Positions 1 through 64,000 of a stretch of 64,000 bases of DNA are shown here, one piece after another. The position numbers and the translations under genes are program-made. Source of the DNA: an uncultured Planctomycetia bacterium (GTDB lineage Bacteria > Omnitrophota > Gorgyraeia > Gorgyraeales > Gorgyraeaceae); assembly GCA_964415355.1 (NCBI GenBank), contig CAYPYS010000002.1, positions 74,475 to 138,474 on the forward strand, written 5' to 3'. Positions within the stretch are counted from its first letter, which is position 1. Each line of letters opens with the position of its first letter. Under the pieces are notes generated by a model. The model worked only from the letters and a program-made list of their open reading frames with translations. It was not told the origin of the DNA and ran no database searches.

Positions 1-585
1 TTTATCAAAGAAAGCGCCGGAACGCTCGTAATCAAAATCTTTTAACGACTCTATGCCCTGTTTCTCAGCCCCGTATTTTTTGATCTGCGCGTCGAATATC
101 TGCATTGTCGCTTCAGCGTCACCTAGGGCAGAATGGGCATTGCTGAGTTTCTTGCCGCAGTATAGCTGGTAAGCAGCTGTAAGGTCCCTTTTTTCGTGTA
201 TATGATAGATCTTCTGCGCGTCATATATGTTACGCTCGCGCCAATTAAAATTTAAACCCGCCTCAAAAAACTCGCGTTCCAGCACCGGCAGGTCAAACCT
301 CTCGATATTGAACCCGCCAATATCAGAATCACCTATAAATTCAAGCGCCTCTTTGGCTATATCCTTGAATCGCGGCGCGTGCTTAACGTCATCATCCGTT
401 ATATTGATAACGCGGCTGACTTCAGGCGGGATCGGCATGCCGGGATTGACGCGTTTTAGATAGTCCTGTCTTGAGCCATCAGGCATGAGCTTTATCATGC
501 CGATCTCGACTATTTTATCTTTTTCGATCCATACACCAGTCGTTTCAAGATCGAATACTACCAAAGGATGCCTTGGTTTAATCAT
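1..585 (-). CDS. DnaQ-like 3'-5' exonuclease (DNA polymerase III epsilon family); 3' end runs off the window
   Basis: Manual minus-strand translation gives MIKPRHPLVVFDLETTG (Exo I motif) ... HSALGDAEAT (Exo III H-x4-D). The ATG is rc of 583-585. The ORF is not in the six-frame track because it is incomplete. Confidence 0.6.
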   Translation of the reverse strand, partial: MIKPRHPLVVFDLETTGVWIEKDKIVEIGMIKLMPDGSRQDYLKRVNPGMPIPPEVSRVINITDDDVKHAPRFKDIAKEALEFIGDSDIGGFNIERFDLPVLEREFFEAGLNFNWRERNIYDAQKIYHIHEKRDLTAAYQLYCGKKLSNAHSALGDAEATMQIFDAQIKKYGAEKQGIESLKDFDYERSGAFFDK

Positions 586-590
586 AGTTA

Positions 591-752
591 TTATGTTGTC
601 GCGGCAGGGTCTTCTCGATTCGCAGTTTCTCCCGAATCCGGGTTGGCCTGCATGTTTTTCTTGTCCAGCTTGCGCTGTCTCTTCGCCTCTCTTTTCTTTT
701 TCCTTGCCAGTTCTTTCTGAAACTTTCTATATGAATAGTTATCCCTAGCCAA
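591..752 (-). CDS. Small Lys/Arg-rich ORF (53 aa), TTG start preceded by AAGGAGG
   Basis: Manual translation: M(TTG)ARDNYSYRKFQKELARKKKREAKRQRKLDKKN... The SD AAGGAGGA sits 4 nt upstream, directly upstream of the exonuclease gene. It could be a leader or small-protein gene. Weak call. Confidence 0.2.
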   Translation of the reverse strand: MARDNYSYRKFQKELARKKKREAKRQRKLDKKNMQANPDSGETANREDPAATT

Positions 753-779
753 TATGTCCTCCTTGTTTAATCTGGATAT

Positions 780-1286
780 TTAGGCGCGTTTTTTCCTGCG
801 CGCGAAAAACGATTTCTTTTTCTTGGCGGTTTTTTTCTTTTTTTCAACACGTTTTTTATTTTTATCGGAACGGGGCTCCTGAGGAAAATTTCTTTCTTTG
901 GGCCTGTTGTCCTGGTTTGCGTTAAACAGGTTGCCTTTTTTTCGCTCTGAAAAGCATTCCTTGCAGTATACCGGACGGCCTGCGCTGGGCTTGAACGGGA
1001 CTTCACATTCTTTACTGCAATCTGCGCAAATGACCCGGGTATAAGTCTTTTCCCTGTGACCGCTGCCATGTCTTGGCCTGTCATGGCGATTGGGGTGTTC
1101 GAAGCGGCGAGGAGGCTTTTGGGAATAATCTTTTTCAAAAGGCCTTTTTGAAGACTGACTTATCAGGATATCCAATTTTTTCTCAACGGCACTCATCTGC
1201 TGCTGAACTTTATTCATAAGGTCAGCTATGATCGGCCCATCCTGCGACGCAGATGATGATTTTTTGCGTTTAAAATATTTTTTCAC
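780..1286 (-). CDS. Hypothetical Lys-rich protein with a C-x2-C-x17-C-x2-C (DksA/TraR-type spacing) zinc finger
   Basis: ORF track, 168 aa. Motif CADCSKECEVPFKPSAGRPVYCKEC. Highly basic K/R-rich C-terminal tail. Confidence 0.5.
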   Translation of the reverse strand: MKKYFKRKKSSSASQDGPIIADLMNKVQQQMSAVEKKLDILISQSSKRPFEKDYSQKPPRRFEHPNRHDRPRHGSGHREKTYTRVICADCSKECEVPFKPSAGRPVYCKECFSERKKGNLFNANQDNRPKERNFPQEPRSDKNKKRVEKKKKTAKKKKSFFARRKKRA

Positions 1287-1363
1287 ATTGCCTCCAATGT
1301 TGATTTGCTGCGTTTTAGCTGCGTATATAGAATACTACCATGAGCTTGTTAAGTCAAGGCGGG

Positions 1364-1394
1364 ACATTTCAACAACGTTAAAGTGTAAAGTTAG
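1364..1394. repeat. R1 palindromic element, 5'-truncated copy
   Basis: acatttcaacaacgttaaagtgtaaagttag. The PfkB-kinase stop (1378-1380) lies inside. Confidence 0.8.
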
Positions 1395-2322
1395 ATAGAA
1401 AAGAATTTACCTGCTTTATGTCTTTTATGCCTTTGCTGGAGCCTGGCTTGGTGCAGATCAAGGCAGATACTGCTGAGGCAAACTCGAGACATGGTTTTAT
1501 GTCGCCAAATACTTTCCTCTCTCCTTTTGTGACTATTTTATGCAGAAGCCCCGCTGTGAAGGCGTCTCCTGCGCCGATCGTGTCAGCTATTTTAACTTTA
1601 AAAGCCGGGCATTTGACTAACTTGCCGCTGGAATCCATGTAAGCAGAGCCTTTGGCTCCGAGCGTCAACACAAATTTGCAGTCAGCCATTTTTTTAAGCT
1701 TCTTCAGGCCTTTTTTCTGATCTTTTTGGCCTGTCAGGAAACGTAAATCTACTTCGCTTATTTTAGCCAGGTCTACCAGTCTTAGTAGATTTAAAACCCT
1801 GCCTTTGACTATTTTTTTATCCTTTATAGCGTAAGGCCTAATGTTTGGGTCAAATGATATAAACACATTTCTTTTCTTGAGATGCTTAATGTATTTTAAG
1901 GCTTCTTCGTAGGTTTCCTTTTGATATGAAAAGCTTGAGCCAAAATGGAAGCATTTGCAGGTATTTAATATCTCTCTCGGGGCATTTTTTAGCGGGACAA
2001 TCGAATCCTTGGCAGCATTTTTATAAAAGACATATTTTGAATTACCTGATTTATCAATGCTTGCTATGGCGAGCGAGGTGTGGATACCAGGGTCTTCGAT
2101 TAGGCCTTTTGTATTAACCCCGCATGATCTTAAGGACCTGACCGCGAATTCTCCCAGGGGATCCTTGCCGATCTTTGACAGCATAGCTGTTTTAAGGCCT
2201 AATTTCGCGCTTATTAAAGCCGAATTAGTAATAGAGCCGCCTGCAGAAGCCGTGAATCTTAGCTTATTTTTATCCTGGATGAGGTCTATAGAGGTGCCGC
2301 CTAAGAAGAGAACATCTATCAT
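1378..2322 (-). CDS. PfkB-family carbohydrate kinase (ribokinase/fructokinase-like)
   Basis: 314 aa. N-terminal GG motif region and C-terminal DTIGAGDAF PfkB signature. Confidence 0.75.
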   Translation of the reverse strand: MIDVLFLGGTSIDLIQDKNKLRFTASAGGSITNSALISAKLGLKTAMLSKIGKDPLGEFAVRSLRSCGVNTKGLIEDPGIHTSLAIASIDKSGNSKYVFYKNAAKDSIVPLKNAPREILNTCKCFHFGSSFSYQKETYEEALKYIKHLKKRNVFISFDPNIRPYAIKDKKIVKGRVLNLLRLVDLAKISEVDLRFLTGQKDQKKGLKKLKKMADCKFVLTLGAKGSAYMDSSGKLVKCPAFKVKIADTIGAGDAFTAGLLHKIVTKGERKVFGDIKPCLEFASAVSALICTKPGSSKGIKDIKQVNSFLSNFTL

Positions 2323-2330
2323 ATAACTCG

Positions 2331-2369
2331 CTAACTTTACATTTCAACAACGTTAAAATGTAAAGTTAG
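2331..2369. repeat. R1 palindromic element
   Basis: ctaactttacatttcaacaacgttaaaatgtaaagttag. Confidence 0.9.
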
Positions 2370-2380
2370 CTTATTTTGTT

Positions 2381-2719
2381 CTATGTTAAGAAATCCAGAA
2401 GATGCCGGCTAAAAAGCAGGAATATCAGCATCACGAGGACAATGATAATGCCGTATAACATCAAAAAGAGATGAGAATGAACAGTGTTTTTTAATAAAGC
2501 ACTGTAGTTTTCTCTTCTTGTCTCGTCGTAACGTGATAACTTGATCCTTTCGTCTCTGGATAAGCCGGGAAAATATGGTTTCCAGTGACGGCATTCATGT
2601 TTTCCTTTGTACCAACGATCAGAGCGCAAGCATTCGATCAGTAAGTTGGTTCCTCTGCCGAATTTGTTATGGCCTTTAAAGTTGCAATTTGCGCAAGATG
2701 TTAATGAAAGCCGACCCAT
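2381..2719 (-). CDS. Hypothetical Cys/His-rich protein with a C-terminal transmembrane segment
   Basis: ORF track, 112 aa. CANCNFKGH...HECRHW, then a hydrophobic tail LFLMLYGIIIVLVMLIFLLF. Confidence 0.35.
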   Translation of the reverse strand: MGRLSLTSCANCNFKGHNKFGRGTNLLIECLRSDRWYKGKHECRHWKPYFPGLSRDERIKLSRYDETRRENYSALLKNTVHSHLFLMLYGIIIVLVMLIFLLFSRHLLDFLT

Positions 2720-2750
2720 ATAATTTTAGCTAATGTATCCCAGGGTTATG

Positions 2751-2918
2751 TTATTTCTTTTTTCCTACCAAAAAATACAGAATCATTCCTACCACAGGTA
2801 ATACTAAGACCAAAACGACCCATAATGCCTTTTTGCCGGCGCTCATGGAGCTTTTTACCGCGTCTACAATAGCAATGATGTCTAGCACTACAATTATCAA
2901 TCCTAATAATCCGCCCAT
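2751..2918 (-). CDS. Small membrane protein (55 aa), PLD-nuclease N-terminal-domain-like
   Basis: Manual translation: MGGLLGLIIVVLDIIAIVDAVKSSMSAGKKALWVVLVLVLPVVGMILYFLVGKKK. GGAGG lies 5 nt upstream of the ATG. More plausible than the overlapping 81-aa track ORF 2746-2991. Confidence 0.45.
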   Translation of the reverse strand: MGGLLGLIIVVLDIIAIVDAVKSSMSAGKKALWVVLVLVLPVVGMILYFLVGKKK

Positions 2919-2941
2919 TTCCGCCTCCTTTTTTGGCTTTA

Positions 2942-3490
2942 TTAACGGCCTTCGTTTTCGTGTACAAGCTCGGCCAAATTCTCAAGGTCAAATTTAAAGG
3001 TCTTGTATTTGCCGCCTTTTTGCATGCTCATTAGCTGTACCCATAACTTGTATTTTTTGCCATCAACTACCTTGTCCGGCGGGATATCGAATAGCATGAG
3101 TTCCCTGGTCAAGGTACCTTTTGCTTTTTTGGTCTCTTTTCCTGAGCCAAAGGTTATAAATCCCTTGTCTTTTTTACTTGTCGGGTATGGCTCCTCATCT
3201 ACTACACCCTGGACGAGTATGGTCTTTGATTCGATGCTCAGGCGCCCTAATCTAGGCCCTACTATTATCGCATTGTGGATCTTTGGCTTTGTCTTGTACA
3301 TCCTGCCCGTTATCTTGGCTTCCAGGATATTTCCTTTTAGGTATGCTTCTACGGCGACTGTTTGTTTTTTGAACTCTTTGGCTTCTCTTAGCATTAGTAT
3401 AGGCTCGTCCTGCGCTTGCAGCACTGTCACCAGGCACGGTACGGATGATATTATGACGATAACCGCTAATAATAATGATATTTTTTTCAT
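2942..3490 (-). CDS. Secreted hypothetical protein (signal peptide)
   Basis: 182 aa. MKKISLLLAVIVIISSVPCLVTVLQAQ signal peptide. No recognisable catalytic motif. Confidence 0.5.
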   Translation of the reverse strand: MKKISLLLAVIVIISSVPCLVTVLQAQDEPILMLREAKEFKKQTVAVEAYLKGNILEAKITGRMYKTKPKIHNAIIVGPRLGRLSIESKTILVQGVVDEEPYPTSKKDKGFITFGSGKETKKAKGTLTRELMLFDIPPDKVVDGKKYKLWVQLMSMQKGGKYKTFKFDLENLAELVHENEGR

Positions 3491-3500
3491 CGCGCCCCCT

Positions 3501-3701
3501 TTATTTTTTAGAATATTTTAATACGAAAAATAAGAATGCGGCAGCCCATACGAGCATGAGGATCGTGGATATGTTTATTATAAAGCATTGCCGGGTCGAA
3601 CAAGCCATTTTTAGAAACAATATATTTACCAGGACAAGAATGCCTAGCAAAGCAACTATAGTGACCCACAACGCCTTGAATATTCTGGTTTTATTTTTCA
3701 T
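3501..3701 (-). CDS. Small two-TM membrane protein
   Basis: 66 aa, two hydrophobic helices. Overlaps the upstream gene by 11 nt, suggesting operon coupling. Confidence 0.35.
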   Translation of the reverse strand: MKNKTRIFKALWVTIVALLGILVLVNILFLKMACSTRQCFIINISTILMLVWAAAFLFFVLKYSKK

Positions 3702-4419
3702 CTTCAGAGCTATTGAACAAGCTTTTTATTTCCTCAAAGGCCTTTTTAAACACATTTTTGCTTTCGCCTAATACATCAGAGGCGAGATCTTCGAATCCAT
3801 CAAAGTCCGAGAACGTGTTTAAAGCAGTGCTTATCACAGCCTTCGCTATTATTATCTTCATTATTGCGTCGGTATTTTTTATATTTTTATACCTTGCGTT
3901 TATGTTGATGTCAAACTCCGTGATGACGGGTTTTCCTCCGAAAGAGTAATCTTTATATATTACTTTGCCCATCTTAAGATGCAGGTTGTCTATTTGCAGG
4001 CTTCGAGGCCCGGAATCTTTTTCTTTTTGCTTTGTGGTTTCTTTTTTCTTTAAGCTTTTTATGTGATCCAGGTTTTTTCTGCCGCTTTTTTTCTTTACTA
4101 TGGTCAGTTCTTTGAGGTCTATCTTTATATTCTCCAGACGGATTTTTCTCTTTAAGATATCCGACAGATTATAATCAATATATATCTCGGGCAGTTCTGC
4201 CATTATCCTGTCGTCGAAGCCTTTCGGGTTTAAAATAAACATATCTTTGATGTCGATAAAATTCTTGGAAAAACTTGTTTTTAATTCGCCTATTTTTATC
4301 CTTAGTCCCGTCTTGTAGGATACGGCGCTTTCAATGGACGCCTTTATTATGGTATCCTTTAAGAGAAAAAGCACAAAGAGAGCGATTGCTAAAATTAGAA
4401 TAAAGCGTATTTTTTTCAT
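3691..4419 (-). CDS. Membrane-anchored hypothetical protein (N-terminal TM, AsmA/DUF748-like size and composition)
   Basis: 242 aa. N-terminal MKKIRFILILAIALFVLFLL anchor. Confidence 0.45.
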   Translation of the reverse strand: MKKIRFILILAIALFVLFLLKDTIIKASIESAVSYKTGLRIKIGELKTSFSKNFIDIKDMFILNPKGFDDRIMAELPEIYIDYNLSDILKRKIRLENIKIDLKELTIVKKKSGRKNLDHIKSLKKKETTKQKEKDSGPRSLQIDNLHLKMGKVIYKDYSFGGKPVITEFDININARYKNIKNTDAIMKIIIAKAVISTALNTFSDFDGFEDLASDVLGESKNVFKKAFEEIKSLFNSSEDEK

Positions 4420-4432
4420 TATCTGAGTTTTG

Positions 4433-4786
4433 TCAGAAAAGTCGTTTTTTTAAGAGTTTTACCCCTATTTCATATGCCGGGTCTTCCGCGTCATCTCTTG
4501 CGGTAAGCTCTTCGAACCACATTACCTTTGCCTTGGATGACAGGGATCCATTGCTATTAGGATCTTCTATTTCCAGTTCAACCGTATGCCCTTTCTGGAT
4601 CTTTTTGTCCACGGGGAACCTTAGGCCATTTCGGGAGATATTTTTTGTTATGCTTTCGCCTCGAGAATCTGACTCGGGATCGAAATATTTTAGCTTCAGC
4701 AGGGCGTCGTATCTCTTCGCGGATCTGCGATCGTCGACAAACCTTTCTTCTCGTTTTGTTTTAAATAACCTTGATGGTATTCTCAT
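4433..4786 (-). CDS. PilZ-domain protein (c-di-GMP receptor)
   Basis: RRSAKR (RxxxR) and NISRNG ([D/N]xSxxG) PilZ motifs. Confidence 0.7.
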   Translation of the reverse strand: MRIPSRLFKTKREERFVDDRRSAKRYDALLKLKYFDPESDSRGESITKNISRNGLRFPVDKKIQKGHTVELEIEDPNSNGSLSSKAKVMWFEELTARDDAEDPAYEIGVKLLKKRLF

Positions 4787-4799
4787 GTTTTACCTTGTT

Positions 4800-4838
4800 C
4801 TAACTTTACACTTTAACGTTGTTGAAATGTAAAGTTAG
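4800..4838. repeat. R1 palindromic element
   Basis: ctaactttacactttaacgttgttgaaatgtaaagttag. Lies between two PilZ genes and contains the stop of 4835-5173. Confidence 0.9.
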
Positions 4839-5173
4839 AGGTTATTGATGAGTCTGCTTATGTAAAGTAGTTGCCTATCCAGGAACTTTATGCCAGCTTC
4901 AAAATGTTCCTCGCTCTCTTTGCTCATAGGCTCATCCCAGATCCAGACTACCTTCCCCCTGCAGCGCGCTTTTATATCCGAGTTATACCTGAATATTTCC
5001 ATATCCAGCGTGGTTCCCGGAGATAGGCTTTTTAAAAGAGACATCCTGACCCCACCCGCGCTGATATTCTTTGTGGTTGTGCAGAATTCCCTATTGCTTC
5101 CAACGGGGCTATACCTTACTGCTAATTCTTTGTCCAGACGTTCGAAGATTCGGCTGTCTGTACTGATACGCAT
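4835..5173 (-). CDS. PilZ-domain protein
   Basis: RIFER (RxxxR) and NISAGG motifs. Stop codon lies inside the R1 repeat. Confidence 0.7.
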   Translation of the reverse strand: MRISTDSRIFERLDKELAVRYSPVGSNREFCTTTKNISAGGVRMSLLKSLSPGTTLDMEIFRYNSDIKARCRGKVVWIWDEPMSKESEEHFEAGIKFLDRQLLYISRLINNL

Positions 5174-5610
5174 GCACTCCCCCTTTCTTTGAACAGCTTT
5201 TCTACTTTGAATTTATTTATTGCCCTGAAAGAGAAAAAATATGCAAATGGAGATACAGTGGGATTGACCAATTGATCAATAAAGATATGCAGGGCCAGGC
5301 TCATGGTCGCGTATATCCATAAGATGTTTAGATCGAACCTGAAGATGAGCAGCCATGATATGAGCACTATTTCATATGAATGCAGGAAAATCACTATTTT
5401 GTCAAAATTCTTGTAACTGTCCCTGCACTCGACGTATATTTTTTTGAGATCGAAACCCAGGCCGCGTTCTCTGACATAATCTATATAGTGATCGATGTCT
5501 ATAAGCACGCCTGCCGAGAGAAACATAAAGAAACCGGGCACAGACTGAGTGGCTTTATAAAGTATGCTTCCCAGGGTCAGCGTGATTATGGAATGTCCAA
5601 TAACACTCAT
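5122..5610 (-). CDS. Integral membrane protein, possible YdjM/DUF457-type metal-dependent hydrolase
   Basis: 162 aa, His-rich TM helices (GHS..., LHIFID). 3' end overlaps the PilZ gene by 52 nt. Confidence 0.4.
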   Translation of the reverse strand: MSVIGHSIITLTLGSILYKATQSVPGFFMFLSAGVLIDIDHYIDYVRERGLGFDLKKIYVECRDSYKNFDKIVIFLHSYEIVLISWLLIFRFDLNILWIYATMSLALHIFIDQLVNPTVSPFAYFFSFRAINKFKVEKLFKERGSACVSVQTAESSNVWTKN

Positions 5611-6527
5611 TCTAGTTTTGTGCCGTCATAAGGACAATAGTTGGTCTTGCCCGAGTAGATTTTTCTGCAGACAGGACACATTACCTTAAGAGGCTGTTCT
5701 TTGTTGGGCTCAGACGCTAAATTTGTAATTTTTTGCTCTTCAGATCGAGAAGATGGTGTTGCTGGTTTTTGCTCAGGGTCATTGTCAGCTTTATTTATTA
5801 TTTCCGGTATCTCGTTTTTTAGCATTTTTATTCTCTGTGACGCGTAGGGGTGGGTGCGTAAAAATAAAATGCCCTTTCCGCCCTTATCTTTTTTTTCCAG
5901 TTTTTCAAGGAATGTTATCATGGCGTTGGGATCGTAACCGGCTTTGTACGCATATTTTACCCCAAGCCTGTCTGACAGGAGCTCGTCTTCCCTGGAATAA
6001 CCGAGCATGATCAGATTGTAGCTGATAGAGGCCGCTTGTCGCAATTCCCCTAGTCCTGCCTTTTGGGCGGCGATGTTCATTAATATGTCGTATCCGATTT
6101 TAGCCTGAAGTTTTTTAACTATATGACGCGCTGCGACGTGTCCGATTTCATGGCCTACCACGCAGGCGAGTTCGTTGTCAGTGGATTCTTCGATAAGACC
6201 TGAGTTTACGTAGATATAGCCGCCTGGTGTCGCAAAGGCATTGAGTTCCTCGTCTTCTATAACAGAAAAATTATACCTTAGATCTTTTCGGTCCGATACC
6301 TTGGCTAATTCAGAACCTATTTTATTTAGTCGTTTTATTTTTTTCTGGTCGTTGCTTATTTTGTACTGCGTTGATACTTTGGTGGCGACTGCTTTTCCTA
6401 AAGAGACCTCAGCGGGGGTGCCTATGAAGATAAACTCGTTCTGGCCGGTTGCGGGGTTATATATGGTGGCGCAGCCCGATAAAGCGAATGAAGTTGCCAA
6501 TAATAATATTAGACAACACTTTGACAT
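5607..6527 (-). CDS. M48-family Zn-metallopeptidase lipoprotein (BepA/YcaL-like) with a C-terminal zinc ribbon
   Basis: Lipobox LSGC. HEIGH in VVGHEIGHVAARH. C-terminal CPVCRKIYSGKTNYCPYDGTKLE. Confidence 0.8.
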   Translation of the reverse strand: MSKCCLILLLATSFALSGCATIYNPATGQNEFIFIGTPAEVSLGKAVATKVSTQYKISNDQKKIKRLNKIGSELAKVSDRKDLRYNFSVIEDEELNAFATPGGYIYVNSGLIEESTDNELACVVGHEIGHVAARHIVKKLQAKIGYDILMNIAAQKAGLGELRQAASISYNLIMLGYSREDELLSDRLGVKYAYKAGYDPNAMITFLEKLEKKDKGGKGILFLRTHPYASQRIKMLKNEIPEIINKADNDPEQKPATPSSRSEEQKITNLASEPNKEQPLKVMCPVCRKIYSGKTNYCPYDGTKLE

Positions 6528-6567
6528 ATTTGCAACACCTTTGATGGTAGGTTACAAATCCGCTTGC

Positions 6568-6606
6568 CTAACTTTACATTTCAACAACGTTAAAGTGTAA
6601 AGTTAG
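6568..6606. repeat. R1 palindromic element
   Basis: ctaactttacatttcaacaacgttaaagtgtaaagttag. Confidence 0.9.
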
Positions 6607-6608
6607 CT

Positions 6609-7061
6609 TTATGCTGTTAGCAATTTTTGAACTATTGAGGTGACTAGTTTTCCGTCAGCCTGCCCTTTTAACTCCTGCATGGTTAATTTCATTACCTTGC
6701 CAAAGTCGGATTTTGAACGTGCTCCTGTCTCGGCTATGATCTTTTTTATTATCTCTTCGACCTTGTCGTCTCCCAGCTGTTCAGGCAGATACGATTTAAG
6801 TATCTTGAGTTCCTTTGTCTCTTTTTCAGCCAGGTCAGCCCTGTCCCCTTTTTTAAAGCTTTCAATGGAATCATTTCGCTGCTTTGCCTGTTTTGATAGC
6901 ACCTTGATTACGTCCTGATCTTCAAGCGCGCCTACCTTTTTTTCGATAGCAAGGTTTTTCATCGAGGCGATCATCATGCGGAGCGTCGAGGTGCGGAGCT
7001 GGTCTTTATTTTTAATAGAATCCTTAAGGTCATTCGTTATTTTTTGTTCAAGTTTTCCCAT
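6609..7061 (-). CDS. GatB/YqeY-domain protein
   Basis: 150 aa. Typical YqeY length and charged helical composition (…LRMMIASMKN…). Confidence 0.65.
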   Translation of the reverse strand: MGKLEQKITNDLKDSIKNKDQLRTSTLRMMIASMKNLAIEKKVGALEDQDVIKVLSKQAKQRNDSIESFKKGDRADLAEKETKELKILKSYLPEQLGDDKVEEIIKKIIAETGARSKSDFGKVMKLTMQELKGQADGKLVTSIVQKLLTA

Positions 7062-7077
7062 TCAGGACCTCTCTTTT

Positions 7078-7488
7078 TTATTTATTAGCTTTTGAAGGCG
7101 CCTTTATCTTCAGGCTATCCAGCTCGCTCAGTTTTCCTACCTTTTTATACATCAGATCGCATAAAAACCTTAGAAAGGTATTTTTGTTGTCTTCTTCAAC
7201 ATCGCTAAATTCAATTCCGGCTCCGTAAGACGGACCTTTATTAGTACCGATCTCTTTTGACCACATCACTATACCGTTTAGATGGGCCGGATTCAGCGCG
7301 CCCGGGATAAATATTTTTAACATCAGCTTGTTGCCGTTTTCCAGCTTTTCTTCCGTTAAGAGCTGTAATCCCCCGGCGCTTACGTCTTTAGTTATCCCTG
7401 TTCTTTCAAGCTTAATATCCTTCTTTTGGACGATAAAATTTACTTTCAGGGAGATATCGAACCTTATAAATCTTCTTTTCTCTTTCAT
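7078..7488 (-). CDS. PilZ-domain protein
   Basis: RRFIR and DVSAGG motifs. Confidence 0.7.
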   Translation of the reverse strand: MKEKRRFIRFDISLKVNFIVQKKDIKLERTGITKDVSAGGLQLLTEEKLENGNKLMLKIFIPGALNPAHLNGIVMWSKEIGTNKGPSYGAGIEFSDVEEDNKNTFLRFLCDLMYKKVGKLSELDSLKIKAPSKANK

Positions 7489-7490
7489 GG

Positions 7491-7982
7491 TCAGCTCACT
7501 TCCTTTATTGTTAGTTTCGGGCGAGCAATAGATTTGTATATCACCCCAGCCTCTTTAAAAAGAGGCAAAAAACTTTTATCCGCATACTCGCCGCAGGTTA
7601 TAAAACTTTTCACCTTTGCGTTTACGATCATTTTGGCGCACAATATGCAAGGAGAATGAGTGCAATAAATAGTACTACCATCTATATTAATGCCATGAAG
7701 ACCTGCTTGTATTATAGCGTTCTGCTCTGCGTGTATCGCGCGGCATATTTCGTGCCTTTCGCCTGAAGGTATGCCTTTTTCATTTCTCAGGCAGCCGAGT
7801 TTCAGGCAATCTTTTACCCCTCTCGCGGCCCCGTTGTATCCCGTAGTGAGTATGTGCTTGTCCCTGACGATCACTGCGCCCACGTGATGCCTGCGGCATG
7901 TGGAACGCTCTGCGACCAGAAAAGACATCTTTAAAAAATATTCATCCCAATCAGGTCTTTGGATTCTTTTCGATCGCTTCAT
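7491..7982 (-). CDS. dCMP (deoxycytidylate) deaminase, ComEB-like
   Basis: HAEQNAI and PCILCAKMI zinc-binding motifs. N-terminal RPDWDEYF. Confidence 0.8.
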   Translation of the reverse strand: MKRSKRIQRPDWDEYFLKMSFLVAERSTCRRHHVGAVIVRDKHILTTGYNGAARGVKDCLKLGCLRNEKGIPSGERHEICRAIHAEQNAIIQAGLHGINIDGSTIYCTHSPCILCAKMIVNAKVKSFITCGEYADKSFLPLFKEAGVIYKSIARPKLTIKEVS

Positions 7983-8499
7983 CTATCTTTCTGCGGAATT
8001 CTTTCAGCCCGGAGTCGTTTACGATGATCACATCGGCCATGCCCAGGCATTTTCTAAGCTGCTGGTTATTTTTTTCTTCCTTGTTTTCTTTTTCTTCTTT
8101 TTTAATAAATTCTTCCAGGGTTTTTGCGTCTCCGGGCCTTTTTCTCTTCAAGCCTCTTTCGTGCCTTAATTTTACAGGCGCGTTTACCCCTATTAATACA
8201 AAATCATCCAGTTTTCTGAGCTCAGCTATCTCTTCCGGGTTTCTTATGGAGTCGACTACATGGTCTTCTTTTTTTAGCAGCTCTTCTTTTATTCTGACCG
8301 CTAAGCAGGAAGGCCCGAATTCTTCCCTGAGCTCATTTCCTAATCTTATAAGGTTTTCGCGCAGGGGTTCTATTTTTCTTTTTATCGCCTCATCTCTTAA
8401 TACATCTGAAAGAGAATGATAAAGAAACCCCTTGGATTTTATATAAAGAGCAGCTTCGCCTTTTCCCGAAGCATTAGGACCGGTGAGTCCTATGATCAT
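7951..8499 (-). CDS. P-loop nucleotide/nucleoside kinase (dephospho-CoA-kinase-like fold)
   Basis: Walker A GLTGPNASGKGE at the N-terminus, 182 aa. Overlaps the deaminase gene by 32 nt. Confidence 0.5.
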   Translation of the reverse strand: MIIGLTGPNASGKGEAALYIKSKGFLYHSLSDVLRDEAIKRKIEPLRENLIRLGNELREEFGPSCLAVRIKEELLKKEDHVVDSIRNPEEIAELRKLDDFVLIGVNAPVKLRHERGLKRKRPGDAKTLEEFIKKEEKENKEEKNNQQLRKCLGMADVIIVNDSGLKEFRRKIDEAIEKNPKT

Positions 8500-8500
8500 G

Positions 8501-8827
8501 CTATTTCACTGTTGAGCCTGGCGAAATGTCTTTGTCAGGAGAAAGGACTACTATTTTTTCGCTGTCAGAAGCCGCTAGCACCATGCCCTTACTTTCGACG
8601 CCACGAATCGTAGCAGGCTCTATGTTTTCGACCACAGCCACTAGTTTTTCCTTTAGATCTTCCGGCTTATAAGACTTTTTTATCCCTGCGACTACTTCTC
8701 TTTCTTCTGAGCCCAGGTCTATCTTTAGGATATAAAGCTTATCGGCATTAGGGTGGTCTTTTACCTCTTTTATTCTGGCTATTTTTATGTTCAGTTTCTT
8801 GAATTCCTCAAATGGAATCATGATCAT
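8501..8827 (-). CDS. tRNA-binding domain protein (CsaA/Trbp111/EMAP-like)
   Basis: KDHPNADKLYILKIDLG ... GMVLAASD. Start reassigned to MIMIPFEEF (ATG at 8827), giving an ATGA overlap with the upstream PilZ stop. Confidence 0.7.
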   Translation of the reverse strand: MIMIPFEEFKKLNIKIARIKEVKDHPNADKLYILKIDLGSEEREVVAGIKKSYKPEDLKEKLVAVVENIEPATIRGVESKGMVLAASDSEKIVVLSPDKDISPGSTVK

Positions 8828-9183
8828 GCCCTCGCCTTCTCTAGCTCGGAAAACATAAGACCGCATATGTATTCCAAGAAGTTGTTTTTTGCTTTCAGGT
8901 CTATTTCTTCGAATTTAATCCCAATGTCTATTTTACCAGCTTTTTCGCCAACTGTCCATACTACCTTGCCTATGGCAGAAATAGGCCTTAGTAGTGCTGG
9001 TATGAAGATTTCCATCTCAAGCCAATCCCCTTTTTTAATCTGCTTTGGTAATAATGCTCTTATGCCGCTGGGGCTTATGTTTTTAGTGACGGCTTTTTTT
9101 GGCGGCGTCTTCGAATCCTTGATCTTATAGGTAAAGTCCAAGGCTGCTTCTAATCTGATATACTTTCTTCTCTCTTTTATCAT
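8824..9183 (-). CDS. PilZ-domain protein
   Basis: RRKYIR and NISPSG motifs. Confidence 0.7.
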   Translation of the reverse strand: MIKERRKYIRLEAALDFTYKIKDSKTPPKKAVTKNISPSGIRALLPKQIKKGDWLEMEIFIPALLRPISAIGKVVWTVGEKAGKIDIGIKFEEIDLKAKNNFLEYICGLMFSELEKARA

Positions 9184-9311
9184 ATGCTATAGCCTCCATT
9201 GTCGAATATTGCGGTTTTACTGGGGAATTTTACAGATATGCAAGGTGGATTTCTTCGCGGGGATGGCACGCCTGTACCTGTGCCTAGCAAGGTTATTTCC
9301 ATATTTTCTGT

Positions 9312-9349
9312 TAAGTATACATTTTAACGTTGTTGAAATGTATACTTAG
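9312..9349. repeat. R1v (GTATACA-arm variant) palindromic element
   Basis: taagtatacattttaacgttgttgaaatgtatacttag. Contains the stop of 9346-9825. Confidence 0.85.
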
Positions 9350-9825
9350 TCTTTGACCACCTTTAGCTTGTTTAAATGCGTTAGTAATATGGCTTCTGAT
9401 TCAGGAGCTATCTTTATAAATTTTATCCCTACGTAAAACAGGCGCCTGCCTCGCTCATCCTGAGACTGCATGTCCTTTATCCACATAACCTGTCCTATAA
9501 ACTTCACGGGCTTTGAAAACCCGGGGACCTCTACCTCTAGATCAAGATGTTTCTTTTCATTAAGTTTTTCATAGGTCAGAAGACAGAGTCCTTTTTTTGA
9601 AAGATTTATAGTCTTGGATTCCTGGAAACGGGGCGCTTTGGGCAATAGATTGTATCCGATCTTAAGGTTCTCATCAAACCTGACATACATCCTTCTTTCC
9701 CTCAGCTCCCAGAATTTCCTGGCCAGGCCATGGGTAGTGCTTTTTTTAAGCCTTTTCTCCTCGTTTTTTAGCAGGATCAATATTATACATAAAAATATCA
9801 GTAAGGTTGAATAAAATAAATACAT
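9346..9825 (-). CDS. PilZ-domain protein with an N-terminal TM anchor
   Basis: N-terminal hydrophobic helix, RERRMYVR and INLSKKG motifs. Stop inside the R1v repeat. Confidence 0.65.
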   Translation of the reverse strand: MYLFYSTLLIFLCIILILLKNEEKRLKKSTTHGLARKFWELRERRMYVRFDENLKIGYNLLPKAPRFQESKTINLSKKGLCLLTYEKLNEKKHLDLEVEVPGFSKPVKFIGQVMWIKDMQSQDERGRRLFYVGIKFIKIAPESEAILLTHLNKLKVVKD

Positions 9826-9827
9826 CT

Positions 9828-10907
9828 CTATACCTCGACCAGTTCGTATTGACTCGACCCTAATTTTATTTTTTCACCGTAATTTATTTGTATCGAGGGA
9901 TCTATTTCAGGAAAGATTTCTTTGAATTTACCCATGCCTATCAGGTCAATGCTCGCTTTGTCTATTGCGACAGGGTCGAGCCCGCCTATTATTCCGATAT
10001 CTTGCGTGATAGGGGTTTCGTTTTTTGACATACAGTCACAATTCTTGGTTATATTATATAATAAGTTCATGTACGCTATCTTGGAATTCAGCGCCTTTTT
10101 TACCCCTAGGGCATATTCTACCATCTTTTCCTGGAATTTTGCAACATTTTCGTCATATTTTATCTCGATCGCGCCTGTCCGGCAGATCACAGTGCATTCT
10201 CCGCAGCCAATGCATCTTTCCTTTACCAATATGGCCTTTTTCTTTTTTATGCCTATGGCGTTGGCTGGACAGATATCCATGCATGAGCCGCAGCCGATGC
10301 ATTTATCGGCTGTTATCTCAGGGATGGTCTTGGAATGCTGCTGTAGCTTGCCGGCGCGGGAAGCGCAGCCCATGCCGAGGTTTTTAAGGGCTCCTGCGAA
10401 GCCTGTTTGCATGTGACCTGTTATGTGGGAAAGGCATGCAAGGGAGTCACTTTCGCATATCCCTTTCGCCAGCTTAACGTTTTCAAAATGATCGCCCTGG
10501 ATCGGCACATTCTTGGTGTCCCTGCCCAGAAGGCCGTCGCCTATTATTATAGGAATGCCCAGGCTTTGTAAGCTGAATCCATGTTTGTGCGCGACATTGA
10601 GATGACCGACAGCGTTTGATCTTTTTTCTCTATAGAGCGTATTTGTCTCAGCGACGAATAGATTTTCTGTTTTTTGTTCTTTGAGATACCTTATTAAATC
10701 CAGAAGCCAGTCAGGCTTGATGTAGCCTGAGGTCCCCTCTTCGCCGAAGGTCAGTTTTATCGCAAGAAAATCACCTTTATTGACGAGTCCCGGGGTTTCT
10801 ATTTGTTGCCAGACAGACAGGAGGGCCCTTCCTACCTCGTCTTTTGCTGACCAATCATTGATCCTTTTAAGATATACCTTTGTTTTTTCTGTCTTGGGCT
10901 TCTGCAA
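9828..10907 (-). CDS. DUF362-type protein with two 4Fe-4S ferredoxin motifs
   Basis: CIGCGSCMDICP and CIGCGECTVIC clusters. 359 aa. Confidence 0.55.
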   Translation of the reverse strand: MQKPKTEKTKVYLKRINDWSAKDEVGRALLSVWQQIETPGLVNKGDFLAIKLTFGEEGTSGYIKPDWLLDLIRYLKEQKTENLFVAETNTLYREKRSNAVGHLNVAHKHGFSLQSLGIPIIIGDGLLGRDTKNVPIQGDHFENVKLAKGICESDSLACLSHITGHMQTGFAGALKNLGMGCASRAGKLQQHSKTIPEITADKCIGCGSCMDICPANAIGIKKKKAILVKERCIGCGECTVICRTGAIEIKYDENVAKFQEKMVEYALGVKKALNSKIAYMNLLYNITKNCDCMSKNETPITQDIGIIGGLDPVAIDKASIDLIGMGKFKEIFPEIDPSIQINYGEKIKLGSSQYELVEV

Positions 10908-11982
10908 ATGCTATCCTCCTTGAGATCGGCGGATGGTTATACAGGATTATCTCGTAGAATTTACCGGGAGCTACATCCGAAAGATTTTGAGATGCTAATT
11001 TTTTCATGGTAGATATAAATCCGCCTTTATTTTTTGTGATATCCAGAGCAAACATATCCGCATCGCGCTCCAGCCTTCTTGAATACGAGTTCTGTATCGG
11101 TGTGGAGATTATGTTCAATGACGTGATAATGGCGTAGATCATCACCAGCGATTCGAAATCAAAAAGACGCGCGTAATTCAGGGTATTGTGCAACGTCAGG
11201 AAAAGGTAGTTTGAAATAAAAAACGTTAAAAGCGTCGCAATGCCACTGAATGCAATGGATTTTAATATGTGTTTTAATTTGTGATGCCCCAGCTCGTGAG
11301 CCATCACGACTTCTATTTCCTTGTCGTCAAAGTTTTTAAGCAGCGTGTCGCATAATACTATTCTTTTTTGTCTGCCCAGGCCCATAAGAGCCGCGTTAGC
11401 TTTTTTTGTATCCTTGCTTATGTTCAACTCGTACACACCCTCAGTTTTAAAGCCTACTCTTGACGATAGCCGCATGAGTTTTTGTTTCAAGTTTTCGTTT
11501 TTAATGGGAGAGTATTTATAGAATAGCGGGATTATGAAGATGGGGAAAAACTTGGCGATCAATATAGAAATGAAAAACCAGAGCACCGCGGTCAGCAGCC
11601 ACCAATGCAATGGCCAATACCTCAGGAATACGTATAGCGATACAACAAATGGTATGCTGAGAACAAAAGAAATCGCGTATTTTTTGACTTCTCTGTTTAA
11701 CCAGGTCTTAAATGTCTGATTTGAAAGGGAAAATTTATGCTCTAGCGTGAAACCTGCGTAGTGCGCGAGAGGCAAGGTTATGATCGTGTAAAATAGGCTT
11801 GTAATCGCGTAAAAAATAAGTAGGGCCAGATAACTATTAGAGGTAAAGGATTGCGCGATTAACCTTATGTATACAGGGATGCCAGAAAACACAAAGGCGA
11901 ACAACAGGATAGGGTGTAATAAAATATTTAATATGCCCAATATGTGTTTTTGCCTTGAATAGGCCTTTGCCTTATCTTGCAT
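10867..11982 (-). CDS. M48-family integral-membrane metallopeptidase (Ste24/HtpX-like)
   Basis: MAHELGHHKLKH HExxH within multi-TM protein, 371 aa. Confidence 0.7.
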   Translation of the reverse strand: MQDKAKAYSRQKHILGILNILLHPILLFAFVFSGIPVYIRLIAQSFTSNSYLALLIFYAITSLFYTIITLPLAHYAGFTLEHKFSLSNQTFKTWLNREVKKYAISFVLSIPFVVSLYVFLRYWPLHWWLLTAVLWFFISILIAKFFPIFIIPLFYKYSPIKNENLKQKLMRLSSRVGFKTEGVYELNISKDTKKANAALMGLGRQKRIVLCDTLLKNFDDKEIEVVMAHELGHHKLKHILKSIAFSGIATLLTFFISNYLFLTLHNTLNYARLFDFESLVMIYAIITSLNIISTPIQNSYSRRLERDADMFALDITKNKGGFISTMKKLASQNLSDVAPGKFYEIILYNHPPISRRIAFAEAQDRKNKGIS

Positions 11983-12512
11983 CAGCGTTTTTCCATGTAG
12001 ATATTTCTAATAGCGTTGAGGGCATCTATGTATTCCCTGGCCCTGTAGTCAGGATACGTCCAGTCTGTTGGTTGAAAGCCTGATTTTCTCCACATTAGCG
12101 TTACTTCGCCGTATATGCCGTCTCTCAGATAGAGTCTGTGGCAGTAATCTTTTGTTGTGGCAAGGACGAATTTCGAATCAGACAGGTATCCTGGATCTAT
12201 GTTTATGCGTCTCTTTACTCCGCCATTTTTCTTTACAGAGAGATCGTCCTCGAGAGAGTTTGTGGCGAGTTTTATCTGCGGCAGGCGTTCCGGTGATATG
12301 CGCTCTTTAAAAGAGATGAATTTTCTATTCAGCGGGTGCCCCATCTCTTCTTTGTAATAATCTGTATATTTAAATGGGATCAAGGAGCTCTTATAGTCAG
12401 TAGGCCCGAATTCTTTAATAAAAAACTCTTCGATATCGTCGAAGAGTTTTTTATTTTTTGCCAACATGCCTATGACTAATTTGACTTGCTGAGGAATCTT
12501 TGTTTTCCCCAT
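11982..12512 (-). CDS. Hypothetical protein (DUF4416-like)
   Basis: 176 aa. FIKEFGP...IDPGYL pattern. Family assignment from memory only. Confidence 0.4.
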   Translation of the reverse strand: MGKTKIPQQVKLVIGMLAKNKKLFDDIEEFFIKEFGPTDYKSSLIPFKYTDYYKEEMGHPLNRKFISFKERISPERLPQIKLATNSLEDDLSVKKNGGVKRRINIDPGYLSDSKFVLATTKDYCHRLYLRDGIYGEVTLMWRKSGFQPTDWTYPDYRAREYIDALNAIRNIYMEKR

Positions 12513-12519
12513 ATCGTGT

Positions 12520-13002
12520 TTATAATTTATAGCCTATTTTTCTTAACAGTTCTTTTCTCTTCCCGACTTCTTCTTCGCCTTCTATTCCTTTAGGCGCTGA
12601 ACCATCCACCACGCCCAGTATGCATTTGCCCTGCTCGGTCTCCGAGACAATGACCTCTATATTGTTTGCAGTGGCGCAATATATGGAACATACCTCGGGC
12701 ACGTTTTTTATCGCCCTGAGCACGTTTACGGGATAGGCGTCTTTCATGATGATTATAAATGAATGCCCTGCGCCGATATCCAGAGCGTTTTTCGCGGCTA
12801 TTTTTTTAAGATCATCATCGTTGCCTTCGCATCTTACCAGGCACGGACCCGATGCCTCACAAAACCCAACACCAAATTTTATATTAGGCACGGAATTTAC
12901 CATGGCCTCATATATATCTTCCGCTGTTTTAATGAAATGCGCCTGGCCTATGATCGCATTCGCGTTTTTTGGTACGTCTATTTTTACGACTTTTGTTTTC
13001 AT
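12520..13002 (-). CDS. Adenosine-specific-kinase-like (PF04008-like) protein
   Basis: 160 aa. IIGQAHFIKTAEDIYEA...IGAGHSFII pattern resembles the archaeal-type adenosine kinase family. Function not certain. Confidence 0.5.
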   Translation of the reverse strand: MKTKVVKIDVPKNANAIIGQAHFIKTAEDIYEAMVNSVPNIKFGVGFCEASGPCLVRCEGNDDDLKKIAAKNALDIGAGHSFIIIMKDAYPVNVLRAIKNVPEVCSIYCATANNIEVIVSETEQGKCILGVVDGSAPKGIEGEEEVGKRKELLRKIGYKL

Positions 13003-13011
13003 TTTTAAGGC

Positions 13012-13050
13012 CTAAGTTTACACTTTAACGTTGTTGAAATGTAAAGTTAG
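13012..13050. repeat. R1 palindromic element
   Basis: ctaagtttacactttaacgttgttgaaatgtaaagttag. Contains the stop of 13047-13448. Confidence 0.9.
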
Positions 13051-13448
13051 GAGAGTTTTATGTCGACTTCCTTGATCGTTCCAGGATTAGCGCTTCCTGA
13101 TTCTACGTAGGACTCCAGGGCCTTCCTGTCCTTTTCGGAAATGTCCGTAAAGAATATGGCGGTGTTATGGTGCGCCTTGTCAGTGTTTTTCAATATTACG
13201 GGTTCTGTCCTGACCACGACCCCCTTGCACCTTATTTTTTTAGCCTGCTTGGGCCTAGAGCTATTTTTCTGCGGCACCATAAGCACTACTTCTATCTTGG
13301 ACATCAGCGGAAGCAGCCTTGTCACCCTGCAGTATATCCCGCTTGAACTTACATCCACGGTCTCCGTGATTATGTCGAATGCCTTGTCGGCGATCTTGAG
13401 CGGGAGGCTGCCTTTTGCCCTGAGATGTTTTCTGCGCTCTTCTATCAT
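13047..13448 (-). CDS. PilZ-domain protein
   Basis: RRKHLR and VDVSSSG motifs. Stop inside R1. Confidence 0.65.
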   Translation of the reverse strand: MIEERRKHLRAKGSLPLKIADKAFDIITETVDVSSSGIYCRVTRLLPLMSKIEVVLMVPQKNSSRPKQAKKIRCKGVVVRTEPVILKNTDKAHHNTAIFFTDISEKDRKALESYVESGSANPGTIKEVDIKLS

Positions 13449-13455
13449 GATTTCT

Positions 13456-13890
13456 CTATGCCTTCTTCTCTTCTTTTTTAGCTTCTGCTTTTTTCTTGTC
13501 CTGGTCTGCCAGCTTCCAGCATCTTTTGCTGCAGTAATAGCCGTTGTTCCTGTAATACCAGGATTTTCTTTTCAGGTGTTTGTTGCATTTCATGCAGTTG
13601 GTCGGTTTTTCAATTACCTGAGGTTCTTTTGGTTCTTTCTTTTCTTTAGCAGGCGCCTTTGGCGTTTCTTTGGGGGTCTCCTGAGGGGTCTCCTTGGGAG
13701 CTTCTTTGGAAGTCTCTTTAGGCGCCTCTTTGGGCGTTTCTTTGGTGGTTTCTTTTGTTGGTTCTTCAGCCGGAGCCGGTTCTTTCTTTGCTTCTTCTTT
13801 CTTGGGCTCTGCCTTTGCCTCTTCAGGCGCCTTTACTTCTTCCTGTTTTTCTTCCTGAGGCTGCTTAGCTTCTTTTGCTTCGTCTGCCAT
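13456..13890 (-). CDS. Low-complexity K/E/P/T-rich protein with a C-terminal C-x2-C-x17-C-x2-C zinc finger
   Basis: Tandem KETPKEAPKET repeats. C-terminal CMKCNKHLKRKSWYYRNNGYYCSKRC. Confidence 0.5.
   Translation of the reverse strand: MADEAKEAKQPQEEKQEEVKAPEEAKAEPKKEEAKKEPAPAEEPTKETTKETPKEAPKETSKEAPKETPQETPKETPKAPAKEKKEPKEPQVIEKPTNCMKCNKHLKRKSWYYRNNGYYCSKRCWKLADQDKKKAEAKKEEKKA
13676..13762. repeat. ~12-nt tandem repeat (≈7 units) encoding KE(T/A)PKE tetrapeptide repeats
   Basis: Direct reading shows tcctgaggggtc / tccttgggagct / tctttggaagtc / tctttaggcgcc / tctttgggcgtt ... Confidence 0.5.
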
Positions 13891-14545
13891 GATTTATCCT
13901 CCGAATCGGGCATTTAGTGCACATAGGATTCTTTGAGCTGCAAAATTCTTTACCTAGTTCCACTATAAGGGCATGGAATTCGTTATACAGTTTTACGTCT
14001 TTAGGAAGGTTATCCTGAAAAAGTTGTTGCCATCCCTCGTATTCTGCTTCCTGGGCTGCAAAGCCATGCCTTGAAAATACCCTTTTCGTGTAGGCATCAA
14101 CAACAAATACAGGTTTTCCTCCCGCATACAGGAGTATGCTGTCGGCCGTCTCCGGTCCGATCCCTTTTATCCCAAGAAGCTCGCTTCTTAGCTTCCGGGT
14201 TTTCGTTTTGAGCATTCGGTCCAGGTTGCCTCTGTATTCAGCATTCAGAAAGCTCAAAAAATTCTTTACGCGATTAGATTTTATGTTGTAATATCCGGCC
14301 GGCTTTATCAGCTTTGCAAGTTTCTTTTCCGATATGCGCGTAAGCGGCCCTAACTTTAAGATCCTTTCCCTTTTTAGGTTTTTAATCGCTTTTTCGACAT
14401 TTTTCCAGGCTGTATTCTGAGTAAGGATAGCCCCTAAAATTATTTCTAATCTCGTGTCGCCCGGCCACCAATGTCTCGCCCCGAATTTTTCATAGAGCAG
14501 GTTATATATTTTTAAAAGCGATTTAGAGCAGCTGGTGTCTTTCAA
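13865..14545 (-). CDS. HhH-GPD base-excision glycosylase (endonuclease III-like)
   Basis: LGIKGIGPETADSILLYA HhH-GPD motif. Cys residues at the C-terminus. Confidence 0.7.
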   Translation of the reverse strand: MKDTSCSKSLLKIYNLLYEKFGARHWWPGDTRLEIILGAILTQNTAWKNVEKAIKNLKRERILKLGPLTRISEKKLAKLIKPAGYYNIKSNRVKNFLSFLNAEYRGNLDRMLKTKTRKLRSELLGIKGIGPETADSILLYAGGKPVFVVDAYTKRVFSRHGFAAQEAEYEGWQQLFQDNLPKDVKLYNEFHALIVELGKEFCSSKNPMCTKCPIRRINHGRRSKRS

Positions 14546-15402
14546 TGCTCTGAGCGTTCTTTTATTTTAGCAGCTATATCAGTCATCTCTTTGCAGTATC
14601 TGGAATTTATTGCAACAGGAGCTTTTACGCGTTTTTCCTTTTGAGTATGCTCCTTAAAGGCTGACATCGTAAGCATTGTTGAATTTTCATTCCCTGTTAT
14701 ATTCACGGACAGCGTAAGCCTGTGGTCTATTTTAGCGGTTGCATCTGACCATAACTCGCTTATTAAAGAGAGCTGGATAGGCTTATAGGCCAAGAGCGCG
14801 CCTATTCCCCTGTTTGATGAGGTGATTAAATAACCATTTTCTCTTAGGAGCAGGGATGCGTAGGAGAAAACTGTCCCAGGGTCTTTACCTATGGTTGTTT
14901 CTACGGTGTATCCTTTTTGGTAGACCGCGGATCGAGAGAACGAGTCGGGTATCTCCGTGGTCGTCTTTTCTTCCCCTCCAGGACCCAAATACGTCCAGCC
15001 CCCTGCCTTTCTTCTTGCTGCCGGTCTTCCTTTGCTTTTAGGGCCCAGATGCGTCCATTCTCCCGCTTCTTTTTTCTCGTATATTTTTTTTGGTTCTTCT
15101 TTGTAAATGATTATATCGTCGCCTTCCTGTATTTCCTTTCCCTGGCTTACATTCAGCACTTCTGCAGCAGATACATTTTTTAGCGCCTCGACGACATATG
15201 CATCGGCGATCTTTTCGAGGTCCCTGTGAACGATAAGCCCGTCACCCAGCTCTATCCCCTCGTCTGCGCCGGCTTTTATTATAAAAAATTCCTGTTCAGG
15301 GTCAACGCTCATGACTTCTGATTCGATCTCTGTTTCTGCAGAGAATGAATAAGAAACAGTGGAGGCTAAAAATAATAATAGAATCAATGAAATTTTTTTC
15401 AT
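14542..15402 (-). CDS. Secreted hypothetical protein
   Basis: 286 aa, signal peptide MKKISLILLLFLASTVSYSFSA. Duplicated GGWT(H/Y)LGP segments. Confidence 0.5.
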   Translation of the reverse strand: MKKISLILLLFLASTVSYSFSAETEIESEVMSVDPEQEFFIIKAGADEGIELGDGLIVHRDLEKIADAYVVEALKNVSAAEVLNVSQGKEIQEGDDIIIYKEEPKKIYEKKEAGEWTHLGPKSKGRPAARRKAGGWTYLGPGGEEKTTTEIPDSFSRSAVYQKGYTVETTIGKDPGTVFSYASLLLRENGYLITSSNRGIGALLAYKPIQLSLISELWSDATAKIDHRLTLSVNITGNENSTMLTMSAFKEHTQKEKRVKAPVAINSRYCKEMTDIAAKIKERSEH

Positions 15403-15448
15403 CAGGTGTCATTGTAATACAGAATCATATAGAACTCAAGCAAAATTT

Positions 15449-15487
15449 TCAACTTTACATTTCAACAACGTTAAAGTGTAAACTTAG
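15449..15487. repeat. R1 palindromic element
   Basis: tcaactttacatttcaacaacgttaaagtgtaaacttag. Confidence 0.85.
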
Positions 15488-15507
15488 AGAGGATTCGGAA
15501 GGGTTGC

Positions 15508-15939
15508 TTAGTGGATGGAGTACTTGCAGCCTTTGTCGAAAGCGTTTTTGAAGTCGTATCTGTTGTTAAAGTCTAATTTTGAATCTTGTTCTGTCTTCCC
15601 GAGGATGCCGGCGTTTATCATATTGAACACTATCTCGCCAAAATCATTAGTTGTCTTTATGCCCCAGTGCTCAAAGACTATCCTTGCCATGGGTCCAAAC
15701 TGCTCAAGGGCGTAGTCTTTTATCCCGTCAAGAAGTTCCTGCCCGCTTACATGCCCTTTTCTCTTAAGCTTTTTGCTGGTATGGGTCAGCGCGGACATGA
15801 CAAAGGAATACGATTCCGGGTCGTATCTCTTGTCTTTGGTCAGAACCTTCAGTAATGCATATATCTTATTTATGCTGAATTTGCTGCTTCTCTCGCCCAT
15901 AGTTCTACAAAGTATACCTGTCGATAGCTTATTTGTCAA
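15508..15939 (-). CDS. Hypothetical protein
   Basis: 143 aa ORF with good coding character. No motif recognised. Confidence 0.45.
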   Translation of the reverse strand: MTNKLSTGILCRTMGERSSKFSINKIYALLKVLTKDKRYDPESYSFVMSALTHTSKKLKRKGHVSGQELLDGIKDYALEQFGPMARIVFEHWGIKTTNDFGEIVFNMINAGILGKTEQDSKLDFNNRYDFKNAFDKGCKYSIH

Positions 15940-15951
15940 GGCGATGAGAAG

Positions 15952-16251
15952 TTAGATAGTTATAGGGGGGCCTAAGAATTTCGCGCCCACAGAAAACCTT
16001 TCAGAATACGGCTGGCTCGATGCCCAGACAACTTCCCCTACTGCTTTTATGTAGCTCTTGGTCTCCGGGTGCTGGACTTCGAATATCAGGTGGGTGCGAA
16101 TAGGAAAATACTCGTTCGAGATAAAGCCTATACCGTTTTGGCTTATATCCCGTCCTATCGAATTGCCGAATCTTTGGGAGCCTTTTCTCTGGTAGCGGAT
16201 AGCGCAGGATAGCGGGATCCTCATTGATTCTCTTTTGTCAATAGCTTTCAT
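15952..16251 (-). CDS. PilZ-domain protein
   Basis: RESMR and DISQNG motifs. Confidence 0.65.
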   Translation of the reverse strand: MKAIDKRESMRIPLSCAIRYQRKGSQRFGNSIGRDISQNGIGFISNEYFPIRTHLIFEVQHPETKSYIKAVGEVVWASSQPYSERFSVGAKFLGPPITI

Positions 16252-16282
16252 GACATCATTCTAACACATAACTTATTGCTTG

Positions 16283-16657
16283 TCAAGAAGTTATAGTCTG
16301 TTGCGCTGATTCCCCGAGGATCTTTTTTACTATTACGTCTATCCTTTCCGCGTCATCTTTCTTTAAATTAGTGAATTCTATGCCTGTGTCATATAGTTTA
16401 TTATTTTGCTGTTTTTTCTCTACTATCCACACTATGGCCCCGTCGCATTGAATGGCCGGCTTATTGTCTAATATATCAAGCTGTATCTCAACGGGTGCGA
16501 ATATCCCAAGGTCTTTAGGGAGCACAGTGCATATGCCTCCTATGCCTATGTTCTGTGTTTGCGAAGACAACATGTCTGACCTGTCTTTTCTTCTTACGGT
16601 TATTTTGCACGGGTATTCAGCTCTTGGAAACTTACGCTTGTTGATACCACTCCACAT
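16283..16657 (-). CDS. PilZ-domain protein
   Basis: RKFPR and NIGIGG motifs. Confidence 0.65.
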   Translation of the reverse strand: MWSGINKRKFPRAEYPCKITVRRKDRSDMLSSQTQNIGIGGICTVLPKDLGIFAPVEIQLDILDNKPAIQCDGAIVWIVEKKQQNNKLYDTGIEFTNLKKDDAERIDVIVKKILGESAQQTITS

Positions 16658-16728
16658 CTGATCCTCCTTTTGTTAGTAAATGATATTATAATCGAACTGG
16701 CCGGGTTATTCAAGGAAGAAATAAACCT

Positions 16729-16767
16729 CTAACTTTACACTTTAACGTTGTTGAAGTGTAAAGTTAA
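16729..16767. repeat. R1 palindromic element
   Basis: ctaactttacactttaacgttgttgaagtgtaaagttaa. Lies in the divergent region between a PilZ gene and ExeA. Confidence 0.9.
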
Positions 16768-16774
16768 TTTTTAA

Positions 16775-16803
16775 TTGCTACGTATTGGCAATGGTGCTAT
16801 AAT
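16775..16803 (+). promoter_or_regulatory. Putative sigma70-type promoter: -35 TTGCTA, 17-bp spacer, extended -10 TGcTATAAT. Predicts a (near-)leaderless ExeA mRNA.
   Basis: TTGCTA at 16775-16780. TGCTATAAT at 16795-16803. The ATG lies at 16812, only 8 nt after the -10. Confidence 0.4.
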
Positions 16804-16811
16804 TACGCTGT

Positions 16812-17624
16812 ATGTATCTCCATTATTATGACCTCAAAGAAAAGCCTTTTAGCGTAACAGCCGATCCTAATTTTCTCTATCTCAGCAAAAAGCACCAGGA
16901 AGCTATCTCTCACATGCAATATGGCATAAGCGAACGCATGGGTTTTTTGGAGATCTCCGGAGAGATAGGCACCGGGAAAACTACGGTATGCAAGGCCCTG
17001 CTGAATACCCTTGACGAGCACACGAAAACAGCGTTTATTCTAAATTCCAATCTTTCCGAGATACAGCTTATACAGGCCGTGGTCGAAGATCTTGGCATAC
17101 GCTTGAAGAATAAAAATAAGTTTACGATGATCAGCGAGCTGAACAGGTTTTTATTGGAACAGTTGAGTCATGACAATAATGTCGTGCTCATCATAGACGA
17201 GGCCCAGAACCTATCCCTCAGATTACTCGAGCAGGTCCGCTTATTGTCGAATCTCGAGACCGAAAAAGAGAAATTATTGCAGATAATCCTGGTCGGACAG
17301 CCTGAATTGCGGGAAAGGCTGGCATCGAAAAAACTTACGCAGCTGAGGCAGAGGATCGCTATAAGATATCACATGCTGCCACTGGACAAGGGTGAAGTCG
17401 AGGGGTATATGAGCCACAGGCTTAATATAGCCGGTTCTAACGGCAGGAGGTTTTTTGAGCAGGACGCAGTGGAAGAAGTGTTTAATTTTTCCAGAGGCAT
17501 TCCAAGGCTGATTAATATCATATGCGACAAGGCTCTCCTGGCGGGATTCGTATTCAAGAAAAAATCCATACGGGCGGACGCGATAAAGAAATGCGCCAAA
17601 GAGATAGAAGGCATTTTTGATTGA
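16812..17624 (+). CDS. ExeA/GspA-like AAA ATPase (type II secretion / pilus assembly-associated)
   Basis: GEIGTGKTTVCKAL Walker A, LIIDEAQNL Walker B, ExeA-like length. Confidence 0.7.
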   Translation: MYLHYYDLKEKPFSVTADPNFLYLSKKHQEAISHMQYGISERMGFLEISGEIGTGKTTVCKALLNTLDEHTKTAFILNSNLSEIQLIQAVVEDLGIRLKNKNKFTMISELNRFLLEQLSHDNNVVLIIDEAQNLSLRLLEQVRLLSNLETEKEKLLQIILVGQPELRERLASKKLTQLRQRIAIRYHMLPLDKGEVEGYMSHRLNIAGSNGRRFFEQDAVEEVFNFSRGIPRLINIICDKALLAGFVFKKKSIRADAIKKCAKEIEGIFD

Positions 17625-17636
17625 TAGAAGGATCTT

Positions 17637-18176
17637 ATGAGCATAATAAACGACGCCATTAAAAAAGCGAGAAAAGAATTTGAAATAAAAAGCGAAAGTA
17701 TTGTCGGGCCTGCTAATTTTGGTCAAGGCAAAGAAGTAGCTACGGCGGGACCTAAGGCTACAGAGGTAAAATGGATAATAGTGGTCGTTGTATCACTTGT
17801 GTTTATTATTGTATTATTGGGCTCTATGTTCCTGTACAGGTATATGTCAAGAATAAATGCAGCAGATATTGATCTTGCGCCAAATAAGGCCGCTATTAGC
17901 AAAACCGTTCCAAAGAAAGAAGTAACCAGGGCCCCCGCGAATGATAAACGCTACAAAAGAACCAAGCCAAAGCCAAGCCCGCTCAGCAAAAGAACCATTG
18001 GTATAATAGAATTAAACGGGATCGTCCATGGACCGGAAGGCAAATGGGCGATTATAAATGATAGGATAACCAGGGAAGGCGATTCTGTCCCGAACGGAAA
18101 ACTTTCTCATATAGCGGAACGTTTTGTGAAGATTAAGATGGATAATGGCGAAGAAATTACTCTGGAGCTGAGGTAG
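17637..18176 (+). CDS. Single-pass membrane protein, possible GspB/ExeB-like partner of ExeA
   Basis: 179 aa, TM helix WIIVVVVSLVFIIVLLGSMFL. 13 nt downstream of ExeA. Confidence 0.45.
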   Translation: MSIINDAIKKARKEFEIKSESIVGPANFGQGKEVATAGPKATEVKWIIVVVVSLVFIIVLLGSMFLYRYMSRINAADIDLAPNKAAISKTVPKKEVTRAPANDKRYKRTKPKPSPLSKRTIGIIELNGIVHGPEGKWAIINDRITREGDSVPNGKLSHIAERFVKIKMDNGEEITLELR

Positions 18177-18921
18177 CGCTTTCGGCTTCGTCTTTTTTTA
18201 TCCGAGTTTCTATCGCAGAGATTGCTTCTTTGGCAGATGCTTGTTCAGCTGTCTTTTTATTCGACCCCGACCCTATACCGTACCTCTTGCCTAATATAAG
18301 CGCTTCTACTATAAAATGCTTCTTATGGTCAGGCCCTATTTCTGAGATTATCTTATAAGACGGCGTGGTCTTGAATTTCCTGAGCACAGTCTGCTGGAGG
18401 ATGGATTTATAATCTTTTGAACCCTTGCCTTGTTTTACGAGCTGTATCTGCGGCTCAAATATATTTTTTATAAACTTAAAAGCTGATTTTAAATTGCTGT
18501 CCAGATATATGGCCCCTATGACAGCTTCTAAGGCGCAAAGAAGGTTGGATTCATGTTTCTTTCCGCCTGACGCCTCTTCTCCTTTGCCCAGAAGTAAAAA
18601 ATCACCTATTTTAAGCTCTCGCGCAATTCGGCCAAGGGTAGCGCCGCTGACCAACTGAGATTTATATCTTGTTAAAACGCCTTCGTCTTGGTCAGGACAA
18701 TCATCGTACAGGATCCTGCTTATAACGATACCGAGCACGGAGTCCCCGAGGAATTCCAGTCTTTCATTGTCTCCGGATTTCGATTCATATTTCTCGTTCG
18801 CGTAAGATTTATGAGTCAAGGCCTGATTCAGCACCCATTTATTTCTAAATCTATAACCTATCGATTTTTCAAAATATTTAAGCTTTTTTAATCGCGATTT
18901 GTCTATTTTTTTAAGATTCAT
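18157..18921 (-). CDS. rnc: Ribonuclease III
   Basis: ERLEFLGDSVLG RNase III signature, C-terminal dsRBD. Confidence 0.85.
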   Translation of the reverse strand: MNLKKIDKSRLKKLKYFEKSIGYRFRNKWVLNQALTHKSYANEKYESKSGDNERLEFLGDSVLGIVISRILYDDCPDQDEGVLTRYKSQLVSGATLGRIARELKIGDFLLLGKGEEASGGKKHESNLLCALEAVIGAIYLDSNLKSAFKFIKNIFEPQIQLVKQGKGSKDYKSILQQTVLRKFKTTPSYKIISEIGPDHKKHFIVEALILGKRYGIGSGSNKKTAEQASAKEAISAIETRIKKDEAESATSAPE

Positions 18922-18938
18922 GGATTTTGCGATGCAGA

Positions 18939-20039
18939 TTAGTTGAATAGCGACGCGATGGATTTTTTTATCAATGCCTTAGGGATGTTTTCCTTGATGA
19001 TAACCTTCCCTATTTTTATCGGCAAAACAAACCTGTTTTTCCCGCGTATGAACTTTTTATCGTGTTCCTGGGCGGAAAATATATCTTTCGTGTCCAGCTT
19101 TTTGCCTTTGATGCTCGTAGGCAGGCCTATTTTTTTTATCAAGTCAGATATTTTCTTACAAAGGTTTTTATCGATCAGGTCTAGGTTTCGAGATATAAAT
19201 AAAGCAGCTATGATGCCGAGGCTAACTGCTTGCCCGTGATTGTACGCTTTTGCATAATGGGCCCCTGCTTCTATCGCATGGCCTATAGTATGCCCTAGAT
19301 TAAGCACGACGCGGATGTTTTTATTATCAAATTCATCCTTTTCAACTACCCTCGCCTTTATCGCGCTGCACGTATAGACGATATATTCAAGGGTTTTTTT
19401 ATCGTACCTCAGCACTTTGTCGTGATTTTTTATCAAAAAATCGAACAATCCAGGAGATTTTATAATACCGTATTTAATGACCTCTGCCATGCCCGATATA
19501 AGGTCTTTTTTTGGAAGAGTGCTTAACAAGGAAACATCGCTAAAGACAAGACGGGGCTGATAAAAAGCCCCTGCTAGATTTTTACCTACCTCCAGGTCGA
19601 TCGCTACCTTCCCGCCTATCGCCGAGTCGACCTGCGCCAGTAAAGTCGTTGGCACCTGGATATAAGGTATACCTCTTTTATATATGCTCGCTACAAATCC
19701 AGCGAGATCGCCTGTTACTCCGCCGCCCAGCGCAACGATGAATATCCTGCGGGACGTGCCGTCGATTTTAGATATGTTATTCAGGAGCCTGATGCAGCAC
19801 TTTTCTGATTTGGCCTTTTCAGAGTCAGGTATTGTCTGAAAATTTACGCTGAATCCAGCCGAGGTCAGGGATTTTCTGACTGGATCTCCGAGTATCTTCT
19901 TAACAGAATGGTTAGTTATTACTACGGCGTTTGTGCCGATATCGATCTTTTTAAGAATGGCCCCGAGTTTCGCAATGCCTTTGCTGCAGACCAGGATGTC
20001 ATAGCTTTTCCTGCCAAGATTTACCCGTATTTTTTTCAT
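18939..20039 (-). CDS. aroB: 3-dehydroquinate synthase
   Basis: GGGVTGDLAGFVA... and the NLGHTIGHAIE metal site. Start reassigned to MKKIRVNLG (ATG 20039), giving an ATGA overlap with the upstream stop. Confidence 0.85.
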   Translation of the reverse strand: MKKIRVNLGRKSYDILVCSKGIAKLGAILKKIDIGTNAVVITNHSVKKILGDPVRKSLTSAGFSVNFQTIPDSEKAKSEKCCIRLLNNISKIDGTSRRIFIVALGGGVTGDLAGFVASIYKRGIPYIQVPTTLLAQVDSAIGGKVAIDLEVGKNLAGAFYQPRLVFSDVSLLSTLPKKDLISGMAEVIKYGIIKSPGLFDFLIKNHDKVLRYDKKTLEYIVYTCSAIKARVVEKDEFDNKNIRVVLNLGHTIGHAIEAGAHYAKAYNHGQAVSLGIIAALFISRNLDLIDKNLCKKISDLIKKIGLPTSIKGKKLDTKDIFSAQEHDKKFIRGKNRFVLPIKIGKVIIKENIPKALIKKSIASLFN

Positions 20040-20650
20040 ATCGTTACACCTAAAAGCGTCGCGAAGTACATTACTAATGGCCAAATAACGCTCCCTATTA
20101 ACCCTATGTAAAGCAGGCCAAATATAATAATGAAACCATAAGGTTCTAATTTTGCGTATCGAATGCCAAGGTCTCTTGGCAGCATTCCCATAAGCACTCT
20201 GGACCCGTCCAAAGGCGGGATCGGCAATATGTTAAATATTGCCAGCACGAGATTTATTATTATAGCCGTGGTAAGGACCTCTGTTAAGAGGATATTTCCT
20301 CCGCTTAAAGTAATAAATTTCAATATAAAAGACAGCAGGATCGCGAAAAATATATTTGCCGTGGGGCCGGCCAGGCCGACCCATACCATATCTTTTTTTG
20401 GGTTTCCCAGGCTATTGAAATCTACAGGCACTGGTTTTGCCCAGCCGAATATAACCGGGGACCGCGTAGCTAGTAGTAAAAGAGGAAGGAATATAGTCCC
20501 TATCGGATCGATATGTGCCAGGGGGTTAAACGTGAGACGGCCCGCGTTTTTAGCTGTCCAGTCCCCTAGTTTCCACGCGGTCCAACCGTGCGCGTATTCA
20601 TGGATTATCACAGCAAAGAAAAAAACGGAAAGGATTAATATAAACTGCAT
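20036..20650 (-). CDS. Site-2 protease family (M50) membrane metalloprotease
   Basis: HEYAHG HExxH in TM1, multi-TM, LDG motif. Confidence 0.75.
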   Translation of the reverse strand: MQFILILSVFFFAVIIHEYAHGWTAWKLGDWTAKNAGRLTFNPLAHIDPIGTIFLPLLLLATRSPVIFGWAKPVPVDFNSLGNPKKDMVWVGLAGPTANIFFAILLSFILKFITLSGGNILLTEVLTTAIIINLVLAIFNILPIPPLDGSRVLMGMLPRDLGIRYAKLEPYGFIIIFGLLYIGLIGSVIWPLVMYFATLLGVTI

Positions 20651-21372
20651 TATTTATTTTTATCAGAAAATATAAGGTTGCCCGTGGAAAGAGCAGGCTT
20701 GGAGACCCTTTCTAATTTTATTCTTTCTGATCCTTTTCTTTTTATCTTGGGCGCAGTCTCTTTTTTTGACACTATCGCAAGGTCTTCTTTTTCTTTTACT
20801 TCCTCTATTGCCGCTGCCGCTATTTCTTCTTTTTTCTCGATTCTGTCGATTTGCACGGTTTTCTCGATCTCGTCTTTTTCAACAAAGCTAAGGGCTATCT
20901 GGCTGGAATGCACCCATCCGCTGGCTCCCTGAGGAGGTTCGATTTTATACCACCCTCCTTCTTCCTCGGATATCACGCGCAGCGACTCAGGCTTTGAGAC
21001 CTGCCCCAGTATGGAATGTTTTGTGCCTGGGCCTGCCCTGAGATTTACTCGTGTCGCGTTGACCTCACCTATCTTTCCTCCCTTTTCACGATCCAGGTCA
21101 ACGTAATCGTTTTTTATGTATACGTGCGCTTTTCTGGGCAGATCGATTTTATACCAGCTGTAACGCTTTCCTGTCAGTTTGACAGGATCGCCCTTTTTTA
21201 ATTTGCACAATACTTCATAATTGATATTATCCCCTGCCCGTACATTAGAGGTGCTATTTTTTATAAAGCCTATCTTGGACAGTTTTTCTTCCGTGTCTGT
21301 GCCTGCGTGGGATGCCCCGCAGAAGAAACAAGAAAGTAGCAATATTAGGACACCTGTCTTTACAAGTCTCAT
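20650..21372 (-). CDS. Secreted protein with tandem bacterial SH3 (SH3b) domains
   Basis: Signal peptide MRLVKTGVLILLLSCFFCGASHA. Two ...VR/LRAG....W(Y/Y)KI SH3b-like segments. The track start at 21414 is an artefact of R2 translation; AAGGAG lies 8 nt upstream of ATG 21372. Confidence 0.6.
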   Translation of the reverse strand: MRLVKTGVLILLLSCFFCGASHAGTDTEEKLSKIGFIKNSTSNVRAGDNINYEVLCKLKKGDPVKLTGKRYSWYKIDLPRKAHVYIKNDYVDLDREKGGKIGEVNATRVNLRAGPGTKHSILGQVSKPESLRVISEEEGGWYKIEPPQGASGWVHSSQIALSFVEKDEIEKTVQIDRIEKKEEIAAAAIEEVKEKEDLAIVSKKETAPKIKRKGSERIKLERVSKPALSTGNLIFSDKNK

Positions 21373-21387
21373 AGTTAACTCCTTCTT

Positions 21388-21413
21388 GGATTCCCGCTTT
21401 CGCGGGAATGACA
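21388..21413. repeat. R2 GC-rich hairpin element (GNRA tetraloop on the minus-strand transcript)
   Basis: ggattcccgctttcgcgggaatgaca, 3 nt upstream of the SD of the SH3b gene. Confidence 0.85.
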
Positions 21414-21430
21414 ATTTTGAAGTATATATT

Positions 21431-21489
21431 CCAACAACGTTAAAGCCTGCCCCGCGTGACTTAAGGAAGTAAAGCGGGGTGTAAAGTTA
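21431..21489. repeat. R1 element interrupted by a 35-bp GC-hairpin insertion (21446-21480)
   Basis: ccaacaacgttaaag + [cctgccccgcgtgacttaaggaagtaaagcggggt] + gtaaagtta. Contains the stop of 21487-21768. Confidence 0.75.
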
Positions 21490-21768
21490 TTTTTTCTTTT
21501 CTTCTTTTTTGTCTGCCTTAGGAGCGGCTTCTTTCGGAGCAGTTGCCTGTGCTTCAGAGCCGGCTGCCTGAGCTTCTTCCGGTTTTTCTTCCGCTTTTTC
21601 CTTCTTGATCTTTGTCCTTACTATTTTCAGCTTTGGCATACCGAAGACGGAATCGTCCTCTTTCAATATGCCTTTTTCTTTTAAGGTAAAGAACTTTTCA
21701 AACCTTTTTAATACGCTCCTGTGTTTTTTTCCTGCCTTTGAAGTTTTCAAACTAGGATGCTGTGACAT
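21487..21768 (-). CDS. Small basic hypothetical protein
   Basis: 93 aa, K/E-rich. Stop inside a disrupted R1 copy. Confidence 0.4.
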   Translation of the reverse strand: MSQHPSLKTSKAGKKHRSVLKRFEKFFTLKEKGILKEDDSVFGMPKLKIVRTKIKKEKAEEKPEEAQAAGSEAQATAPKEAAPKADKKEEKKK

Positions 21769-21778
21769 TATTACCTCC

Positions 21779-22306
21779 TTATAATGTGCTTACGAAACAA
21801 TCGTCGTAGCGTTTTTTTAGTTTATCGCACAATTCCTGAGCGATTTTTTCGTTATCAAAAAAACCTATGTAGACCTGGTAGTAACTCCCTGACTTTTTCA
21901 TGCTAGCTTTATAGCCAAGCTTCTTTAGTGTCGCAATTTCCTGTTTTGCCGAGCTGCTCTTTTTAAAAGAAGCCAGGCGAAGAACGTATTTATCAGCCTG
22001 GGTTTTCTCTGCTTTGCTTGTTTCGATTTTTTTTATGCTTGTTATTTTTTCCTCGAGCGCAGTCTTTCGTTGCCTGTTTATCTTGACATCGACCTCTCTT
22101 CTCCCCTTTTCGACCCCGAGAGAGAATGCGGCGATGCAGGACATTATGAAAACTATCGAGATGATTACTATATTTTCAAAAGAATAAGTTGTTTTATTTT
22201 TTATGCGAGAAAGAAAAGGCGCTGTTTTTTTTCTTATTTTTTTATCAGCTGCCGGAGCTTGCTCAAAGAGATCTCTTTCTCCCGTATTTTGTGATCTTAA
22301 ATTCAT
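21779..22306 (-). CDS. SPOR-domain membrane protein (septal peptidoglycan binding)
   Basis: TM helix, then C-terminal YVLRLASF...YYQVYIGFFDNEKIAQELCDKL SPOR-like fold. Confidence 0.6.
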   Translation of the reverse strand: MNLRSQNTGERDLFEQAPAADKKIRKKTAPFLSRIKNKTTYSFENIVIISIVFIMSCIAAFSLGVEKGRREVDVKINRQRKTALEEKITSIKKIETSKAEKTQADKYVLRLASFKKSSSAKQEIATLKKLGYKASMKKSGSYYQVYIGFFDNEKIAQELCDKLKKRYDDCFVSTL

Positions 22307-22309
22307 GGC

Positions 22310-22573
22310 TTATTTTGTTTTTATGTATTTTTCGACGGCCTTTATTATGTCTTTTTGATTCGTATAAGAATATGCGTTAGTCGTGGTTGTCTTATGATTT
22401 ATCAGCGCCCCTTCTTTGACCAATTTGTTCAGGGATTTCTGCACGGATTCCAAGTCGCAGCCTATCCATACGGATATACCTTTGGCGGTATCGATAGAGT
22501 GAGGGTTTTCATTGAAGAATGTCAATATTTTTTTACTTATCTCGTTTTTGAAGAGACGTTTGATATTTTTCAT
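22310..22573 (-). CDS. Hypothetical protein (possible winged-helix)
   Basis: 87 aa ORF 4 nt upstream of the SPOR gene. Confidence 0.35.
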   Translation of the reverse strand: MKNIKRLFKNEISKKILTFFNENPHSIDTAKGISVWIGCDLESVQKSLNKLVKEGALINHKTTTTNAYSYTNQKDIIKAVEKYIKTK

Positions 22574-22578
22574 TTTCC

Positions 22579-24048
22579 TCAGACTAAATTTTTAAGTCCC
22601 GGTTTCTTTATAATAGAAATAAAGGCATTTACTACATCGGGATCGAATTGCGCCCCTTTGTTTTTTTCTATTTCTTTCAAGGCCTGCGATATGGTTATAT
22701 TGCCATCTTTGTAAGGCCTGGAAGAGACCATTGCCTCAAAGGCATCGGCAACAGCCATTATCCTTGCGCCCAAGGGTATTTCCTCTCCTTTTAGGCCTTT
22801 TGGGTATCCTGAGCCATCGTATCTTTCATGATGATGCATTATTATCGGTAAGGAGGGCTTTAAGAATTCAAGGGGTTTTAATATCTTGATGCTTTCGAGA
22901 TGTTGTCGTTTTATGATTTTATATTCTTCTCGCGATAGACGGCCGCGTTTTTTTAATATTTCGTCGGGTATGCTGAATTTTCCAGTATCAGGCAGGAGCG
23001 CAGCGTATCGCAAGTTCCTGGTCTCTTCTCTTGGGAGTCTCATCTCCTCGGCTATAGCAAGGACTATTTTGACAAAAGCCTCAGAGTGAGTGTATGTATT
23101 TGGCGATTTTGCATCTAAAAGCGCCGCGAGCGATTTAATGCTGCCGTATGCCATCTTGTCCTGCTCCTCGTATAGCTGGGCATTCTTTATGGCTATCACT
23201 GCCTGTTCAGCAAGTGTCAGAAGGATTTCCATGTCAAATTTAGTAAAAGGCGTATTTTTTATCTTATTTTTAGCGCATATGATACCTACTACATCTTCCT
23301 CCACGAGGGGAACGCATACTGTATTCCGCGACATAAAGGTCTTCCCTGTCTTTGCCACCTTTCCTTCCATGCCAGTGCCTACTTTTATCTTTTTGAGCCT
23401 CGCATCTTTTTTGTTGGCGTGGTTTCTTAGATCAGTGGCTGCCCTTGTAACGAGGTTTTTCCCTGAATCATCGAGAAGCATTATGGAGCAGTACCTGGCC
23501 CGCATTACCTGAGAGGTCAATCGCGCGATCCTTTCTATTAATTCAGTCAAATCGAGAGTAGAGCTTATAAGCCTGTGTATGGTGTGGATCGTAGATAAGG
23601 CGATCGCTCTTGGTCTGATGGTATCGTATAATTTGACAAGCTCCTGTTCTTTTTGAAATTCTTTTAAAGCCACATCTATGATCGATTTAAACAGGATCAC
23701 GTCTTTTTTGTTTAAGTCAAAGTTCAAGTGCAGTATTGCCACGTATCCGTATAGATTTTCGCTTTGCATTATCGGCAGGAAGACGCAGGTCTTGCCGCAA
23801 GAGCATTGTAAGGGTCGCACCTTGTCCAGGCGTTGCGACTTAAGTTTTTTTAGAGACCTTGTGATCCCCGCGCAGCCCTTTTTATTTTTACCGATAGGCT
23901 TAAGGTTTGAATCAAAGAACAGGCACCGCACGCGCTTTTTTATGATTTCTGAAATAGCGCCTTTAAGCAATAAAATGGAGGCTGATCTACTGAACTCCAG
24001 CAAGAATCGGTGTTTTTCGTTGTTGTTAGACTTTTTCATAGGGGTCAA
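22579..24048 (-). CDS. GAF-domain + HD-GYP c-di-GMP phosphodiesterase
   Basis: HHHERYDGSGYP HD-GYP signature. Upstream GAF-like region. Confidence 0.75.
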   Translation of the reverse strand: MTPMKKSNNNEKHRFLLEFSRSASILLLKGAISEIIKKRVRCLFFDSNLKPIGKNKKGCAGITRSLKKLKSQRLDKVRPLQCSCGKTCVFLPIMQSENLYGYVAILHLNFDLNKKDVILFKSIIDVALKEFQKEQELVKLYDTIRPRAIALSTIHTIHRLISSTLDLTELIERIARLTSQVMRARYCSIMLLDDSGKNLVTRAATDLRNHANKKDARLKKIKVGTGMEGKVAKTGKTFMSRNTVCVPLVEEDVVGIICAKNKIKNTPFTKFDMEILLTLAEQAVIAIKNAQLYEEQDKMAYGSIKSLAALLDAKSPNTYTHSEAFVKIVLAIAEEMRLPREETRNLRYAALLPDTGKFSIPDEILKKRGRLSREEYKIIKRQHLESIKILKPLEFLKPSLPIIMHHHERYDGSGYPKGLKGEEIPLGARIMAVADAFEAMVSSRPYKDGNITISQALKEIEKNKGAQFDPDVVNAFISIIKKPGLKNLV

Positions 24049-25180
24049 ATAATTTTTTATATTCGTCTAGGGCATATCTATCTGTCATGCCCGCTATGTA
24101 GTCGCATATCGCTCTATGAGAGCCGTATTTTTCAATATTTTTCTGATCAGAAGGCGGAAGCTGCTCAGGTTTTTCAAGGTAGACATTAAAAAGATCTATT
24201 ATGAACCTTCTGGCCTTGTCAGACATGCGGCTAACCCTGAAATTTTTATATAGATTTTCCATTAGGAACCGACGCAGCTGCATTCTTTTTTCTTGCATGC
24301 CGCTGGAAAAGACGATCAATCTATCCTGATCCTTTCTTACGTCTTTCACGTTCTTTATGCGAGACGCTTTTATCTTTTTTTCAGATGTCTCGACCAGGTC
24401 CTTTATCTGCCTGTCTATCAATATCCTTATTATCTGGTACTTTCGTATCTTGCCGTCCAGGTTACTACGCCGTTTTTTTACGCTGGAAACCGCCATTTTC
24501 CAAAGATCTAGTTTTGATAACTCTTTTTCGTCTATAAGTCCCGATGTCAATCCGTCGTCGATATCATGATTATCGTATGCTATTTCGTCAGAGATGTCAA
24601 CCACCTGCGTCTCCAGGGTGGGTGATGTTTCCGGTTCGAGCTCTATAAATCTTTCTGACTTGTCAAACATAGTGGTGTGCTTGTTTACCCCTTCCCTTAC
24701 TTCCCAGGTCAGGTTTAAGCCTGGAAAATCAGGGTATCTTCGCTCTAATTCGTCTATGACCCTCAGGCCTTGCAGATTATGGTCAAAACCTCCCCTGTCT
24801 TTCATCAGCGCCCCTAGGGCATCTTCACCAGCGTGGCCGAATGGCGGGTGGCCGATATCGTGAGAGAGGGCAATGGCTTCGACAAGATCCTCGTTTAGCA
24901 TCAGTTCCCTGGCGATTGATTTTGCCAGCTGACTGACCTCCAATGTGTGAGTAAGCCTTGTTCTGTAATAGTCTCCTTCATGATTTACGAAGACCTGCGT
25001 TTTGTATTCTAGCTTTCTAAAGGCCGTACAGTGTATGATCCTGTCCCTGTCTCTTTGATAGTGAGACCTATGCCTTGGTTCTTTTTCAGGGTATTTTCTT
25101 CCCCTCGTATCCATGCTTAACATCGCATAAGGGGCCAGAAATTTTTTTTCCCTGTTTTCTATATCTTTTCGTGTAAGCAT
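24026..25180 (-). CDS. dgt: dGTP triphosphohydrolase (Dgt-like HD-domain dNTPase)
   Basis: HD motif LSHDIGHPPFGH, Dgt-like length. Start reassigned to MLTRKDIENR (ATG 25180). The track N-terminus MSFPRKRES is R2-derived. Confidence 0.8.
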   Translation of the reverse strand: MLTRKDIENREKKFLAPYAMLSMDTRGRKYPEKEPRHRSHYQRDRDRIIHCTAFRKLEYKTQVFVNHEGDYYRTRLTHTLEVSQLAKSIARELMLNEDLVEAIALSHDIGHPPFGHAGEDALGALMKDRGGFDHNLQGLRVIDELERRYPDFPGLNLTWEVREGVNKHTTMFDKSERFIELEPETSPTLETQVVDISDEIAYDNHDIDDGLTSGLIDEKELSKLDLWKMAVSSVKKRRSNLDGKIRKYQIIRILIDRQIKDLVETSEKKIKASRIKNVKDVRKDQDRLIVFSSGMQEKRMQLRRFLMENLYKNFRVSRMSDKARRFIIDLFNVYLEKPEQLPPSDQKNIEKYGSHRAICDYIAGMTDRYALDEYKKLFDPYEKV

Positions 25181-25189
25181 CGGAAATCT

Positions 25190-25215
25190 GGATTCCCGCT
25201 TTCGCGGGAATGACA
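25190..25215. repeat. R2 hairpin element
   Basis: ggattcccgctttcgcgggaatgaca, in the dgt 5' leader. Confidence 0.85.
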
Positions 25216-25219
25216 CATG

Positions 25220-25258
25220 TTAACTTTACACTTTAACGTTGTTGAAGTGTAAAGTTAG
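25220..25258. repeat. R1 palindromic element (adjacent to R2)
   Basis: ttaactttacactttaacgttgttgaagtgtaaagttag. Contains the stop of the HIT gene. Confidence 0.9.
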
Positions 25259-25716
25259 GTAAGCAGTTTGCGTAATTCTTTTAGCGATTGCGGCACGACT
25301 TTCGTCTGTCCTATGACAGGCATAAAGTTCGTGTCGCCAGACCACCTGGGAACGATATGTATATGGACATGCCCTCTGTAGCCGGCTCCGCCTACCTTAC
25401 CCGTGTTTATACCTATGTTAAAGCCATGTGGTTTTAATTTTTTTTCAAGCAGGCGCTGCATTTCTTTTACCAAAACCATCATATCCAGAAGCTCGTTGTC
25501 TCTCAATCCTGTCAGGTCTTTTATGTGCCTGTAGGGCGAGACCATCACATGACCATTATTATATGGGTATATGTTCAATATGGCAAACGAGAATTTAGAT
25601 TTTTTGATGATATATCCATGGCTGTCTCTCTTATTTTTCTTGATACAGAATATGCAGCCTTTGTTTTTCTTTTTCTTTACAAATTTACTTCTCCATGGTG
25701 CCCACAATCTGTCCAT
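25255..25716 (-). CDS. HIT-family (histidine triad) nucleotide hydrolase
   Basis: HVHIHIVPR triad. Stop inside R1. Confidence 0.8.
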   Translation of the reverse strand: MDRLWAPWRSKFVKKKKNKGCIFCIKKNKRDSHGYIIKKSKFSFAILNIYPYNNGHVMVSPYRHIKDLTGLRDNELLDMMVLVKEMQRLLEKKLKPHGFNIGINTGKVGGAGYRGHVHIHIVPRWSGDTNFMPVIGQTKVVPQSLKELRKLLT

Positions 25717-25725
25717 ACTCTCTCC

Positions 25726-26214
25726 TCAAAGCCTGTGTATGACCGCTTTTATCTTTCCTTTGGTAATCTCTATGATGCCATATGATTTATATGGCGAAAA
25801 TATACTATCTGTGGCGCTTCCCGGATTGAAGAATAAAATGCTGCCCACGTATTCATTCATAGGCATATGGGAATGCCCGAACACAATGACATCCGGTTTA
25901 TACTTAGAAAGACCTTCTTTTAGGACGTCTATTAGATTTTTAGGATTGCCGTAGCCATGCATAAGACAGATCTTTTTGCCGCATAGATCCAGTATTTTTT
26001 TATCCTGCAGCGCGGCTTGCGTTTTTGGCAGGTCCATGTTCCCGCGAACCGCTTCTACCTTTGCTATTTTTTTTAGCTGTTCGATCACACTTAGGTCTAC
26101 AAGGTCACCCGCGTGCAATATTAATTCACAATCTTTAAAGGCCTCCAAGAGCCTGGCCGGCAATTTATGCTCGCTGTCTCTTATATGAGTGTCAGAAATT
26201 ACACCTATTTTCAT
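25726..26214 (-). CDS. YfcE/MJ0936-type metallophosphoesterase
   Basis: GDLVD, GHSH and D..H metal-ligand pattern. 162 aa. Confidence 0.75.
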   Translation of the reverse strand: MKIGVISDTHIRDSEHKLPARLLEAFKDCELILHAGDLVDLSVIEQLKKIAKVEAVRGNMDLPKTQAALQDKKILDLCGKKICLMHGYGNPKNLIDVLKEGLSKYKPDVIVFGHSHMPMNEYVGSILFFNPGSATDSIFSPYKSYGIIEITKGKIKAVIHRL

Positions 26215-26217
26215 AAG

Positions 26218-27834
26218 TTATCCTATATGTGGTTTTCCGTATAACTCCATTAAGACATTAAGGCTTTCCATGTCCCAGACCCAGAACTTAGCTTCTTTTG
26301 CCAATAGATACGCATTTTCATTTATGCCGCCAAGAGAAATCAATATATTTCTGTTTGTTCTATCTTTGGGTTTTTTCTTTCTTATTTTTTTTACCATTTC
26401 TCTGACGTCATTTTCGCTCACGCATTCTTTTTTAATCGTGCAAAGCCATTTTAGCCTGTTGTTAGCGGCCAGGATATCGGTCGCGTCACAAAAATCACTC
26501 TCTATTTTTTCTACGTTATCAAAAGAAGAAAATTTATGTCTTTTCCCGTTTAATTGTATTACGTCGTTTCTGAACAGCCTGAAGAGCTCCACGATCCTGG
26601 AAGATAGTTCTTTTTCGAATTCCTGCATGAATACATCGAGCTGATTTCTTACTTCTTTTCTAAAAGACTTTTTTTCTAAATCCTCATCTATGCTAAAAGA
26701 CATGATTCTTTTTAGGTATACAGACTTAAGCCAGAAACAAAAGAGTTTGTCCTTAAATCTGTAAAGTGAGCCATTGCGCGCGATTATATCCGTCTCTATC
26801 AGTTTATTCAGCAATCTGGATACGTGGCGGGCCTGCATCTTGACCGCCTTGACCATGTCCTGCTGCTTTTTATTTTCTGAGGAAAGGGCTATCAGCACCG
26901 CCGCCGTCTTCGATAATAACTTGCCGTCGGAGATCCTGAACAGGAAGTTCGAGAAATATTGATTTATGATCCCGGTTTTTTTAAACAGTGCCTCCGTAAA
27001 AGCGTTTTCTATCAAATTGGCGTATTCGTCAGGCGGGATCTTTTTTGAGAAGATAGATTTATCTATCTCTTCCGCTATTACCTGCATATAAAAAGGTTTA
27101 TTGCCGGAAAAAGATCCTGCGAAATCAAGATATGCCGCCGGAAAAGCCGTTGCCTTTATGTTGTCCTGAATAAATAACCTGCTTGAGTTGATATCAAGGT
27201 TTGGCACGAATATTTTTTCAAAATTCCCGAATAATAAGGATAGCTGTTCATTTATAATGCGCTGCGATATCGTGCTTCTGGAGCTAAGAAGGATGTACAT
27301 CGTGTCTTTTTGTATCATGATCTTTTTGGCAAGCGTGCTGAAGATGTGTTTTAATGTGAAATTATCCAGATTCTGGAATTCATCCAGGATGAACACGCAG
27401 CGTCTTTTTGTTTCCTCATATATAGCGGCCGGGATGTCCAGCATAAAAGAATAGGCCTCGTCGAATCTGCCTTTTTCGATATCACGTAATACCCTTTCGC
27501 AGGTTTGTGCTGTTTTGGGGTAGACCCTCTTGACGTCTTCGATCAGGAGCACGGTGTCCACGGTTGACAGAAAAGGGTATGTGCTTATGAGTTGAAAAAG
27601 AGCGGATTTTATAAACCTCTTTGCACAGAACTCAAACGGCTCTATCTTAACCTCGAGATATATCGGTATGATGTGTTCCTTTTTTATCTCGTTCGAAGAT
27701 AATAAATCTTTTATAAGAGAAGTCTTTCCGATCCATTGTTCTCCGATAATGGCTATGTTTTGCCTGTATCCTTCCGTGAAAGAATTAACCCGGCGAACCA
27801 GGGTATTTACTATGTCTGATCTTAGATGAGTCAT
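26218..27834 (-). CDS. AAA+ ATPase (Arch_ATPase/COG1672-like) with extended C-terminal region
   Basis: Walker A GEQWIGKTS and Walker B FILDEFQ. 538 aa. Confidence 0.55.
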   Translation of the reverse strand: MTHLRSDIVNTLVRRVNSFTEGYRQNIAIIGEQWIGKTSLIKDLLSSNEIKKEHIIPIYLEVKIEPFEFCAKRFIKSALFQLISTYPFLSTVDTVLLIEDVKRVYPKTAQTCERVLRDIEKGRFDEAYSFMLDIPAAIYEETKRRCVFILDEFQNLDNFTLKHIFSTLAKKIMIQKDTMYILLSSRSTISQRIINEQLSLLFGNFEKIFVPNLDINSSRLFIQDNIKATAFPAAYLDFAGSFSGNKPFYMQVIAEEIDKSIFSKKIPPDEYANLIENAFTEALFKKTGIINQYFSNFLFRISDGKLLSKTAAVLIALSSENKKQQDMVKAVKMQARHVSRLLNKLIETDIIARNGSLYRFKDKLFCFWLKSVYLKRIMSFSIDEDLEKKSFRKEVRNQLDVFMQEFEKELSSRIVELFRLFRNDVIQLNGKRHKFSSFDNVEKIESDFCDATDILAANNRLKWLCTIKKECVSENDVREMVKKIRKKKPKDRTNRNILISLGGINENAYLLAKEAKFWVWDMESLNVLMELYGKPHIG

Positions 27835-27840
27835 AATGTG

Positions 27841-28140
27841 TTATTCTCTGTCAAATCCTATAAACTCGCAGGCCTTGGTATCGGCAAATAATATCGTTAG
27901 GTTTTTTTTAAGAGCGAGGGTCAGGCCCATGAGATTGAAGCAGTTTTTTCCGATGATTTCTTTTTTTATGGTATAGCAATGTTCCGGGTTAACGGGTTTG
28001 TATTCTAGCTGGAAGTCCGAAGAACGATTTATCCTTATTCTTATTTCTTCTCCGCAGTCAGAGCACTTGACTGATGCATAAAACGCTTTTTTAGGGTGAT
28101 TACTTATCATGTTTTTTAATATTTTTGTTATGACTTTCAT
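27841..28140 (-). CDS. Small Cys-containing hypothetical protein
   Basis: 99 aa, CSDCGEE...C...C pattern. 6 nt upstream of the ATPase gene. Confidence 0.35.
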   Translation of the reverse strand: MKVITKILKNMISNHPKKAFYASVKCSDCGEEIRIRINRSSDFQLEYKPVNPEHCYTIKKEIIGKNCFNLMGLTLALKKNLTILFADTKACEFIGFDRE

Positions 28141-28158
28141 TTTTTAATCTTGCTAGCT

Positions 28159-28232
28159 TGGAGCGGGTGATGGGAATCGAACCCACGCTGCGAGCTTGGG
28201 AAGCTCGTGTTCTACCATTGAACTACACCCGC
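28159..28232 (-). tRNA. tRNA-Gly (anticodon CCC)
   Basis: Minus-strand GCGGGTGTAGTTCAATGGTAGAACACGAGCTTCCCAAGCTCGCAGCGTGGGTTCGATTCCCATCACCCGCTCCA. Cloverleaf with a TTCCCAA anticodon loop. Encoded CCA. Confidence 0.8.
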
Positions 28233-28242
28233 TATTTACTAT

Positions 28243-29148
28243 TTAAGCGAGAGTCAGCTCTTTGAGTCTGCTACACCTCGCTTCTATGTCTTTATTATCA
28301 AGCTTTAGAAACCTATTTACGCTAAACTCCTCTACGGTAAAAGACGCCATCACTGAACCGTGTAGTAATGCCTTGCGGAGTGACCGGGAATCTGTTTTGT
28401 CCTTATTCGCCAGGTAACCCATGAATCCCCCTGCGAATGTGTCACCGGCTCCTGTAGGATCGCAGACTCTGTTCAGAGGGTATGCCGGCATTATGAGCGA
28501 TACACCGTCTTTATCGAAGAGAATGGCGCCGTATTCGCCTCTTTTTATTATCGCAGACTTCGGGCCCAGCGATAATAGATATTTACCGGCCTTAACTATG
28601 TTCGTCTCTCCGGAGATAAGCTTTGCCTCTGATTCGTTTAAAAAGACAATCGAGGTTTCCTTCATCAGTTTTTCCAGCGATGTTTTTTTGTTTTGGATCC
28701 AATAATTCATGGAATCACAGCCTATGAACTGTTTATTTTTGAAATTTTTAAGGATAAATAATTGCAGGTCAGGGTCTATATTGGCAAGGAAGATAAATTC
28801 GCTATTCATGTATTCCTTGGGTATATTCGGTTTGAAATCAGCAAATACATTCAATTGTGTTTCTATGGTTTTAGCGCAATTCAGGTCGTCTACGTAAGAA
28901 CCTGTCCAGCGAAAGGTCTTGCCCTCTTTTGTTTCCAGGCCGTTTATGTCTACCCCAAAAGACTTTATGAGATCCTTGTGCTTGCCGGGAAAATCTTTTC
29001 CTACAGTGGCTACGAGGTTGACATTCGCGAAAAAGCTTGCGCTGATCGAAAAATATGTCGCTGAACCGCCCAGGATTTCCTCGGATCTTCCTTCCGGAGT
29101 CGTTACTGTGTCCAGAGCCACTGAACCTATTACCAGTATTCGCCCCAT
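28243..29148 (-). CDS. PfkB-family kinase
   Basis: DPTGAGDTFAGGF signature, 301 aa. Immediately upstream of thiC-thiE on the same strand. Confidence 0.7.
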   Translation of the reverse strand: MGRILVIGSVALDTVTTPEGRSEEILGGSATYFSISASFFANVNLVATVGKDFPGKHKDLIKSFGVDINGLETKEGKTFRWTGSYVDDLNCAKTIETQLNVFADFKPNIPKEYMNSEFIFLANIDPDLQLFILKNFKNKQFIGCDSMNYWIQNKKTSLEKLMKETSIVFLNESEAKLISGETNIVKAGKYLLSLGPKSAIIKRGEYGAILFDKDGVSLIMPAYPLNRVCDPTGAGDTFAGGFMGYLANKDKTDSRSLRKALLHGSVMASFTVEEFSVNRFLKLDNKDIEARCSRLKELTLA

Positions 29149-29149
29149 T

Positions 29150-30424
29150 TTAAAAGTGCCTTTCCATGGTTTTTATCGAGCAGAAATCGCTGCACATAGT
29201 ACAGACGTCTTTATTTTTTGGTAAAGCTGATTTCCTGTAATTTAAAGCTTTTAAAGGGTCCATTGATTTCTTTATTTGACCTTTCCAGTTTCTGGTGGAC
29301 CTGTGCTTTGATATCTCGCTGTTCCATTTTAAAGCCCCTGGCAGTCGTTTGGCGATATCAGCGGCGTGCGCAGCGATCCTGGAGGCTATAACACCTTCCT
29401 TTATATCATTTTCGTCGGGTATTCGCAGGTGTTCCGAGGGCGTGACGTAACATAGGAAGTCTGCTCCGTGAAAGGCAGCCAGGGCCCCGCCTATTGCGCC
29501 GACTATATGGTCGTATCCAGGGGCGACATCTGTTACGAGAGGACCTAATACATAAAACGGCGCATTGTCGCACATCTTCTTTTGTATGACGACGTTTGAT
29601 TGTATTTCATCCAGCGGGATATGTCCCGGCCCTTCTATTATTACTTGCACGTTATTTTCTCTCGCCTTTTTCGCCAGCTCCCCGAGCAATATCAGTTCTT
29701 GTATTTGAGGCCTGTCTGTGGAGTCCATGAGCGCGCCGGGTCTCATCCCGTCTCCCAGGCTCAGGACTATGTCGTATTTTTTTGCTATTTTAAGGATATC
29801 GTCATAATGTTCATAGAAAGGATTTTCTTTTTTATTCAACAACATCCATTCGGCTATAAAAGAACCCCCTCTTGAGACTATAGGCATGAGCCTTTTTTTT
29901 CTTTTTAATCGGGAGAGGGTGTTTTGCGTGACCCCGCAATGTAGAGTGAAAAAATCCACACCGTCTGCGGCCTGCCCTTCAAGTGTCTCCATGATGTCGG
30001 CTTTGGTCATGCGGGATATATGTCCTTTTGTCCTGCATGCCTTGACAGCAGTTTGATACACAGGCACTGTGCCTACAGGGACTCGCGAATTCTTTAAAAT
30101 AGCCCGGCGTATCTTTTTTATGTTTCCGCCAGTGCTCAGGTCCATTACGGTGTCAGCGCCATATTGTACCGCTATTTTTAATTTTTTTAATTCAGCGCCT
30201 AACCCCGCCTTGTCTTTCGATGTGCCCAGGTTCGCGTTTACCTTGGTGCGCAGGCCTGTTCCTACCGCGCACGGCTTTATCTTTCTTTTGGAGTTTTTGA
30301 TTATTACCGCACTCCCGTTTCTGACGCGTTTTTTTAAGATATCCGCAGAAACGCCTTCCTGTTTGGCCGCGTGTTTCATCTCAGGAGATATTTTATTGTG
30401 CTTCGCGTATTCTATTTGTGTCAT
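29150..30424 (-). CDS. thiC: Phosphomethylpyrimidine synthase
   Basis: 424 aa, strongly ThiC-like throughout (…VYQTAV…, C-terminal CxxC…C cluster). Confidence 0.9.
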   Translation of the reverse strand: MTQIEYAKHNKISPEMKHAAKQEGVSADILKKRVRNGSAVIIKNSKRKIKPCAVGTGLRTKVNANLGTSKDKAGLGAELKKLKIAVQYGADTVMDLSTGGNIKKIRRAILKNSRVPVGTVPVYQTAVKACRTKGHISRMTKADIMETLEGQAADGVDFFTLHCGVTQNTLSRLKRKKRLMPIVSRGGSFIAEWMLLNKKENPFYEHYDDILKIAKKYDIVLSLGDGMRPGALMDSTDRPQIQELILLGELAKKARENNVQVIIEGPGHIPLDEIQSNVVIQKKMCDNAPFYVLGPLVTDVAPGYDHIVGAIGGALAAFHGADFLCYVTPSEHLRIPDENDIKEGVIASRIAAHAADIAKRLPGALKWNSEISKHRSTRNWKGQIKKSMDPLKALNYRKSALPKNKDVCTMCSDFCSIKTMERHF

Positions 30425-31062
30425 GATAGGTCTTTTATCTTTTTAATTATTTTTTTTGTCGCTTCAAACGGGTCGTCAGAAGAGAGGATAGCCCTTGCGA
30501 CAGCGATTCTTTTAGCACCAGCCGCGATGACTCCTCTTATGTTAGATTCGTCGATACCGCCTATGGCTACAAACGGGATTTTGAGTCTTTGGAACGCGGT
30601 TCTGATCAGATCCAGGCCGACAGGCATGTAGTCAGGCTTTGTCGGCGTCGGGTAAACAGGTCCTACGCTTATATAATCCACGTCTTTTTTTACGCCTTCA
30701 TCTATCTGTGATTCTGAATGAGTCGAAAGGCCTATTATTTTATCTTTACCCAAGATCTTTCTTGCTGCATCTACGGGCATATCGTCCTGTCCCAGATGTA
30801 CGCCATCCGAGTCTAGCGCAAGCGCAGCCTCAACCCTGTCATCTATTATAAAGAGCGCGTCTTTTTCTTTTACTAGAGGTTTTATCCTCTTGCCTGTCTC
30901 CAGGAATTCTTCATCGGTAGCAGTTTTGTCCCTGAGCTGTATTATATCCGCTCCCGCATCCAACGACCTTGATATGACTGATATTATCTCTTTGTCCTTT
31001 AACGCTCTTCTATCCGTTACGAGATATATGCCCGTTTTTTTTAATAATTCTTTTCTCGACAT
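30421..31062 (-). CDS. thiE: Thiamine-phosphate synthase
   Basis: IYLVTD...IIQLRDK...GVHLGQDD...IGLSTH ThiE motifs. ATGA overlap with thiC. Confidence 0.85.
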   Translation of the reverse strand: MSRKELLKKTGIYLVTDRRALKDKEIISVISRSLDAGADIIQLRDKTATDEEFLETGKRIKPLVKEKDALFIIDDRVEAALALDSDGVHLGQDDMPVDAARKILGKDKIIGLSTHSESQIDEGVKKDVDYISVGPVYPTPTKPDYMPVGLDLIRTAFQRLKIPFVAIGGIDESNIRGVIAAGAKRIAVARAILSSDDPFEATKKIIKKIKDLS

Positions 31063-31447
31063 CGTATGTATCGAATCTCAGTTCCCTGTATTTATGGCTC
31101 GTTTTTGCGTCGAGTATCTTGCAGCATTCCTCGAGCACCCTTAGGGATTCTTTGACGCGTTCGAGATTAGACATCAAGATATCATTGAGGCCGCTCCCCT
31201 TGGGTTTTTTGAAATCCTTGTATTTTTCAGTATCTTCTTCTGTATTGCGGGCTCCCAACAGCTTTTTGAAAGTCAGGTTTTTAGAATCGAGCAAGGCCTC
31301 GGTAGTCTTATGTCTTATAAGTTTCAAGGATCTTGTGATACGTCGATCCCTTATGTCAGAGAACCTCGTTATGTCTTCGCAGGCCCTCAGACCTTCCCTG
31401 GCTCGGTTTAAATTAGCGTCTATAATCCGGAATAAATGAGTATTCAT
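31010..31447 (-). CDS. Hypothetical helical protein overlapping the thiE start
   Basis: 145 aa ORF. Overlaps thiE by 53 nt. No motif assigned. Confidence 0.35.
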   Translation of the reverse strand: MNTHLFRIIDANLNRAREGLRACEDITRFSDIRDRRITRSLKLIRHKTTEALLDSKNLTFKKLLGARNTEEDTEKYKDFKKPKGSGLNDILMSNLERVKESLRVLEECCKILDAKTSHKYRELRFDTYDVEKRIIKKNGHISRNG

Positions 31448-31450
31448 ATG

Positions 31451-31489
31451 CCTAAGTTTACACTTTAACGTTGTTGAAATGTAAAGTTA
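31451..31489. repeat. R1 palindromic element
   Basis: ctaagtttacactttaacgttgttgaaatgtaaagttaa. Confidence 0.9.
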
Positions 31490-31497
31490 ACGCGTGA

Positions 31498-31995
31498 TCA
31501 AGAAGATTTTATTTTTTTAATAAGGCCTCTGGTCGAAAATCCTTTGACATAGCGGAGGCTTTTTACTTTTCCTCCGCGGGATATGACAAAATCAGACCCT
31601 ACAATATCTTTTATCTTCCAGTCCCCGCCTTTTACCAGGACGTCGGGTTTTATCCTTTTTATTAAATCAATAGGCGTTAAGTCGTTGAATATGACGACGA
31701 AATCCACGAACGAGAGCGCCGAAAGTACCTTGGCCCTGTTCCCCTGGGAAACAACAGGCCTTTTTTTGCCTTTCAATTTCCTTACAGACTTATCGCTGTT
31801 TAATCCGATTATTAAAATATCCCCTGATGATTTTGCCTTCGACAGATATTCTACGTGCCCTGCGTGCAGGATATCAAAGCAACCATTCGTGAATACAATG
31901 GTTTTGTTTTTGGCCTTAAGTTTTTTTAGCGCCTTTGTCAATCCAGGCAGGGTCTTTATCTTATTACAATGCATCTTCCACGATTTCGCATACAA
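31498..31995 (-). CDS. D-glycero-beta-D-manno-heptose-1-phosphate adenylyltransferase (RfaE domain II / HldE C-terminal-like)
   Basis: [17 protein letters not shown] cytidylyltransferase HxGH motif, 165 aa. Confidence 0.75.
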
Positions 31996-32533
31996 TGTGA
32001 GCTATGGTAATGTGAGCTTCTTGTATCCGAGGGGTATTGTTAGAAGGTACGTTTATGGAAATATCTGCCATTCGAGAAAGCTCTCCCTTGTATTCTCCGG
32101 CTAAAACAGCGGTTTTCAGCTCCAAGGACCTAGCTTTTTTTATAGCCCTTATGACATTTTTTGACTTGCCGCTGGTTGATATCCCTATAGCCATGTCGCC
32201 TTTTTTCCCTAGGGCCTCTATTTGTCTTTCGAAGATAGAGTCGAAGCCATAATCGTTGCCAAGGGCAGTCAATGTAGATATGTTGCTTGTGAGCGCGATA
32301 CACGGAAGCGCGGCCCTTTCCTTGCGAAATCTGCCTACCAGCTCAGCTGTTATGTGCAGGCTGTCAGAGGCGCTGCCGCCATTTCCGAATACCAGGATTT
32401 TGTTTCCGGATTTCACTGTTGAAATAACTAGATTGGAAAGCGTTTTAATCGCCTCGATCTGGTTTTTGGAAAGGGATTCTTTCACTTTTATGTCTTCTTT
32501 TATTAAATTTTTTATTTTTTCATGTATGTCCAT
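31964..32533 (-). CDS. gmhA: Phosphoheptose isomerase (SIS domain)
   Basis: SIS-domain GNGGSASD...ISTSGKS pattern, 189 aa. Confidence 0.8.
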
Positions 32534-32537
32534 ATGT

Positions 32538-32576
32538 TACCCGCTTTCTAACTTTACACTTTAACGTTGTTGAAAT
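32538..32576. repeat. R1 palindromic element
   Basis: ctaactttacactttaacgttgttgaaatgtaaagttag. Confidence 0.9.
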
Positions 32577-32588
32577 GTAAAGTTAGGA

Positions 32589-33635
32589 TTATCCGAAAAA
32601 GATCTTTGCGATATCATAAAGTTCCATATCAACGGTTTTAAGTTTACTGACAGCCGCTTCCAGGGGCACGTCTATTACTTTATTGCCCTGCAGCGCAGCC
32701 ATTTTTCCGTATTGTTTTTTGAGAACAAGCTCCATTGTCTTGATGCCAAACCTTGTGCCGAGCACTCTATCGAACGCCGTAGGGGTCCCGCCTCTTTGTA
32801 TGTGCCCGAGAACAGTCACTCTTGTCTCGAAACCGGTTCTTTTTTCTATCTCTTCGCCGAGAAGGTGGCCTATGCCTCCGAGGCGCACATGGCCGAACGC
32901 GTCTAGTTTTTCCTCTTGCTTGACCAGCGCGCCTTTTTTAAATTTCGCGCCCTCTGCCACTACTACTATACTGAAGCTTTTTCCGCGGGCGTGACGTTTT
33001 TTCAGGATGCTGCATACCTCGTCCATGTCTATTGGCACCTCTGGTATTAAGATCACGTCAGCACCTCCCGCCATGCCTGATTCTATGGCGATCCAGCCGG
33101 CGTGTCTCCCCATTACCTCTACGACCATGATCCTGTTGTGCGACTCAGCAGTCGTGTGGACCCTGTCTATTGCCTCAGTGGCAATATTGATAGCTGTGTC
33201 AAATCCGAATGTAACATCAGTGCAGGATATGTCATTGTCAATGGTCTTTGGCGCGCCTACTATATTTAACCCTTCCTTGCATAGTTTGGCTGCTACTCCC
33301 AACGTATCTTCTCCTCCAATGGCTATCAAGGCTTCCAGGCCCATCTTTTTAAAGTTTTCTTTTGCTTTTTCTTTGTCCCCGTCTTTTTTATAGGGGTTTG
33401 TCCTGGATGTCCCTAGTATCGTGCCTCCTTTGGGTAAAATGCCTGAGACCGCATCGAGATCCAGGTCCATAGTATTTTTTTCAATCAATCCTTTCCAGCC
33501 ATTTTTAATACCCGTTACTTTATAACCTTCTTTAAGAGCATACCGCACGATCGCTCTTATTACCGGGTTTAAGCCCGGACAATCTCCTCCGCCAGTCAAT
33601 ACGCCGACTTTTTTCATTCCTTGCTCCTCCTTCAT
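32589..33635 (-). CDS. pfkA: 6-phosphofructokinase
   Basis: GVLTGGGDCPGLN, IGGEDTL, MGRHAGW PFK-A signatures. Confidence 0.85.
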   Translation of the reverse strand: MKEEQGMKKVGVLTGGGDCPGLNPVIRAIVRYALKEGYKVTGIKNGWKGLIEKNTMDLDLDAVSGILPKGGTILGTSRTNPYKKDGDKEKAKENFKKMGLEALIAIGGEDTLGVAAKLCKEGLNIVGAPKTIDNDISCTDVTFGFDTAINIATEAIDRVHTTAESHNRIMVVEVMGRHAGWIAIESGMAGGADVILIPEVPIDMDEVCSILKKRHARGKSFSIVVVAEGAKFKKGALVKQEEKLDAFGHVRLGGIGHLLGEEIEKRTGFETRVTVLGHIQRGGTPTAFDRVLGTRFGIKTMELVLKKQYGKMAALQGNKVIDVPLEAAVSKLKTVDMELYDIAKIFFG

Positions 33636-34243
33636 TTACCGTATTCGATTTCGCCTTTGAAACCGCCAGGTTCGGGTTGTTTCGTTATATCTTTCTTTTT
33701 TTCAGCTTTTTTGCTTCTCTCCGTTACTTTTACTACGTGGATTTTCACCGCAACGGTTTCTTCTATGCCTAACATTTCCTGCAAGCGGTATTTTATCGCG
33801 TTTTGTATTTTTTCAGTGATCTCAGGTATATTAGCATCTGAATACAAGACTGCCTTTGAAACGACCTCGATGCCTGCCCTGCCCGCAGATATATTCGATC
33901 TCATGTCTTTTATTTCTGCCATATTTTGCGTCAATTTTTTTATGTAATCTTCTATTGCACCGAGCGATATAGTTACCTGGCCATCCGGATTTTCAAAGGC
34001 AATGGTCTTGCGCCTCCGGAGTTTTCCTATGGAAAGCTGGGCAATGGATATATTTATAAGGATCAGAAACAGGCCTGCCAGGGCCATGGCCAGCCTTGCG
34101 TTGTTTGTTTGCGAAAAATAGCTGATAATATTGATTATTGAATCAAGAGACTCTGTCCGGAGAGAGAGCGCGACAAGAAAACCCCCTATTATCGAGAATA
34201 TCAGGGTATAAATAAAAATAGCTACTATGCCGAAGATCTTCAT
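33632..34243 (-). CDS. Membrane-anchored Asp23/Gls24-like (alkaline-shock family) protein
   Basis: N-terminal TM helices, then an Asp23-like region. Position after accBC mirrors accB-accC-yqhY synteny. Confidence 0.45.
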   Translation of the reverse strand: MKIFGIVAIFIYTLIFSIIGGFLVALSLRTESLDSIINIISYFSQTNNARLAMALAGLFLILINISIAQLSIGKLRRRKTIAFENPDGQVTISLGAIEDYIKKLTQNMAEIKDMRSNISAGRAGIEVVSKAVLYSDANIPEITEKIQNAIKYRLQEMLGIEETVAVKIHVVKVTERSKKAEKKKDITKQPEPGGFKGEIEYGK

Positions 34244-34259
34244 ATATGGGCCTCCGTCT

Positions 34260-35606
34260 TTATTCGCTCCCGGACATTTTATCCACGTAATCAGTCGTGA
34301 AGTCTCCTCGCAGGAAGAGCATGTCGTTCATGACGTGTTTGTGGAAAGGTATGGTTGTTTTTATCGGCTCTATTAGGAGCTCGTCTAGAGAGCGCCTCAT
34401 GATCTTGATCGCCTCTTGCCTGTTCCTGCCATAAGAAATAAGCTTCGCTATCATAGAGTCGTAATAAGGCGGTATCGAATAACCGGAATATGCGTGCGAG
34501 TCTACTCTTATGCCAGGCCCGCCCGGCGCAATGAACATGTCTATCTTGCCGGGATTTGGCATGAAATCTTTTTCTGTGTTCTCAGCGTTTATTCTACACT
34601 CAATGGCAGCGCCTTTTATCTTTATGTCGTCTTGCTTGTAGGAAAGTTTTTTTCCGGACGCGATCTTTATCTGTTCTTTTACAAGGTCTATTCCTGTCAC
34701 CATCTCTGTCACAGGGTGCTCTACCTGAATGCGCGTATTTACTTCCAGGAAGTAGAAATGGTTATACCTGTCGAGAAGAAATTCTACTGTGCCGGCATTT
34801 ACATAATTGCATGCCTTGCCCACTTTTACTGCCATCTCGCCCACTTTCTTTCTTAATTTTGAATCTATGGCAGACGACGGAGACTCTTCTATTAATTTTT
34901 GATGCCGTCTTTGTATGGTGCAGTCTCTTTCGCCAAGATGAATTATATGGCCTGACCTATCCGCCAGCAGCTGCACTTCTATATGCCTGGGCCTTTCTAT
35001 GTATTTTTCAATATACACGTTTGAATTTCCAAAAGCTGCTTCTGCCTCTTGCTGCGCTGTCATGAATGAGCTTACGAGCCGCACGTCATTATGGCAGACT
35101 CTCATTCCTTTGCCGCCGCCACCCGCAGAAGCCTTGATTATTACGGGGTATTTTAATTTTTTTGCGACCTTGAGGGCTTCTTCCTTGGTCTTTATTATGT
35201 TGTTGCTTCCCGGGATCACAGGTATGCCTATCTTTTGCATCATTTGACGGGCAGTCATCTTGTCGCCCAAAAGCCTCATAGTCTCCGGCGTAGGCCCTAT
35301 AAAAGTAATGTCGCAGGATTCGCATATTTCCGCGAAGTGGGCATTTTCTGCCTGGAAGCCGTAGCCGGGATGTATAGCGTCTACGTCGGTGATCTCGGCC
35401 GCGCTGATTATAGCCGGTATGTTCAGATAACTTTCAGAGGGGCGGCTGGACCCTATGCAGACAGCTTCATCTGCTAATCTCGCGTGCAGGGATTGCGCGT
35501 CAGATTCCGAATACACGGCGACTGTCTTAACGCCCATCTCTTTACATGCGCGTATTATCCTGACAGCAACCTCTCCTCGATTCGCGATTAATATCTTAGA
35601 AAACAT
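34260..35606 (-). CDS. accC: Acetyl-CoA carboxylase biotin carboxylase subunit
   Basis: MFSKILIANRGEVAVRIIRAC ... ATP-grasp motifs, 448 aa. Confidence 0.9.
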   Translation of the reverse strand: MFSKILIANRGEVAVRIIRACKEMGVKTVAVYSESDAQSLHARLADEAVCIGSSRPSESYLNIPAIISAAEITDVDAIHPGYGFQAENAHFAEICESCDITFIGPTPETMRLLGDKMTARQMMQKIGIPVIPGSNNIIKTKEEALKVAKKLKYPVIIKASAGGGGKGMRVCHNDVRLVSSFMTAQQEAEAAFGNSNVYIEKYIERPRHIEVQLLADRSGHIIHLGERDCTIQRRHQKLIEESPSSAIDSKLRKKVGEMAVKVGKACNYVNAGTVEFLLDRYNHFYFLEVNTRIQVEHPVTEMVTGIDLVKEQIKIASGKKLSYKQDDIKIKGAAIECRINAENTEKDFMPNPGKIDMFIAPGGPGIRVDSHAYSGYSIPPYYDSMIAKLISYGRNRQEAIKIMRRSLDELLIEPIKTTIPFHKHVMNDMLFLRGDFTTDYVDKMSGSE

Positions 35607-35611
35607 AAAGG

Positions 35612-36070
35612 TTATAACGGTTCTAACATGAACAGCGCTTGGCCGTACTCTACGGGATTGGCATTTTCTACCAGGATCTCGACTACCTTACCTTTAACCT
35701 CGGATTTTATCTCGTTCATAAGCTTCATTGCTTCGACTATACATACTACCTGGCCGACTTCCACTATCTGTCCGATTTCCGCATATGGTTTTGAGTCCGG
35801 CGAAGGCGTTCTATAAAAAGTACCCACCATGGGAGCTTTTATCGATATCAAGGTTTTTTCAGGGCCTTGTTCTTTTTTTGCCGGACCTGCGTGATCCGTC
35901 CTTATTATTTGGGCTGTCCTTTGCGTATCAGGCCCTTCAGTTATGGCCTCGAAGTTCCCTGAGGCTGATTTCCTTATCCTTATTTTGGTGCCTTCTCGTT
36001 CGACCTCCAGCTCCATAAGATTGTTTTCGTTCATCAGATTAATAAGCTCTTTTATCTCTTTTAGATTCAT
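35612..36070 (-). CDS. accB: Biotin carboxyl carrier protein
   Basis: C-terminal biotinyl domain EAMKLMNEI. Confidence 0.85.
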   Translation of the reverse strand: MNLKEIKELINLMNENNLMELEVEREGTKIRIRKSASGNFEAITEGPDTQRTAQIIRTDHAGPAKKEQGPEKTLISIKAPMVGTFYRTPSPDSKPYAEIGQIVEVGQVVCIVEAMKLMNEIKSEVKGKVVEILVENANPVEYGQALFMLEPL

Positions 36071-36089
36071 ATTCCGCTCCTTATCTTAG

Positions 36090-36650
36090 CTATGCGCGTT
36101 CGACGTATTCTTTGGTCCTGGTGTCTATGCGCACCATGTCCCCTGTGTTTATAAACAGAGGGACTGATATGGTCATCCCGGTCTCTGTGGTTGCGGGTTT
36201 TGTGCCTGCCCTGGAGGTATCCCCTCTTATTCCGGGTTCAGTGGAGGTTATTTTCATATTTATAAAGATAGGCGGCTCTAGCGATATGATCCTGTGTTTG
36301 TATACCAAGGCCATTACCTCTAAATTTTCTTTGAGATAGTCGACTACTTCTCCGAGTTGATCGCTGTGCAGGCCTACCTGATCAAAGGTATCCTGGTACA
36401 TGAACTCATATATGTCCCCTGACGAATATAGATATTGCAGCTGCCTTTTTTCTATAAAGGCTACTTCGAGCTTATCGTTTGGCCTGAATGTCCTGTCTAT
36501 GGTGGTACTTAGTTTAAGATTTTTTAATTTTGTGCGGACGAACGCCCCGCCTTTTCCGGGCTTTACGTGCTTATGGTCTACGATATTATAGACCTCGCCG
36601 TTCAATTCTACGTAAGAACCTTTTTTTAATTGATTGATCGCTACTTGCAT
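36090..36650 (-). CDS. efp: Elongation factor P
   Basis: KPGKGGAFVRTKLKNL loop, 186 aa. Confidence 0.9.
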   Translation of the reverse strand: MQVAINQLKKGSYVELNGEVYNIVDHKHVKPGKGGAFVRTKLKNLKLSTTIDRTFRPNDKLEVAFIEKRQLQYLYSSGDIYEFMYQDTFDQVGLHSDQLGEVVDYLKENLEVMALVYKHRIISLEPPIFINMKITSTEPGIRGDTSRAGTKPATTETGMTISVPLFINTGDMVRIDTRTKEYVERA

Positions 36651-36651
36651 A

Positions 36652-37716
36652 TTATTTTTTACTGGAGTTTGTCAGTGTCTCGCAGCCGGTTTTTGTAACA
36701 AGCACGTCATCCTCTATCCTTACGCCGCCGTAGCCAGGGATGTAAACACCGGGCTCTACGGTAAATACCATATTTTTTTCCAGCACGACGTCGCTATTTC
36801 TTGAAATAGCCGGTTTCTCGTGGATCTCCAGGCCTATGCCGTGACCGAGGTTGTGGATGAAATATTTTCCCAGCCCCTTATCTAATATATATTGCCGCGA
36901 TATATAATCTATATATTTAGCCTTTATGCCAGGCCTTATGTTTTCAATCGCCTTTTTCTGGGCGTCCAGCACAATGTTATAAATGCGCCGATACTTCCGC
37001 TCAATTCTACCTAAGAAAGCAGTCCTTGTCAAGTCAGAATTATATCCGCAATTCATTGCGCCTAAATCGATTACGACCATCTCTCCTTTTCTGATGATTT
37101 TGGTTGATGCGGTGGCGTGCGGCATGCATGCTCGTCTGCCAGAAGCCACTATAATCTCAAAGTCCGCTTTTTTAAATCCGCTCTTAGCGATATATGCATA
37201 TATACCATTCTTTACTTTTTCTTCACTGCTTGAGGGTCTAAGTGTTTTTACGACATGGTCCATTATTTTGCATCCTATTTTACAGGCTGTCTTTATATGC
37301 CCGACTTCTTTATTGTCCTTGATCATCCTGAGGGACTCTACTGCGTCCTTGACCGGCACCAGTCTTTTATTTCTCAGTTCTTTTTTTAAGGCAGCGTATT
37401 CGGAATAAGAAATATTTTTCGATTCAAATCCTACGCGCCTGGAATTGGTTTTTTTACATATGTCTTTGATGCTGGAAGCCGCCTCGCTGTATTTTACGAT
37501 TTTTAACGCGCACGTTTTTAGAGATTTTGCGTATTCTTCCTTGTATCTAGAGTCAGTAATGAGAAGGTTTTTTTCGGGAGACACAAAGAGGGTCGCGTCG
37601 TCCCCCTTGGCCCCGGTGAGATAAAAAATATTTTGCTTCTTTTTTATAATAAGGGCATCCAGGGATCTGGATGCCAGTATTTTTAATAATTTTTTTTGCC
37701 TGGGGATACAGTGCAT
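36652..37716 (-). CDS. M24-family Xaa-Pro aminopeptidase/dipeptidase
   Basis: HNLGHGIGLEIHE and pita-bread metal ligands. Adjacent to efp, as in many Firmicutes-like operons. Confidence 0.8.
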   Translation of the reverse strand: MHCIPRQKKLLKILASRSLDALIIKKKQNIFYLTGAKGDDATLFVSPEKNLLITDSRYKEEYAKSLKTCALKIVKYSEAASSIKDICKKTNSRRVGFESKNISYSEYAALKKELRNKRLVPVKDAVESLRMIKDNKEVGHIKTACKIGCKIMDHVVKTLRPSSSEEKVKNGIYAYIAKSGFKKADFEIIVASGRRACMPHATASTKIIRKGEMVVIDLGAMNCGYNSDLTRTAFLGRIERKYRRIYNIVLDAQKKAIENIRPGIKAKYIDYISRQYILDKGLGKYFIHNLGHGIGLEIHEKPAISRNSDVVLEKNMVFTVEPGVYIPGYGGVRIEDDVLVTKTGCETLTNSSKK

Positions 37717-38159
37717 CAGGATTTACGCTTAGCCAGTTTTATCGCAGACTCGAGCCCGTAGATATAACTGTCTATGCCAAAGCCGGATATCTGGCCTTTT
37801 GCCACAGACGCGATCAGTGATGTATGCCTGAAGTCTTCTCGCGAATAGATGTTCGACAGGTGCACTTCAACCGTCGCTATTCCGGTAGCGGAAATAGCGT
37901 CACGTATGGCAACGCTTGTGTGTGTATATGCGGCGGGATTTATGAGCAAGGCAGTGTATTTACCTTTGGATTTTCCTATTCTTTCCACGATCTCGCCTTC
38001 GTAGTTAGATTGAAAAATGTCCAGGCTGACACCTTTCTTTTTTGCCAGCTTTTTGAGCTTTTTATTTATTTCTTCCATCGTAGTCTTGCCGTAGACCTTT
38101 GGCTCTCTTTTGCCTAAAAGATTTATATTTGGTCCGTGGATCACTAATATCTTGCTCAT
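37716..38159 (-). CDS. aroQ: Type II 3-dehydroquinate dehydratase
   Basis: [21 protein letters not shown]-terminus. 147 aa. Confidence 0.85.
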
Positions 38160-38171
38160 AACACCCTCCTG

Positions 38172-38210
38172 ATAACTTTACATTTCAACAACGTTAAAGT
38201 GTAAAGTTAG
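38172..38210. repeat. R1 palindromic element
   Basis: ataactttacatttcaacaacgttaaagtgtaaagttag. Contains the stop of the Trm112-like ORF. Confidence 0.9.
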
Positions 38211-38359
38211 GTTTCGGATTCTTCGATTAGCATAACGGGTATACCGTCTTTGATCGGATATTTTCTTTTGCACTTTGTGCAATGTAGTTTATTGTCTTTT
38301 AGCTCGACGCTTGCCTTGCACGCCGGGCAAGCCAGCATATTAAGAAGGTCTTTATCCAT
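38207..38359 (-). CDS. Trm112/YcaR-like small zinc-ribbon protein (50 aa)
   Basis: Manual translation: MDKDLLNMLACPACKASVELKDNKLHCTKCKRKYPIKDGIPVMLIEESET. TAA stop lies inside the R1 arm. Too short for the ORF track. Confidence 0.5.
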   Translation of the reverse strand: MDKDLLNMLACPACKASVELKDNKLHCTKCKRKYPIKDGIPVMLIEESET

Positions 38360-39329
38360 TGGCGCCGCTCTCTTCCCGTCGTATTTTTACAGGGCATATC
38401 AAATGCAGGACCCCGCCTATTATGCTATAAAATATAATAAGCCCTAGCCACAGCATAGAAATAGCAAAAGCCCTTTCGGCCCCTATGTCTGATTTTAGGA
38501 AATATATAAATGCCCCTTCGCGCACGCCTAGGCCATTGAGCGACGGGAGCATGCTTACAGACCAGATAATGGGTACGATCAGAAACAGTTTCAGTAACGG
38601 CATGTATCCCCCTACCGATAAGATAAAGAAATAAATTCCCACTATATTGCAGGCTTGCATGAAGGCTGAAAATAAAACTATCTTTATTAAAAAAGCCGGC
38701 TTGTCTCTGTATGTATTGATAGCGCTGTATAATTTTAATATCTTGCTTTTCAGTTTATCCAGAATACCATCTTTTTTAATAACAGTATCCTTGGAAATAT
38801 TATTTTTTTTAAAAAATAGCATGGTTACAAGAAAAATGCCGCATAAAAAGACAAAGGAAAGCGCATAGATGATTTTTTCGTTTACCAGGGCCCTCCCTAT
38901 AAAAATAAGCCCTATCATGGCGATCAAAATAATAGCGATAAAACCCAAGAGTCTATCTGATACTACAGCGGCGTATGAGGCGACATTGTTATTTGTCTTC
39001 TTGCCGGCATAATAAGCCTTGGCCACGTCTCCCCCGATAGCTGTCGGAAGAAAATTATTAAAGAAGAAACCTATAAATGTCAGATAAATAAAATCTTTAA
39101 GGGGTAGAAATATTTTCTGTGCCGACATCAGAAGTTTTAATCGATAAGCCAATACTGCTACAAGCGGTATGTGCAAGGAAAGAGCCACCATAAAAAACAG
39201 TTTATTGGAATTTTTTAATATATCAATTATCTTGTTGATGTCGTTTCGCATTGTCCATAAAAGGGCGGAAAGCAACCCAAAGCTGATGATAAATTTTGCC
39301 GCGAATAATAACTTGTTTTTATTTACCAT
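38352..39329 (-). CDS. Flippase-like (UPF0104 / lysylphosphatidylglycerol-synthase TM-region-like) membrane protein
   Basis: Multi-TM. Start reassigned to MVNKNKLLFAAK (ATG 39329), 4-nt coupling with the upstream stop. The track's basic N-terminal extension overlaps the upstream gene. Confidence 0.55.
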   Translation of the reverse strand: MVNKNKLLFAAKFIISFGLLSALLWTMRNDINKIIDILKNSNKLFFMVALSLHIPLVAVLAYRLKLLMSAQKIFLPLKDFIYLTFIGFFFNNFLPTAIGGDVAKAYYAGKKTNNNVASYAAVVSDRLLGFIAIILIAMIGLIFIGRALVNEKIIYALSFVFLCGIFLVTMLFFKKNNISKDTVIKKDGILDKLKSKILKLYSAINTYRDKPAFLIKIVLFSAFMQACNIVGIYFFILSVGGYMPLLKLFLIVPIIWSVSMLPSLNGLGVREGAFIYFLKSDIGAERAFAISMLWLGLIIFYSIIGGVLHLICPVKIRREESGANG

Positions 39330-40126
39330 ATGATCATCCCTGCGTAACCTACGACGGAGGCGTAGTCGCCTGATATGTCGCCGCTTGTCCGGTACTTTAC
39401 GAGCCCGGCTTTTTTCGCCCCCAGATTTTTGCACGCGCTTATGAGCGTGCACGTAGGCCCTATGCCGCACATTGAGATATTGTTTTCTTTCACGGCTTCA
39501 AAGAGCTTTTTTTCATCCAATGACAATACAGCATCTATTACAAGCTTGTCTTTTTCTTCCGCAGCCTCTCTTGGTTCGTAGTGGGTAAGGTCTGTACTCG
39601 CTACAAAAAGCGCGTCTCTCCCTATTTTTTTAAAACCCTCCGCTATCTCCTTTCCTAGTGCTTGATATTTGCTTATATCGTCAAAGGAGATGGTTATGGG
39701 AACTATCTTAATATCCTTTTTTAAATACTGCAGAAACGGCACCTCCACCTCAATGGAATGCTCGCTGAGATGGGACAGGGCGTCTTCTTTTAGGTTTTCG
39801 CTTTCTTTTAATATGGATTCTGCTATTTCTGTGTCGATCTTGGCCTCGCCCAGAGGCGTCATCCAGCTGCCTTTTGTCATTATAGCGAAAGGCTTTCCCG
39901 TGCCGGTATGGTTAGTTCCCAGCAGTATTGCAGTTTTCTTTAGGTTGACTTTTGACACAGTGGCTCCCGCTACTTGTCCCGAATACACATAACCCGCGTG
40001 AGGCATGATAATGCCTTTTGCTTCCTGTTTTTCTGATGATGCATCAACGAGACCGGAAAGCATTTTATTTAAGGCAGGTTCGGTCTGCGGATAAAACTGT
40101 CCGGCGACAACAGGTTTTCTGATCAT
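39323..40126 (-). CDS. Memo-like protein (AmmeMemoRadiSam system protein B)
   Basis: MIRKPVVAGQFYP N-terminus and HAGYVYSG motif. Confidence 0.7.
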   Translation of the reverse strand: MIRKPVVAGQFYPQTEPALNKMLSGLVDASSEKQEAKGIIMPHAGYVYSGQVAGATVSKVNLKKTAILLGTNHTGTGKPFAIMTKGSWMTPLGEAKIDTEIAESILKESENLKEDALSHLSEHSIEVEVPFLQYLKKDIKIVPITISFDDISKYQALGKEIAEGFKKIGRDALFVASTDLTHYEPREAAEEKDKLVIDAVLSLDEKKLFEAVKENNISMCGIGPTCTLISACKNLGAKKAGLVKYRTSGDISGDYASVVGYAGMIIW

Positions 40127-40127
40127 A

Positions 40128-42761
40128 TTACCGCACTCCCTCTAATGCTACCATTGTGCAGTTTTCGAGAGCCAGCATGTCTTTCGCCACTCTTTTTATG
40201 TCTTCTTTTGTGACAGCGTCTATGTTTTTGTAATAATCCTCGTAATTATTATAGCCTAAACCGTATAACTCATCCATTGTTATCGTGAATATGAAGCTTA
40301 AGTTAGTCTGCATGGAAATCTGACGCATTGCTTTCAGGTGGTTCTTGGACATTAGCAGTTCTTCGTCTGTCACGCCCTTTTTAATGAAGGATCTTATTTC
40401 CTTGAATATTATATCTTCTACTTTGCCTAGGTTTTCTTTTGAGGTGAGGACGTATATAGCGATATAGCCCGGGTCTATGCCTAATACCTGAAAGGCCCCC
40501 TGCGCATAAGAAAGACCGCTCTCTCCTCTTATCTTTTCAAATAAAATCCCGGATTCACTGGAAAAAATATCTATCAAGACGTCGACTGTGTACCGGTTTT
40601 TGTCGTAAATATCGATGCCGTGAAAACCCAGCATTAATAAGGACTGTTCTTTTTTTACTCCTACATTTTTCTCTCTTCGTTTTTCTATTGCAGGTTCTTC
40701 TATCGGAACAGGGGAAGCCATTTCTCTCGAGCCTATATTTGAAAAATATTTTTCTGCCAGCGCTTCTACCATGTCAGTATCGCAGTCTCCCGCGACTCCC
40801 AGTGCCATATTCTCCGGGGATAGCATGTTCGCATGGAACGCGACCGCGTCTTTTCTCTCGAGGCCATCAATGCTTTCGCGCGTCCCTATCGCCAGAAGTC
40901 CATAGGGATGCTTTGTAAAAAGCAGATCTTTTAATAACCTGTGTCCGTGATTGAATATTTTATTGTCTTGCATTTCTATAGCAGACAGTATCTCTTTTTT
41001 TTCTCTCTTTAGTTCGTTTTCCGAAAAAACAGGATTTAGGCATAGGTCCGATAAAAGCTTTAGTCCGTCTTCAAGATGTTCGCTTAGACAGTTCACCGTG
41101 AGGCCCAGGCTGTTGTTTCCGGAATAAGTATCGACTGTCATGCCTTTGGATTCATAAAGCTCCGCGATTTCTTCTCTTGACATATCCTTTGAACCGTCCA
41201 ATAGCATAAGACTGGTCAATTGCGAAATGCCGTTATTTTTTTCATCTTCGAACCTGACACCGCCTTTAAACAAAAGAGAAATAGACGCTATCGGGAGAGA
41301 GTGATTTTCCGATATAAGGACGCTTAGTTTGTTTCCAAGGGTTATCTTTTTTACTGAGCGCTCTTGTTTTTTATCAAGAGACGCGCGCGAAACAGGACTC
41401 AGGGATTTGCCTGTCCGGCTTATCACCGTGACTGTCATATTGTCTCTATTTAGATATTTGCTTGCCACATATTGCACTTCATCCAGGGCCACTGATTTTA
41501 TCCGCTCTATATAAAGCTCGAAGAACTCTGGATTGCCGGCCAGGAGTTGCCCTATTGCCCTGTCATTTGCTTTTGACTCAATAGTTTCTTTTGAGTATGT
41601 GTATCCAGCGATAAAATTATTTTTCGCCTTAGACAAGTCTTTATCTGTCATGCCATTTTCTTTGACAAGTTCGATATGATGCAATATTTTTTCAATAGCC
41701 GCCGCGACATTTTCTTCCCTCAATACGCTTGATACAATAAAAAGTCCCGGATCTTTAGGCGTATAGTTATAGGCTGATATGGATAAGACCAGTTCATCTT
41801 TTATGCGCAGCTCTTCATTCAGGATAGAACTTTCTCCCTGTCCTAGAATAAAAGACAGAAGATCGAGCGCATACAGATCTTTGTTTAAAAGCTCAGAAGA
41901 GTGAAAAGATATATTCAGGTAAGCCCCCTCTATGCCGTCTATTTTTTCTTCAATAAAACGACTTCCTGACTGAGGTGGTTCTGTGACTGTAGCGGATGAA
42001 ATGGCACCCCCGCGGCCTAATTCCCCGAAAGCGTTTTTTATGTCCTTAAACATGGAATTTGCATCTATGTCCCCCACCACAGCTATTACGATCTTTTCTG
42101 GAACATAGTTGTTTTCAAAAAATGCCACGAGGTCTTTTCTTTCTAATTTTTTGAATTTTTCTTTATAGCCTATAATCGGTATCAGATACGGGTGTCTGGT
42201 ATAAGCGTTTGAAAATGTAAGCCTGGAGATCTTTCGACCAGGATTGTCTTTGCTTAAATCCATCTCCCTTTCTATTACCTGTTTTTCTTTCTTGATCTCC
42301 TCTGCGTCGAATGCAGGATTGCTTAACATTTCTTTTAATATATCCAATCCTATGTGCGCGTGTTCTTTTAGAATGGTTATCCTGAAACCGGTGTAGTCGT
42401 ACGAAGTAAACCCGTCTATATTGCCGCCATATTTATGCAATATATCTTCTATGGCGCCGGGTGGGTATTTTTGCGTGCCCTTGAAAAGGATGTGTTCTAT
42501 CAGGTGACTGATACCGCTTCCGAGATATTCTCCTTCGTAGGCAGAACCGACGTCTATAAAAGCAGAAAAGACCACTATGGGGTTCCTGTGGTCTTCCTCG
42601 ACTATTACTTTAAGGCCGTTATCCAGCGTCCTGACTTCTTGGGCTTTTAGCTCAATTGCCAGAAAAGAGCCAAAAATAAAAAAAGCCAAGACATATATAA
42701 AGGTAAATTTTATGATCTTGGGCATTTGATTTAATGTTATTTGCCCCGCGCGTTGCAACAT
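40128..42761 (-). CDS. Secreted tandem M16 (pitrilysin/insulinase-family) zinc peptidase
   Basis: HxxEH in SHLIEHILFKGT. 877 aa with two M16 modules. A GC hairpin overlaps codons 1-12, so the true start may be MPKIIKF at 42725. Confidence 0.75.
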   Translation of the reverse strand: MLQRAGQITLNQMPKIIKFTFIYVLAFFIFGSFLAIELKAQEVRTLDNGLKVIVEEDHRNPIVVFSAFIDVGSAYEGEYLGSGISHLIEHILFKGTQKYPPGAIEDILHKYGGNIDGFTSYDYTGFRITILKEHAHIGLDILKEMLSNPAFDAEEIKKEKQVIEREMDLSKDNPGRKISRLTFSNAYTRHPYLIPIIGYKEKFKKLERKDLVAFFENNYVPEKIVIAVVGDIDANSMFKDIKNAFGELGRGGAISSATVTEPPQSGSRFIEEKIDGIEGAYLNISFHSSELLNKDLYALDLLSFILGQGESSILNEELRIKDELVLSISAYNYTPKDPGLFIVSSVLREENVAAAIEKILHHIELVKENGMTDKDLSKAKNNFIAGYTYSKETIESKANDRAIGQLLAGNPEFFELYIERIKSVALDEVQYVASKYLNRDNMTVTVISRTGKSLSPVSRASLDKKQERSVKKITLGNKLSVLISENHSLPIASISLLFKGGVRFEDEKNNGISQLTSLMLLDGSKDMSREEIAELYESKGMTVDTYSGNNSLGLTVNCLSEHLEDGLKLLSDLCLNPVFSENELKREKKEILSAIEMQDNKIFNHGHRLLKDLLFTKHPYGLLAIGTRESIDGLERKDAVAFHANMLSPENMALGVAGDCDTDMVEALAEKYFSNIGSREMASPVPIEEPAIEKRREKNVGVKKEQSLLMLGFHGIDIYDKNRYTVDVLIDIFSSESGILFEKIRGESGLSYAQGAFQVLGIDPGYIAIYVLTSKENLGKVEDIIFKEIRSFIKKGVTDEELLMSKNHLKAMRQISMQTNLSFIFTITMDELYGLGYNNYEDYYKNIDAVTKEDIKRVAKDMLALENCTMVALEGVR

Positions 42762-42795
42762 ATGATAGAATGCGCGGGGTTCTTAATATTTTAAG

Positions 42796-42981
42796 CTATC
42801 TGCTCGGGCTTAATTTAGACCTGAATCTTTTTCTCTTTTTTTCGCTGGGTTTTTCGTAGTGCTTCCTGGCCTTTAACTGCTTTAAGAGGCCTTCGCGCTC
42901 TATTTTCTTTTTGAAGCGTCTCAGCGCCTTTTCTAGTGATTCGCCGGGTCCGATTTCTATTCTCGACATCTTGTTATTCAC
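42796..42981 (-). CDS. rpsU: 30S ribosomal protein S21
   Basis: MSRIEIGPGESLEKALRRFKKKIEREGLL bS21 pattern. Confidence 0.8.
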   Translation of the reverse strand: MNNKMSRIEIGPGESLEKALRRFKKKIEREGLLKQLKARKHYEKPSEKKRKRFRSKLSPSR

Positions 42982-43046
42982 CCCTTCTATATAGTTTTAT
43001 ATTTAATATATAGCGCATTGTATACGAAATACCGTATATTGTCAAG

Positions 43047-43085
43047 CTAACTTTACATTTCAACAACGTTAAAGTGTAAAGTTAG
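43047..43085. repeat. R1 palindromic element
   Basis: ctaactttacatttcaacaacgttaaagtgtaaagttag. Confidence 0.9.
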
Positions 43086-43109
43086 CAAAGATAGCCCCTC
43101 GCGTTTGTT

Positions 43110-44234
43110 TCACGCGTCAAGGAGCTTTAGTATTTTATCTATATCTACGTATTTTTCCACCAGTTCTTCAGCGGTTTTTGTCTTATCCTTATCCTCAGGC
43201 CCTATTTTCACAGCTAGATCGTGTACTTCCGCGGCAGTCGCATATGTGTGTTTCTGGCTCATCATGACAGGTATCTTCGCGTTTTCAATCAGCGTCATTA
43301 TTTTCTTGTCCGGCACAATGCCGCCGGTCAGGATTATACCTGCCAGTGATATGCTTTTTTTGGGTTTTTTCAAGAGATGGGCGCTTAAGAGGGTCATTAG
43401 CAGGTCTTCCCTGTCTCCGGGCGTTATTAAAAGTGAGCCGTTTTCTATGTAATTGAGCGCGTCGTGTGGTTTCATGGCGCCCACCAATATCTTCTGGACC
43501 TTGTTACGCATGCCTGTTTTTTTTGATATCAGTTTTATGTCTGTCTCATTCAGTATGTTATGTATAAAGGGCATGGAAAGCGACTGCGTATATGGGATGA
43601 CCCCCAGGACATCTATGCCCCTTTTTTTGAGACCTATATTGACTATTTCTTTTATTTTGTCATATTTGGACGGGAGTACTTTATTGACTATTACGCCTAT
43701 GACATCGACGCCTTCTTTTTTAAATAGTGCCATATTCAGCACTATCTCGTCAATAGGCCTGCCTATGCCTCCGGCTGTTACTAATATGACTTTGGTGTTG
43801 AGCAGCTTCGCCACTCTGGCATTGGAAAGGTCAAAGACAGACCCGACGCCGGCATGCCCTGTCCCCTCTATTACCACGAGTTCTTTTTGCTTTGACACGC
43901 GCTCAAACGAGCTTAGTATGTCCTTGGTTAATTTTTCATTATTCCCCTGCCTTATGTATTGTTCGGTAAAACCCTTTTCGATGGCAATGGGGCTCATGTC
44001 TTTTAGCTGAGAGCTAGTGCCGCAGACTTTTTCAATGAGCACAGAGTCTTCGTCGGCCTTATAGCCATTTTCGACGATATATCTTTGGCCGACAGGCTTT
44101 ATAAAGCCTATGTCTTTAAAATATTTTCTGAAGACGTGTATGAGACCCAGGGATACGGTTGTCTTTCCATCATTTTGCCTAGTGGCAGCTATGAATATTT
44201 TGCGGGGTTTTGCGGGGCTCACTTTTTCTCCCAT
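43110..44234 (-). CDS. AAA_26 (CobQ/BioD-like NTP-binding) + DRTGG domain protein (phosphotransacetylase N-terminal-like)
   Basis: N-terminal P-loop ATRQNDGKTT. C-terminal GDREDLLMT DRTGG-like motif. Confidence 0.6.
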   Translation of the reverse strand: MGEKVSPAKPRKIFIAATRQNDGKTTVSLGLIHVFRKYFKDIGFIKPVGQRYIVENGYKADEDSVLIEKVCGTSSQLKDMSPIAIEKGFTEQYIRQGNNEKLTKDILSSFERVSKQKELVVIEGTGHAGVGSVFDLSNARVAKLLNTKVILVTAGGIGRPIDEIVLNMALFKKEGVDVIGVIVNKVLPSKYDKIKEIVNIGLKKRGIDVLGVIPYTQSLSMPFIHNILNETDIKLISKKTGMRNKVQKILVGAMKPHDALNYIENGSLLITPGDREDLLMTLLSAHLLKKPKKSISLAGIILTGGIVPDKKIMTLIENAKIPVMMSQKHTYATAAEVHDLAVKIGPEDKDKTKTAEELVEKYVDIDKILKLLDA

Positions 44235-45505
44235 CTCAAAAGTTCTATTACGCTTGCCAGGGTTCGCCCGTCGTCTATTTCCTTTCTTACGCGATTTTCT
44301 GTTTCCAATACGCTCATGGCCCTGTTGGCTATCTCTATGGCCTTTTTAGCCGGTATTACCAGCACGCCGTCATCGTCTCCCACTATATAATCTCCGCTAA
44401 AAATCCTGGTGCCGCACACATTTATAGGCACATCGATTTCGCCGAATCCTTTTGGTTCGCCGGCGCAGGGAGAGGTCAGCTTGGCAAAGGCCGGAAAATT
44501 CAGACGTCTTATTTCCTGCACGTCTCTGATCGCGCCGTCGATCACGACGCCCTGTATTTTCTTTTGTATGGCTCCATGAGTCGCGAGTTCTCCCCATGTA
44601 GCGGGACCGACTCCGCCGGCGTCGATTACAATGATCTGCCCGGCTTTGGCGGTATCTATGGCCTCCACTGTCTTTGCCCAATCACCGGGATACGTCCTTA
44701 CTGTAAGTGCTTTTCCGAATATTTTTATTCCAGGGGTGATGACTTGCAGGCCTTTTAAGTCTCCTGTTCTGTGCATCGCGTCGGATAGATTGGCCGTAGA
44801 GACTTTACTCAAAATATTTTCTATATCTTTTTCCGTTACTCTTTTAAAGAGATCGGTTTTTATCTTTTTTAGTTTGGATATAGATTCTTTGATGCGGGAT
44901 GCGGCTTTTTTAGCGTCTTTGGCTTTATTGATAGCACCGCCCACGATGATTATGCTTGCGCCGGATTTGATAGCATCAGGGGCGGTCTCGGAATTTATGC
45001 CTCCCGCGATCGCTATAGGCGTATTTATGGCTTTTGAGATCTTTTTTAATTGGCTAAAAGGGTTTTTTGCCCGCATCTGGTCATCTATCGAACAATGTAT
45101 GCCAATGTAGTCAGGTCCGAATTTTTCTACTTCTTTTGCTCTTTTTTCCGCGTCTTTTATTGATATCAGGTCTATCTGGATCTTAGCGCCGTAGTTATGA
45201 GCAGCTTCCACACATTCTTTTATAGTCGAGTCGCTCGCAGCCCCGAGAACACAGACCACATTGGCTCCTGCCTTTGCGGCGATTTCAACTTCGACGCGGC
45301 CCGCGTCCATTATCTTCATATCCGCCACTATTGTTTTGCGCGGAAATCTTTCGCGCAATTTTCTCACAGCAGCCAGTCCCTCGCTTTTTATAAGAGGTGT
45401 GCCAGCTTCCAGCCAGTCCGCCCCTCCCTTGACAGCTTCCTCAGCGCATCTCAAAGCGCGGCTAAGATTGACAAAATCCAAAGCAACCTGCAATACCGGT
45501 TTCAT
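44219..45505 (-). CDS. Fusion protein: 3-hexulose-6-phosphate synthase-like (OMPDC fold) N-domain + RraA-like C-domain
   Basis: KPVLQVALD...GTPL...VADMKIMDAG (HPS-like). C-terminal LSDAMHRTG...VIDAGG...WGELATH...IDGAIRD...FPAFA (RraA family). Confidence 0.6.
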   Translation of the reverse strand: MKPVLQVALDFVNLSRALRCAEEAVKGGADWLEAGTPLIKSEGLAAVRKLRERFPRKTIVADMKIMDAGRVEVEIAAKAGANVVCVLGAASDSTIKECVEAAHNYGAKIQIDLISIKDAEKRAKEVEKFGPDYIGIHCSIDDQMRAKNPFSQLKKISKAINTPIAIAGGINSETAPDAIKSGASIIIVGGAINKAKDAKKAASRIKESISKLKKIKTDLFKRVTEKDIENILSKVSTANLSDAMHRTGDLKGLQVITPGIKIFGKALTVRTYPGDWAKTVEAIDTAKAGQIIVIDAGGVGPATWGELATHGAIQKKIQGVVIDGAIRDVQEIRRLNFPAFAKLTSPCAGEPKGFGEIDVPINVCGTRIFSGDYIVGDDDGVLVIPAKKAIEIANRAMSVLETENRVRKEIDDGRTLASVIELLRWEKK

Positions 45506-45513
45506 ATTTCTCC

Positions 45514-45552
45514 CTAACTTTACATTTCAACAACGTTAAAGTGTAAAGTTAG
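45514..45552. repeat. R1 palindromic element
   Basis: ctaactttacatttcaacaacgttaaagtgtaaagttag. Contains the stop of the yjbQ-like gene. Confidence 0.9.
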
Positions 45553-45968
45553 TCCCCTGTTATTTGCACGACTAGTTCTCGCGAGCGTGGCCGATTGTCA
45601 AAATCTATGAATATGATCTGCTGCCAGGTGCCGAGCTGCATGCTTTTGCCCACAAAAGGTATTGTCAGGCTTGGCCCAAGAAGAGACGCCCTTACGTGAG
45701 CATATCCATTGCCGTCATGCCATCTTAGATTATGCTGGTATTCTCCGTTTTTCGGAGCTATTTTTTCAAAAAAATCCTTTAGATCTTGTACCAGTCCCGG
45801 TTCGTATTCTACGGTTGTAACGCTTCCTGTTGAACCGGAAACAAAGACAGTGACAATGCCATTTTTTATATCAGCCTTAGAGACCAGGCTTGATATTTTG
45901 TCGGTTATGTCAATTATATCCGTGTCACCCTTTGAGTTGAGTTTTATTTTCTTATTTATTGTGCCCAT
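45549..45968 (-). CDS. YjbQ-family (UPF0047; secondary thiamine-phosphate synthase) protein
   Basis: 139 aa. GNGYAHVRA motif. Confidence 0.7.
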   Translation of the reverse strand: MGTINKKIKLNSKGDTDIIDITDKISSLVSKADIKNGIVTVFVSGSTGSVTTVEYEPGLVQDLKDFFEKIAPKNGEYQHNLRWHDGNGYAHVRASLLGPSLTIPFVGKSMQLGTWQQIIFIDFDNRPRSRELVVQITGD

Positions 45969-45986
45969 GCCTCTGATGTCCTCGCT

Positions 45987-46023
45987 TAAGTATACATTTT
46001 AACAATGTTGAAATGTATACTTA
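45987..46023. repeat. R1v variant palindromic element
   Basis: taagtatacattttaacaatgttgaaatgtatactta. Confidence 0.85.
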
Positions 46024-46815
46024 TTTTTTTCTATAGGCGTCTATATATGAGTCGCAGTAGAGTTGCTTTTCCATGACGAGTTCTGCAGTTATCGCGGCTT
46101 CCATCAGGTCCTTGTCTTCAGAGTCCATAATCGCCGCGTCAAGGCCAACGCTTATCGCCATTGATAAAAATGTACGGTTTATAAGCGATTTATACTTTGG
46201 CAATGCACCTTGAGATACATTTGATAGCCCTAAAATCGTTTTTGGCGCAGGATCCGCGAGCATCTTCGATTCTCTTATTGTTCTCAGCACCTCTTTTCCG
46301 TGGCCTTGCGCTACATTGACAGGCAGGATCACAGAGTCGATATATAGGTCTTGTGTGTTAAAGCCGAATTCCACGCATGAGGCCACGATTTTCATGGCCA
46401 ATTCCAAGCGGCCGTCAGCGTCCTTTGGTATGCCCGACTTGTCCATGGTCAGGCCTATCATGGAGGCGTTGTATTTTTTTGCAAGAGGAAAAAGTGCTTT
46501 TATTTTATCTTCATTCGCGTTTACGGAATTTATTATTGCTTTTGACTTGCATGCAGCTAGACCTGTCTCCATCACGTCCTGCTTGGTCGTGTCTATGGCG
46601 AGAGTTATGTCAGTGACTTCAGCGATCGTTTTTACGAGCCATTCCATCGTGGCTTTCGGGTCATCCGAAGCAGGACCCACGTTTACGTCCAGCGCGTTCG
46701 CGCCGCACTGGATCTGTTTCTTCGCAAGTCCCTGTATGACAGACTTGTCTTTTTTCTTTATTGCTTCCGCAACGTCTTTAAACATCCCGTTGATGCGCTC
46801 ACCTATTACGTACAT
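46021..46815 (-). CDS. acsE: Methyltetrahydrofolate:corrinoid/iron-sulfur protein methyltransferase (pterin-binding MeTr)
   Basis: MYVIGERINGMF N-terminus. Pterin-binding TIM-barrel pattern. Confidence 0.65.
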   Translation of the reverse strand: MYVIGERINGMFKDVAEAIKKKDKSVIQGLAKKQIQCGANALDVNVGPASDDPKATMEWLVKTIAEVTDITLAIDTTKQDVMETGLAACKSKAIINSVNANEDKIKALFPLAKKYNASMIGLTMDKSGIPKDADGRLELAMKIVASCVEFGFNTQDLYIDSVILPVNVAQGHGKEVLRTIRESKMLADPAPKTILGLSNVSQGALPKYKSLINRTFLSMAISVGLDAAIMDSEDKDLMEAAITAELVMEKQLYCDSYIDAYRKK

Positions 46816-46834
46816 ACATTCACCTCACAATGTA

Positions 46835-47794
46835 TTAAGCTTTACAGAGATTTTTTATTATTTTCTTAGTCTCTTCCACTGCTTTTGGATGATTCATTAC
46901 TAATATGTCAGCGCCCGCGTTCAAATACGCGGCAGCTGTTGCTGTCTCTAACAATGCTCCCCTATCCTTTGCCGGTCCCCATTCTTTGGCAGCCTCATCC
47001 CCTGTCTTTGCTTCTTTTGTGCGCCAGACCTCTTGTCCTACAAAATTTATAAGCGGCATCGAAAGCATCTTGTCGCCCGAAAGGCCTGCGAGCCTGGTCC
47101 TTTCCATTATAGAGTATGTGTATTCCAGGCCATAACCCAGCGCGCCTGTCGCATGATGTATTACGATTTTATCCTGCGGAAACTGCATGTCGCATATGAG
47201 TATATTGAGTTGCTTGGCAATGTTTATGTCTATCGGCGCCTCGGAAATAATACAATGCCCTCCGCTTAGACAGGCGGCTGTCAGTGTCTTGTAGTTTTCC
47301 TGAGTCGCTATCCCGAACAGGCAATTTTCGCCTTTCGCAACATTAGTACAGTGCACCATTACTTCGTTGTCTTTTTCAGGAGAAGAGCTTCCCAAAATTA
47401 TAAGAGGCACCCCAGCTGCCTTAAGTATTTTTTCCACAGTTTTGCCTGCTTCTTCGGGAGAGGCATTTTTGGAGTCAGGGTGAATACTTGCAAGCCTAAG
47501 GCAGATCATGTCAGCGGAAAATTTTTCAACGCACATCTTTGCCCATTCAGCAGGTTCTTTTAAGGCATTGCCGAATTCCGCCTTTAGCGTCTCGGGCCAT
47601 GATTCAGGCTCTATGTCCCAGACTTCCATAGCGACAACAGGTAGATTCGGACACTTGTCCTCGTCTTTTATGAAATAGATACCCGTCTCTCCGCCTATTT
47701 TGATTGTGCTGCTTCGCGTGCCGCCTTTATCTTTTGTTGCGCCTATTTCGACCTCGAAAATCTTATCCTGCCATTTTTCGATTACCTTTTCCAT
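46835..47794 (-). CDS. Acetyl-CoA decarbonylase/synthase delta subunit-like (corrinoid Fe-S protein small subunit, CdhD/AcsD)
   Basis: 319 aa TIM-barrel-like. Flanked by acsE and cooC on the same strand. Confidence 0.55.
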   Translation of the reverse strand: MEKVIEKWQDKIFEVEIGATKDKGGTRSSTIKIGGETGIYFIKDEDKCPNLPVVAMEVWDIEPESWPETLKAEFGNALKEPAEWAKMCVEKFSADMICLRLASIHPDSKNASPEEAGKTVEKILKAAGVPLIILGSSSPEKDNEVMVHCTNVAKGENCLFGIATQENYKTLTAACLSGGHCIISEAPIDINIAKQLNILICDMQFPQDKIVIHHATGALGYGLEYTYSIMERTRLAGLSGDKMLSMPLINFVGQEVWRTKEAKTGDEAAKEWGPAKDRGALLETATAAAYLNAGADILVMNHPKAVEETKKIIKNLCKA

Positions 47795-48513
47795 TTTTCC
47801 TCCACGATAGAGCTTAATTCACATGTCCCTGTTTCCAGCAGCTTATTGCCATCCTCGCTATTTTTTTGTATATCTTCCCTGAAAGGCATATAGCCTAATA
47901 AATTTAAACCCGCATCTTTGATTATCTTCAGTTTCTCGCTTTCTAATGCGCCTCTGGATTTGTTGATCAATAAAGTTATGTCTTTTACTTTTAAGCCAGC
48001 CTTACCGGCAGTGTTAAACGTATTGATAGCTGACTGGATTCCAACCATTGTAGTGTCGCTGACCAAGAGAAGCGAGTCGATCGCGCCTGCCGTGCGCCTG
48101 CTTAAGTGCTCCATGCCCGCTTCATTATCTATCACGACAAACCTGTAATTCTTGCTAAGTTTCAAGAGATATTCTCTTAGGATATTGTTTACCGCGCAGT
48201 AGCAGCCAGGTCCCTCGGGTCTACCCATGACCAGAAGATCAACTCCGCTGCCCTCCACTATTATCTCTTCCAATTTAAGATTAAAAAAATCTGTCTTGGA
48301 AAGACTTGCCGAAGATAGATTTTTTGCCTTTTCGCGTATGTCAGAAATGGTCTCTTCGTATTCAAAGCCCAGCAGCGTGTTGAGATTTGAGTTTGGATCA
48401 GCGTCAATGGCCAAAACCGGCCCGTCTTTTTTCCTGAGGGCCTGGATCAGAAGCGCGCTGATCGTAGATTTTCCAACTCCGCCTTTTCCGGCAACCGCTA
48501 TTATATGCGCCAT
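47782..48513 (-). CDS. cooC: CooC-family Ni-insertion accessory ATPase (CODH/ACS maturation)
   Basis: AVAGKGGVGKST deviant Walker A (MinD/ParA). CooC-like length. Confidence 0.7.
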   Translation of the reverse strand: MAHIIAVAGKGGVGKSTISALLIQALRKKDGPVLAIDADPNSNLNTLLGFEYEETISDIREKAKNLSSASLSKTDFFNLKLEEIIVEGSGVDLLVMGRPEGPGCYCAVNNILREYLLKLSKNYRFVVIDNEAGMEHLSRRTAGAIDSLLLVSDTTMVGIQSAINTFNTAGKAGLKVKDITLLINKSRGALESEKLKIIKDAGLNLLGYMPFREDIQKNSEDGNKLLETGTCELSSIVEEKWKR

Positions 48514-48525
48514 CTATCGCTTCGC

Positions 48526-48564
48526 CTAACTTTACACTTTAACGTTGTTGAAATGTAAAGTTAG
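48526..48564. repeat. R1 palindromic element (intra-operonic, between RACo and cooC)
   Basis: ctaactttacactttaacgttgttgaaatgtaaagttag. Contains the RACo stop. Confidence 0.9.
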
Positions 48565-50531
48565 AGGAGTTTTTTTACAGACGGGAATGCTTCTATGTCT
48601 GTGTGCGGTAAAAACAGGGCCGCACTGTAATTATTCATAAAATGTGGATTTGTGCTCAGATCGAGATATGTCATTTTATCCGCTATGAGGTTTGCCTTTT
48701 TCATCGCCTCGCTTGATAAGACACACATCTTTGCTCCTGTCACAGAGGTATTGCCCAAAAATTCGAATTTTTTCTCAGGCAGATCCGGCAGAAGCCCGAT
48801 ATTTATAGCTGACCTGATGTTTAAGGCCGCGCCCAGGCCGCCGGCGATGAATACATGCTTTAAATCCGATTTTTTGAAGCCGGATTCTTTTAACAACACC
48901 TCGATGCCGGTATAAATAGCGCCCTTAGAATGGATCACATTTTTAATATCATTCTCATCGATCGTTATATCTTTGCCCGTGGCCGATTTCTTTTTATCTA
49001 CGAGTACGATCTTTTTTATGCCGTCAGCATCTATTACTTTAAAAATTTTATTTTCTTTTATTTTCCCTGAACGGTCTATGACTTTATTTTCCATAAATAC
49101 GCTCAACGCGTCTATTATGCCTGAGCCGCATATGCCTTTCGGAGGCTTATTGCCTATAGTCCTTATGGCAAGCTTATTATTTTTTACAGAGACACCTTGT
49201 ATGGCCCCGGCCATCGCCCTTATACCTGAGCTCAGGCCTCCTCCTTCGAAGCATGGCCCTGCAGAAGTCGAACAGGTGACGTAGTAGTCTTTATTGCCCA
49301 AGACCACTTCACCATTTGTCCCCATATCTATGAAGAGAGAGATATCTTTTGAATTATCCATGCCTGAAGCCAGTACTCCTCCGACAATATCGCTTCCGAC
49401 ATAGCTCCCGACGCAAGGGAGGCAGGATAACAGCCCCCTCGGGTTTATTTTTATCCCGGCCTCTGCTGCTCTTATAACCGGCATAAAATTTACAGCAGGG
49501 ATATAGGGTTCTTTTCTTATGTATCCCGGGTCTATTTTTAGAAGAAGGTGCATCATCGTGGTGTTGCCGGCACACATGACTGCCGTAATATCGTCCAGGG
49601 TCAGGTCCTGTTCTTTCGAGAGACTGTATATAAGGACATTTATCGTATCTATGACGACATGATGAAGTTTCTCCAGCCCGCTTTCTTTCTCTGCGTATAC
49701 GATCCTCGATATGATGTCCTCTCCAAAGTCTACCTGCGGGTTGTAGCTCGCCCTGGCGCCAAGCACTTTTTGTGATTTTAGATTTACAAGATACGCGACA
49801 ATGGTGGTTGTCCCTATATCCAGCGCTATGCCGAAGTTTTTGGCAGACCTATTGCCCGGCTCTATCAAAACGATTTCCGTTGTATTGTTCCTGCTCCCAA
49901 GCGTTGCTGTGATCTGCCAATCGCTTTCTCTTAAAAGGTGGGGTAGTTTTTTTATATTGGCCAATCCCATCTGCATAACAGGGATATCCCCGTTCTTTCT
50001 TATCTCTCTGAAGAGCCTTTCCATGTCGCTGCAGTTATCGTCTATCGAAGGCGGCGAGAGATTCAGGAATAATTTTGTAGACAGAGGCCCGTGCTTGAAT
50101 ATCTTTGTTTCTGCCCCCAGGTGCTCTTCTTCTATTTTTTCCGCAGGGGTGTAGAGCCCTGCAAGCCTCTTTGCCTTTGCTTCTTCTGTCAAGACCTCTA
50201 TGTCTCCCAGTCTGGACTCCTCCGGCACGAGGACAGTCATGTCAGACTCAGGCGTGGTCCTGCAGGCCAAAACATAGCCTTTTTTGCGTTCTTTTTCAGA
50301 AATCCTTCCGCTGTGCTCGGTTATGAATTTGCCTTTTTTAATAATAACCTTGCATCTGCCGCAGACCCCTTCTCCCCCACAGCTATTATATATATGTATG
50401 CCAGATTTAATAGCAGCGGTCAGGAGGTCTGTGCCTTTATCTACAGAAACAGTCCTCTTTTCAGGCAAAAATGTTACGACAACGTTTTCCATAATAGACT
50501 TAATTTTAACATGGCAGGCTATAAGGGTCAA
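48561..50531 (-). CDS. Reductive activator of corrinoid Fe-S protein (RACo-like): N-terminal 2Fe-2S ferredoxin + ASKHA ATPase domain
   Basis: CGGEGVCGRCKV plant-type ferredoxin motif. ~620 aa ASKHA-like C-domain. The start may be M14 (ATG 50492) instead of TTG 50531. Confidence 0.55.
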   Translation of the reverse strand: MTLIACHVKIKSIMENVVVTFLPEKRTVSVDKGTDLLTAAIKSGIHIYNSCGGEGVCGRCKVIIKKGKFITEHSGRISEKERKKGYVLACRTTPESDMTVLVPEESRLGDIEVLTEEAKAKRLAGLYTPAEKIEEEHLGAETKIFKHGPLSTKLFLNLSPPSIDDNCSDMERLFREIRKNGDIPVMQMGLANIKKLPHLLRESDWQITATLGSRNNTTEIVLIEPGNRSAKNFGIALDIGTTTIVAYLVNLKSQKVLGARASYNPQVDFGEDIISRIVYAEKESGLEKLHHVVIDTINVLIYSLSKEQDLTLDDITAVMCAGNTTMMHLLLKIDPGYIRKEPYIPAVNFMPVIRAAEAGIKINPRGLLSCLPCVGSYVGSDIVGGVLASGMDNSKDISLFIDMGTNGEVVLGNKDYYVTCSTSAGPCFEGGGLSSGIRAMAGAIQGVSVKNNKLAIRTIGNKPPKGICGSGIIDALSVFMENKVIDRSGKIKENKIFKVIDADGIKKIVLVDKKKSATGKDITIDENDIKNVIHSKGAIYTGIEVLLKESGFKKSDLKHVFIAGGLGAALNIRSAINIGLLPDLPEKKFEFLGNTSVTGAKMCVLSSEAMKKANLIADKMTYLDLSTNPHFMNNYSAALFLPHTDIEAFPSVKKLL

Positions 50532-50533
50532 GC

Positions 50534-50546
50534 CTAACTTTACACA
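50534..50546. repeat. R1 left-arm fragment
   Basis: ctaactttacaca, followed directly by an inverted R2. Confidence 0.6.
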
Positions 50547-50553
50547 CTAATAG

Positions 50554-50578
50554 TGTCATTCCCGCAAAAGCGGGAATC
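50554..50578. repeat. R2 hairpin element, inverted orientation, AAAA loop
   Basis: tgtcattcccgcaaaagcgggaatc. Confidence 0.8.
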
Positions 50579-50597
50579 TATAAAATACTCAATCCAT

Positions 50598-50623
50598 GGA
50601 TCCCCGTTTTCACGGGGATGACA
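50598..50623. repeat. R2 hairpin element, divergent copy
   Basis: ggatccccgttttcacggggatgaca (arms co-varied: CCCCG/CGGGG). Confidence 0.75.
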
Positions 50624-50661
50624 TAGAGAAAAACCCTGTCGAGATGGGTCTCAACAGGGTT
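50622..50661 (-). terminator. Intrinsic terminator for the lipoprotein gene
   Basis: Minus-strand stem AACCCTG...CAGGGTT followed by UUUUUCUCU, 30 nt downstream of the stop at 50691. Confidence 0.55.
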
Positions 50662-50690
50662 TATGGGCGATGGACAAATGCCTTGAAAAA

Positions 50691-50993
50691 CTATTTTTGG
50701 ATTACCTTAAGCTCAGTGCCGCATGTAGGACAATATTGAACACCAGAACCAAAGCTCTGGCCGCAATCAGGGCAGAATTTTGTCATCATCGCATCTCCTG
50801 CTAATGCGCCTCCTGCCGCGCCTACTGCGCCGCCTATAAGCGCGCCTTCAGCAGTGCGTCCTGACTGGTGCCCTATAATAGCGCCTGCGCCTGCCCCGAC
50901 AAGCGTGCCTATGCCGGCGCCTTTTTGTGTTCCTGTGCAACCAATGACGAATACCATCAACATTATGATGACTAACAAGCTATATTTTTTCAT
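50691..50993 (-). CDS. Lipoprotein with Gly-zipper segment and a C-terminal zinc ribbon
   Basis: Lipobox VIGC. GAGIGTLVGAGAGAIIG Gly-zipper. C-terminal CPDCGQSFGSGVQYCPTCGTEL. Confidence 0.5.
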   Translation of the reverse strand: MKKYSLLVIIMLMVFVIGCTGTQKGAGIGTLVGAGAGAIIGHQSGRTAEGALIGGAVGAAGGALAGDAMMTKFCPDCGQSFGSGVQYCPTCGTELKVIQK

Positions 50994-51042
50994 AGTAACA
51001 CCTCCTAGTTAAATTATAGCATTTTTTGCCTATAAAACAAGG

Positions 51043-51588
51043 CTATTTGATCAGCCTTACGCGGTTTGGCGGCCAATAAATCAAAAAGGCCTTCCCTATC
51101 AAGTATTTTTTTGGCAAGAATCCCCAATATCGACTATCTCGGCTAGAGATGCTGTTGTCTCCTAAAACATAATAGGCATCTTCAGGGACTTCTATTGTTT
51201 GATCATCCGCGCCAAAATCCCCTCTGTTGTAATAATAACGCTCTCTTATGACTGAGTCTTTATCGACAGCCTTATCGTTTATTAAGATAGCGCCATTACG
51301 GATATTCACCGTGTCTCCCGGCATACCTACCAGCCTTTTGATAAAATCCTTTTTCTCGTCCTCGGGGGACTTGAATACGATTACGTCTCCCTGCCGGGGT
51401 TCCTTGAACTTGTAAATAAATTTGCTTACGAGGATCCTGTCTCCCTCAATTAGTGTCGGTCGCATCGAACCAGTCGGTATCTTAAAGGCCTGGACGACAA
51501 AGGTCCTTATGATAAGCGCGAGCACGATCGCTACTATTATAGGTTCGACCCATTCTTTCAAAAAGTATCTCAATTTGCTATTCATCAT
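51043..51588 (-). CDS. lepB: Signal peptidase I
   Basis: PTGSMRPTL (catalytic Ser) and GDNSISSRDSRYWG box E. Confidence 0.8.
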   Translation of the reverse strand: MMNSKLRYFLKEWVEPIIVAIVLALIIRTFVVQAFKIPTGSMRPTLIEGDRILVSKFIYKFKEPRQGDVIVFKSPEDEKKDFIKRLVGMPGDTVNIRNGAILINDKAVDKDSVIRERYYYNRGDFGADDQTIEVPEDAYYVLGDNSISSRDSRYWGFLPKKYLIGKAFLIYWPPNRVRLIK

Positions 51589-51594
51589 ATTTTC

Positions 51595-51633
51595 TTAACT
51601 TTACATTTCAACAACGTTGAAGTGTAAAGTTAG
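51595..51633. repeat. R1 palindromic element
   Basis: ttaactttacatttcaacaacgttgaagtgtaaagttag. Contains the lepA stop. Confidence 0.9.
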
Positions 51634-53423
51634 ATTTTTAAGGCGGCGAGAAATGCCTCTTGCGGGATCTGGATCTTCCCAAATTGCTTGAGTCGTTTTT
51701 TGCCAGCCTTCTGTTTTTCCCAGAGTTTACGTTTTCTAGTAATGTCTCCGCCGTAACATTTACTTGTTACGTTTTTAGATAAAGGCGAGACTCTTGACCT
51801 CGCCAGGATCTTTGAGCCGATAGCGGCCTGTATTATTACCTCATAAAGCTGCCTGGGTATTAATTCTTTTAGTTTTTCTGCCAGCGCCCTGCCTTTAAAG
51901 TCTGCCTTTTCCCTGTGCACGATAGAAGAAAGCGCTTCGCATGGCTGTCCATTTATCAATATGTCTAATTTTACCAGGTCACCGGGGATGTATTCTGTTA
52001 TCTCATAGTCAATGGAGCCATAGCCCCTGGTCATTGATTTTATCTTATCATAAAAATCAACTATAATCTCGGATAGTGGCATTTCAAAGATTAGCTTTAT
52101 TTTATCCTTGGACACGTATTCAGTTGATTTATATTCGCCTCTTTTTGTCTTACAAAAATCTATTGTCGCGCTCAGGCTGTCCTGAGGCACCATTATAAAC
52201 ACTGTAGAGAATGGCTCTGATATCTCGAGTATATTTTGAGGGTCAGGAAGTTTGCTCGGGTTATCGACTTCGATCTCTTTTCCTTTTTTATCTTTTACCT
52301 TGTGCACTACGCTTGGCGTTGTAAGGACAAGATCCAGGTCGTATTCTCTTTCGAGCCTTTCCTGTACTATCTCCATATGAAGAAGTCCGAGAAATCCGCA
52401 TCTGTAACCAAATCCGAGCGACTGTGAAGTTTCGACCTCGAACTCAAAGGATGCATCGCTTAATTTTAATTTCGCGACAGAGCTTTTTAATGCCTCGAAG
52501 TCTTTTGCATTCACAGGATATATGCCGCAGAAGACCATGGATTTCATGGGCCTGTAGCCGGGGAGGGCTTTGTCAGCCGGTCTCTTTGTCTCTGTGACAG
52601 TGTCTCCGTTAGTCACGTCCTTGGCTTCTTTTATCTGACAGGCTATGTAGCCTACTTCGCCTGCGCAAAGTGATTCTATTTTCTTCATCTTAGGGGTGAA
52701 GATGCCGACTTCCTGCACTTCATATTTTTTGCCCGACGACATCATGGTAACATGCACTCCCTTTTTTATCATGCCATTCACGACCCTTATGTAGACGATA
52801 ACACCCTTGTAAGTATTATATAGAGAATCGAATATAAGGGCCTGTAGAGGTTTTTTGTGATCCCCTTTTGGGCTAGGGACATCAGTTATTATTCTTTCTA
52901 GTATACCTTCTGTCCCTGTTCCTTCTTTGGCGCTGGCCATTATAATGCTATTTTTATCTATTTTTAATATATTCTCTATTTCCTCTTTTACTTTTTCAGG
53001 GTCAGCGTTCTGTAGATCTATTTTATTTATTACGGGGATTATGGTGAGTTTTTTTTCCAGGGCCTGTTGTAGATTCGCTACTGTCTGTGCCTCTACGCCT
53101 TGTGCGGCATCGACCAGGAGAATAGCGCCTTCGCAGGCCGATAGAGATTTTGATACTTCATAGCTGAAATCCACATGACCGGGCGTGTCTATGAGATTTA
53201 ATTCGTAGATCTGGCCGTTTTTGGCCTTATAAGCCATTCTTACTGCGCTTGCTTTGATAGTGATGCCGCGTTCTCGCTCGAGGTCCATGTCGTCCAGAAG
53301 CTGTTCTCTGAACTGCCGCTTGTCGACCGTGTGGGTAAACTGTAGCAATCTGTCGGCTAGCGTAGATTTTCCGTGATCGATGTGAGCGATGATACAAAAA
53401 TTTCTTGTCTTCGATATGTCCAT
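51630..53423 (-). CDS. lepA: Elongation factor 4 (LepA)
   Basis: NFCIIAHIDHGKSTLADRLL GTPase G1. 597 aa LepA architecture. Confidence 0.9.
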   Translation of the reverse strand: MDISKTRNFCIIAHIDHGKSTLADRLLQFTHTVDKRQFREQLLDDMDLERERGITIKASAVRMAYKAKNGQIYELNLIDTPGHVDFSYEVSKSLSACEGAILLVDAAQGVEAQTVANLQQALEKKLTIIPVINKIDLQNADPEKVKEEIENILKIDKNSIIMASAKEGTGTEGILERIITDVPSPKGDHKKPLQALIFDSLYNTYKGVIVYIRVVNGMIKKGVHVTMMSSGKKYEVQEVGIFTPKMKKIESLCAGEVGYIACQIKEAKDVTNGDTVTETKRPADKALPGYRPMKSMVFCGIYPVNAKDFEALKSSVAKLKLSDASFEFEVETSQSLGFGYRCGFLGLLHMEIVQERLEREYDLDLVLTTPSVVHKVKDKKGKEIEVDNPSKLPDPQNILEISEPFSTVFIMVPQDSLSATIDFCKTKRGEYKSTEYVSKDKIKLIFEMPLSEIIVDFYDKIKSMTRGYGSIDYEITEYIPGDLVKLDILINGQPCEALSSIVHREKADFKGRALAEKLKELIPRQLYEVIIQAAIGSKILARSRVSPLSKNVTSKCYGGDITRKRKLWEKQKAGKKRLKQFGKIQIPQEAFLAALKI

Positions 53424-53431
53424 ATTCCGCG

Positions 53432-53470
53432 CTAACTTTACATTTTAACGTTGTTGAAATGTAAAGTTAG
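53432..53470. repeat. R1 palindromic element
   Basis: ctaactttacattttaacgttgttgaaatgtaaagttag. Contains the phosphohexomutase stop. Confidence 0.9.
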
Positions 53471-54873
53471 ATGTTTTGGGCGATTTTCTTTCCGAAGTCG
53501 AGATAGTCTTTGGCTAGTTTATCGCTAGATGCCTCTGCGTAAATTCTTAATATCGGTTCTGTGCCCGAAAGCCTCAAGATAAGCCAGCTGTCGTCCTCTA
53601 AAATAAACTTATACCCATCATACGACTTTAATTCTTTTATAGGTTTTTCAAGGATCTTTTTCGGAGCGTTGTTTTTCAGAAATTCCATGAGTTTTTTCTT
53701 TTTGGCGTCGGGATACTCCATGTCTATTCTCGCGTAACAGAATCTGCCGTATTCTTTTTCAATATCTTTTAGTATATCCAAAATGCCTTTTTTTCTATGG
53801 GCCATCATCTCGATAAGGAGTATTCCCAGGAGCATGCCGTCTCTCTCAGGCATATAGTTTTTTACGCCTATGCCGCCTGATTCCTCGCCGCCTATAAGCA
53901 CGTCCTCGTCCAGCATGAGCCTGCATATGTATTTAAAGCCCACGGGCGTCTCGTGCAGCTTGAGCTTGTATTTTTTGACAATTCTTTCTATAAGCGTTGT
54001 ATTCGATACAGTCTTGACTACGGAACCCGTCCATTTCTTGTCTTCAATAAAATGGAGCAGGAGCAAAGACATTACTTGTCCGGCGCCCAGGAATTTTCCC
54101 CCTGGCACGACTGCCCCGATCCTGTCCGCGTCCCCGTCATTTACTATCGCGATGTCAAATTTTTCGTTTTTCATCCTCTCGAACACTGCTTCGAGGTTTT
54201 TAGGTATAGGTTCCGGGTTTATCCCCCCGAAGAGAGGGTCTCGGCCTGCCCTCATCTGCGCAATCTGGATCTTAGTGTCCTTTAGTATTTCTTTTATGTA
54301 TCCGTCGCCTACGCCATACATGCAGTCTACGAGGACATTTAGCTTCGCGTTTTTCAGAAGATCCATGTCTATGTATGACGTTATGAATTTCATATAGCTT
54401 GATTTGAAATCTGTCATCTTGACGGCACCTGAAGAAACAGCTGCAGCTATAGGGAGACTTTTTATCTGATTCTTGCCAAGTAACGACTCGACTGATTTTG
54501 TGATCCCTTTATCAGCAGATCCTGCGTAAGAAGCCTTTATTTTAATACCATTATATGAGGGAGGGTTATGGCTGGCAGTTATCATTATCCCGCCCTGTAG
54601 CTTTTTGTTCTTTATCTCTAAGCTTACAAGGGGCGTTGGCACTGCTTTATCCGAAAGCAATACCTTTATGCTGTTTGCCGCCAGGACCTCGGCGACTATC
54701 TCAGCGTATTTCTCGGATAAAAACCTCCAATCATAACCAATGGCAAGCGTGGATCCCTTCTTCTCTTTATTAAAATGGTCCGCGATCGCCTGCGAAACCA
54801 TGCGCACGTTTTCAAATGTAAAATCATCTGATATTATCGCCCTCCAACCGTCGGTGCCAAACTTTATGCTCAT
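53467..54873 (-). CDS. Phosphoglucomutase/phosphomannomutase-family phosphohexomutase
   Basis: ITASHNPPSYNG active-site loop. GDADR metal loop. Confidence 0.8.
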   Translation of the reverse strand: MSIKFGTDGWRAIISDDFTFENVRMVSQAIADHFNKEKKGSTLAIGYDWRFLSEKYAEIVAEVLAANSIKVLLSDKAVPTPLVSLEIKNKKLQGGIMITASHNPPSYNGIKIKASYAGSADKGITKSVESLLGKNQIKSLPIAAAVSSGAVKMTDFKSSYMKFITSYIDMDLLKNAKLNVLVDCMYGVGDGYIKEILKDTKIQIAQMRAGRDPLFGGINPEPIPKNLEAVFERMKNEKFDIAIVNDGDADRIGAVVPGGKFLGAGQVMSLLLLHFIEDKKWTGSVVKTVSNTTLIERIVKKYKLKLHETPVGFKYICRLMLDEDVLIGGEESGGIGVKNYMPERDGMLLGILLIEMMAHRKKGILDILKDIEKEYGRFCYARIDMEYPDAKKKKLMEFLKNNAPKKILEKPIKELKSYDGYKFILEDDSWLILRLSGTEPILRIYAEASSDKLAKDYLDFGKKIAQNI

Positions 54874-54892
54874 TTCTCTATCGCCCTTTCTT

Positions 54893-54932
54893 CTTAAGTT
54901 TACATTTCAACAACGTTAAAGTGTAAACTTAA
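54893..54932. repeat. R1 palindromic element with a compensated G/C arm swap
   Basis: cttaagtttacatttcaacaacgttaaagtgtaaacttaa. Contains the rpe stop. Confidence 0.85.
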
Positions 54933-55612
54933 CGGAGTTTTTTTACAGCGTCTTTTGGGTCACTTGCTCCAAAAAAGTAAGAACCTGCTACGATTATGTT
55001 CGCGCCTGCATCTATGACTGTTTTTACGTTTTTATCGTTTATTCCGCCGTCTATTTCGATATCGCCTGAATAAACTTTTCTAGCTTCTTTTATTTTTGGC
55101 ACAACGCTTTCAATAAACTTCTGGCCGCCAAATCCCGGGTGAACCGACATAATCAGTATCATGCTGACTTCATTCAGTATATTTTTTATGCAAAACGGCG
55201 AATCAGGGTTCAGTGATATTCCTGCCTTCTTTCCCAGGGTCTTTATTTGCTCAAGGACTTTCTTTATTTTGCTCTCATCGACTTCTTTTACTGTTCTTGA
55301 GGCGCCTTTTTTCGTATCTAGTCCGTATGCTTCGGCGTGTATGGTTATGATATCGCTTCCAGCGTCGGAAAACTCTTTTACGAATTTATGTGGCTCCTCG
55401 ATCATCAAGTGTACATCCAGCGGAAGCCGGGTGACCTTTCGTACGGCAGCAACTACAACAGGGCCTATAGTGATGTTTGGGACGAAATGGCCATCCATTA
55501 CGTCGACATGCACCATGTCTGCTCCGGCGTCTTCTATCTTTTTGACTTCTTCTCCGAGTCTCGAGAAATCAGCCGAAAGTATGCTAGGGGCTACAAGTAT
55601 ATCTTTTTTCAT
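54929..55612 (-). CDS. rpe: Ribulose-phosphate 3-epimerase
   Basis: APSILSADF...HVDVMDGHFVPN pattern. Confidence 0.85.
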   Translation of the reverse strand: MKKDILVAPSILSADFSRLGEEVKKIEDAGADMVHVDVMDGHFVPNITIGPVVVAAVRKVTRLPLDVHLMIEEPHKFVKEFSDAGSDIITIHAEAYGLDTKKGASRTVKEVDESKIKKVLEQIKTLGKKAGISLNPDSPFCIKNILNEVSMILIMSVHPGFGGQKFIESVVPKIKEARKVYSGDIEIDGGINDKNVKTVIDAGANIIVAGSYFFGASDPKDAVKKLR

Positions 55613-55625
55613 TGAGCTCTCCTAT

Positions 55626-55651
55626 GGATTCCCGCGTTCGCGGGAATGACA
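55626..55651. repeat. R2 hairpin element
   Basis: ggattcccgcgttcgcgggaatgaca, directly upstream of the rpe SD (AGGAGA). Confidence 0.85.
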
Positions 55652-56923
55652 TCAAATTAGAATCAGTTCTTTCTGGATCTCTTTTGTTTCTTCTTCTTTT
55701 AAAGGCCCGATAAACGCAAGGTTAAGATTTTTATTGGTAAATATATCGCCTGCAACGCGTTGCAAATCATCGCTGGATACAGAGCTTATTTTTTTAATAA
55801 TCTCATCTTTATCCGGCAGTTTGCCTTCCAGGACCGTGCGTTCGCCTAACCACGCCATGTAATTCGAAGTATCCTCCAAAGAAAGCAAAAACTGGACGTT
55901 AAAAAATTCCTTCGCCCTTTTTAATTCTTTTGCAGGCACCAGTTCTCTTCTTATTTTTTCAAATTCTTTGAGGATCAGCCTGATCGTCTCCTTAGCTTTT
56001 TTATGCTCGGTTCCGACGTTTACTATGAATGCGCCCGTGTCTTTGTATCTTTTTATCTCTGTCCCGATCTCGTAGGCCAGCCCTCTTTTTTCCCGTATGT
56101 TTTCAAATAATCTCGAAGACATGTTTGCGCCTAAAATAATATGAAGGAGGCTTAATATGTATCTGTCCTTATGCGTTCTCTCAAAAGCGCGAAGCCCCAT
56201 GCACATCCGTGTCTGCTTGGTATCTCTGTATAAAGGTTTTATCTGCGGTTTGTCCTGAATATTTTCGGCTTTTACAAAAGACATGTTTTTATTTTCTGGA
56301 GCATATTTGAAAATATTTTTTATTTTTTTGCCTATGTCCTCATGTCCAAGGTTCCCGCATAGGACCACTGTCATATTTTTTTGAACATAATTTGTTTTTT
56401 TATGGCTTACGATGTCTTGCTTGGACATAGAGCTTATGGACTTAATGTCTCCCGCGATAGGATATCCCAGAGGTTGATCCGGCCACATTAATTCATTTAT
56501 TAAATCGTGTACATAGTGATTCGGAAGGTCATGATACATCTTTATTTCTTCTATTATAACAGTGCGTTCTGTCTCTACGTCTTTCTGGGCTAGTGTGGCG
56601 TGCAGGACCATATCGCATAGAACGTCTATGGCTACCCCTATGTGCTTTCCGCTTACCTTAGACAGATAACAGGTGACTTCTTCAGAGGTAAAGCCATTCA
56701 GAGAGCCACCCCGGCCTTCTATCTCCTCTTTTATTTTGCGGGTATTCCTGGCAGGGGTTCCCTTGAAAATCAAGTGCTCTAAAAAATGGGATATGCCGGA
56801 TACGCGTTTCGCCTCATTTCTAGAGCCAGTATCTATCCAGACGCCTACCGTAGCAGATTCCATGTGGGGCATGTGATTTAGAATTATGCGAAGTCCGTTA
56901 TTGAGATTTATGATCTTATGCAT
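55652..56923 (-). CDS. M16-family zinc peptidase (single module)
   Basis: HFLEHLIFKGT HxxEH. 423 aa. Confidence 0.7.
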   Translation of the reverse strand: MHKIINLNNGLRIILNHMPHMESATVGVWIDTGSRNEAKRVSGISHFLEHLIFKGTPARNTRKIKEEIEGRGGSLNGFTSEEVTCYLSKVSGKHIGVAIDVLCDMVLHATLAQKDVETERTVIIEEIKMYHDLPNHYVHDLINELMWPDQPLGYPIAGDIKSISSMSKQDIVSHKKTNYVQKNMTVVLCGNLGHEDIGKKIKNIFKYAPENKNMSFVKAENIQDKPQIKPLYRDTKQTRMCMGLRAFERTHKDRYILSLLHIILGANMSSRLFENIREKRGLAYEIGTEIKRYKDTGAFIVNVGTEHKKAKETIRLILKEFEKIRRELVPAKELKRAKEFFNVQFLLSLEDTSNYMAWLGERTVLEGKLPDKDEIIKKISSVSSDDLQRVAGDIFTNKNLNLAFIGPLKEEETKEIQKELILI

Positions 56924-57347
56924 GCGAGTCCATATACGTTTGTAAGATTAATTGAGCCGCGATCTTATCGATCGATTTCTTGCGTTTTTTCCTCGAGAGG
57001 TCAGCTTCCAGGAGCACGCGTTCCCCTTGCCGAGACGTAAGTCTTTCGTCCACGGTCACCACTTCAATTGCCGCTTTTTTTCTTAACAGCGCGGCGAATT
57101 CTTCAGCTGATTTCGCAGCAGGGCCTTTGGTCCCATTTATATTATAAGGCATCCCGATAATAATTTTTACAACGTCATATTGTTCTGTCAAAGATTTTAT
57201 TTTGCCTAAAACGGATTCGGTGCTCTTTTTTTCTATTGTTTCAAGGCCTTGAGCAGTTATATTCAATGGGTCGCTGATCGCAACGCCAATACGCTTTTCT
57301 CCTATATCAAAAGCGAGTATTCTCGGCATATCAGAAGCGCTTAACAA
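56916..57347 (-). CDS. ruvX: Holliday-junction resolvase-like YqgF/RuvX
   Basis: RILAFDIGEKRIGVAISD N-terminus. Confidence 0.8.
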   Translation of the reverse strand: MLSASDMPRILAFDIGEKRIGVAISDPLNITAQGLETIEKKSTESVLGKIKSLTEQYDVVKIIIGMPYNINGTKGPAAKSAEEFAALLRKKAAIEVVTVDERLTSRQGERVLLEADLSRKKRKKSIDKIAAQLILQTYMDSHA

Positions 57348-58380
57348 GCCTTTTTACTTCCTGGGCTTTATTTTTATTACAGACGAGCGTGCCGGATTTA
57401 GTCTGCACTATTATTAAATCCTTTGCGCCTATCACGCCTATCTTATGATCGCGCTCCCCTATTACAGTGCAATTTTTGACATCTATAAATGCGCTATTGG
57501 AAAGAATGATATTTCCGTCCTTGTCCTTGTCGTATATCTCTTCAACGCTTGACCATGAGCCTATGTCCACCCAGTCGAAGTTTCCTCTTACGCAGAATAT
57601 CTTTTGTGATCTATGCTTGGTTATTGGCTCCATTACGCCGTAATCTATAGACATGGGCTTGATCCTGGAATATTCGTGCGCCAGCTTTATAGCGTAACCT
57701 TTTTTTCTTTCGAGCTTGACCACGTCTTTCAGGCCATAATATAAGCTCGGCATATGTCGCTTTAGCGCCGCCAAGACAGAATCTGTTTTCCAGACAAATA
57801 TACCGCTATTCCAGAGATAATTTTTATGCTTGTAAAATCTTTCCGCCTTTTCTTTATTCGGTTTTTCAATAAACCTTTTCACCGCATAGTGCCCCATGAC
57901 CTTCCGCCCTATTCTGATATAGCCGTATCCTATAGAGGAATATTTCGGTTTTATCCCTATTGTCACAAGGCTGTGATTTACATTGGCTACTTTTTCAGCG
58001 GACACAAGGTCATGGTAAAAGAGCCTCGAGTCTTTGATTATGTGGTCCGCTGGCAGTATTGCCATCGTAGTCTCGCCGAGTCTTTTTTCTAAAGTCAGCG
58101 CTGCAAGACATATCGCCGCCGCAGTGTCTTTTCCCTCGGGCTCCAGGATGATATTCTTCTTGTCCAGGGTGGCTACATACGGTTTTAAAGTCGGGTATTG
58201 ATTTTTAGTAGTCACTAAAAGTATATTTTCTGTGGGAAGATATTGTTTCAACCTTTTTATGGTCTCCTGGATCATTGCATTTCTTGTGCCAAATGAAAGC
58301 GTATGCTTTGCCCTGCCTCTCGTGCTTTTGGGCCATAGCCTTTCGCCTTTTCCACCAGCCATTATTACCGCATGTATCAT
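57331..58380 (-). CDS. Mannose-1-phosphate guanylyltransferase-like sugar-phosphate nucleotidyltransferase
   Basis: AVIMAGGKGERLWP N-terminal NTP-transferase motif. 349 aa. Confidence 0.7.
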   Translation of the reverse strand: MIHAVIMAGGKGERLWPKSTRGRAKHTLSFGTRNAMIQETIKRLKQYLPTENILLVTTKNQYPTLKPYVATLDKKNIILEPEGKDTAAAICLAALTLEKRLGETTMAILPADHIIKDSRLFYHDLVSAEKVANVNHSLVTIGIKPKYSSIGYGYIRIGRKVMGHYAVKRFIEKPNKEKAERFYKHKNYLWNSGIFVWKTDSVLAALKRHMPSLYYGLKDVVKLERKKGYAIKLAHEYSRIKPMSIDYGVMEPITKHRSQKIFCVRGNFDWVDIGSWSSVEEIYDKDKDGNIILSNSAFIDVKNCTVIGERDHKIGVIGAKDLIIVQTKSGTLVCNKNKAQEVKRLVKRF

Positions 58381-58392
58381 TTATTCCTCCGC

Positions 58393-58431
58393 CTAACTTT
58401 ACACTTTAACGTTGTTGAAATGTAAAGTTAG
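58393..58431. repeat. R1 palindromic element
   Basis: ctaactttacactttaacgttgttgaaatgtaaagttag. Contains the trpA stop. Confidence 0.9.
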
Positions 58432-59213
58432 CTTTTTAATGATCTTACAAATCTGCCGACTTTTTTAACTAAATCTCCCTTGCCGATGTTCTTTTCGACG
58501 ATTTTTATAATAGCGCTCCCGACGATAACGCCGTCAGCCAATCTTGATATTGACTTTACCTGTTCAGGCTTGGAAATACCAAAGCCTACGCATAAAGGCC
58601 TCTTTGTCATCTTTTTTATTTTTTTCAGGCTGTTCGTGATCTCCTTGGGCAATTCTTTCCTGGCTCCGGTGGTGCCGGTCAGCGAGACATAATAAATAAA
58701 TCCTGTGCTGGCTTTAGATATCATCTTTATTCTTTCTTTGGAACTAGTAGGGGCCAGAAGGTGTATTATTGAAAAGTCATTCTTCTTTCCCGCGCGGCGT
58801 AGTTCTCCTGATTCTTCGGGAGGAAGGTCAGGGATGACGATGCCATCTACGCCAGAAGACTTTGCTTTCTTAACGAATTTCTCTAATCCGCGATGATATA
58901 CAAGATTATAATACGTCAAGAAAACTATGGGGATGGGGGTTTTTGTTCTGATGCTTTTTACAAGATCGCATACTAGATCCATGTTTATTTTATTCTTTAG
59001 CGCGCGTTCCGATGAGCGTTGTATAGTCGGTCCGTCTGCGAGAGGGTCTGAAAACGGCACGCCTAACTCGATGATGTCAGCGCCCTGCTTTTCTAATTCG
59101 AATATAAGTTTTCTTGTAACAGAAAGATTCGGATCCCCTGCCATTATAAAAGCGACAAACGCCTTCTTGCGTTTTTTCTTCAGTTCTTTAAATTTTTTAT
59201 CTATACGGTTCAT
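58428..59213 (-). CDS. trpA: Tryptophan synthase alpha chain
   Basis: IELGVPFSDPLADGPTIQ signature. Confidence 0.85.
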   Translation of the reverse strand: MNRIDKKFKELKKKRKKAFVAFIMAGDPNLSVTRKLIFELEKQGADIIELGVPFSDPLADGPTIQRSSERALKNKINMDLVCDLVKSIRTKTPIPIVFLTYYNLVYHRGLEKFVKKAKSSGVDGIVIPDLPPEESGELRRAGKKNDFSIIHLLAPTSSKERIKMISKASTGFIYYVSLTGTTGARKELPKEITNSLKKIKKMTKRPLCVGFGISKPEQVKSISRLADGVIVGSAIIKIVEKNIGKGDLVKKVGRFVRSLKS

Positions 59214-59224
59214 AAATCACTGTC

Positions 59225-59263
59225 CTAACTTTACATTTCAACAACGTTAAAGTGTAAAGTTAG
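59225..59263. repeat. R1 palindromic element (between trpB and trpA)
   Basis: ctaactttacatttcaacaacgttaaagtgtaaagttag. Contains the trpB stop. Confidence 0.9.
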
Positions 59264-60435
59264 GCGTACACGTCTTTTATTATATCTATGTCTTTATCGC
59301 CCCTGCCGGAAAGACATACGACAATAATCTTATTTTTGGTTAGTTTCGGCGCGAGTCTCTTTACCGCGTAGTAAATCGCGTGACTCGGTTCCAGCGCCGG
59401 TATAATCCCCTCTGCTTCGCATAAGATCTTAAATCCCTCGAGTGCTTCTTTGTCTGTCACGGATACATATTTTGCCCTGCCGGTTTCTTTGTAATAAGAG
59501 TGTTCAGGGCCTACGCCTGGATAATCTAATCCGGCAGAGATCGAATGAGCAACTGTTATTTGACCATCTTTACTTTGCAATAGATAGCTTTTGCTCCCAT
59601 GTAATACGCCTGGCTTTCCTTTGCAGAGAGCTGCGCCATGTTTTCCGCTGTCCAGGCCTAGCCCGCCCGCCTCCACGCCTATAAATTTAACCTTTGTATT
59701 GAAAAATGAATGAAATATCCCTATTGAGTTGCTTCCTCCTCCGACGCACGCAACCAAATAATCCGGAAGTTTCTTTTCATATTTTAAAATTTGCCTCTTT
59801 GACTCTTTGCCTATTATAGCTTGAAAATCCCTGACCATTGCAGGATATGGGTGCGGACCTACGACAGATCCGATTATGTAATGAGTTGTCCTTACGTTTG
59901 TGACCCAGTCTCTTATTGCTTCATTGGTAGCGTCTTTTAAAGTCTTGCTGCCAGAGTGCACAGGGATAACTCTTGCACCCAGGAGTTTCATTTTAAATAC
60001 ATTGAGCTTTTGCCGCTCTATATCCTCTACGCCCATATAAACGTCGCATGGAAGACCGAATACAGCTGCAGCGGTAGCGGTTGCGACTCCGTGCTGGCCT
60101 GCCCCTGTCTCTGCTATTATGCGTGACTTGCCCATCTTTACAGCGAGGAGCGCCTGGCCGAGCGTATTGTTTATTTTGTGCGCGCCTGTGTGGAGCAGGT
60201 CCTCTCTCTTTAGATATATCCTTGCACCATATTTCTTAGAGAGATTTTTGGCAAAGTAGAGCGTTGTTGGTCTGCCTGCGTAAACGCTCAGCAAGCTATT
60301 CAGCTCTCGTTTGAATTTAGTATCCCGGAGAGCTTTTTTATATTCTTTCTCGAGCTCTTGAAGCGCTACCATAAGCGTTTCAGGCACAAACTTTCCACCA
60401 AAACCCTGAAATTTACCCCTTTTATCAGGCAGCAT
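59260..60435 (-). CDS. trpB: Tryptophan synthase beta chain
   Basis: [14 protein letters not shown]-lysine motif. 391 aa. Confidence 0.9.
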
Positions 60436-60504
60436 ATATTTCCCCCATATATAGCTTATAAATTATATAGTAAAAAAGGCAGGGTGTCAATAGTAAGGCT
60501 GAAA

Positions 60505-60542
60505 TAAGTATACATTTCAACATTGTTGAAATGTATACTTAA
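60505..60542. repeat. R1v variant palindromic element
   Basis: taagtatacatttcaacattgttgaaatgtatacttaa. Confidence 0.85.
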
Positions 60543-62503
60543 GGTTCGATTATTGTCTCGCACTTTGGGATTGAGTTTAGGAATTGGCGGCCGTAAGATT
60601 TATTTATAATGCGGCTGTCCAGAATAGCTATTATACCTGTGTCGCTCTTGCTTCTAATGAGCCTGCCGAAGCCCTGCTTGAATCTTAGTACTGCTTCTGG
60701 CAGGCTGTATTCCAGAAAAGCGTCGCCGCCTCTTTTTTGGATCTCCTCTATCCGCGCTTCTATTACAGGTGAATCCGGAACAGCAAACGGGAGTTTAGTA
60801 ATGATTACGTTCGAAAGCGCGTTGCCCTGAACATCTATGCCTTGCCAGAAGCTATCTACGCCAAAGAGAATCGAACCCAGATTGTTTTTGAATTTAGCCA
60901 GCATCTTGCTTCTGCCCAGGCCAGCACCTTGCTTAAGCAGGCTAAAGCCTTTATCAGAGAGATAGCCTTCCAGTTCTTCGTAAACAATATTCATTAGGCC
61001 ATAACTTGTAAATAAAACAAATGCGTTGCCGTTTGTAAATTCAATATATCTTTTTATCCTTTCTGAGACCGCAGAGGCATAGCTGGTAATACTGTCAGGC
61101 CTGGGCATATTTTTAGCTATATACATTCTGACCTGATTTTTATAATCAAAAGGCGAGCCGAGCTTTAATTCTTGAGAGTCTTTTGCCCCCACCCTCTCTT
61201 TAAAGTATTCAAATGAACTGCTGTCGACAGAGAGAGTCGCGCTTGTAAGTATTGTTGGTTTGCGTGATGAAAAAACAAGATTTTTTAAAATATTGCCTAT
61301 GTTTATAGGGGCCGCGTTTATAGAGACTTTGTTCGTCCGCCTGTTCCTGGAGGACTCTATCCAGTATACGTAATTATCAAAAGTCTGGTTGAGTATAACG
61401 TCTAAAGAAGCGCTCAGGGCGTTGATTTTTCTTATATATGTGGCGGTTTCAATCTCGTCTTCCTTGTTTCTGGCATTCTTCCTGGCTTTTGCCAGTGATT
61501 CGCCAAGTTTTTGGAGAGGCGTCAGTAGAGAGTTGTCTATAAAATTCGGGTGCCTTATTCGTAGCGATTCTGATGTCCCATTAAGTTTTTTGCCTTCAAG
61601 ATATTCTTTCGCGCCTTTAAAAAAAGAGTCTGATCTTTTGCGCACTACCTCTACCCATTCCATGCTTTCCTGGTCACCCGTAGTCAGTAAGAAACCTTTT
61701 TGCTTTTTTATATTAAACAAGAGATCCATGAGATATTTTACGCTGATGTTGCTGGCGCTTGCCCCAAGGTGTTCTGTAGCAACGTTCTCTATGCTATGCG
61801 CTTCGTCAAACACCAGTATGTCATATTCGGGGAGTATGCCTTTCTGGTCTTCCTGCATTGCCAGGTTGGAAAAGAATAAGTGATGATTTACGATCAATAG
61901 CCGCGCGTCCTGCATCTTTTCTCTCGCTTTTTGGAAAAAGCATTGTTTTTTATACGGGCAGGCCTTTCCCATGCACGATTCGGTATTCGCTGAGACCATG
62001 TCCCAGACCTTTGGATCCGGTTCTTCGTCCAGATCGTAGAGTGAGCCATCCTCTGTCCTGTACGACCACGCCACTATCTTTGCGAACTGCTGCATTTCGT
62101 ATTCGTCCGCGAACAGGTCTTGCTGTTTAAAGTTAGACCTGCGCAGCCTTCTCAGGCATAGATAATTGCGCCGGCCTTTTACAAGGACAGCCTTGAAATC
62201 TTTTTCCAGGACCTTTTCTAAAAAAGGTATGTCTTTTTGGATGATCTGTTCTTGGAGATTTATGGTGTTCGTGGATATTAGAGCGACTGAGTTGTTTTCG
62301 AGGGCGTATCGGGCGACTGGCACCAGGTAAGAAAAACTTTTGCCAACCCCCGTCCCTGCCTCAACCGCAAGTGTATGCGAATTTAATATAGCCTTCTGAA
62401 CGGCCTTCGCCATTTTTACCTGCTCTTCGCGAGCTTCGTAATTAGGCATTTTTTTGGCGATAGGACCGGATTGGCCAAATACAGTATCTATGTAGTTATT
62501 CAT
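60539..62503 (-). CDS. DinG/Rad3-like ATP-dependent DNA helicase
   Basis: GTGVGKS Walker A, VFDEAHSIEN DEAH box. 654 aa. Confidence 0.75.
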   Translation of the reverse strand: MNNYIDTVFGQSGPIAKKMPNYEAREEQVKMAKAVQKAILNSHTLAVEAGTGVGKSFSYLVPVARYALENNSVALISTNTINLQEQIIQKDIPFLEKVLEKDFKAVLVKGRRNYLCLRRLRRSNFKQQDLFADEYEMQQFAKIVAWSYRTEDGSLYDLDEEPDPKVWDMVSANTESCMGKACPYKKQCFFQKAREKMQDARLLIVNHHLFFSNLAMQEDQKGILPEYDILVFDEAHSIENVATEHLGASASNISVKYLMDLLFNIKKQKGFLLTTGDQESMEWVEVVRKRSDSFFKGAKEYLEGKKLNGTSESLRIRHPNFIDNSLLTPLQKLGESLAKARKNARNKEDEIETATYIRKINALSASLDVILNQTFDNYVYWIESSRNRRTNKVSINAAPINIGNILKNLVFSSRKPTILTSATLSVDSSSFEYFKERVGAKDSQELKLGSPFDYKNQVRMYIAKNMPRPDSITSYASAVSERIKRYIEFTNGNAFVLFTSYGLMNIVYEELEGYLSDKGFSLLKQGAGLGRSKMLAKFKNNLGSILFGVDSFWQGIDVQGNALSNVIITKLPFAVPDSPVIEARIEEIQKRGGDAFLEYSLPEAVLRFKQGFGRLIRSKSDTGIIAILDSRIINKSYGRQFLNSIPKCETIIEP

Positions 62504-63114
62504 TTTTTAAAAAGACTTATTTTTTTCTCTTCACCCTTTCGCAATCGCTTTAAGTTAGACTTATGTTTGTATACGATAATAACGCACAGGATGCTCATGA
62601 ATACGATTATTTCCGTTGGTTCGCCGAATATTAACGTGAATATCGGGATTGCAACAGAGGCTAAAATCGAGGCGACCGACACATACCCTGTCAGGAAGAA
62701 CGCTATTGCCCATGCCAGGAAACCGAGCCAGAATATCTTAGGTATGAGCCCTATGACGACGCCTGCGCTTGTAGCGACACCTTTACCGCCTTTAAATTTC
62801 AGAAATACCGGCCAGTTATGACCGGTTATCGCGGCCATGCCGCACAGGACCTGATATAATTCAGGCCTCGTTACCGGCGTTATATACAGGAATGAATTTG
62901 CGATTAAAGTCGTTGCCATATATCCTTTGAATATATCTATGGCCAGTACGATGATCGCCGGCACCCTGCCTATTACCCTGGAAGCATTTGTAGCACCTAC
63001 GTTCCCGCTTCCATATTGTCGTATATCGACGCCCTTAAGTAATCGCGCGAATATGTAGGCCGTGGGCACTGATCCAATTAAATAAGCAACTATTACTCCT
63101 AAAAATAATACCAT
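62500..63114 (-). CDS. plsY: Glycerol-3-phosphate acyltransferase PlsY
   Basis: GSGNVGATN motif, multi-TM, 204 aa. Confidence 0.85.
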   Translation of the reverse strand: MVLFLGVIVAYLIGSVPTAYIFARLLKGVDIRQYGSGNVGATNASRVIGRVPAIIVLAIDIFKGYMATTLIANSFLYITPVTRPELYQVLCGMAAITGHNWPVFLKFKGGKGVATSAGVVIGLIPKIFWLGFLAWAIAFFLTGYVSVASILASVAIPIFTLIFGEPTEIIVFMSILCVIIVYKHKSNLKRLRKGEEKKISLFKK

Positions 63115-63125
63115 GAGTTCCTTTT

Positions 63126-63151
63126 GGATTCTCGCTTTCGCGGGGATGACA
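63126..63151. repeat. R2 hairpin element, divergent copy
   Basis: ggattctcgctttcgcggggatgaca, directly upstream of the plsY SD. Confidence 0.75.
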
Positions 63152-63155
63152 GCGC

Positions 63156-63196
63156 CTTAAGTATACATTTTAACATTGTTGAAATGTATACTTAAG
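63156..63196. repeat. R1v variant palindromic element (adjacent to R2)
   Basis: cttaagtatacattttaacattgttgaaatgtatacttaag. Confidence 0.85.
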
Positions 63197-63205
63197 AAAA
63201 GTGAT

Positions 63206-63763
63206 TTAAGATTTTTGGAGTTCACTTAGCTGTTTCGAGCCGCGCCATATATAGTCTATGCCGGAAAGCGCAGTAAAAAATACAGCCGGATAAATAAGGA
63301 ATTTATTGTATTTAAAAATTGCAAGAATTGCCAATATGGATATCATCTGGAAAAAAGTAGTTATTTTTCCGAGAAAGCTCGGTTTTATAGCTATATTTCC
63401 TTTTAAAAAATAGATCACCAAAGAACCGAGTACGATTATAATATCTCTGGTTATGACTGTAAGGACTGCCCACGCAGGAATGCGGATATCAGCGGGTATA
63501 TTGCCAATAACCGAAAGAGTAATGAATGCACTCGATATCAGAAGCTTGTCGGCAATTGGGTCCAAGATGATACCTAATTCAGTCACTTCTCCGCGACTTC
63601 GAGCAATGCCTCCGTCGATAGCATCTGCGAATGCGGCTATTGCAAAAAGAGCCAAGGCTGCGAACCTCAGAAAGGTCCGTCCCTCGCCATAATACAAAAG
63701 ACTGGCTATAAAAAATGGTATTAAAAGTATGCGAAAGATTGTAATTTTATTAGCTAGATTCAT
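63206..63763 (-). CDS. pgsA: CDP-diacylglycerol--glycerol-3-phosphate 3-phosphatidyltransferase (CDP-alcohol phosphatidyltransferase family)
   Basis: DAIDGGIARSRGEVTELGIILDPIADK CDP-OH motif. Confidence 0.8.
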   Translation of the reverse strand: MNLANKITIFRILLIPFFIASLLYYGEGRTFLRFAALALFAIAAFADAIDGGIARSRGEVTELGIILDPIADKLLISSAFITLSVIGNIPADIRIPAWAVLTVITRDIIIVLGSLVIYFLKGNIAIKPSFLGKITTFFQMISILAILAIFKYNKFLIYPAVFFTALSGIDYIWRGSKQLSELQKS

Positions 63764-63771
63764 AGCATTCT

Positions 63772-63810
63772 CTAACTTTACACTTTAACATTGTTGAAAT
63801 GTAAAGTTAG
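63772..63810. repeat. R1 palindromic element
   Basis: ctaactttacactttaacattgttgaaatgtaaagttag. Contains the stop of the partial terminal CDS. Confidence 0.9.
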
Positions 63811-64000
63811 GATGGGCTCCAGGCCTCTTTTAGGTATTTTGGTATTGCGGATGCCTCTTTTGGTCCCACTAGCACTTTCCAGCCAGAGGCGTCTTCGAGT
63901 TTTCCGCTTAAAACTGACACGTAACCAGGTATTATGATCTTTTTGTGTGAGACGGCTTTTTCAGCTTCAAACTTTTTCATGGAATCTGAAATAGATTCCG
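63808..64000 (-). CDS. Partial CDS (C-terminal 64 aa of an unidentified protein; 5' end beyond the window)
   Basis: Manual translation …MKKFEAEKAVSHKKIIIPGYVSVLSGKLEDASGWKVLVGPKEASAIPKYLKEAWSPS*. Stop TAA provided by the R1 arm. Confidence 0.3.

Follow-up and report, generated by a model that had tools for sequence, protein, structure and literature searches.

TnpAREP, the transposase of the REPtrons, binds and processes folded single-stranded REPs by way of their stem irregularities and loops (PMC3479197, PMC8266576), and RAYT genes are flanked by, and co-evolve with, their cognate REPs (PMC2817692). For other Y1 transposase homologues, those of TnpAY1 subclass 2.1 (TIRYT), Quentin et al. 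2018 (PMC6006769) reported terminal inverted repeats of the form GGGG[AT][CG]A[CG] and no REP-like sequences nearby. In the IS200/IS605 family (IS608, ISDra2) and its non-autonomous derivatives, a Y1 transposase recognises imperfect subterminal hairpins once the single-stranded DNA has folded; the hairpins left and right of the gene differ from each other. Correia elements of Neisseria and MITEs such as RUP, ERIC and Nezha are abundant intergenic inverted repeats with TA ends, which are co-transcribed and fold into RNA hairpins cleavable by RNase III. Here, we describe R1 and R1v, sub-families of one family of repeats in an Omnitrophota genome, which are probably repetitive extragenic palindromes (REPs) of a new kind, small and mobile; a mobile, REP-like nature was absent from the earlier note on this DNA.

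The window, a 64-kb segment of an Omnitrophota chromosome, contains 25 copies of one palindrome of 37-41 nt. Its core, TTYAACRWTGTTGAAAT, gave 33 strand matches at two or fewer mismatches against 0.17 expected; these merged into the 25 loci of Table 1, two of which are cut back or interrupted, and a covariance-model search of the window returned no further copies. The density is about one copy per 2.6 kb, and 24 of the approximately 78 gene junctions of the window (about a third) are occupied. R1 was absent from viral contigs. In the palindrome, outer arms of 10 bp enclose a conserved apex, TTYAAC-RWT-GTTRAA. The unit has three parts: the outer stem, an apical stem (Y-TT-Y-AAC / GTT-R-AA-R) whose sequence is kept with two tolerated Y.R irregularities, and a 3-nt loop. 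The arms of the majority form are TAACTTTACA / TGTAAAGTTA and those of R1v are TAAGTATACA / TGTATACTTA. The core had been idealised as ACAC...GTGT, a form found only in copies 16748 and 25239; most majority copies, in the core orientation, read ACAC...AAATGT, which leaves pair 14/30 mismatched as C.A and pair 17/27 as T.G. Folded as RNA or as DNA, the hairpins are predicted to be stable, with z-scores of -3 to -9.

Table 1. R1 and R1v copies in the window. A/A, arms of the TAACTTTACA type; B/B, arms TAAGTTTACA/TGTAAACTTA; hybrid, mixed arm types, TAAGTTTACA / TAACTTTACA in copy 13013..13049.
Position	Strand	Element and arms	Remarks	Covariance model
1364..1393	-	R1	left arm and core only, right arm replaced by CCCGCC...	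43.4 bits
2332..2368	-	R1, A/A	T14-A30 paired	
4801..4837	+	R1, A/A	TAA stop of upstream gene inside arm	
6569..6605	-	R1, A/A		
9312..9348	+	R1v, TAAGTATACA/TGTATACTTA	loop GTT; stop codon inside arm	
13013..13049	+	R1, hybrid	uncompensated G.G at pair 7/37	
15450..15486	-	R1, hybrid	G.G mismatch; outer right arm GTTG	
16730..16766	+	R1, A/A	C14-G30 paired (GAAGT); divergent intergenic region	
21420..21489	-	R1, interrupted	left arm 21479-21489, 34-nt insert, core and R1v-like right arm 21420-21444	41.8 bits
25221..25257	+	R1, A/A	C14-G30 paired; stop codon inside arm; R2 repeat directly downstream	
31453..31489	+	R1, hybrid	uncompensated G.G	
32549..32585	+	R1, A/A		
38173..38209	-	R1, A/A	AGGAGG-ATG directly downstream	
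43048..43084	-	R1, A/A	upstream of promoter-like TTGACA...TACAAT	
45515..45551	-	R1, A/A	fills YjbQ-HPS junction	
45987..46023	+	R1v	loop AAT; stop codon inside arm	
48527..48563	+	R1, A/A	RACo-CooC junction	
51596..51632	-	R1, A/A	C17-G27 paired; LepA-LepB junction	
53433..53469	+	R1, A/A	PGM-LepA junction	
54895..54931	-	R1, B/B	single compensated G/C swap	
58394..58430	+	R1, A/A	TrpA junction	
59226..59262	-	R1, A/A	TrpB-TrpA junction	
60505..60541	+	R1v	18-bp stem fully paired; loop ATT	
63158..63194	+	R1v	loop ATT; R2 repeat directly downstream	
63773..63809	+	R1, A/A	loop ATT	

Like the palindromes of REPtrons (E. coli REP-TnpAREP, PDB 4ER8; REPs and REPINs of Stenotrophomonas and Pseudomonas), which measure 20-40 bp, R1 is a short, high-copy extragenic palindrome with species-specific sequence families and stem irregularities. 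It differs in its very high density, in a conserved apex with a variable stem base, in units that typically begin at a stop codon, in lacking an unpaired GTAG or CGTC tag, and in occurring as single hairpins rather than as inverted pairs, REPINs or BIMEs. The missing tag and the singlet units count against a REP reading, since known REPs depend on a tag and on paired units for their mobilisation. The host phylum lies outside the coverage of the surveys consulted. With integron attC sites R1 shares a structure that is kept while sequence varies, AAC...GTT motifs and, presumably, use as a folded single strand with unpaired specificity bases; the arrangement is reversed, however, since attC carries its RYYYAAC/GTTRRRY boxes at the outer ends around a varying centre, and R1 lies between housekeeping genes rather than cassettes. 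No integrase was seen.

The four R1v copies lie where the earlier note had placed them, and in all four the left-arm changes C to G and T to A are mirrored on the right by G to C and A to T. The single compensated G/C swap reported for the copy centred at 54913 is likewise present (TTAAGTTTACA...TGTAAACTTAA). The observation of compensated arm changes holds; three copies that had been overlooked, 13031, 15468 and 31471, carry C to G on one arm only, leaving a G.G mismatch. The four R1v copies form a single sub-family that spread by copying, and count as one or two events rather than four independent compensations. A larger set of 70 copies showed pairing in 90% of cells and covariation above chance, with a score of 0.225 against 0.109 in shuffled alignments (0 of 500 shuffles reached 0.225); pairing falls to 27-49% in slid registers. 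Pair 7/37 is CG in 34 copies, GC in 31 and other in 5; pair 10/34 is UA in 52, CG in 10 and GC in 5; and pair 9/35 is UA in 61 and AU in 7. Among 184 unique copies from the window genome and related genomes, at least 94.6% pair at each stem position between 2 and 18 nt from the centre of the loop. The two internal Y.R positions are exceptions, each side varying independently without covariation; beyond 20 nt, pairing is at background. The outer arms are perfectly complementary in 156 of the 184, and they fall into 11 self-complementary types joined by at least 17 paired substitutions. These results demonstrate a family of hairpins with covarying arms, and partly bear out the proposal that the base-paired structure is selected. 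The joint change of the arms probably reflects a need of the element to form a hairpin, and comparison of the copies supports the view that the arms are constrained to pair, not to keep their sequence. Sequence itself is conserved in the centre, consistent with a specific contact by a protein, as had been proposed.

Covariation could also arise without selection on the hairpin. Templated correction of quasi-palindromes, by which template switching during replication copies a mutation from one arm to the other and the arms evolve in concert, is an established mutational mechanism, and many of the mismatched copies are hybrids between two existing arm types, as half-converted intermediates would be. 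Yet most copies keep the C.A and T.G irregularities without correction, and arm types common to many dispersed loci require copying of whole units. If the palindrome were instead a double-stranded operator bound by a dimeric protein, as the resemblance of TTYAAC-N3-GTTRAA to a dimer-binding site might suggest, each half-site would span an implausible 18 bp, with its outer half free to vary; the genes flanking R1 copies are functionally unrelated. We regard template switching or an operator as the least probable of the explanations considered here.

The R1 copies are intergenic, nearly all of them between co-directional genes. In 15 of 23 full copies the stop codon of the upstream gene is the TAA of the arm, and most copies end 5-20 nt ahead of a Shine-Dalgarno sequence and ATG. 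Such placement would suit an RNA hairpin selected in polycistronic mRNAs as a 3'-end stabiliser, RNase III site or translational-coupling modulator, the DNA repeat being its vehicle, and many REPs have been argued to act as RNA elements (Di Nocera et al., PMC3733652). The forms in the window fold as RNA at -11 to -20 kcal/mol, their 18-22 bp stems have the size of RNase III substrates, an RNase III gene lies in the window (18157-18921), and the apex consensus, being palindromic, gives the same RNA consensus from either orientation. Nevertheless, we consider this explanation unlikely. On the sense strand G.U is not favoured over A.C (41 vs 40; 16:13 among informative copies), hairpins at given junctions are not kept among sister species, copy 16748 falls within a divergent promoter region, and an Rfam search gave no match to R1; the clustering of copies around a Y1 transposase gene would also be left unexplained. 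The orientation of R1 relative to transcription is random (32:29). Of the RNA hairpin or DNA cruciform suggested earlier, the pairing constraint stands while RNA is not favoured: because there is neither a G.U excess over A.C nor an orientation bias, we favour a single-stranded DNA hairpin recognised by a transposase, and infer that single-stranded DNA is the substrate. The random orientation also weighs against a REP reading, since a strand-specific single-stranded DNA enzyme might leave a bias within one replichore.

Comparison of orthologous junctions in sister species (contigs L033 and L035) demonstrates gain, loss and replacement: R1 may be present, absent, of another sub-family or replaced by an unrelated palindrome. 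R1 occupies the YjbQ-HPS and PGM-LepA junctions in the window but is absent from both in L033 and L035; at the LepA-LepB junction, the window has a copy and L033 has none. At the junction of copy 43048..43084, L035 is empty and L033 carries a B/B copy; the RACo-CooC junction carries A/A in the window and L035 and B/B in L033; and the L033 orthologue of the TrpA-junction copy differs by 3 substitutions. At the RPE-PGM junction, L035 provides one clean empty site (ccgTTAAGAAG), L033 carries an A-type copy, and the window has a 35-nt B/B insert (copy 54895..54931) between TTAA(G) repeats. Contigs from the same population as the window (99.9% identical) show no polymorphic copy and so no sign of ongoing activity.

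A cut-and-paste element that duplicates its target could also have left the TTAA(G) direct repeat, which in the clean pair of empty and filled sites surrounds an insert of 30-31 nt. If R1 were a MITE, formed by fusion of two terminal inverted repeats and mobilised in double-stranded form by a DDE transposase (e.g. IS630/Tc1-like) with TA or TTAA target duplication, its arms would match because both ends bind the same transposase, and the TA at both ends of every sub-family and the weak symmetric flank preference C-Y-TAA...TTA-R-G agree with this. However, several arm types occur together in one genome around a constant centre, so that the DDE enzyme would have to change with each type; the variation lies 3-7 nt from the ends; the outer bases of the A type are palindromic (CTAAC...GTTAG), not a direct repeat; and no DDE transposase was seen beside any copy, whereas a Y1 transposase was. 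We therefore judge a MITE, with arms matched in this way, very unlikely. Correia elements and the MITEs named above are 100-400 bp long, with terminal repeats around a body, and DDE-linked, whereas R1 is 37-41 nt and Y1-linked. Insertion beside a short specific sequence without true duplication, as in IS200/IS605, would fit the TTAA-flanked insert; R1, unlike those elements, is one near-symmetric hairpin alone.

On two related Omnitrophota contigs, L096 and L124, the repeat has the R1 apex with other arms, CAACTTGACA. These genomes have a lower repeat density and are the source of the one RAYT found with exactly the R1 apex. The reading frame L096:180-1076 and its L124 homologue have two R1 copies upstream and one overlapping the stop, scored by the R1 model at 37-58 bits. 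The L096 protein matches Pfam Y1_Tnp (39.6 bits; cut-off 23) and the full NCBIfam REP_Tyr_transpos profile (E 2.5e-17), at 63 bits, below the equivalog cut-off of 80. Its AlphaFold2 model (pLDDT 82) has as best PDB fold match 4ER8, TnpAREP bound to REP (E 4e-4, TM 0.73), ahead of IS200, IS608 and ISDra2; sequence searches of PDB did not reach 4ER8. Across 74 homologues, the HUH motif and the YIHxNPV/YRWSS motifs show no or almost no variation. The gene has six further lineages, which lie in the conserved synteny hom-thrC-gene-HTH_3, each flanked by hairpins of R1 architecture with a lineage-specific apex. As in REPtrons, then, the gene occurs once per locus in conserved synteny, is flanked by repeats that change together with the transposase lineage, and encodes a predicted fold closest to TnpAREP. 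The protein differs in its length of about 295 aa and its C-terminal HTH domain (weak Pfam matches HTH_7, HTH_23 and HTH_29). A Y1/HUH core followed by an HTH is shared with TnpAY1 subclass 2.1, from which the gene differs in being flanked by dispersed hairpin repeats. These sequence associations and the modelled fold, both in related genomes, point to the RAYT-like Y1 transposase as a candidate protein for R1. No Y1 transposase gene was found in the window or in about 170 kb from its closest relatives; the organism presumably has its own, and the enzyme is presumably still active.

Taken together, R1 and R1v are probably non-autonomous REPs, whose arms covary through hairpin folding for recognition by a REP-type tyrosine transposase. 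The unit would fold wherever the DNA becomes single-stranded, as at the replication fork, and would be bound by a REP-associated tyrosine (HUH/Y1) transposase that recognises the apex, with its irregularities, specifically but the outer stem without specificity. By cleaving and rejoining the DNA, at sites whose exact position we infer, the enzyme would copy or move units to new YTAA/TTAR sites, and in a compact genome the tolerated sites would mostly be TAA stop codons at gene junctions. Variants changed in one arm would fold and spread poorly; a complementary second change would restore folding and could found a new sub-family, giving the observed covariation. Selection on R1 thus most plausibly acts on propagation, and the hairpins, once transcribed, may also act on mRNA, which would be secondary or co-opted later.

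R1, the intergenic palindrome, was delimited from its core TTYAACRWTGTTGAAAT, which has 33 matches on both strands of the window with at most two mismatches, against 0.17 expected by chance. These matches correspond to 25 loci, to which a covariance model built from the family added none. The unit reads (C)TAACTTTACA-C-TTTAAC-GTT-GTTGAAA-T-GTAAAGTTA(G) and folds into a stem of 17-18 bp with a loop of 3 nt; pairing spans 37 nt (a 17-bp stem and the 3-nt loop), or 41-47 nt in some sub-families. The majority form has two irregularities, a C.A mismatch and a T.G, which lie 8 and 5 nt, respectively, from the loop centre. Contigs of the CAYULJ genome contain 43 R1 copies, and many more were found in metagenome contigs; a scan of GTDB species genomes detected the apex in three Omnitrophota MAGs, and a metagenome scan yielded 109 further stretches with R1. 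Rfam contained no match to R1, a permissive scan of two copies being blank at E up to 5, and a known RNA family was rejected as its identity because no covariance model matched.

The earlier note had proposed that mirrored arm differences in the R1v sub-family preserve the hairpin. These differences were confirmed in four copies, as was a single mirrored G/C swap in a fifth. Its covariant copies are real, and its set missed three copies in which one arm alone carries the C-to-G change, as well as two damaged copies. Across 70 copies, 90% of cells pair and the covariation score is twice the shuffled value, reached in 0 of 500 shuffles; in slid registers, pairing falls to 27-49%. In a set of 184 unique copies, each position 2-18 nt from the loop centre pairs in at least 94.6%, except those at 5 and 8 nt; pairing drops to 67% at 19 nt, 53% at 20 nt and background farther out. 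The outer 10 bp comprise 11 self-complementary types (TAACTTTACA, TAAGTTTACA, TAAGTATACA, TAAGTTCACA, CAACTTGACA, CAACTTTACA, CAAGTTTACA, AAACTTCACA, AATTTTCACA, ATTGCTAATG and ATTGCTTACA), which a minimum spanning tree links by 17 paired substitutions. Outer arms are perfect in 156 of the 184 copies and mismatched in 28, many of which are hybrids of two existing arm types. The earlier note had named arm mismatches as frequent as compensated pairs as the outcome contrary to its claim, and these counts do not show that outcome. R1 copies are non-independent because sub-families spread as units; counted as events, the 21 distinct one-sided variants are about as numerous as the paired changes. 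One-sided variants stay rare, and paired variants attain many copies.

Positions, as numbered within each sequence, of the repeats and genes discussed
Feature	Sequence	Position	Strand	Remark
R1v copy	window	9312		arms TAAGTATACA / TGTATACTTA
R1v copy	window	45987		arms TAAGTATACA / TGTATACTTA
R1v copy	window	60505		arms TAAGTATACA / TGTATACTTA
R1v copy	window	63158		arms TAAGTATACA / TGTATACTTA
R1 copy	window	54895-54931		single mirrored G/C swap
R1 copy	window	13031		C-to-G on one arm only
R1 copy	window	15468		C-to-G on one arm only
R1 copy	window	31471		C-to-G on one arm only
R1 copy 1375	window	1364-1393		damaged
R1 copy 21437	window	21420-21489		damaged
R1 copy	window	16730-16766		bounds plus-strand island
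Plus-strand island	window	16812-18176	+	AAA_22 ATPase (270 aa), 179-aa ORF
RNase III gene	window	18157-18921	-	
tRNA	window	28162-28232	-	
R2 copy	window	21388-21412	-	
R2 copy	window	25190-25214	-	
R2 copy	window	50555-50579	+	
R2 copy	window	50598-50622	-	own compensated changes
R2 copy	window	55626-55650	-	
R2 copy	window	63126-63150	-	
R1 copy	L033	10787-10831		RACo gene end, where the ORF enters R1
R1 copy	L001	2621-2684		apex replaced
R1 copy	L035	9749-9960		split in loop
Y1 transposase gene	L096	180-1076		flanked by R1
Region of second Y1_Tnp gene	L160	1-870		227 aa

At the two internal positions, 5 and 8 nt from the loop centre, the left base is Y and the right base R, and the two vary independently; at 5 nt the 184 copies comprise TG 107, TA 31, CG 26 and CA 20, near the values that independent margins would give. 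Both are irregularities that the element tolerates rather than pairs that covary. Selection-free homogenisation of the arms by quasi-palindrome template switching could contribute to the resolution of hybrids, but it cannot spread arm types to dispersed loci, and the two standing irregularities have not been erased. Fold-back templating of one arm from the other was ruled out, since most copies have inherited the same C.A and T.G irregularities, and in-situ inversion was rejected as an origin for the swap from C-G to G-C because a palindrome is unchanged by inversion.

R1 occupies 24 of about 78 gene junctions in the window and about one quarter of its intergenic bases. The TAA of the 5' arm serves as the stop codon of the upstream gene in 15 of 23 full copies, another in-element stop in none of the 23, and most copies terminate a few nucleotides short of the ribosome-binding site. 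An RNA role of the hairpin is compatible with this placement at junctions and may exist as a secondary function. It leaves unexplained the strand symmetry of the element, its turnover and its association with a transposase. The asymmetric core is oriented 32:29 with respect to transcription, and the sense strand has 41 G.U against 40 A.C (16:13 among copies where the counts differ); the transcribed strand is therefore unmarked. In the sister genome L033, the RACo ORF enters an R1 copy and stops at the apex TAA (cTTTAAc), not the arm TAA, so the element can re-define the C-terminus of a gene.

GC content in the window is about 42%, and both the GC and the AT skew are strongly negative. Almost all long ORFs lie on the minus strand, and the housekeeping genes include LepA, ThiC, biotin carboxylase (AccC), phosphoglucomutase, M16 peptidase, RACo, TrpB/TrpA, ACS/CODH, RNase III and DHQ synthase. 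A phage origin was ruled out: there was no match in a phage collection, the genes are housekeeping, and a viral scan found the R1 pattern in no viral contig. The sole clear plus-strand island, whose 179-aa ORF has no Pfam match, has at its border an R1 copy that lies between divergent genes. The RNase III gene bears on any RNA-level processing of 18-22 bp hairpins, and the tRNA is the only Rfam match in the window.

Contigs 99.9-100% identical to the window are present in several metagenomes. Ten of them, from the same population, contained zero indels and no R1 polymorphism, so strain-level comparison was uninformative. No synteny with the window was detected in the first 22 genome loci at the DNA or protein level, and syntenic loci were obtained instead through LepA homologues: L033 (95% identity), L035 (94%), L036 (82%) and L037 (81%). 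Many Omnitrophota MAG proteins show about 82% LepA identity to the window, 'Ca. Gorgyraea atricola' 81%, and the two close relatives 94-95%. On the basis of these LepA homologues, the window belongs to Candidatus Omnitrophota.

Orthologous junctions were compared among the window and these two close relatives, where A denotes the majority arm type and B the arms with the single compensated G/C swap. At RPE-PGM, the window carries a B/B copy (ccgTTAAG-[30 nt]-TTAAGAAGAAAGGG), L033 an A-type copy and L035 an empty site (ccgTTAAGAAGAAAGGG); at RACo-CooC, the copy is A/A in the window and L035 and B/B in L033. YjbQ-HPS is filled in the window and empty in both relatives, PGM-LepA is filled in the window, empty in L033 and without R1 in L035, and LepA-LepB is filled in the window and L035 and empty in L033, where the genes overlap. 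This gain, loss and replacement at orthologous junctions demonstrates that the junction hairpins are not conserved entities and turn over like mobile elements. At the TrpA junction, the orthologues of the window and L033 differ at three positions within identical flanks, the L033 copy being perfectly paired and the window copy having the usual irregularities of the window. L038 and L001 share identical immediate flanks around arms of two different types; an in-situ change is possible there, because these genomes are only about 88% identical overall. No R1 was found in L036 or L037. These relatives, at about 82% LepA identity, carry unrelated long palindromes (for example GGTCCAGCCTCGGCTTTTTCAAAAGCCGAGGCTGGACC, CTACATTTGTAGACCAGGTTTAAACCTGGTCTACAAATGTAG and GGGTACACCCTACTTTG...CAAAGTAGGGTGTACCC) at TrpB-TrpA, RPE-PGM, PGM-LepA, LepA-LepB, Pter-YjbQ and YjbQ-HPS, some of which take in the upstream stop codon.

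The single clean empty/filled pair has a TTAA(G) direct repeat, which fits duplication of TA, TTAA or TTAAG and insertion 3' of TTAA alike; the outer bases of the A type are palindromic, with TA as the only repeat. A DDE-type MITE (IS630/Tc1-like) would also fit this single TTAA(G)-flanked insert, but not the many arm types around one shared centre, and no IS with matching terminal repeats was seen.

Several R1 copies are themselves interrupted. In copy 1375, a sequence beginning CCCGC[CT]TT follows the core, and in copy 21437 a 34-nt insert of such a sequence splits the arm from the core; the R1 apex is replaced by 25 nt in L001, and in L035 R1 is split in the loop by about 170 nt with other palindromes. 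These interrupted copies suggest that R1 is a target of other small elements. The window also contains a second repeat family, R2. Its sequence, GTCAT[TC]CCCG[CT]GAAA[GA]CG[GA]G[AG]ATCC, folds into a GC-rich hairpin that leaves a 5' GTCAT tag unpaired, and it fits the ATTCCC-N8-GGGAAT pattern of Neisseria dRS3 repeats. Three R2 copies lie directly downstream of R1 copies, one has compensated changes of its own (TCCCCGT...ACGGGGA), and the copy at the M16-RPE junction is kept in L033, with a similar unit in L037.

A motif scan of all the DNA analysed for HUH...Y proteins returned one ORF family, in L096 and L124. The L096 gene has two R1 copies upstream and a third overlapping its stop codon, and the same arrangement is found in L124; the R1 model scores these flanking copies at 37-58 bits, with apex TT[TC]AAC-AAT-GTT[GA]A.. 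and arms CAACTT[GT]ACA. Tandem pairs of R1 occur only upstream of the transposase gene. The L096 protein matches Pfam Y1_Tnp (39.6 bits, cut-off 23) and, over the full profile, NCBIfam REP_Tyr_transpos (E 2.5e-17; 63 bits, below the equivalog cut-off of 80), with weak Pfam matches to a C-terminal HTH. Since a PDB sequence search was too weak to reach TnpAREP, the REP-associated Y1 transposase (RAYT), a fold search was used. The AlphaFold2 model of a homologue (pLDDT 82) had its best PDB match in 4ER8 (E 4e-4, TM 0.73 on target), E. coli TnpAREP bound to the REP hairpin, and matches to IS200, IS608 and ISDra2-type transposases were lower (TM 0.50-0.63). The motifs NH.HLL, YIH.NPV and YRWSS are conserved in the family, which has 535 matches at E <=1e-10; those with a source name are labelled Omnitrophota.

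Seven transposase lineages, at 54-69% identity, sit in one synteny. Five further lineages share the gene order homoserine dehydrogenase, threonine synthase, Y1 gene, HTH_3, Tricorn_N-like gene and a protein of about 2,000-2,700 aa; in the sixth (P0125), contigs start at the Y1 gene and only the downstream part of this order is visible. The Y1-HTH gene lies between threonine synthase and the small HTH_3 gene in L147, L149-L151, L156, L157, L159 and L160, and L096, L124, L148 and L154 cover the downstream part only. The giant protein, encoded after the Tricorn_N-like gene, has PKD/MG2 domains, and a conserved promoter-like spacer, TTGAAAGAAAA.CGCC...ATGTGTCTA.TATATA, separates the two upstream hairpins. 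In all six further lineages, the hairpins on either side of the Y1 gene follow the plan outer stem-ACAY-apex-RTGT-outer stem, in which the apex is lineage-specific: TCTAAC-AAT-GTTAGA, TCTGAC-AAT-GTCA.., TTTTAGTCCAGAACTGAAG (B-type outer arms), TTTTAGGTCTTGCTTTAAA (A-type) and TTTAAGTCAATGAC.. (B-type). Thus, each transposase lineage is flanked by hairpins with their own apex in a common architecture, as expected of co-evolution. In addition, L160 contains another Y1_Tnp gene, which is shorter, directly follows a tRNA-like sequence and is bracketed by inverted repeats GGGGACAGGCTACTTTTT / AAAAAGTAGCCTGTCCCC that match the GGGG[AT][CG]A[CG] TIRYT consensus (PMC6006769); both kinds of Y1 gene are therefore present in one genome.

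R1 shares with REPs their size (a small palindrome of about 20-40 bp able to form a stem-loop), abundance and extragenic location (25 copies in 64 kb, all between ORFs) and the flanking of a transposase. The Omnitrophota Y1 genes, as putative RAYTs, show the REPtron arrangement (a REP with its RAYT) and the co-evolution of REP and RAYT that Nunvar et al. reported (PMC2817692). Their inheritance, seemingly single-copy and syntenic, agrees with Bertels et al. (PMC5581495). R1 differs from the described REP super-families (PMC3733652) in tag and pairing organisation: GTAG, CTAC, CGTC or GACG occurs in 0-8 of 184 flanks, the flanks hold at most 0.2 bits per position beyond 20 nt from the loop centre, and the window copies are isolated single hairpins, nearest neighbours at least 470 nt apart, rather than REPINs or BIMEs. 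The R1-linked protein shares a C-terminal HTH with TnpAY1 subclass 2.1; REPs near this subclass were reported absent (PMC6006769). A full-text literature search returned nothing relevant on palindromic or intergenic repeats of Omnitrophota. Integron attC sites were ruled out, their conserved and variable parts being reversed and a cassette context absent, and parS, DNA-uptake sequences and restriction-site palindromes misfit the variable complementary arms in copy number and architecture.

The main gap in the REP reading is the window organism's own transposase: a Y1 gene flanked by the same repeat is present in related genomes, and tblastn found none in the window or any close-relative locus, a search that covered, for this genome, 64 kb and about 6 kb more. 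All five traced homologues come from other genomes. One of them (P0188) is from the same samples as the window and has A-type arms with a different apex, and no canonical R1 was found on its 21-kb contig. Further weak points are the missing GTAG/CGTC tag, the singlets, the unbiased orientation and the lack of within-population polymorphism. Taken together, the covariation reported in the earlier note is real and its structural view essentially right, and R1 functions like a REP; what explains it is a family of mobile REPs, not a novel class of structured RNA.

TnpAREP acts on REPs folded as single strands, which it binds and processes, reading their loops and stem irregularities (PMC3479197, PMC8266576). 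By analogy, R1 units are best read as folding in single-stranded DNA. The Y1 enzyme would read the apex, the Y.R irregularities and perhaps the loop, and the outer stem would be required merely as a helix; units losing pairing would spread poorly, and those regaining it could found sub-families. Insertion beside YTAA would lead to placement at stop codons in a compact genome, whose remaining TAA sites are within genes. A broader scenario, which we regard as improbable, is that Omnitrophota harbour a distinct kind of REPtron, in which a vertically inherited Y1 transposase with a C-terminal HTH, of a class so far reported as not REP-associated, seeds tagless single hairpins at TAA stops until one third of gene junctions are filled; the host would have co-opted them as operon punctuation (mRNA processing, stability or translational coupling), with lineages maintaining unrelated palindromes at the same junctions.

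Most knowledge of REPs and their domesticated transposases comes from Proteobacteria, and their mode of spread is unsettled. R1 offers a clean natural experiment, combining a constant apex with at least 11 interchangeable complementary outer stems, two fixed Y.R irregularities, insertion at stop codons and a transposase family at a fixed chromosomal position across an uncultured phylum. Taken together, these features distinguish the parts of a REP that are recognised by shape from those recognised by sequence. R1 repeats also fragment metagenome assemblies and can cause errors in gene calling; several genes end inside the element. Furthermore, R1 ties an HTH-bearing Y1 transposase to dispersed hairpins and shows that, in a compact genome, one 37-nt element can account for a quarter of the DNA between genes.

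Follow-up and report, generated by a model that had tools for sequence, protein, structure and literature searches.

A patchwork of small hairpin repeats in an intercistronic gap of a compact Omnitrophota genome

We analysed a 64,000-nucleotide stretch of DNA (the window) from an uncultured Omnitrophota bacterium, in which positions 21388–21489 form a patchwork of three small hairpin-forming repeats between two genes. The patchwork begins with a minus-strand copy of a repeat called R2 (21388–21412; GGATTCCCGCTTTCGCGGGAATGAC, or GTCATTCCCGCGAAAGCGGGAATCC on the minus strand), which has an 8-bp stem and a GAAA loop and lies directly upstream of the ribosome-binding site (RBS) of an SH3-domain gene. 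A spacer of 4 nt separates this copy from an R1v-like half-element (21417–21445) composed of the arm TTGAAGTATATAT and the core half TCCAACAACGTTAAAG, the core matching with four mismatches. Next comes a GC-rich guest hairpin (21446 to 21479/80) with the stem CCCCGC/GCGGGG (6 bp plus a G·T pair) and an 18-nt loop that contains an inner 4-bp stem; its tail before the R1 core reads CAGGC on the minus strand. The final element is an R1-type arm (21480–21489; TGTAAAGTTA), whose bases 21487–21489 are the TAA stop, on the minus strand, of a 93-amino-acid gene at 21487–21768.

A first-pass annotation had read this arrangement as an R2 copy followed by an R1 copy that a 35-bp hairpin interrupts. The elements are all present, but they do not add up to one intact R1: the left arm is of R1v type and the right arm of R1 type, just 6 of the 10 positions in the two arms are able to pair, and no outer R1 helix forms on folding with RNA or DNA models. 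The R2 and guest hairpins, by comparison, fold in models of both kinds. The letters that follow the guest (CAGGCTTTAAC) lack the T-run of an intrinsic terminator. The arrangements described in the annotation at this and three further loci (see below) are all found in the DNA.

Chance juxtaposition or a repeat-driven assembly artefact can be set aside with near certainty. Short repeats of such length can indeed mis-join metagenome assemblies, but ten independent contigs from JGI and ENA samples carry an identical 140-bp region with the same flanking genes, the gap itself being 100% identical, and the counts of both repeats far exceed shuffled expectation. R1 has 19 matches in the window against 0.00 expected, and R2 has 5 against 0.27, a number that none of 100 dinucleotide shuffles reaches; both are thus repeat families rather than chance palindromes, as had been supposed. 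Among Rfam families, one tRNA alone attains the gathering score in the whole window, and the 21388 locus yields no match with an E value below 0.6 even with permissive thresholds included.

The R1 palindrome is 41 bp long and forms a stem of 19 bp. A looser core pattern recovers 24 intact copies in the 64 kb (796 of their 888 bases are intergenic), and the usual site lies between a stop codon and the next RBS. The family is present in at least six Omnitrophota assemblies, with a core that is conserved across genera and arms that are genome-specific and covary, several discrete arm subfamilies occurring within one genome. The genomes UBA10183 and CG1_02_40_15 have R1 in low copy number. Outer-stem pairing is 95–98% Watson–Crick, with at least two pair types at six positions, compared with 20–29% pairing in the flanks. 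The orientation of the R1 centre relative to transcription has a moderate bias (59 of 91), and the sense strand carries no excess of G·U over A·C. Because the arm starts with TAA, R1 would be able to take over a stop codon harmlessly. The stop of the upstream gene is the TAA of an R1 arm for 13 of the 24 window copies and for 38 of 99 copies in the sister species CAYULJ01.

Intact copies, for which no strand is assigned, lie at 2332–2368, 6569–6605, 31453–31489, 32549–32585, 38173–38209 and 43048–43084. Stop codons are supplied by the copies at 4801–4837 (gene 4835–5173), 13013–13049, 45515–45551, 48527–48563, 51596–51632, 53433–53469, 54895–54931 (arms AAGTTT/AAACTT), 58394–58430 and 59226–59262, as well as by the R1v copies at 9310–9348 (gene 9346–9825), 45987–46023 and 60505–60541. 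The last of these has a CAYULJ01 orthologue with AAGTTT arms. A partial copy at 1364–1393 retains the core and right arm; its left arm is replaced by ..GGCGGG, and the upstream gene stops at the core TAA. Another intact copy lies at 15450–15486, where the orthologous site in CAYULJ01 holds a miniature inverted-repeat element (MITE) of about 310 bp instead. The intact copy at 16730–16766 occupies a divergent promoter region and is kept in the JACKQG01 species, with a MITE in its place in CAYULJ01. For the intact copy at 63773–63809, the CAYULJ01 site carries a hairpin of the R4 family together with a remnant of an R1 right arm.

Two functional ideas about R1 were examined and set aside. The stem is A+T-rich and has no T-run, unlike an intrinsic terminator; a separate terminator-like hairpin is located at 50633–50666. 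A DNA uptake sequence was also considered. Exact solo arms number just three in the window (1384, 21480 and 50535), all of them remnants of disrupted R1 copies and two of them intergenic, and because solo arms are almost absent this idea was rejected. The genes flanked by R1, among those tested, are housekeeping genes, and the R1 core does not occur in viral contigs. R1 ends read C-T-(T/A)-A-A, with no conserved GTAG-like motif. These ends are palindromic (TA/TTAA/CTTAAG), so direct and inverted repeats at the target site are indistinguishable, and the single filled/empty pair is blurred by substitutions. A phmmer search with one query, a weak test of the window and about 0.5 Mb of relatives' incomplete genomes, found no IS200-like or RAYT-like gene.

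Judged by its sequence, R2 is an NTS/dRS3-type Ssn-related motif (SRM) and not a new repeat. SRM/NTS repeats are the single-stranded DNA (ssDNA) sites of the Ssn nucleases, GIY-YIG enzymes of about 95 amino acids that cut ssDNA a few nucleotides 5′ of the hairpin; the homologue class is cd10448, and the ssn gene is typically flanked by SRMs (PMC11893778). The 20-bp repeat dRS3 of Neisseria has the form ATTCCC-N8-GGGAAT (PMC11893778). Four of the six R2 copies in the window match the published SRM expression, HGTCWYN(0-2)YYVSBRHN(0-5)WNVSBRGN(0-2)RNCYNB, which accompanies the NTS consensus CGTCATTCCCGCGMAVGCGGGAATCYRG (PMC11893778). The copy at 21388–21412 is an exact ATTCCC-N8-GGGAAT match, as are four sites in the window overall, and agrees with the NTS consensus at 26 of 28 positions; the copy at 25188–25215 is off at 1 of 28. 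Like SRM/NTS repeats, R2 is a palindrome of above-chance abundance that forms a hairpin (a perfect 8-bp stem and a 4-nt loop, folding in RNA and DNA models), is given an orientation by constant flanks (5′ GTCAT and 3′ C), forms convergent doublets and clusters with other repeats. With respect to transcription, seven copies are sense and five antisense. A solitary minus-strand R2 (SRM) copy (55626–55650) lies downstream of a stop codon and ahead of the next RBS, in a gap that has no R1.

R2 also departs from the described system in several ways. Its density is modest (about one copy per 10 kb), its Omnitrophota host is not among the taxa named in PMC11893778, and its 5′ side consistently adjoins another palindrome family, an arrangement of which the available text of that paper makes no mention. 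Omnitrophota, an uncultured phylum with compact genomes, are a new host for Ssn-related hairpins. Furthermore, neither the 64 kb nor the fragments of relatives yield an ssnA homologue: phmmer searches with two queries and motif scans, a weak test across incomplete genomes, reveal no GIY-YIG gene in the window or the roughly 0.5 Mb from relatives, and the small gene beside the R2 doublet encodes a glycine-zipper/zinc-ribbon protein, not a nuclease. No such nuclease gene is found in an unannotated 40 kb of N. gonorrhoeae. The association of GIY-YIG genes with SRMs is reproduced at two other metagenomic loci; the exact R2 sequence flanks a 95-amino-acid GIY-YIG gene in a Kiritimatiellae metagenome-assembled genome (MAG), and another such gene is ringed by nine SRMs. 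By analogy, we infer that R2 spreads or persists through an Ssn-type enzyme encoded elsewhere in this genome.

R2 adjoins R1 elements at the other composite loci as well. A minus-strand R2 that matches the SRM expression (25190–25214) precedes an intact R1 (25220–25257) whose terminal TTA is the stop of a HIT-domain gene (25255–25716); together with R2, this R1 has an RNA fold z score of -6.1. At 63126–63150, a minus-strand R2 variant (GTCATCCCCGCGAAAGCGAGAATCC) neighbours an intact R1v (63156–63196; arms CTTAAGTAT/ATACTTAAG), the CAYULJ01 orthologue of which has AAGTTT arms and the opposite centre orientation. The reported closeness of R2 to R1 or R1v at these two sites stands, with a spacer of 5 nt at each. 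A truncated R1 arm beside two opposed R2 copies had been described at a further site and is likewise present at 50534–50622: a solo R1 left arm of 12 nt (50534–50545; CTAACTTTACAC), from which the rest of the palindrome is gone, lies 9 nt from the 5′ side of a plus-strand R2 (50555–50578), which forms a convergent doublet with a minus-strand R2 variant (50598–50622), both assigned on the SRM basis. Plus/minus NTS doublets of the same arrangement are seen in N. gonorrhoeae.

One feature of the placement of R2 relative to R1 is non-random. Where the two adjoin, R2 turns its 5′ side, on which Ssn cuts, towards R1 in 9 of 10 cases (two-sided binomial p = 0.02). Of 12 copies, 9 have an R1 end 3–12 nt from this side and only one has R1 on its 3′ side; the 5′-facing is independent of gene direction and hints at a DNA-level rule. 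How SRM/NTS repeats spread is an open question of the 2025 Ssn paper (PMC11893778), for which the geometry of R2 and R1 offers a testable lead. Simple co-occurrence of the two repeats in one gap was also considered as a signal and rejected, being not above chance where 72% of usable gaps hold R1.

We looked for further copies of the 35-bp guest, which the first-pass annotation had raised as a possible third family. With up to three mismatches allowed, the window contains none; nor do the roughly 0.5 Mb of sequence from relatives or the 97 kb from a species whose R1 dialect is the same, so the proposal finds no support there. A metagenome scan with a 24-mer returned zero matches, in a collection without this population from which the known locus was not recovered either. 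The only other CCCCGC-type hairpin in the window (42744–42779) overlaps the beginning of a coding sequence and appears fortuitous.

The guest does resemble an element in a relative. CAYULJ01 carries a seven-copy R1 subfamily with a guest, called R1x (its orientations, five sense to two antisense, show no significant bias). The guest in the window and that of R1x are placed identically, immediately behind the ACA of the R1 arm, and have near-identical 3′ tails (GGGGCAGGC|TTT and GTGGCACAGGC|TTT, respectively), a likeness that rests on about 9–12 bases with one 2-nt indel. The window guest sits at the junction between R1 arm and core and is probably of the same type as the R1x guest. Chimeric arms around a guest recur at other loci (L058, L049 and L061). 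The R1v-type arm is common to the sister species at this locus: the arm variant GTATATAT of the half-element at 21417–21445 is also in a half-R1v at a sister species' orthologous site (L071). In the sister lineage L076, the same TAACTTTACA arm stands at the stop codon. Because the arms belong to different subfamilies and the guest shares its position and tail with R1x, recombination with a composite copy most likely fits the sequence better than a simple or fresh insertion. A resident R1v-type hairpin would have recombined or undergone gene conversion, through the shared R1 core, with an R1x-like composite elsewhere in the genome. The predicted donor has the form TAACTTTACA-guest-TTTAAC...TGTAAAGTTA, and the guest can be sought with the letters GCGGGGCAGGC or the pattern CCCCGC-N(4-30)-GCGGGG. 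No R1x-like donor with the window's guest was found in the 64 kb of this genome or in the relatives' sequences.

Comparison with relatives reveals both long-term inheritance of R1 at fixed sites and its gain and loss at others. Its position is kept at 13014 (in CAYULJ01, with compensatory arm changes), at 58395 (in CAYULJ01) and at 16731 in the relatives compared, as well as in outgroups of the 21388 gap. In that gap, each of three sister lineages has a different guest hairpin, two distant relatives have an intact R1-like hairpin, and every lineage examined has some strong hairpin, even where R1 is lacking. Relatives in which the neighbouring protein has diverged to 50% identity still have the R1-like hairpin beginning exactly at the stop of the corresponding gene. 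The R2 variant at 63126 is missing from the orthologous gap of CAYULJ01, and the R1v at about 9308–9345 is absent there (comparison with L037) through a clean 38-bp indel at the stop codon. Together with the 21388 gap, these sites provide the presence/absence polymorphism in related genomes that had been anticipated. The suggestion that insertion is active or recent fares less well: the ten assemblies of this population are identical, and given this lack of polymorphism nothing shows current activity. Composite loci are common in the sister species, where about 19 of about 137 R1 loci are of this kind, and several guest families are multi-copy (R1x, seven copies; R3c, at least eight; R4, at least three).

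The window is extremely compact. Coding sequence occupies 96% of it and intergenic DNA 4.0%, at least 31% of the intergenic bases are R1, and 23 of the 32 gaps that reach 20 bp contain an intact R1. R1 would thus be the usual neighbour of whatever element occupies a gap, and co-occurrence and nesting need no hairpin-targeting mechanism. New hairpin elements would land beside or inside resident R1 because almost every tolerated landing place already has one. We therefore lean, with slightly better than even confidence, towards explaining the locus as a mosaic in which small hairpin repeats of three types accumulated in a rare non-coding gap of a very compact genome, the piling-up being largely the expected outcome where there is almost no spare DNA. 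What the sequences themselves show are the element identities, copy numbers, covariation, differences among orthologous sites and lack of space; the reliance of R2 on Ssn in this genome, the recombination history and any RNA-level role of the hairpins are inferences. There is also a caution here: where 96% of the DNA is coding, repeats will by default lie next to or within one another, and such arrangements alone are no sign of a targeting mechanism.

The first-pass annotation had instead proposed a miniature-element mechanism, active or recently so, that puts palindromes into or next to hairpins, for instance by attacking ssDNA at extruded hairpins, with the 35-bp guest as a third mobile family. 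We consider this unlikely, although parts of it have a basis in the data. Guests lie inside or against R1 at many independent loci with varied junctions and spacers, some of them (R3c and R4) in multiple copies, and roughly 8 of 13 guests of different families are inside R1, somewhat above R1's share of intergenic DNA. The Ssn-cleavage side of R2 is the one that lies near R1 ends, the 21388 gap differs in every sister lineage, and an SRM in an unrelated MAG has another hairpin nested in its loop. The excess of guests in R1 and the 5′-facing of R2 thus leave room for some real targeting. Against such a mechanism, the 35-bp guest has no second copy in the sequences searched, the ten assemblies do not differ, the arms around the guest are of different subfamilies, and guests reside in the inner stem of R1 rather than at the loop tip. 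Neither a transposase nor a nuclease gene was found in the window and the roughly 0.5 Mb from relatives, and with R1 in 72% of usable gaps, nesting would arise even if nothing were targeted. A bolder version, which we hold to be improbable, is that R2 and other guests are mobilised as ssDNA and joined near or inside an extruded palindrome, R1 serving as the landing pad. If true, the joining reaction would have left its footprint in the constant 3–12-nt distance between an R1 end and the Ssn-cleavage side of R2, giving a first clue to how SRM/NTS repeats multiply and a hairpin-targeted insertion mode for elements without coding capacity.

An explanation of a different kind treats the hairpins as functional intercistronic RNA or DNA structures, for mRNA 3′-end protection, processing or the binding of a palindrome-recognising protein, that are kept by selection. 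On this view, copies within a genome would be alike because they co-evolve with a trans-acting factor and not because they move, and a stable stem-loop would have been restored in this lineage by the GC hairpin as a replacement. The constant placement from stop codon to RBS is consistent with this, as are the hairpin that begins at the same stop codon beside a diverged neighbour, orthologous copies that stay paired through compensatory changes, the strong hairpin in every lineage's 21388 gap and the moderate bias in centre orientation. We find this explanation unlikely, given the clean presence/absence indels between sister species, the discrete arm subfamilies within one genome, multi-copy composite units such as R1x, the lack of a sense-strand preference for G·U over A·C and the near balance of R2 orientations (seven sense and five antisense). 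Furthermore, Rfam has no matching family, and R1 is not followed by a terminator-like U-tract.

Among known systems, R1 is best explained as a REP/REPIN-like 41-bp palindrome family specific to Omnitrophota. Like the REP/REPIN elements of RAYT systems, it consists of many short intergenic palindromes that vary around a genome-specific master sequence, is partly retained vertically and makes up a large share of intergenic DNA. REPs of RAYT systems carry a conserved GTAG-type tetranucleotide at the 5′ end. In contrast, R1 has no such tetranucleotide and no RAYT was found in the sequences searched; it is a single, nearly perfect palindrome of 41 bp rather than a doublet of imperfect ones, its core is conserved across genera, and it overlaps stop codons. 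MITEs with TA/TTAA targets, such as Correia elements, are likewise small and non-coding, have inverted ends beginning TA/TTAA, vary in presence between relatives and can give signals to neighbouring genes. Unlike these, R1 is only 41 bp long and palindromic throughout, has no known parent insertion sequence, and any target-site duplication would be indistinguishable from the palindrome itself.

The locus as a whole is, by analogy, a mosaic like the BIMEs of E. coli and the NIMEs of Neisseria, where small repeats of different types stand together in one gap in orders that recur, NIMEs having dRS3-type hairpins on either side of other units. R1 has, however, no relation to PU/REP or RS elements, the gaps here are tiny and lie between cistrons, and guests lie inside the partner palindrome and not only beside it. 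IS1397/ISKpn1 and IS110/IS621-family elements provide a precedent for mobile DNA that lands inside palindromic repeats. Those are full insertion sequences with a transposase and defined target positions, whereas the guests here are 20–60-bp hairpins without coding capacity and with variable junctions.

A literature search found no description of the R1 sequence or of Omnitrophota repeats, and R1 is apparently undescribed. It accounts for about a third of the non-coding DNA and supplies stop codons to about half of its upstream genes, and so matters for MAG assembly and operon-expression studies in Omnitrophota. It also matters for gene calling: the window contains shifted stops and spurious ‘SFPRKRES’ N-termini.

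The window has a G+C content of 42.8% and holds about 83 tightly packed genes, nearly all on the minus strand, with 2,539 of 63,537 bases (4.0%) being intergenic. Two palindromic families occur there far above chance: the 41-bp palindrome R1 (19 matches versus 0 expected) and the 8-bp-stem hairpin R2 (5 versus 0.27 expected). All four arrangements of these repeats described in the first-pass annotation are found in the window. The one at 21388 lies in a 114-bp gap (21373–21486) between a gene for a 93-aa protein and an SH3-domain gene. On the minus strand, which is the sense of these genes, the TAA stop codon doubles as the opening three bases of an R1 arm (TAACTTTACA). Next come a GC hairpin (CCCCGC-N18-GCGGGG) that carries the tail CAGGC, half of an R1 core with an arm resembling the R1v variant (TTTAACGTTGTTGG AATATATACTTCAA), the spacer AATT, R2 (GTCATTCCCGCGAAAGCGGGAATCC), and the ribosome-binding site and ATG of the SH3-domain gene. 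Because the region is 100% identical in ten independent metagenome contigs encoding the same 93-aa protein, the structure is real, yet not polymorphic within this population. There is no evidence that the elements are currently active, as had been suggested, nor that the 35-bp GC hairpin represents a third family in this genome.

The same gap in relatives carries different contents. Two distant relatives whose SH3 protein is 50% identical (loci L078 and L079) have nothing but an intact R1-like hairpin, which begins at the stop codon. CAYULJ01, a sister species of the window population, has half an R1v followed by a hairpin of the R3c family with a 21-bp stem (L071); L076 has the TAACTTTACA arm as in the window, then a different hairpin; and L073 is without R1 and has an unrelated hairpin. 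R2 and the 35-bp hairpin are absent from the gap at all five loci. These contents indicate that an R1-type hairpin is ancestral at this site and was remodelled differently in each lineage.

The R1 stem is 19 bp long, around a centre of 3 nt (132 copies); the central 23 bases of the element were set by the search pattern, and conservation there carries no evidential weight. In these copies the nine outer pairs are Watson–Crick in 73–98% of cases (95–98% for the inner seven of the nine), and six outer positions have two or more pair types, one of them with T-A in 101 copies, C-G in 22, G-C in 5 and A-T in 2. Bases immediately flanking the palindrome pair in 20–29%. Arms follow a dominant ‘dialect’ in each genome, with minority subfamilies in which both arms match. 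The genes on either side of R1 run in the same direction in 91 of 101 cases. Through its TAA, the R1 arm supplies the upstream gene's stop codon in 13 of the 24 copies in the window and in 38 of 99 in CAYULJ01. In a search with one genome per species, the matches listed for the R1 core came from Omnitrophota assemblies only (among them CAYULJ01, with many copies, UBA10183, CG1_02_40_15, JABMRN01, JABMSB01 and CAJVXN01), plus one armless chance match in Streptococcus. A further species, JACKQG01 (51 contigs), turned up in a second scan and has the arm sequence of the window. R1 has no match in Rfam or in viral contigs, and a literature search gave no description of it. R1 is a large, apparently new REP-like family with unusual features. 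An explanation of the DNA-uptake-sequence type is ruled out by the near absence of solo half-sites. Four small window genes with PilZ domains (4433–5173, 13047–13448, 16283–16657) each have an R1 directly beside them.

Orthologous R1 sites in CAYULJ01, whose DNA is 78–86% identical to the window, show both stability and turnover. The copies at 13014 and 58395 are in the same place, the former with compensatory arm changes. Those at 60510 and 63160 are present with another arm subfamily, the latter also with the opposite centre orientation. The R1v at about 9308 is absent through a clean indel of 38 bp located exactly at the stop codon, and the R2 at 63126 is also absent. In place of the R1 copies at 15451 and 16731 stands a MITE of about 310 bp (L037) whose terminal inverted repeats are some 25 bp long (CCAYGCYAGAGGTTTA...), and at one of these two sites the R1 arm is reduced to its first 7 bases. 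At the site of 63774, an R4-family hairpin lies beside an R1 right-arm remnant, and a (GTA)8 microsatellite takes the place of the left arm of the R4-family palindrome (L016, 4905–4932). Most copies in the window and in JACKQG01 have AACGTT at the R1 centre, and nearly all in CAYULJ01 have AACATT/AATGTT, a difference also seen in orthologous copies such as 13014 and 58395, which points to concerted evolution or a shared CpG mutational hotspot (AACGTT). A non-coding block of about 125 nt between two genes (9184–9310, minus strand) is roughly 90% conserved in the sister species (L037), far above the intergenic DNA around it. The block includes a decayed R2-like stretch (GGATTTCTTCGCGGGGATGGCA), has no Rfam match and could be a leader or small RNA.

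Guests nested in R1 are general in this clade. A scan for R1 arms lacking the normal core after them gave about 19 composites among about 137 loci. These include R1x, a 7-copy subfamily whose 20-nt guest (TACCACTTCGTGGCACAGGC) immediately follows the arm's ACA; R4-type guests; several unique guests; and one insert of about 175 bp in the R1 centre. R3c has at least eight copies in about 0.37 Mb of CAYULJ01, four of which replace one R1 arm. The window guest and the R1x guest have their start position in common; the former ends in ...GCGGGGCAGGC before TTT, the latter in ...GTGGCACAGGC before TTT. Although this similarity is short, we take the window guest to be of the R1x kind, differing in its stem and having a longer loop. 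R3c, R4 and the guests at L049 and L107 have in common a terminal motif, TAGGG(G)AC...GTC(C)CCTA, drawn from L014, L018, L029, L049, L058, L071 and L107, which may be a common recognition sequence. R3c is flanked by an A-run and a T-run, resembling a bidirectional terminator.

The two R1 arms of the 21388 composite come from different subfamilies, a mismatch that recurs in no fewer than three further composites (L058, L049 and L061), and the GTATATAT variant is common to its R1v-like arm and the arm kept in CAYULJ01. Folding yields only the guest and R2 hairpins, and the outer R1 helix is absent, unlike intact R1 plus R2 loci, which fold with z of about −6. These features favour exchange between R1 family members, which would proceed via the shared core, over simple guest insertion into a single intact R1. 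The closest known analogues of the repeat mosaic are the mosaic intergenic elements of Escherichia coli (BIMEs) and Neisseria (NIMEs).

By its sequence, R2 is an already known element, an Ssn-related motif (SRM). It fits the Neisseria dRS3 formula ATTCCC-N8-GGGAAT and the longer Neisseria Transformation Sequence (NTS) CGTCATTCCCGCGMAVGCGGGAATCYRG, and four of six window copies satisfy the degenerate SRM given in a 2025 report (PMC11893778). That report describes the SRM hairpin as bound solely as single-stranded DNA by SsnA, a 94-aa GIY-YIG nuclease, with the Ssn cut site on the side equivalent to the 5′ side of R2. A 28-mer of R2 also occurs in Neisseria, Azospirillum, Legionella, sphingomonads and others; the N. 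gonorrhoeae copies are mostly convergent doublets resembling the window pair 50555/50598. GIY-YIG proteins of about 95 aa have more than 8,000 database relatives, and the SRM/GIY-YIG association is reproduced in other metagenomic DNA: one locus has such a gene amid nine SRMs, and in the Kiritimatiellae MAG JAQUMN01 the exact R2 sequence adjoins another. A search of the window and of about 0.5 Mb from relatives found no GIY-YIG gene, a weak test. Beside the JAQUMN01 gene (L081, 1488–1540), the loop of an SRM hairpin holds a second GC hairpin (GGATTCCCGATCAGTCCCCGCTTTGCGGGGACATGTCGGGAATGACA), which is hairpin-in-hairpin nesting within the SRM family outside Omnitrophota. In a CAYULJ01 type IV pilus locus neighbouring PilB/PilC/PilM (L066, 3499–4782), pilin-like genes are bracketed by two R2 copies, each with an R1 beside it. 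In Neisseria, the NTS clusters around important genes, according to the Ssn report (PMC11893778).

The first-pass annotation had attributed the nesting to a mechanism that targets hairpins. R1 covers 796 of the 2,539 intergenic bases and is intact in 23 of the 32 gaps that measure 20 bp or more, and a guest in tolerated DNA would often land in R1 anyway. R1 or a remnant occurs in four of the five gaps with R2, which is chance level. The first-pass interpretation holds in part: the elements are real, turn over from species to species and recurrently host nested guests. Explaining the data does not require a dedicated targeting mechanism. One feature goes beyond what lack of space explains: of 12 R2 copies in the window and CAYULJ01, 9 have their 5′ GTCAT side 3–12 nt from an R1 end, all with different spacers, and the 3′ side faces R1 in one copy only. 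This orientation does not depend on the direction of R2 relative to genes (7 copies sense, 5 antisense), and two further JACKQG01 cases agree. For 9 of 10, the two-sided binomial p is 0.02, from a small sample of loci picked for containing R1, a choice neutral as to side. As the Ssn cut falls on the 5′ side, the orientation is a lead that merits testing rather than a result.

A TTGACC-N17-TAAAAT stretch noticed by eye next to a solo R1 arm (50520–50550, minus strand) is a putative near-consensus sigma-70-type promoter upstream of a RACo-like gene (48561–50531). Two TTG- or GTG-initiated ORFs (20650–21414 and 24026–25216) start inside R2, which reads as ‘MSFPRKRES...’ and lengthens them (over 21373–21414 and 25181–25216, minus strand) upstream of their true starts at 21372 and 25180, each preceded by a ribosome-binding site. 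Such extensions are a likely cause of spurious N-termini in automatic annotation.
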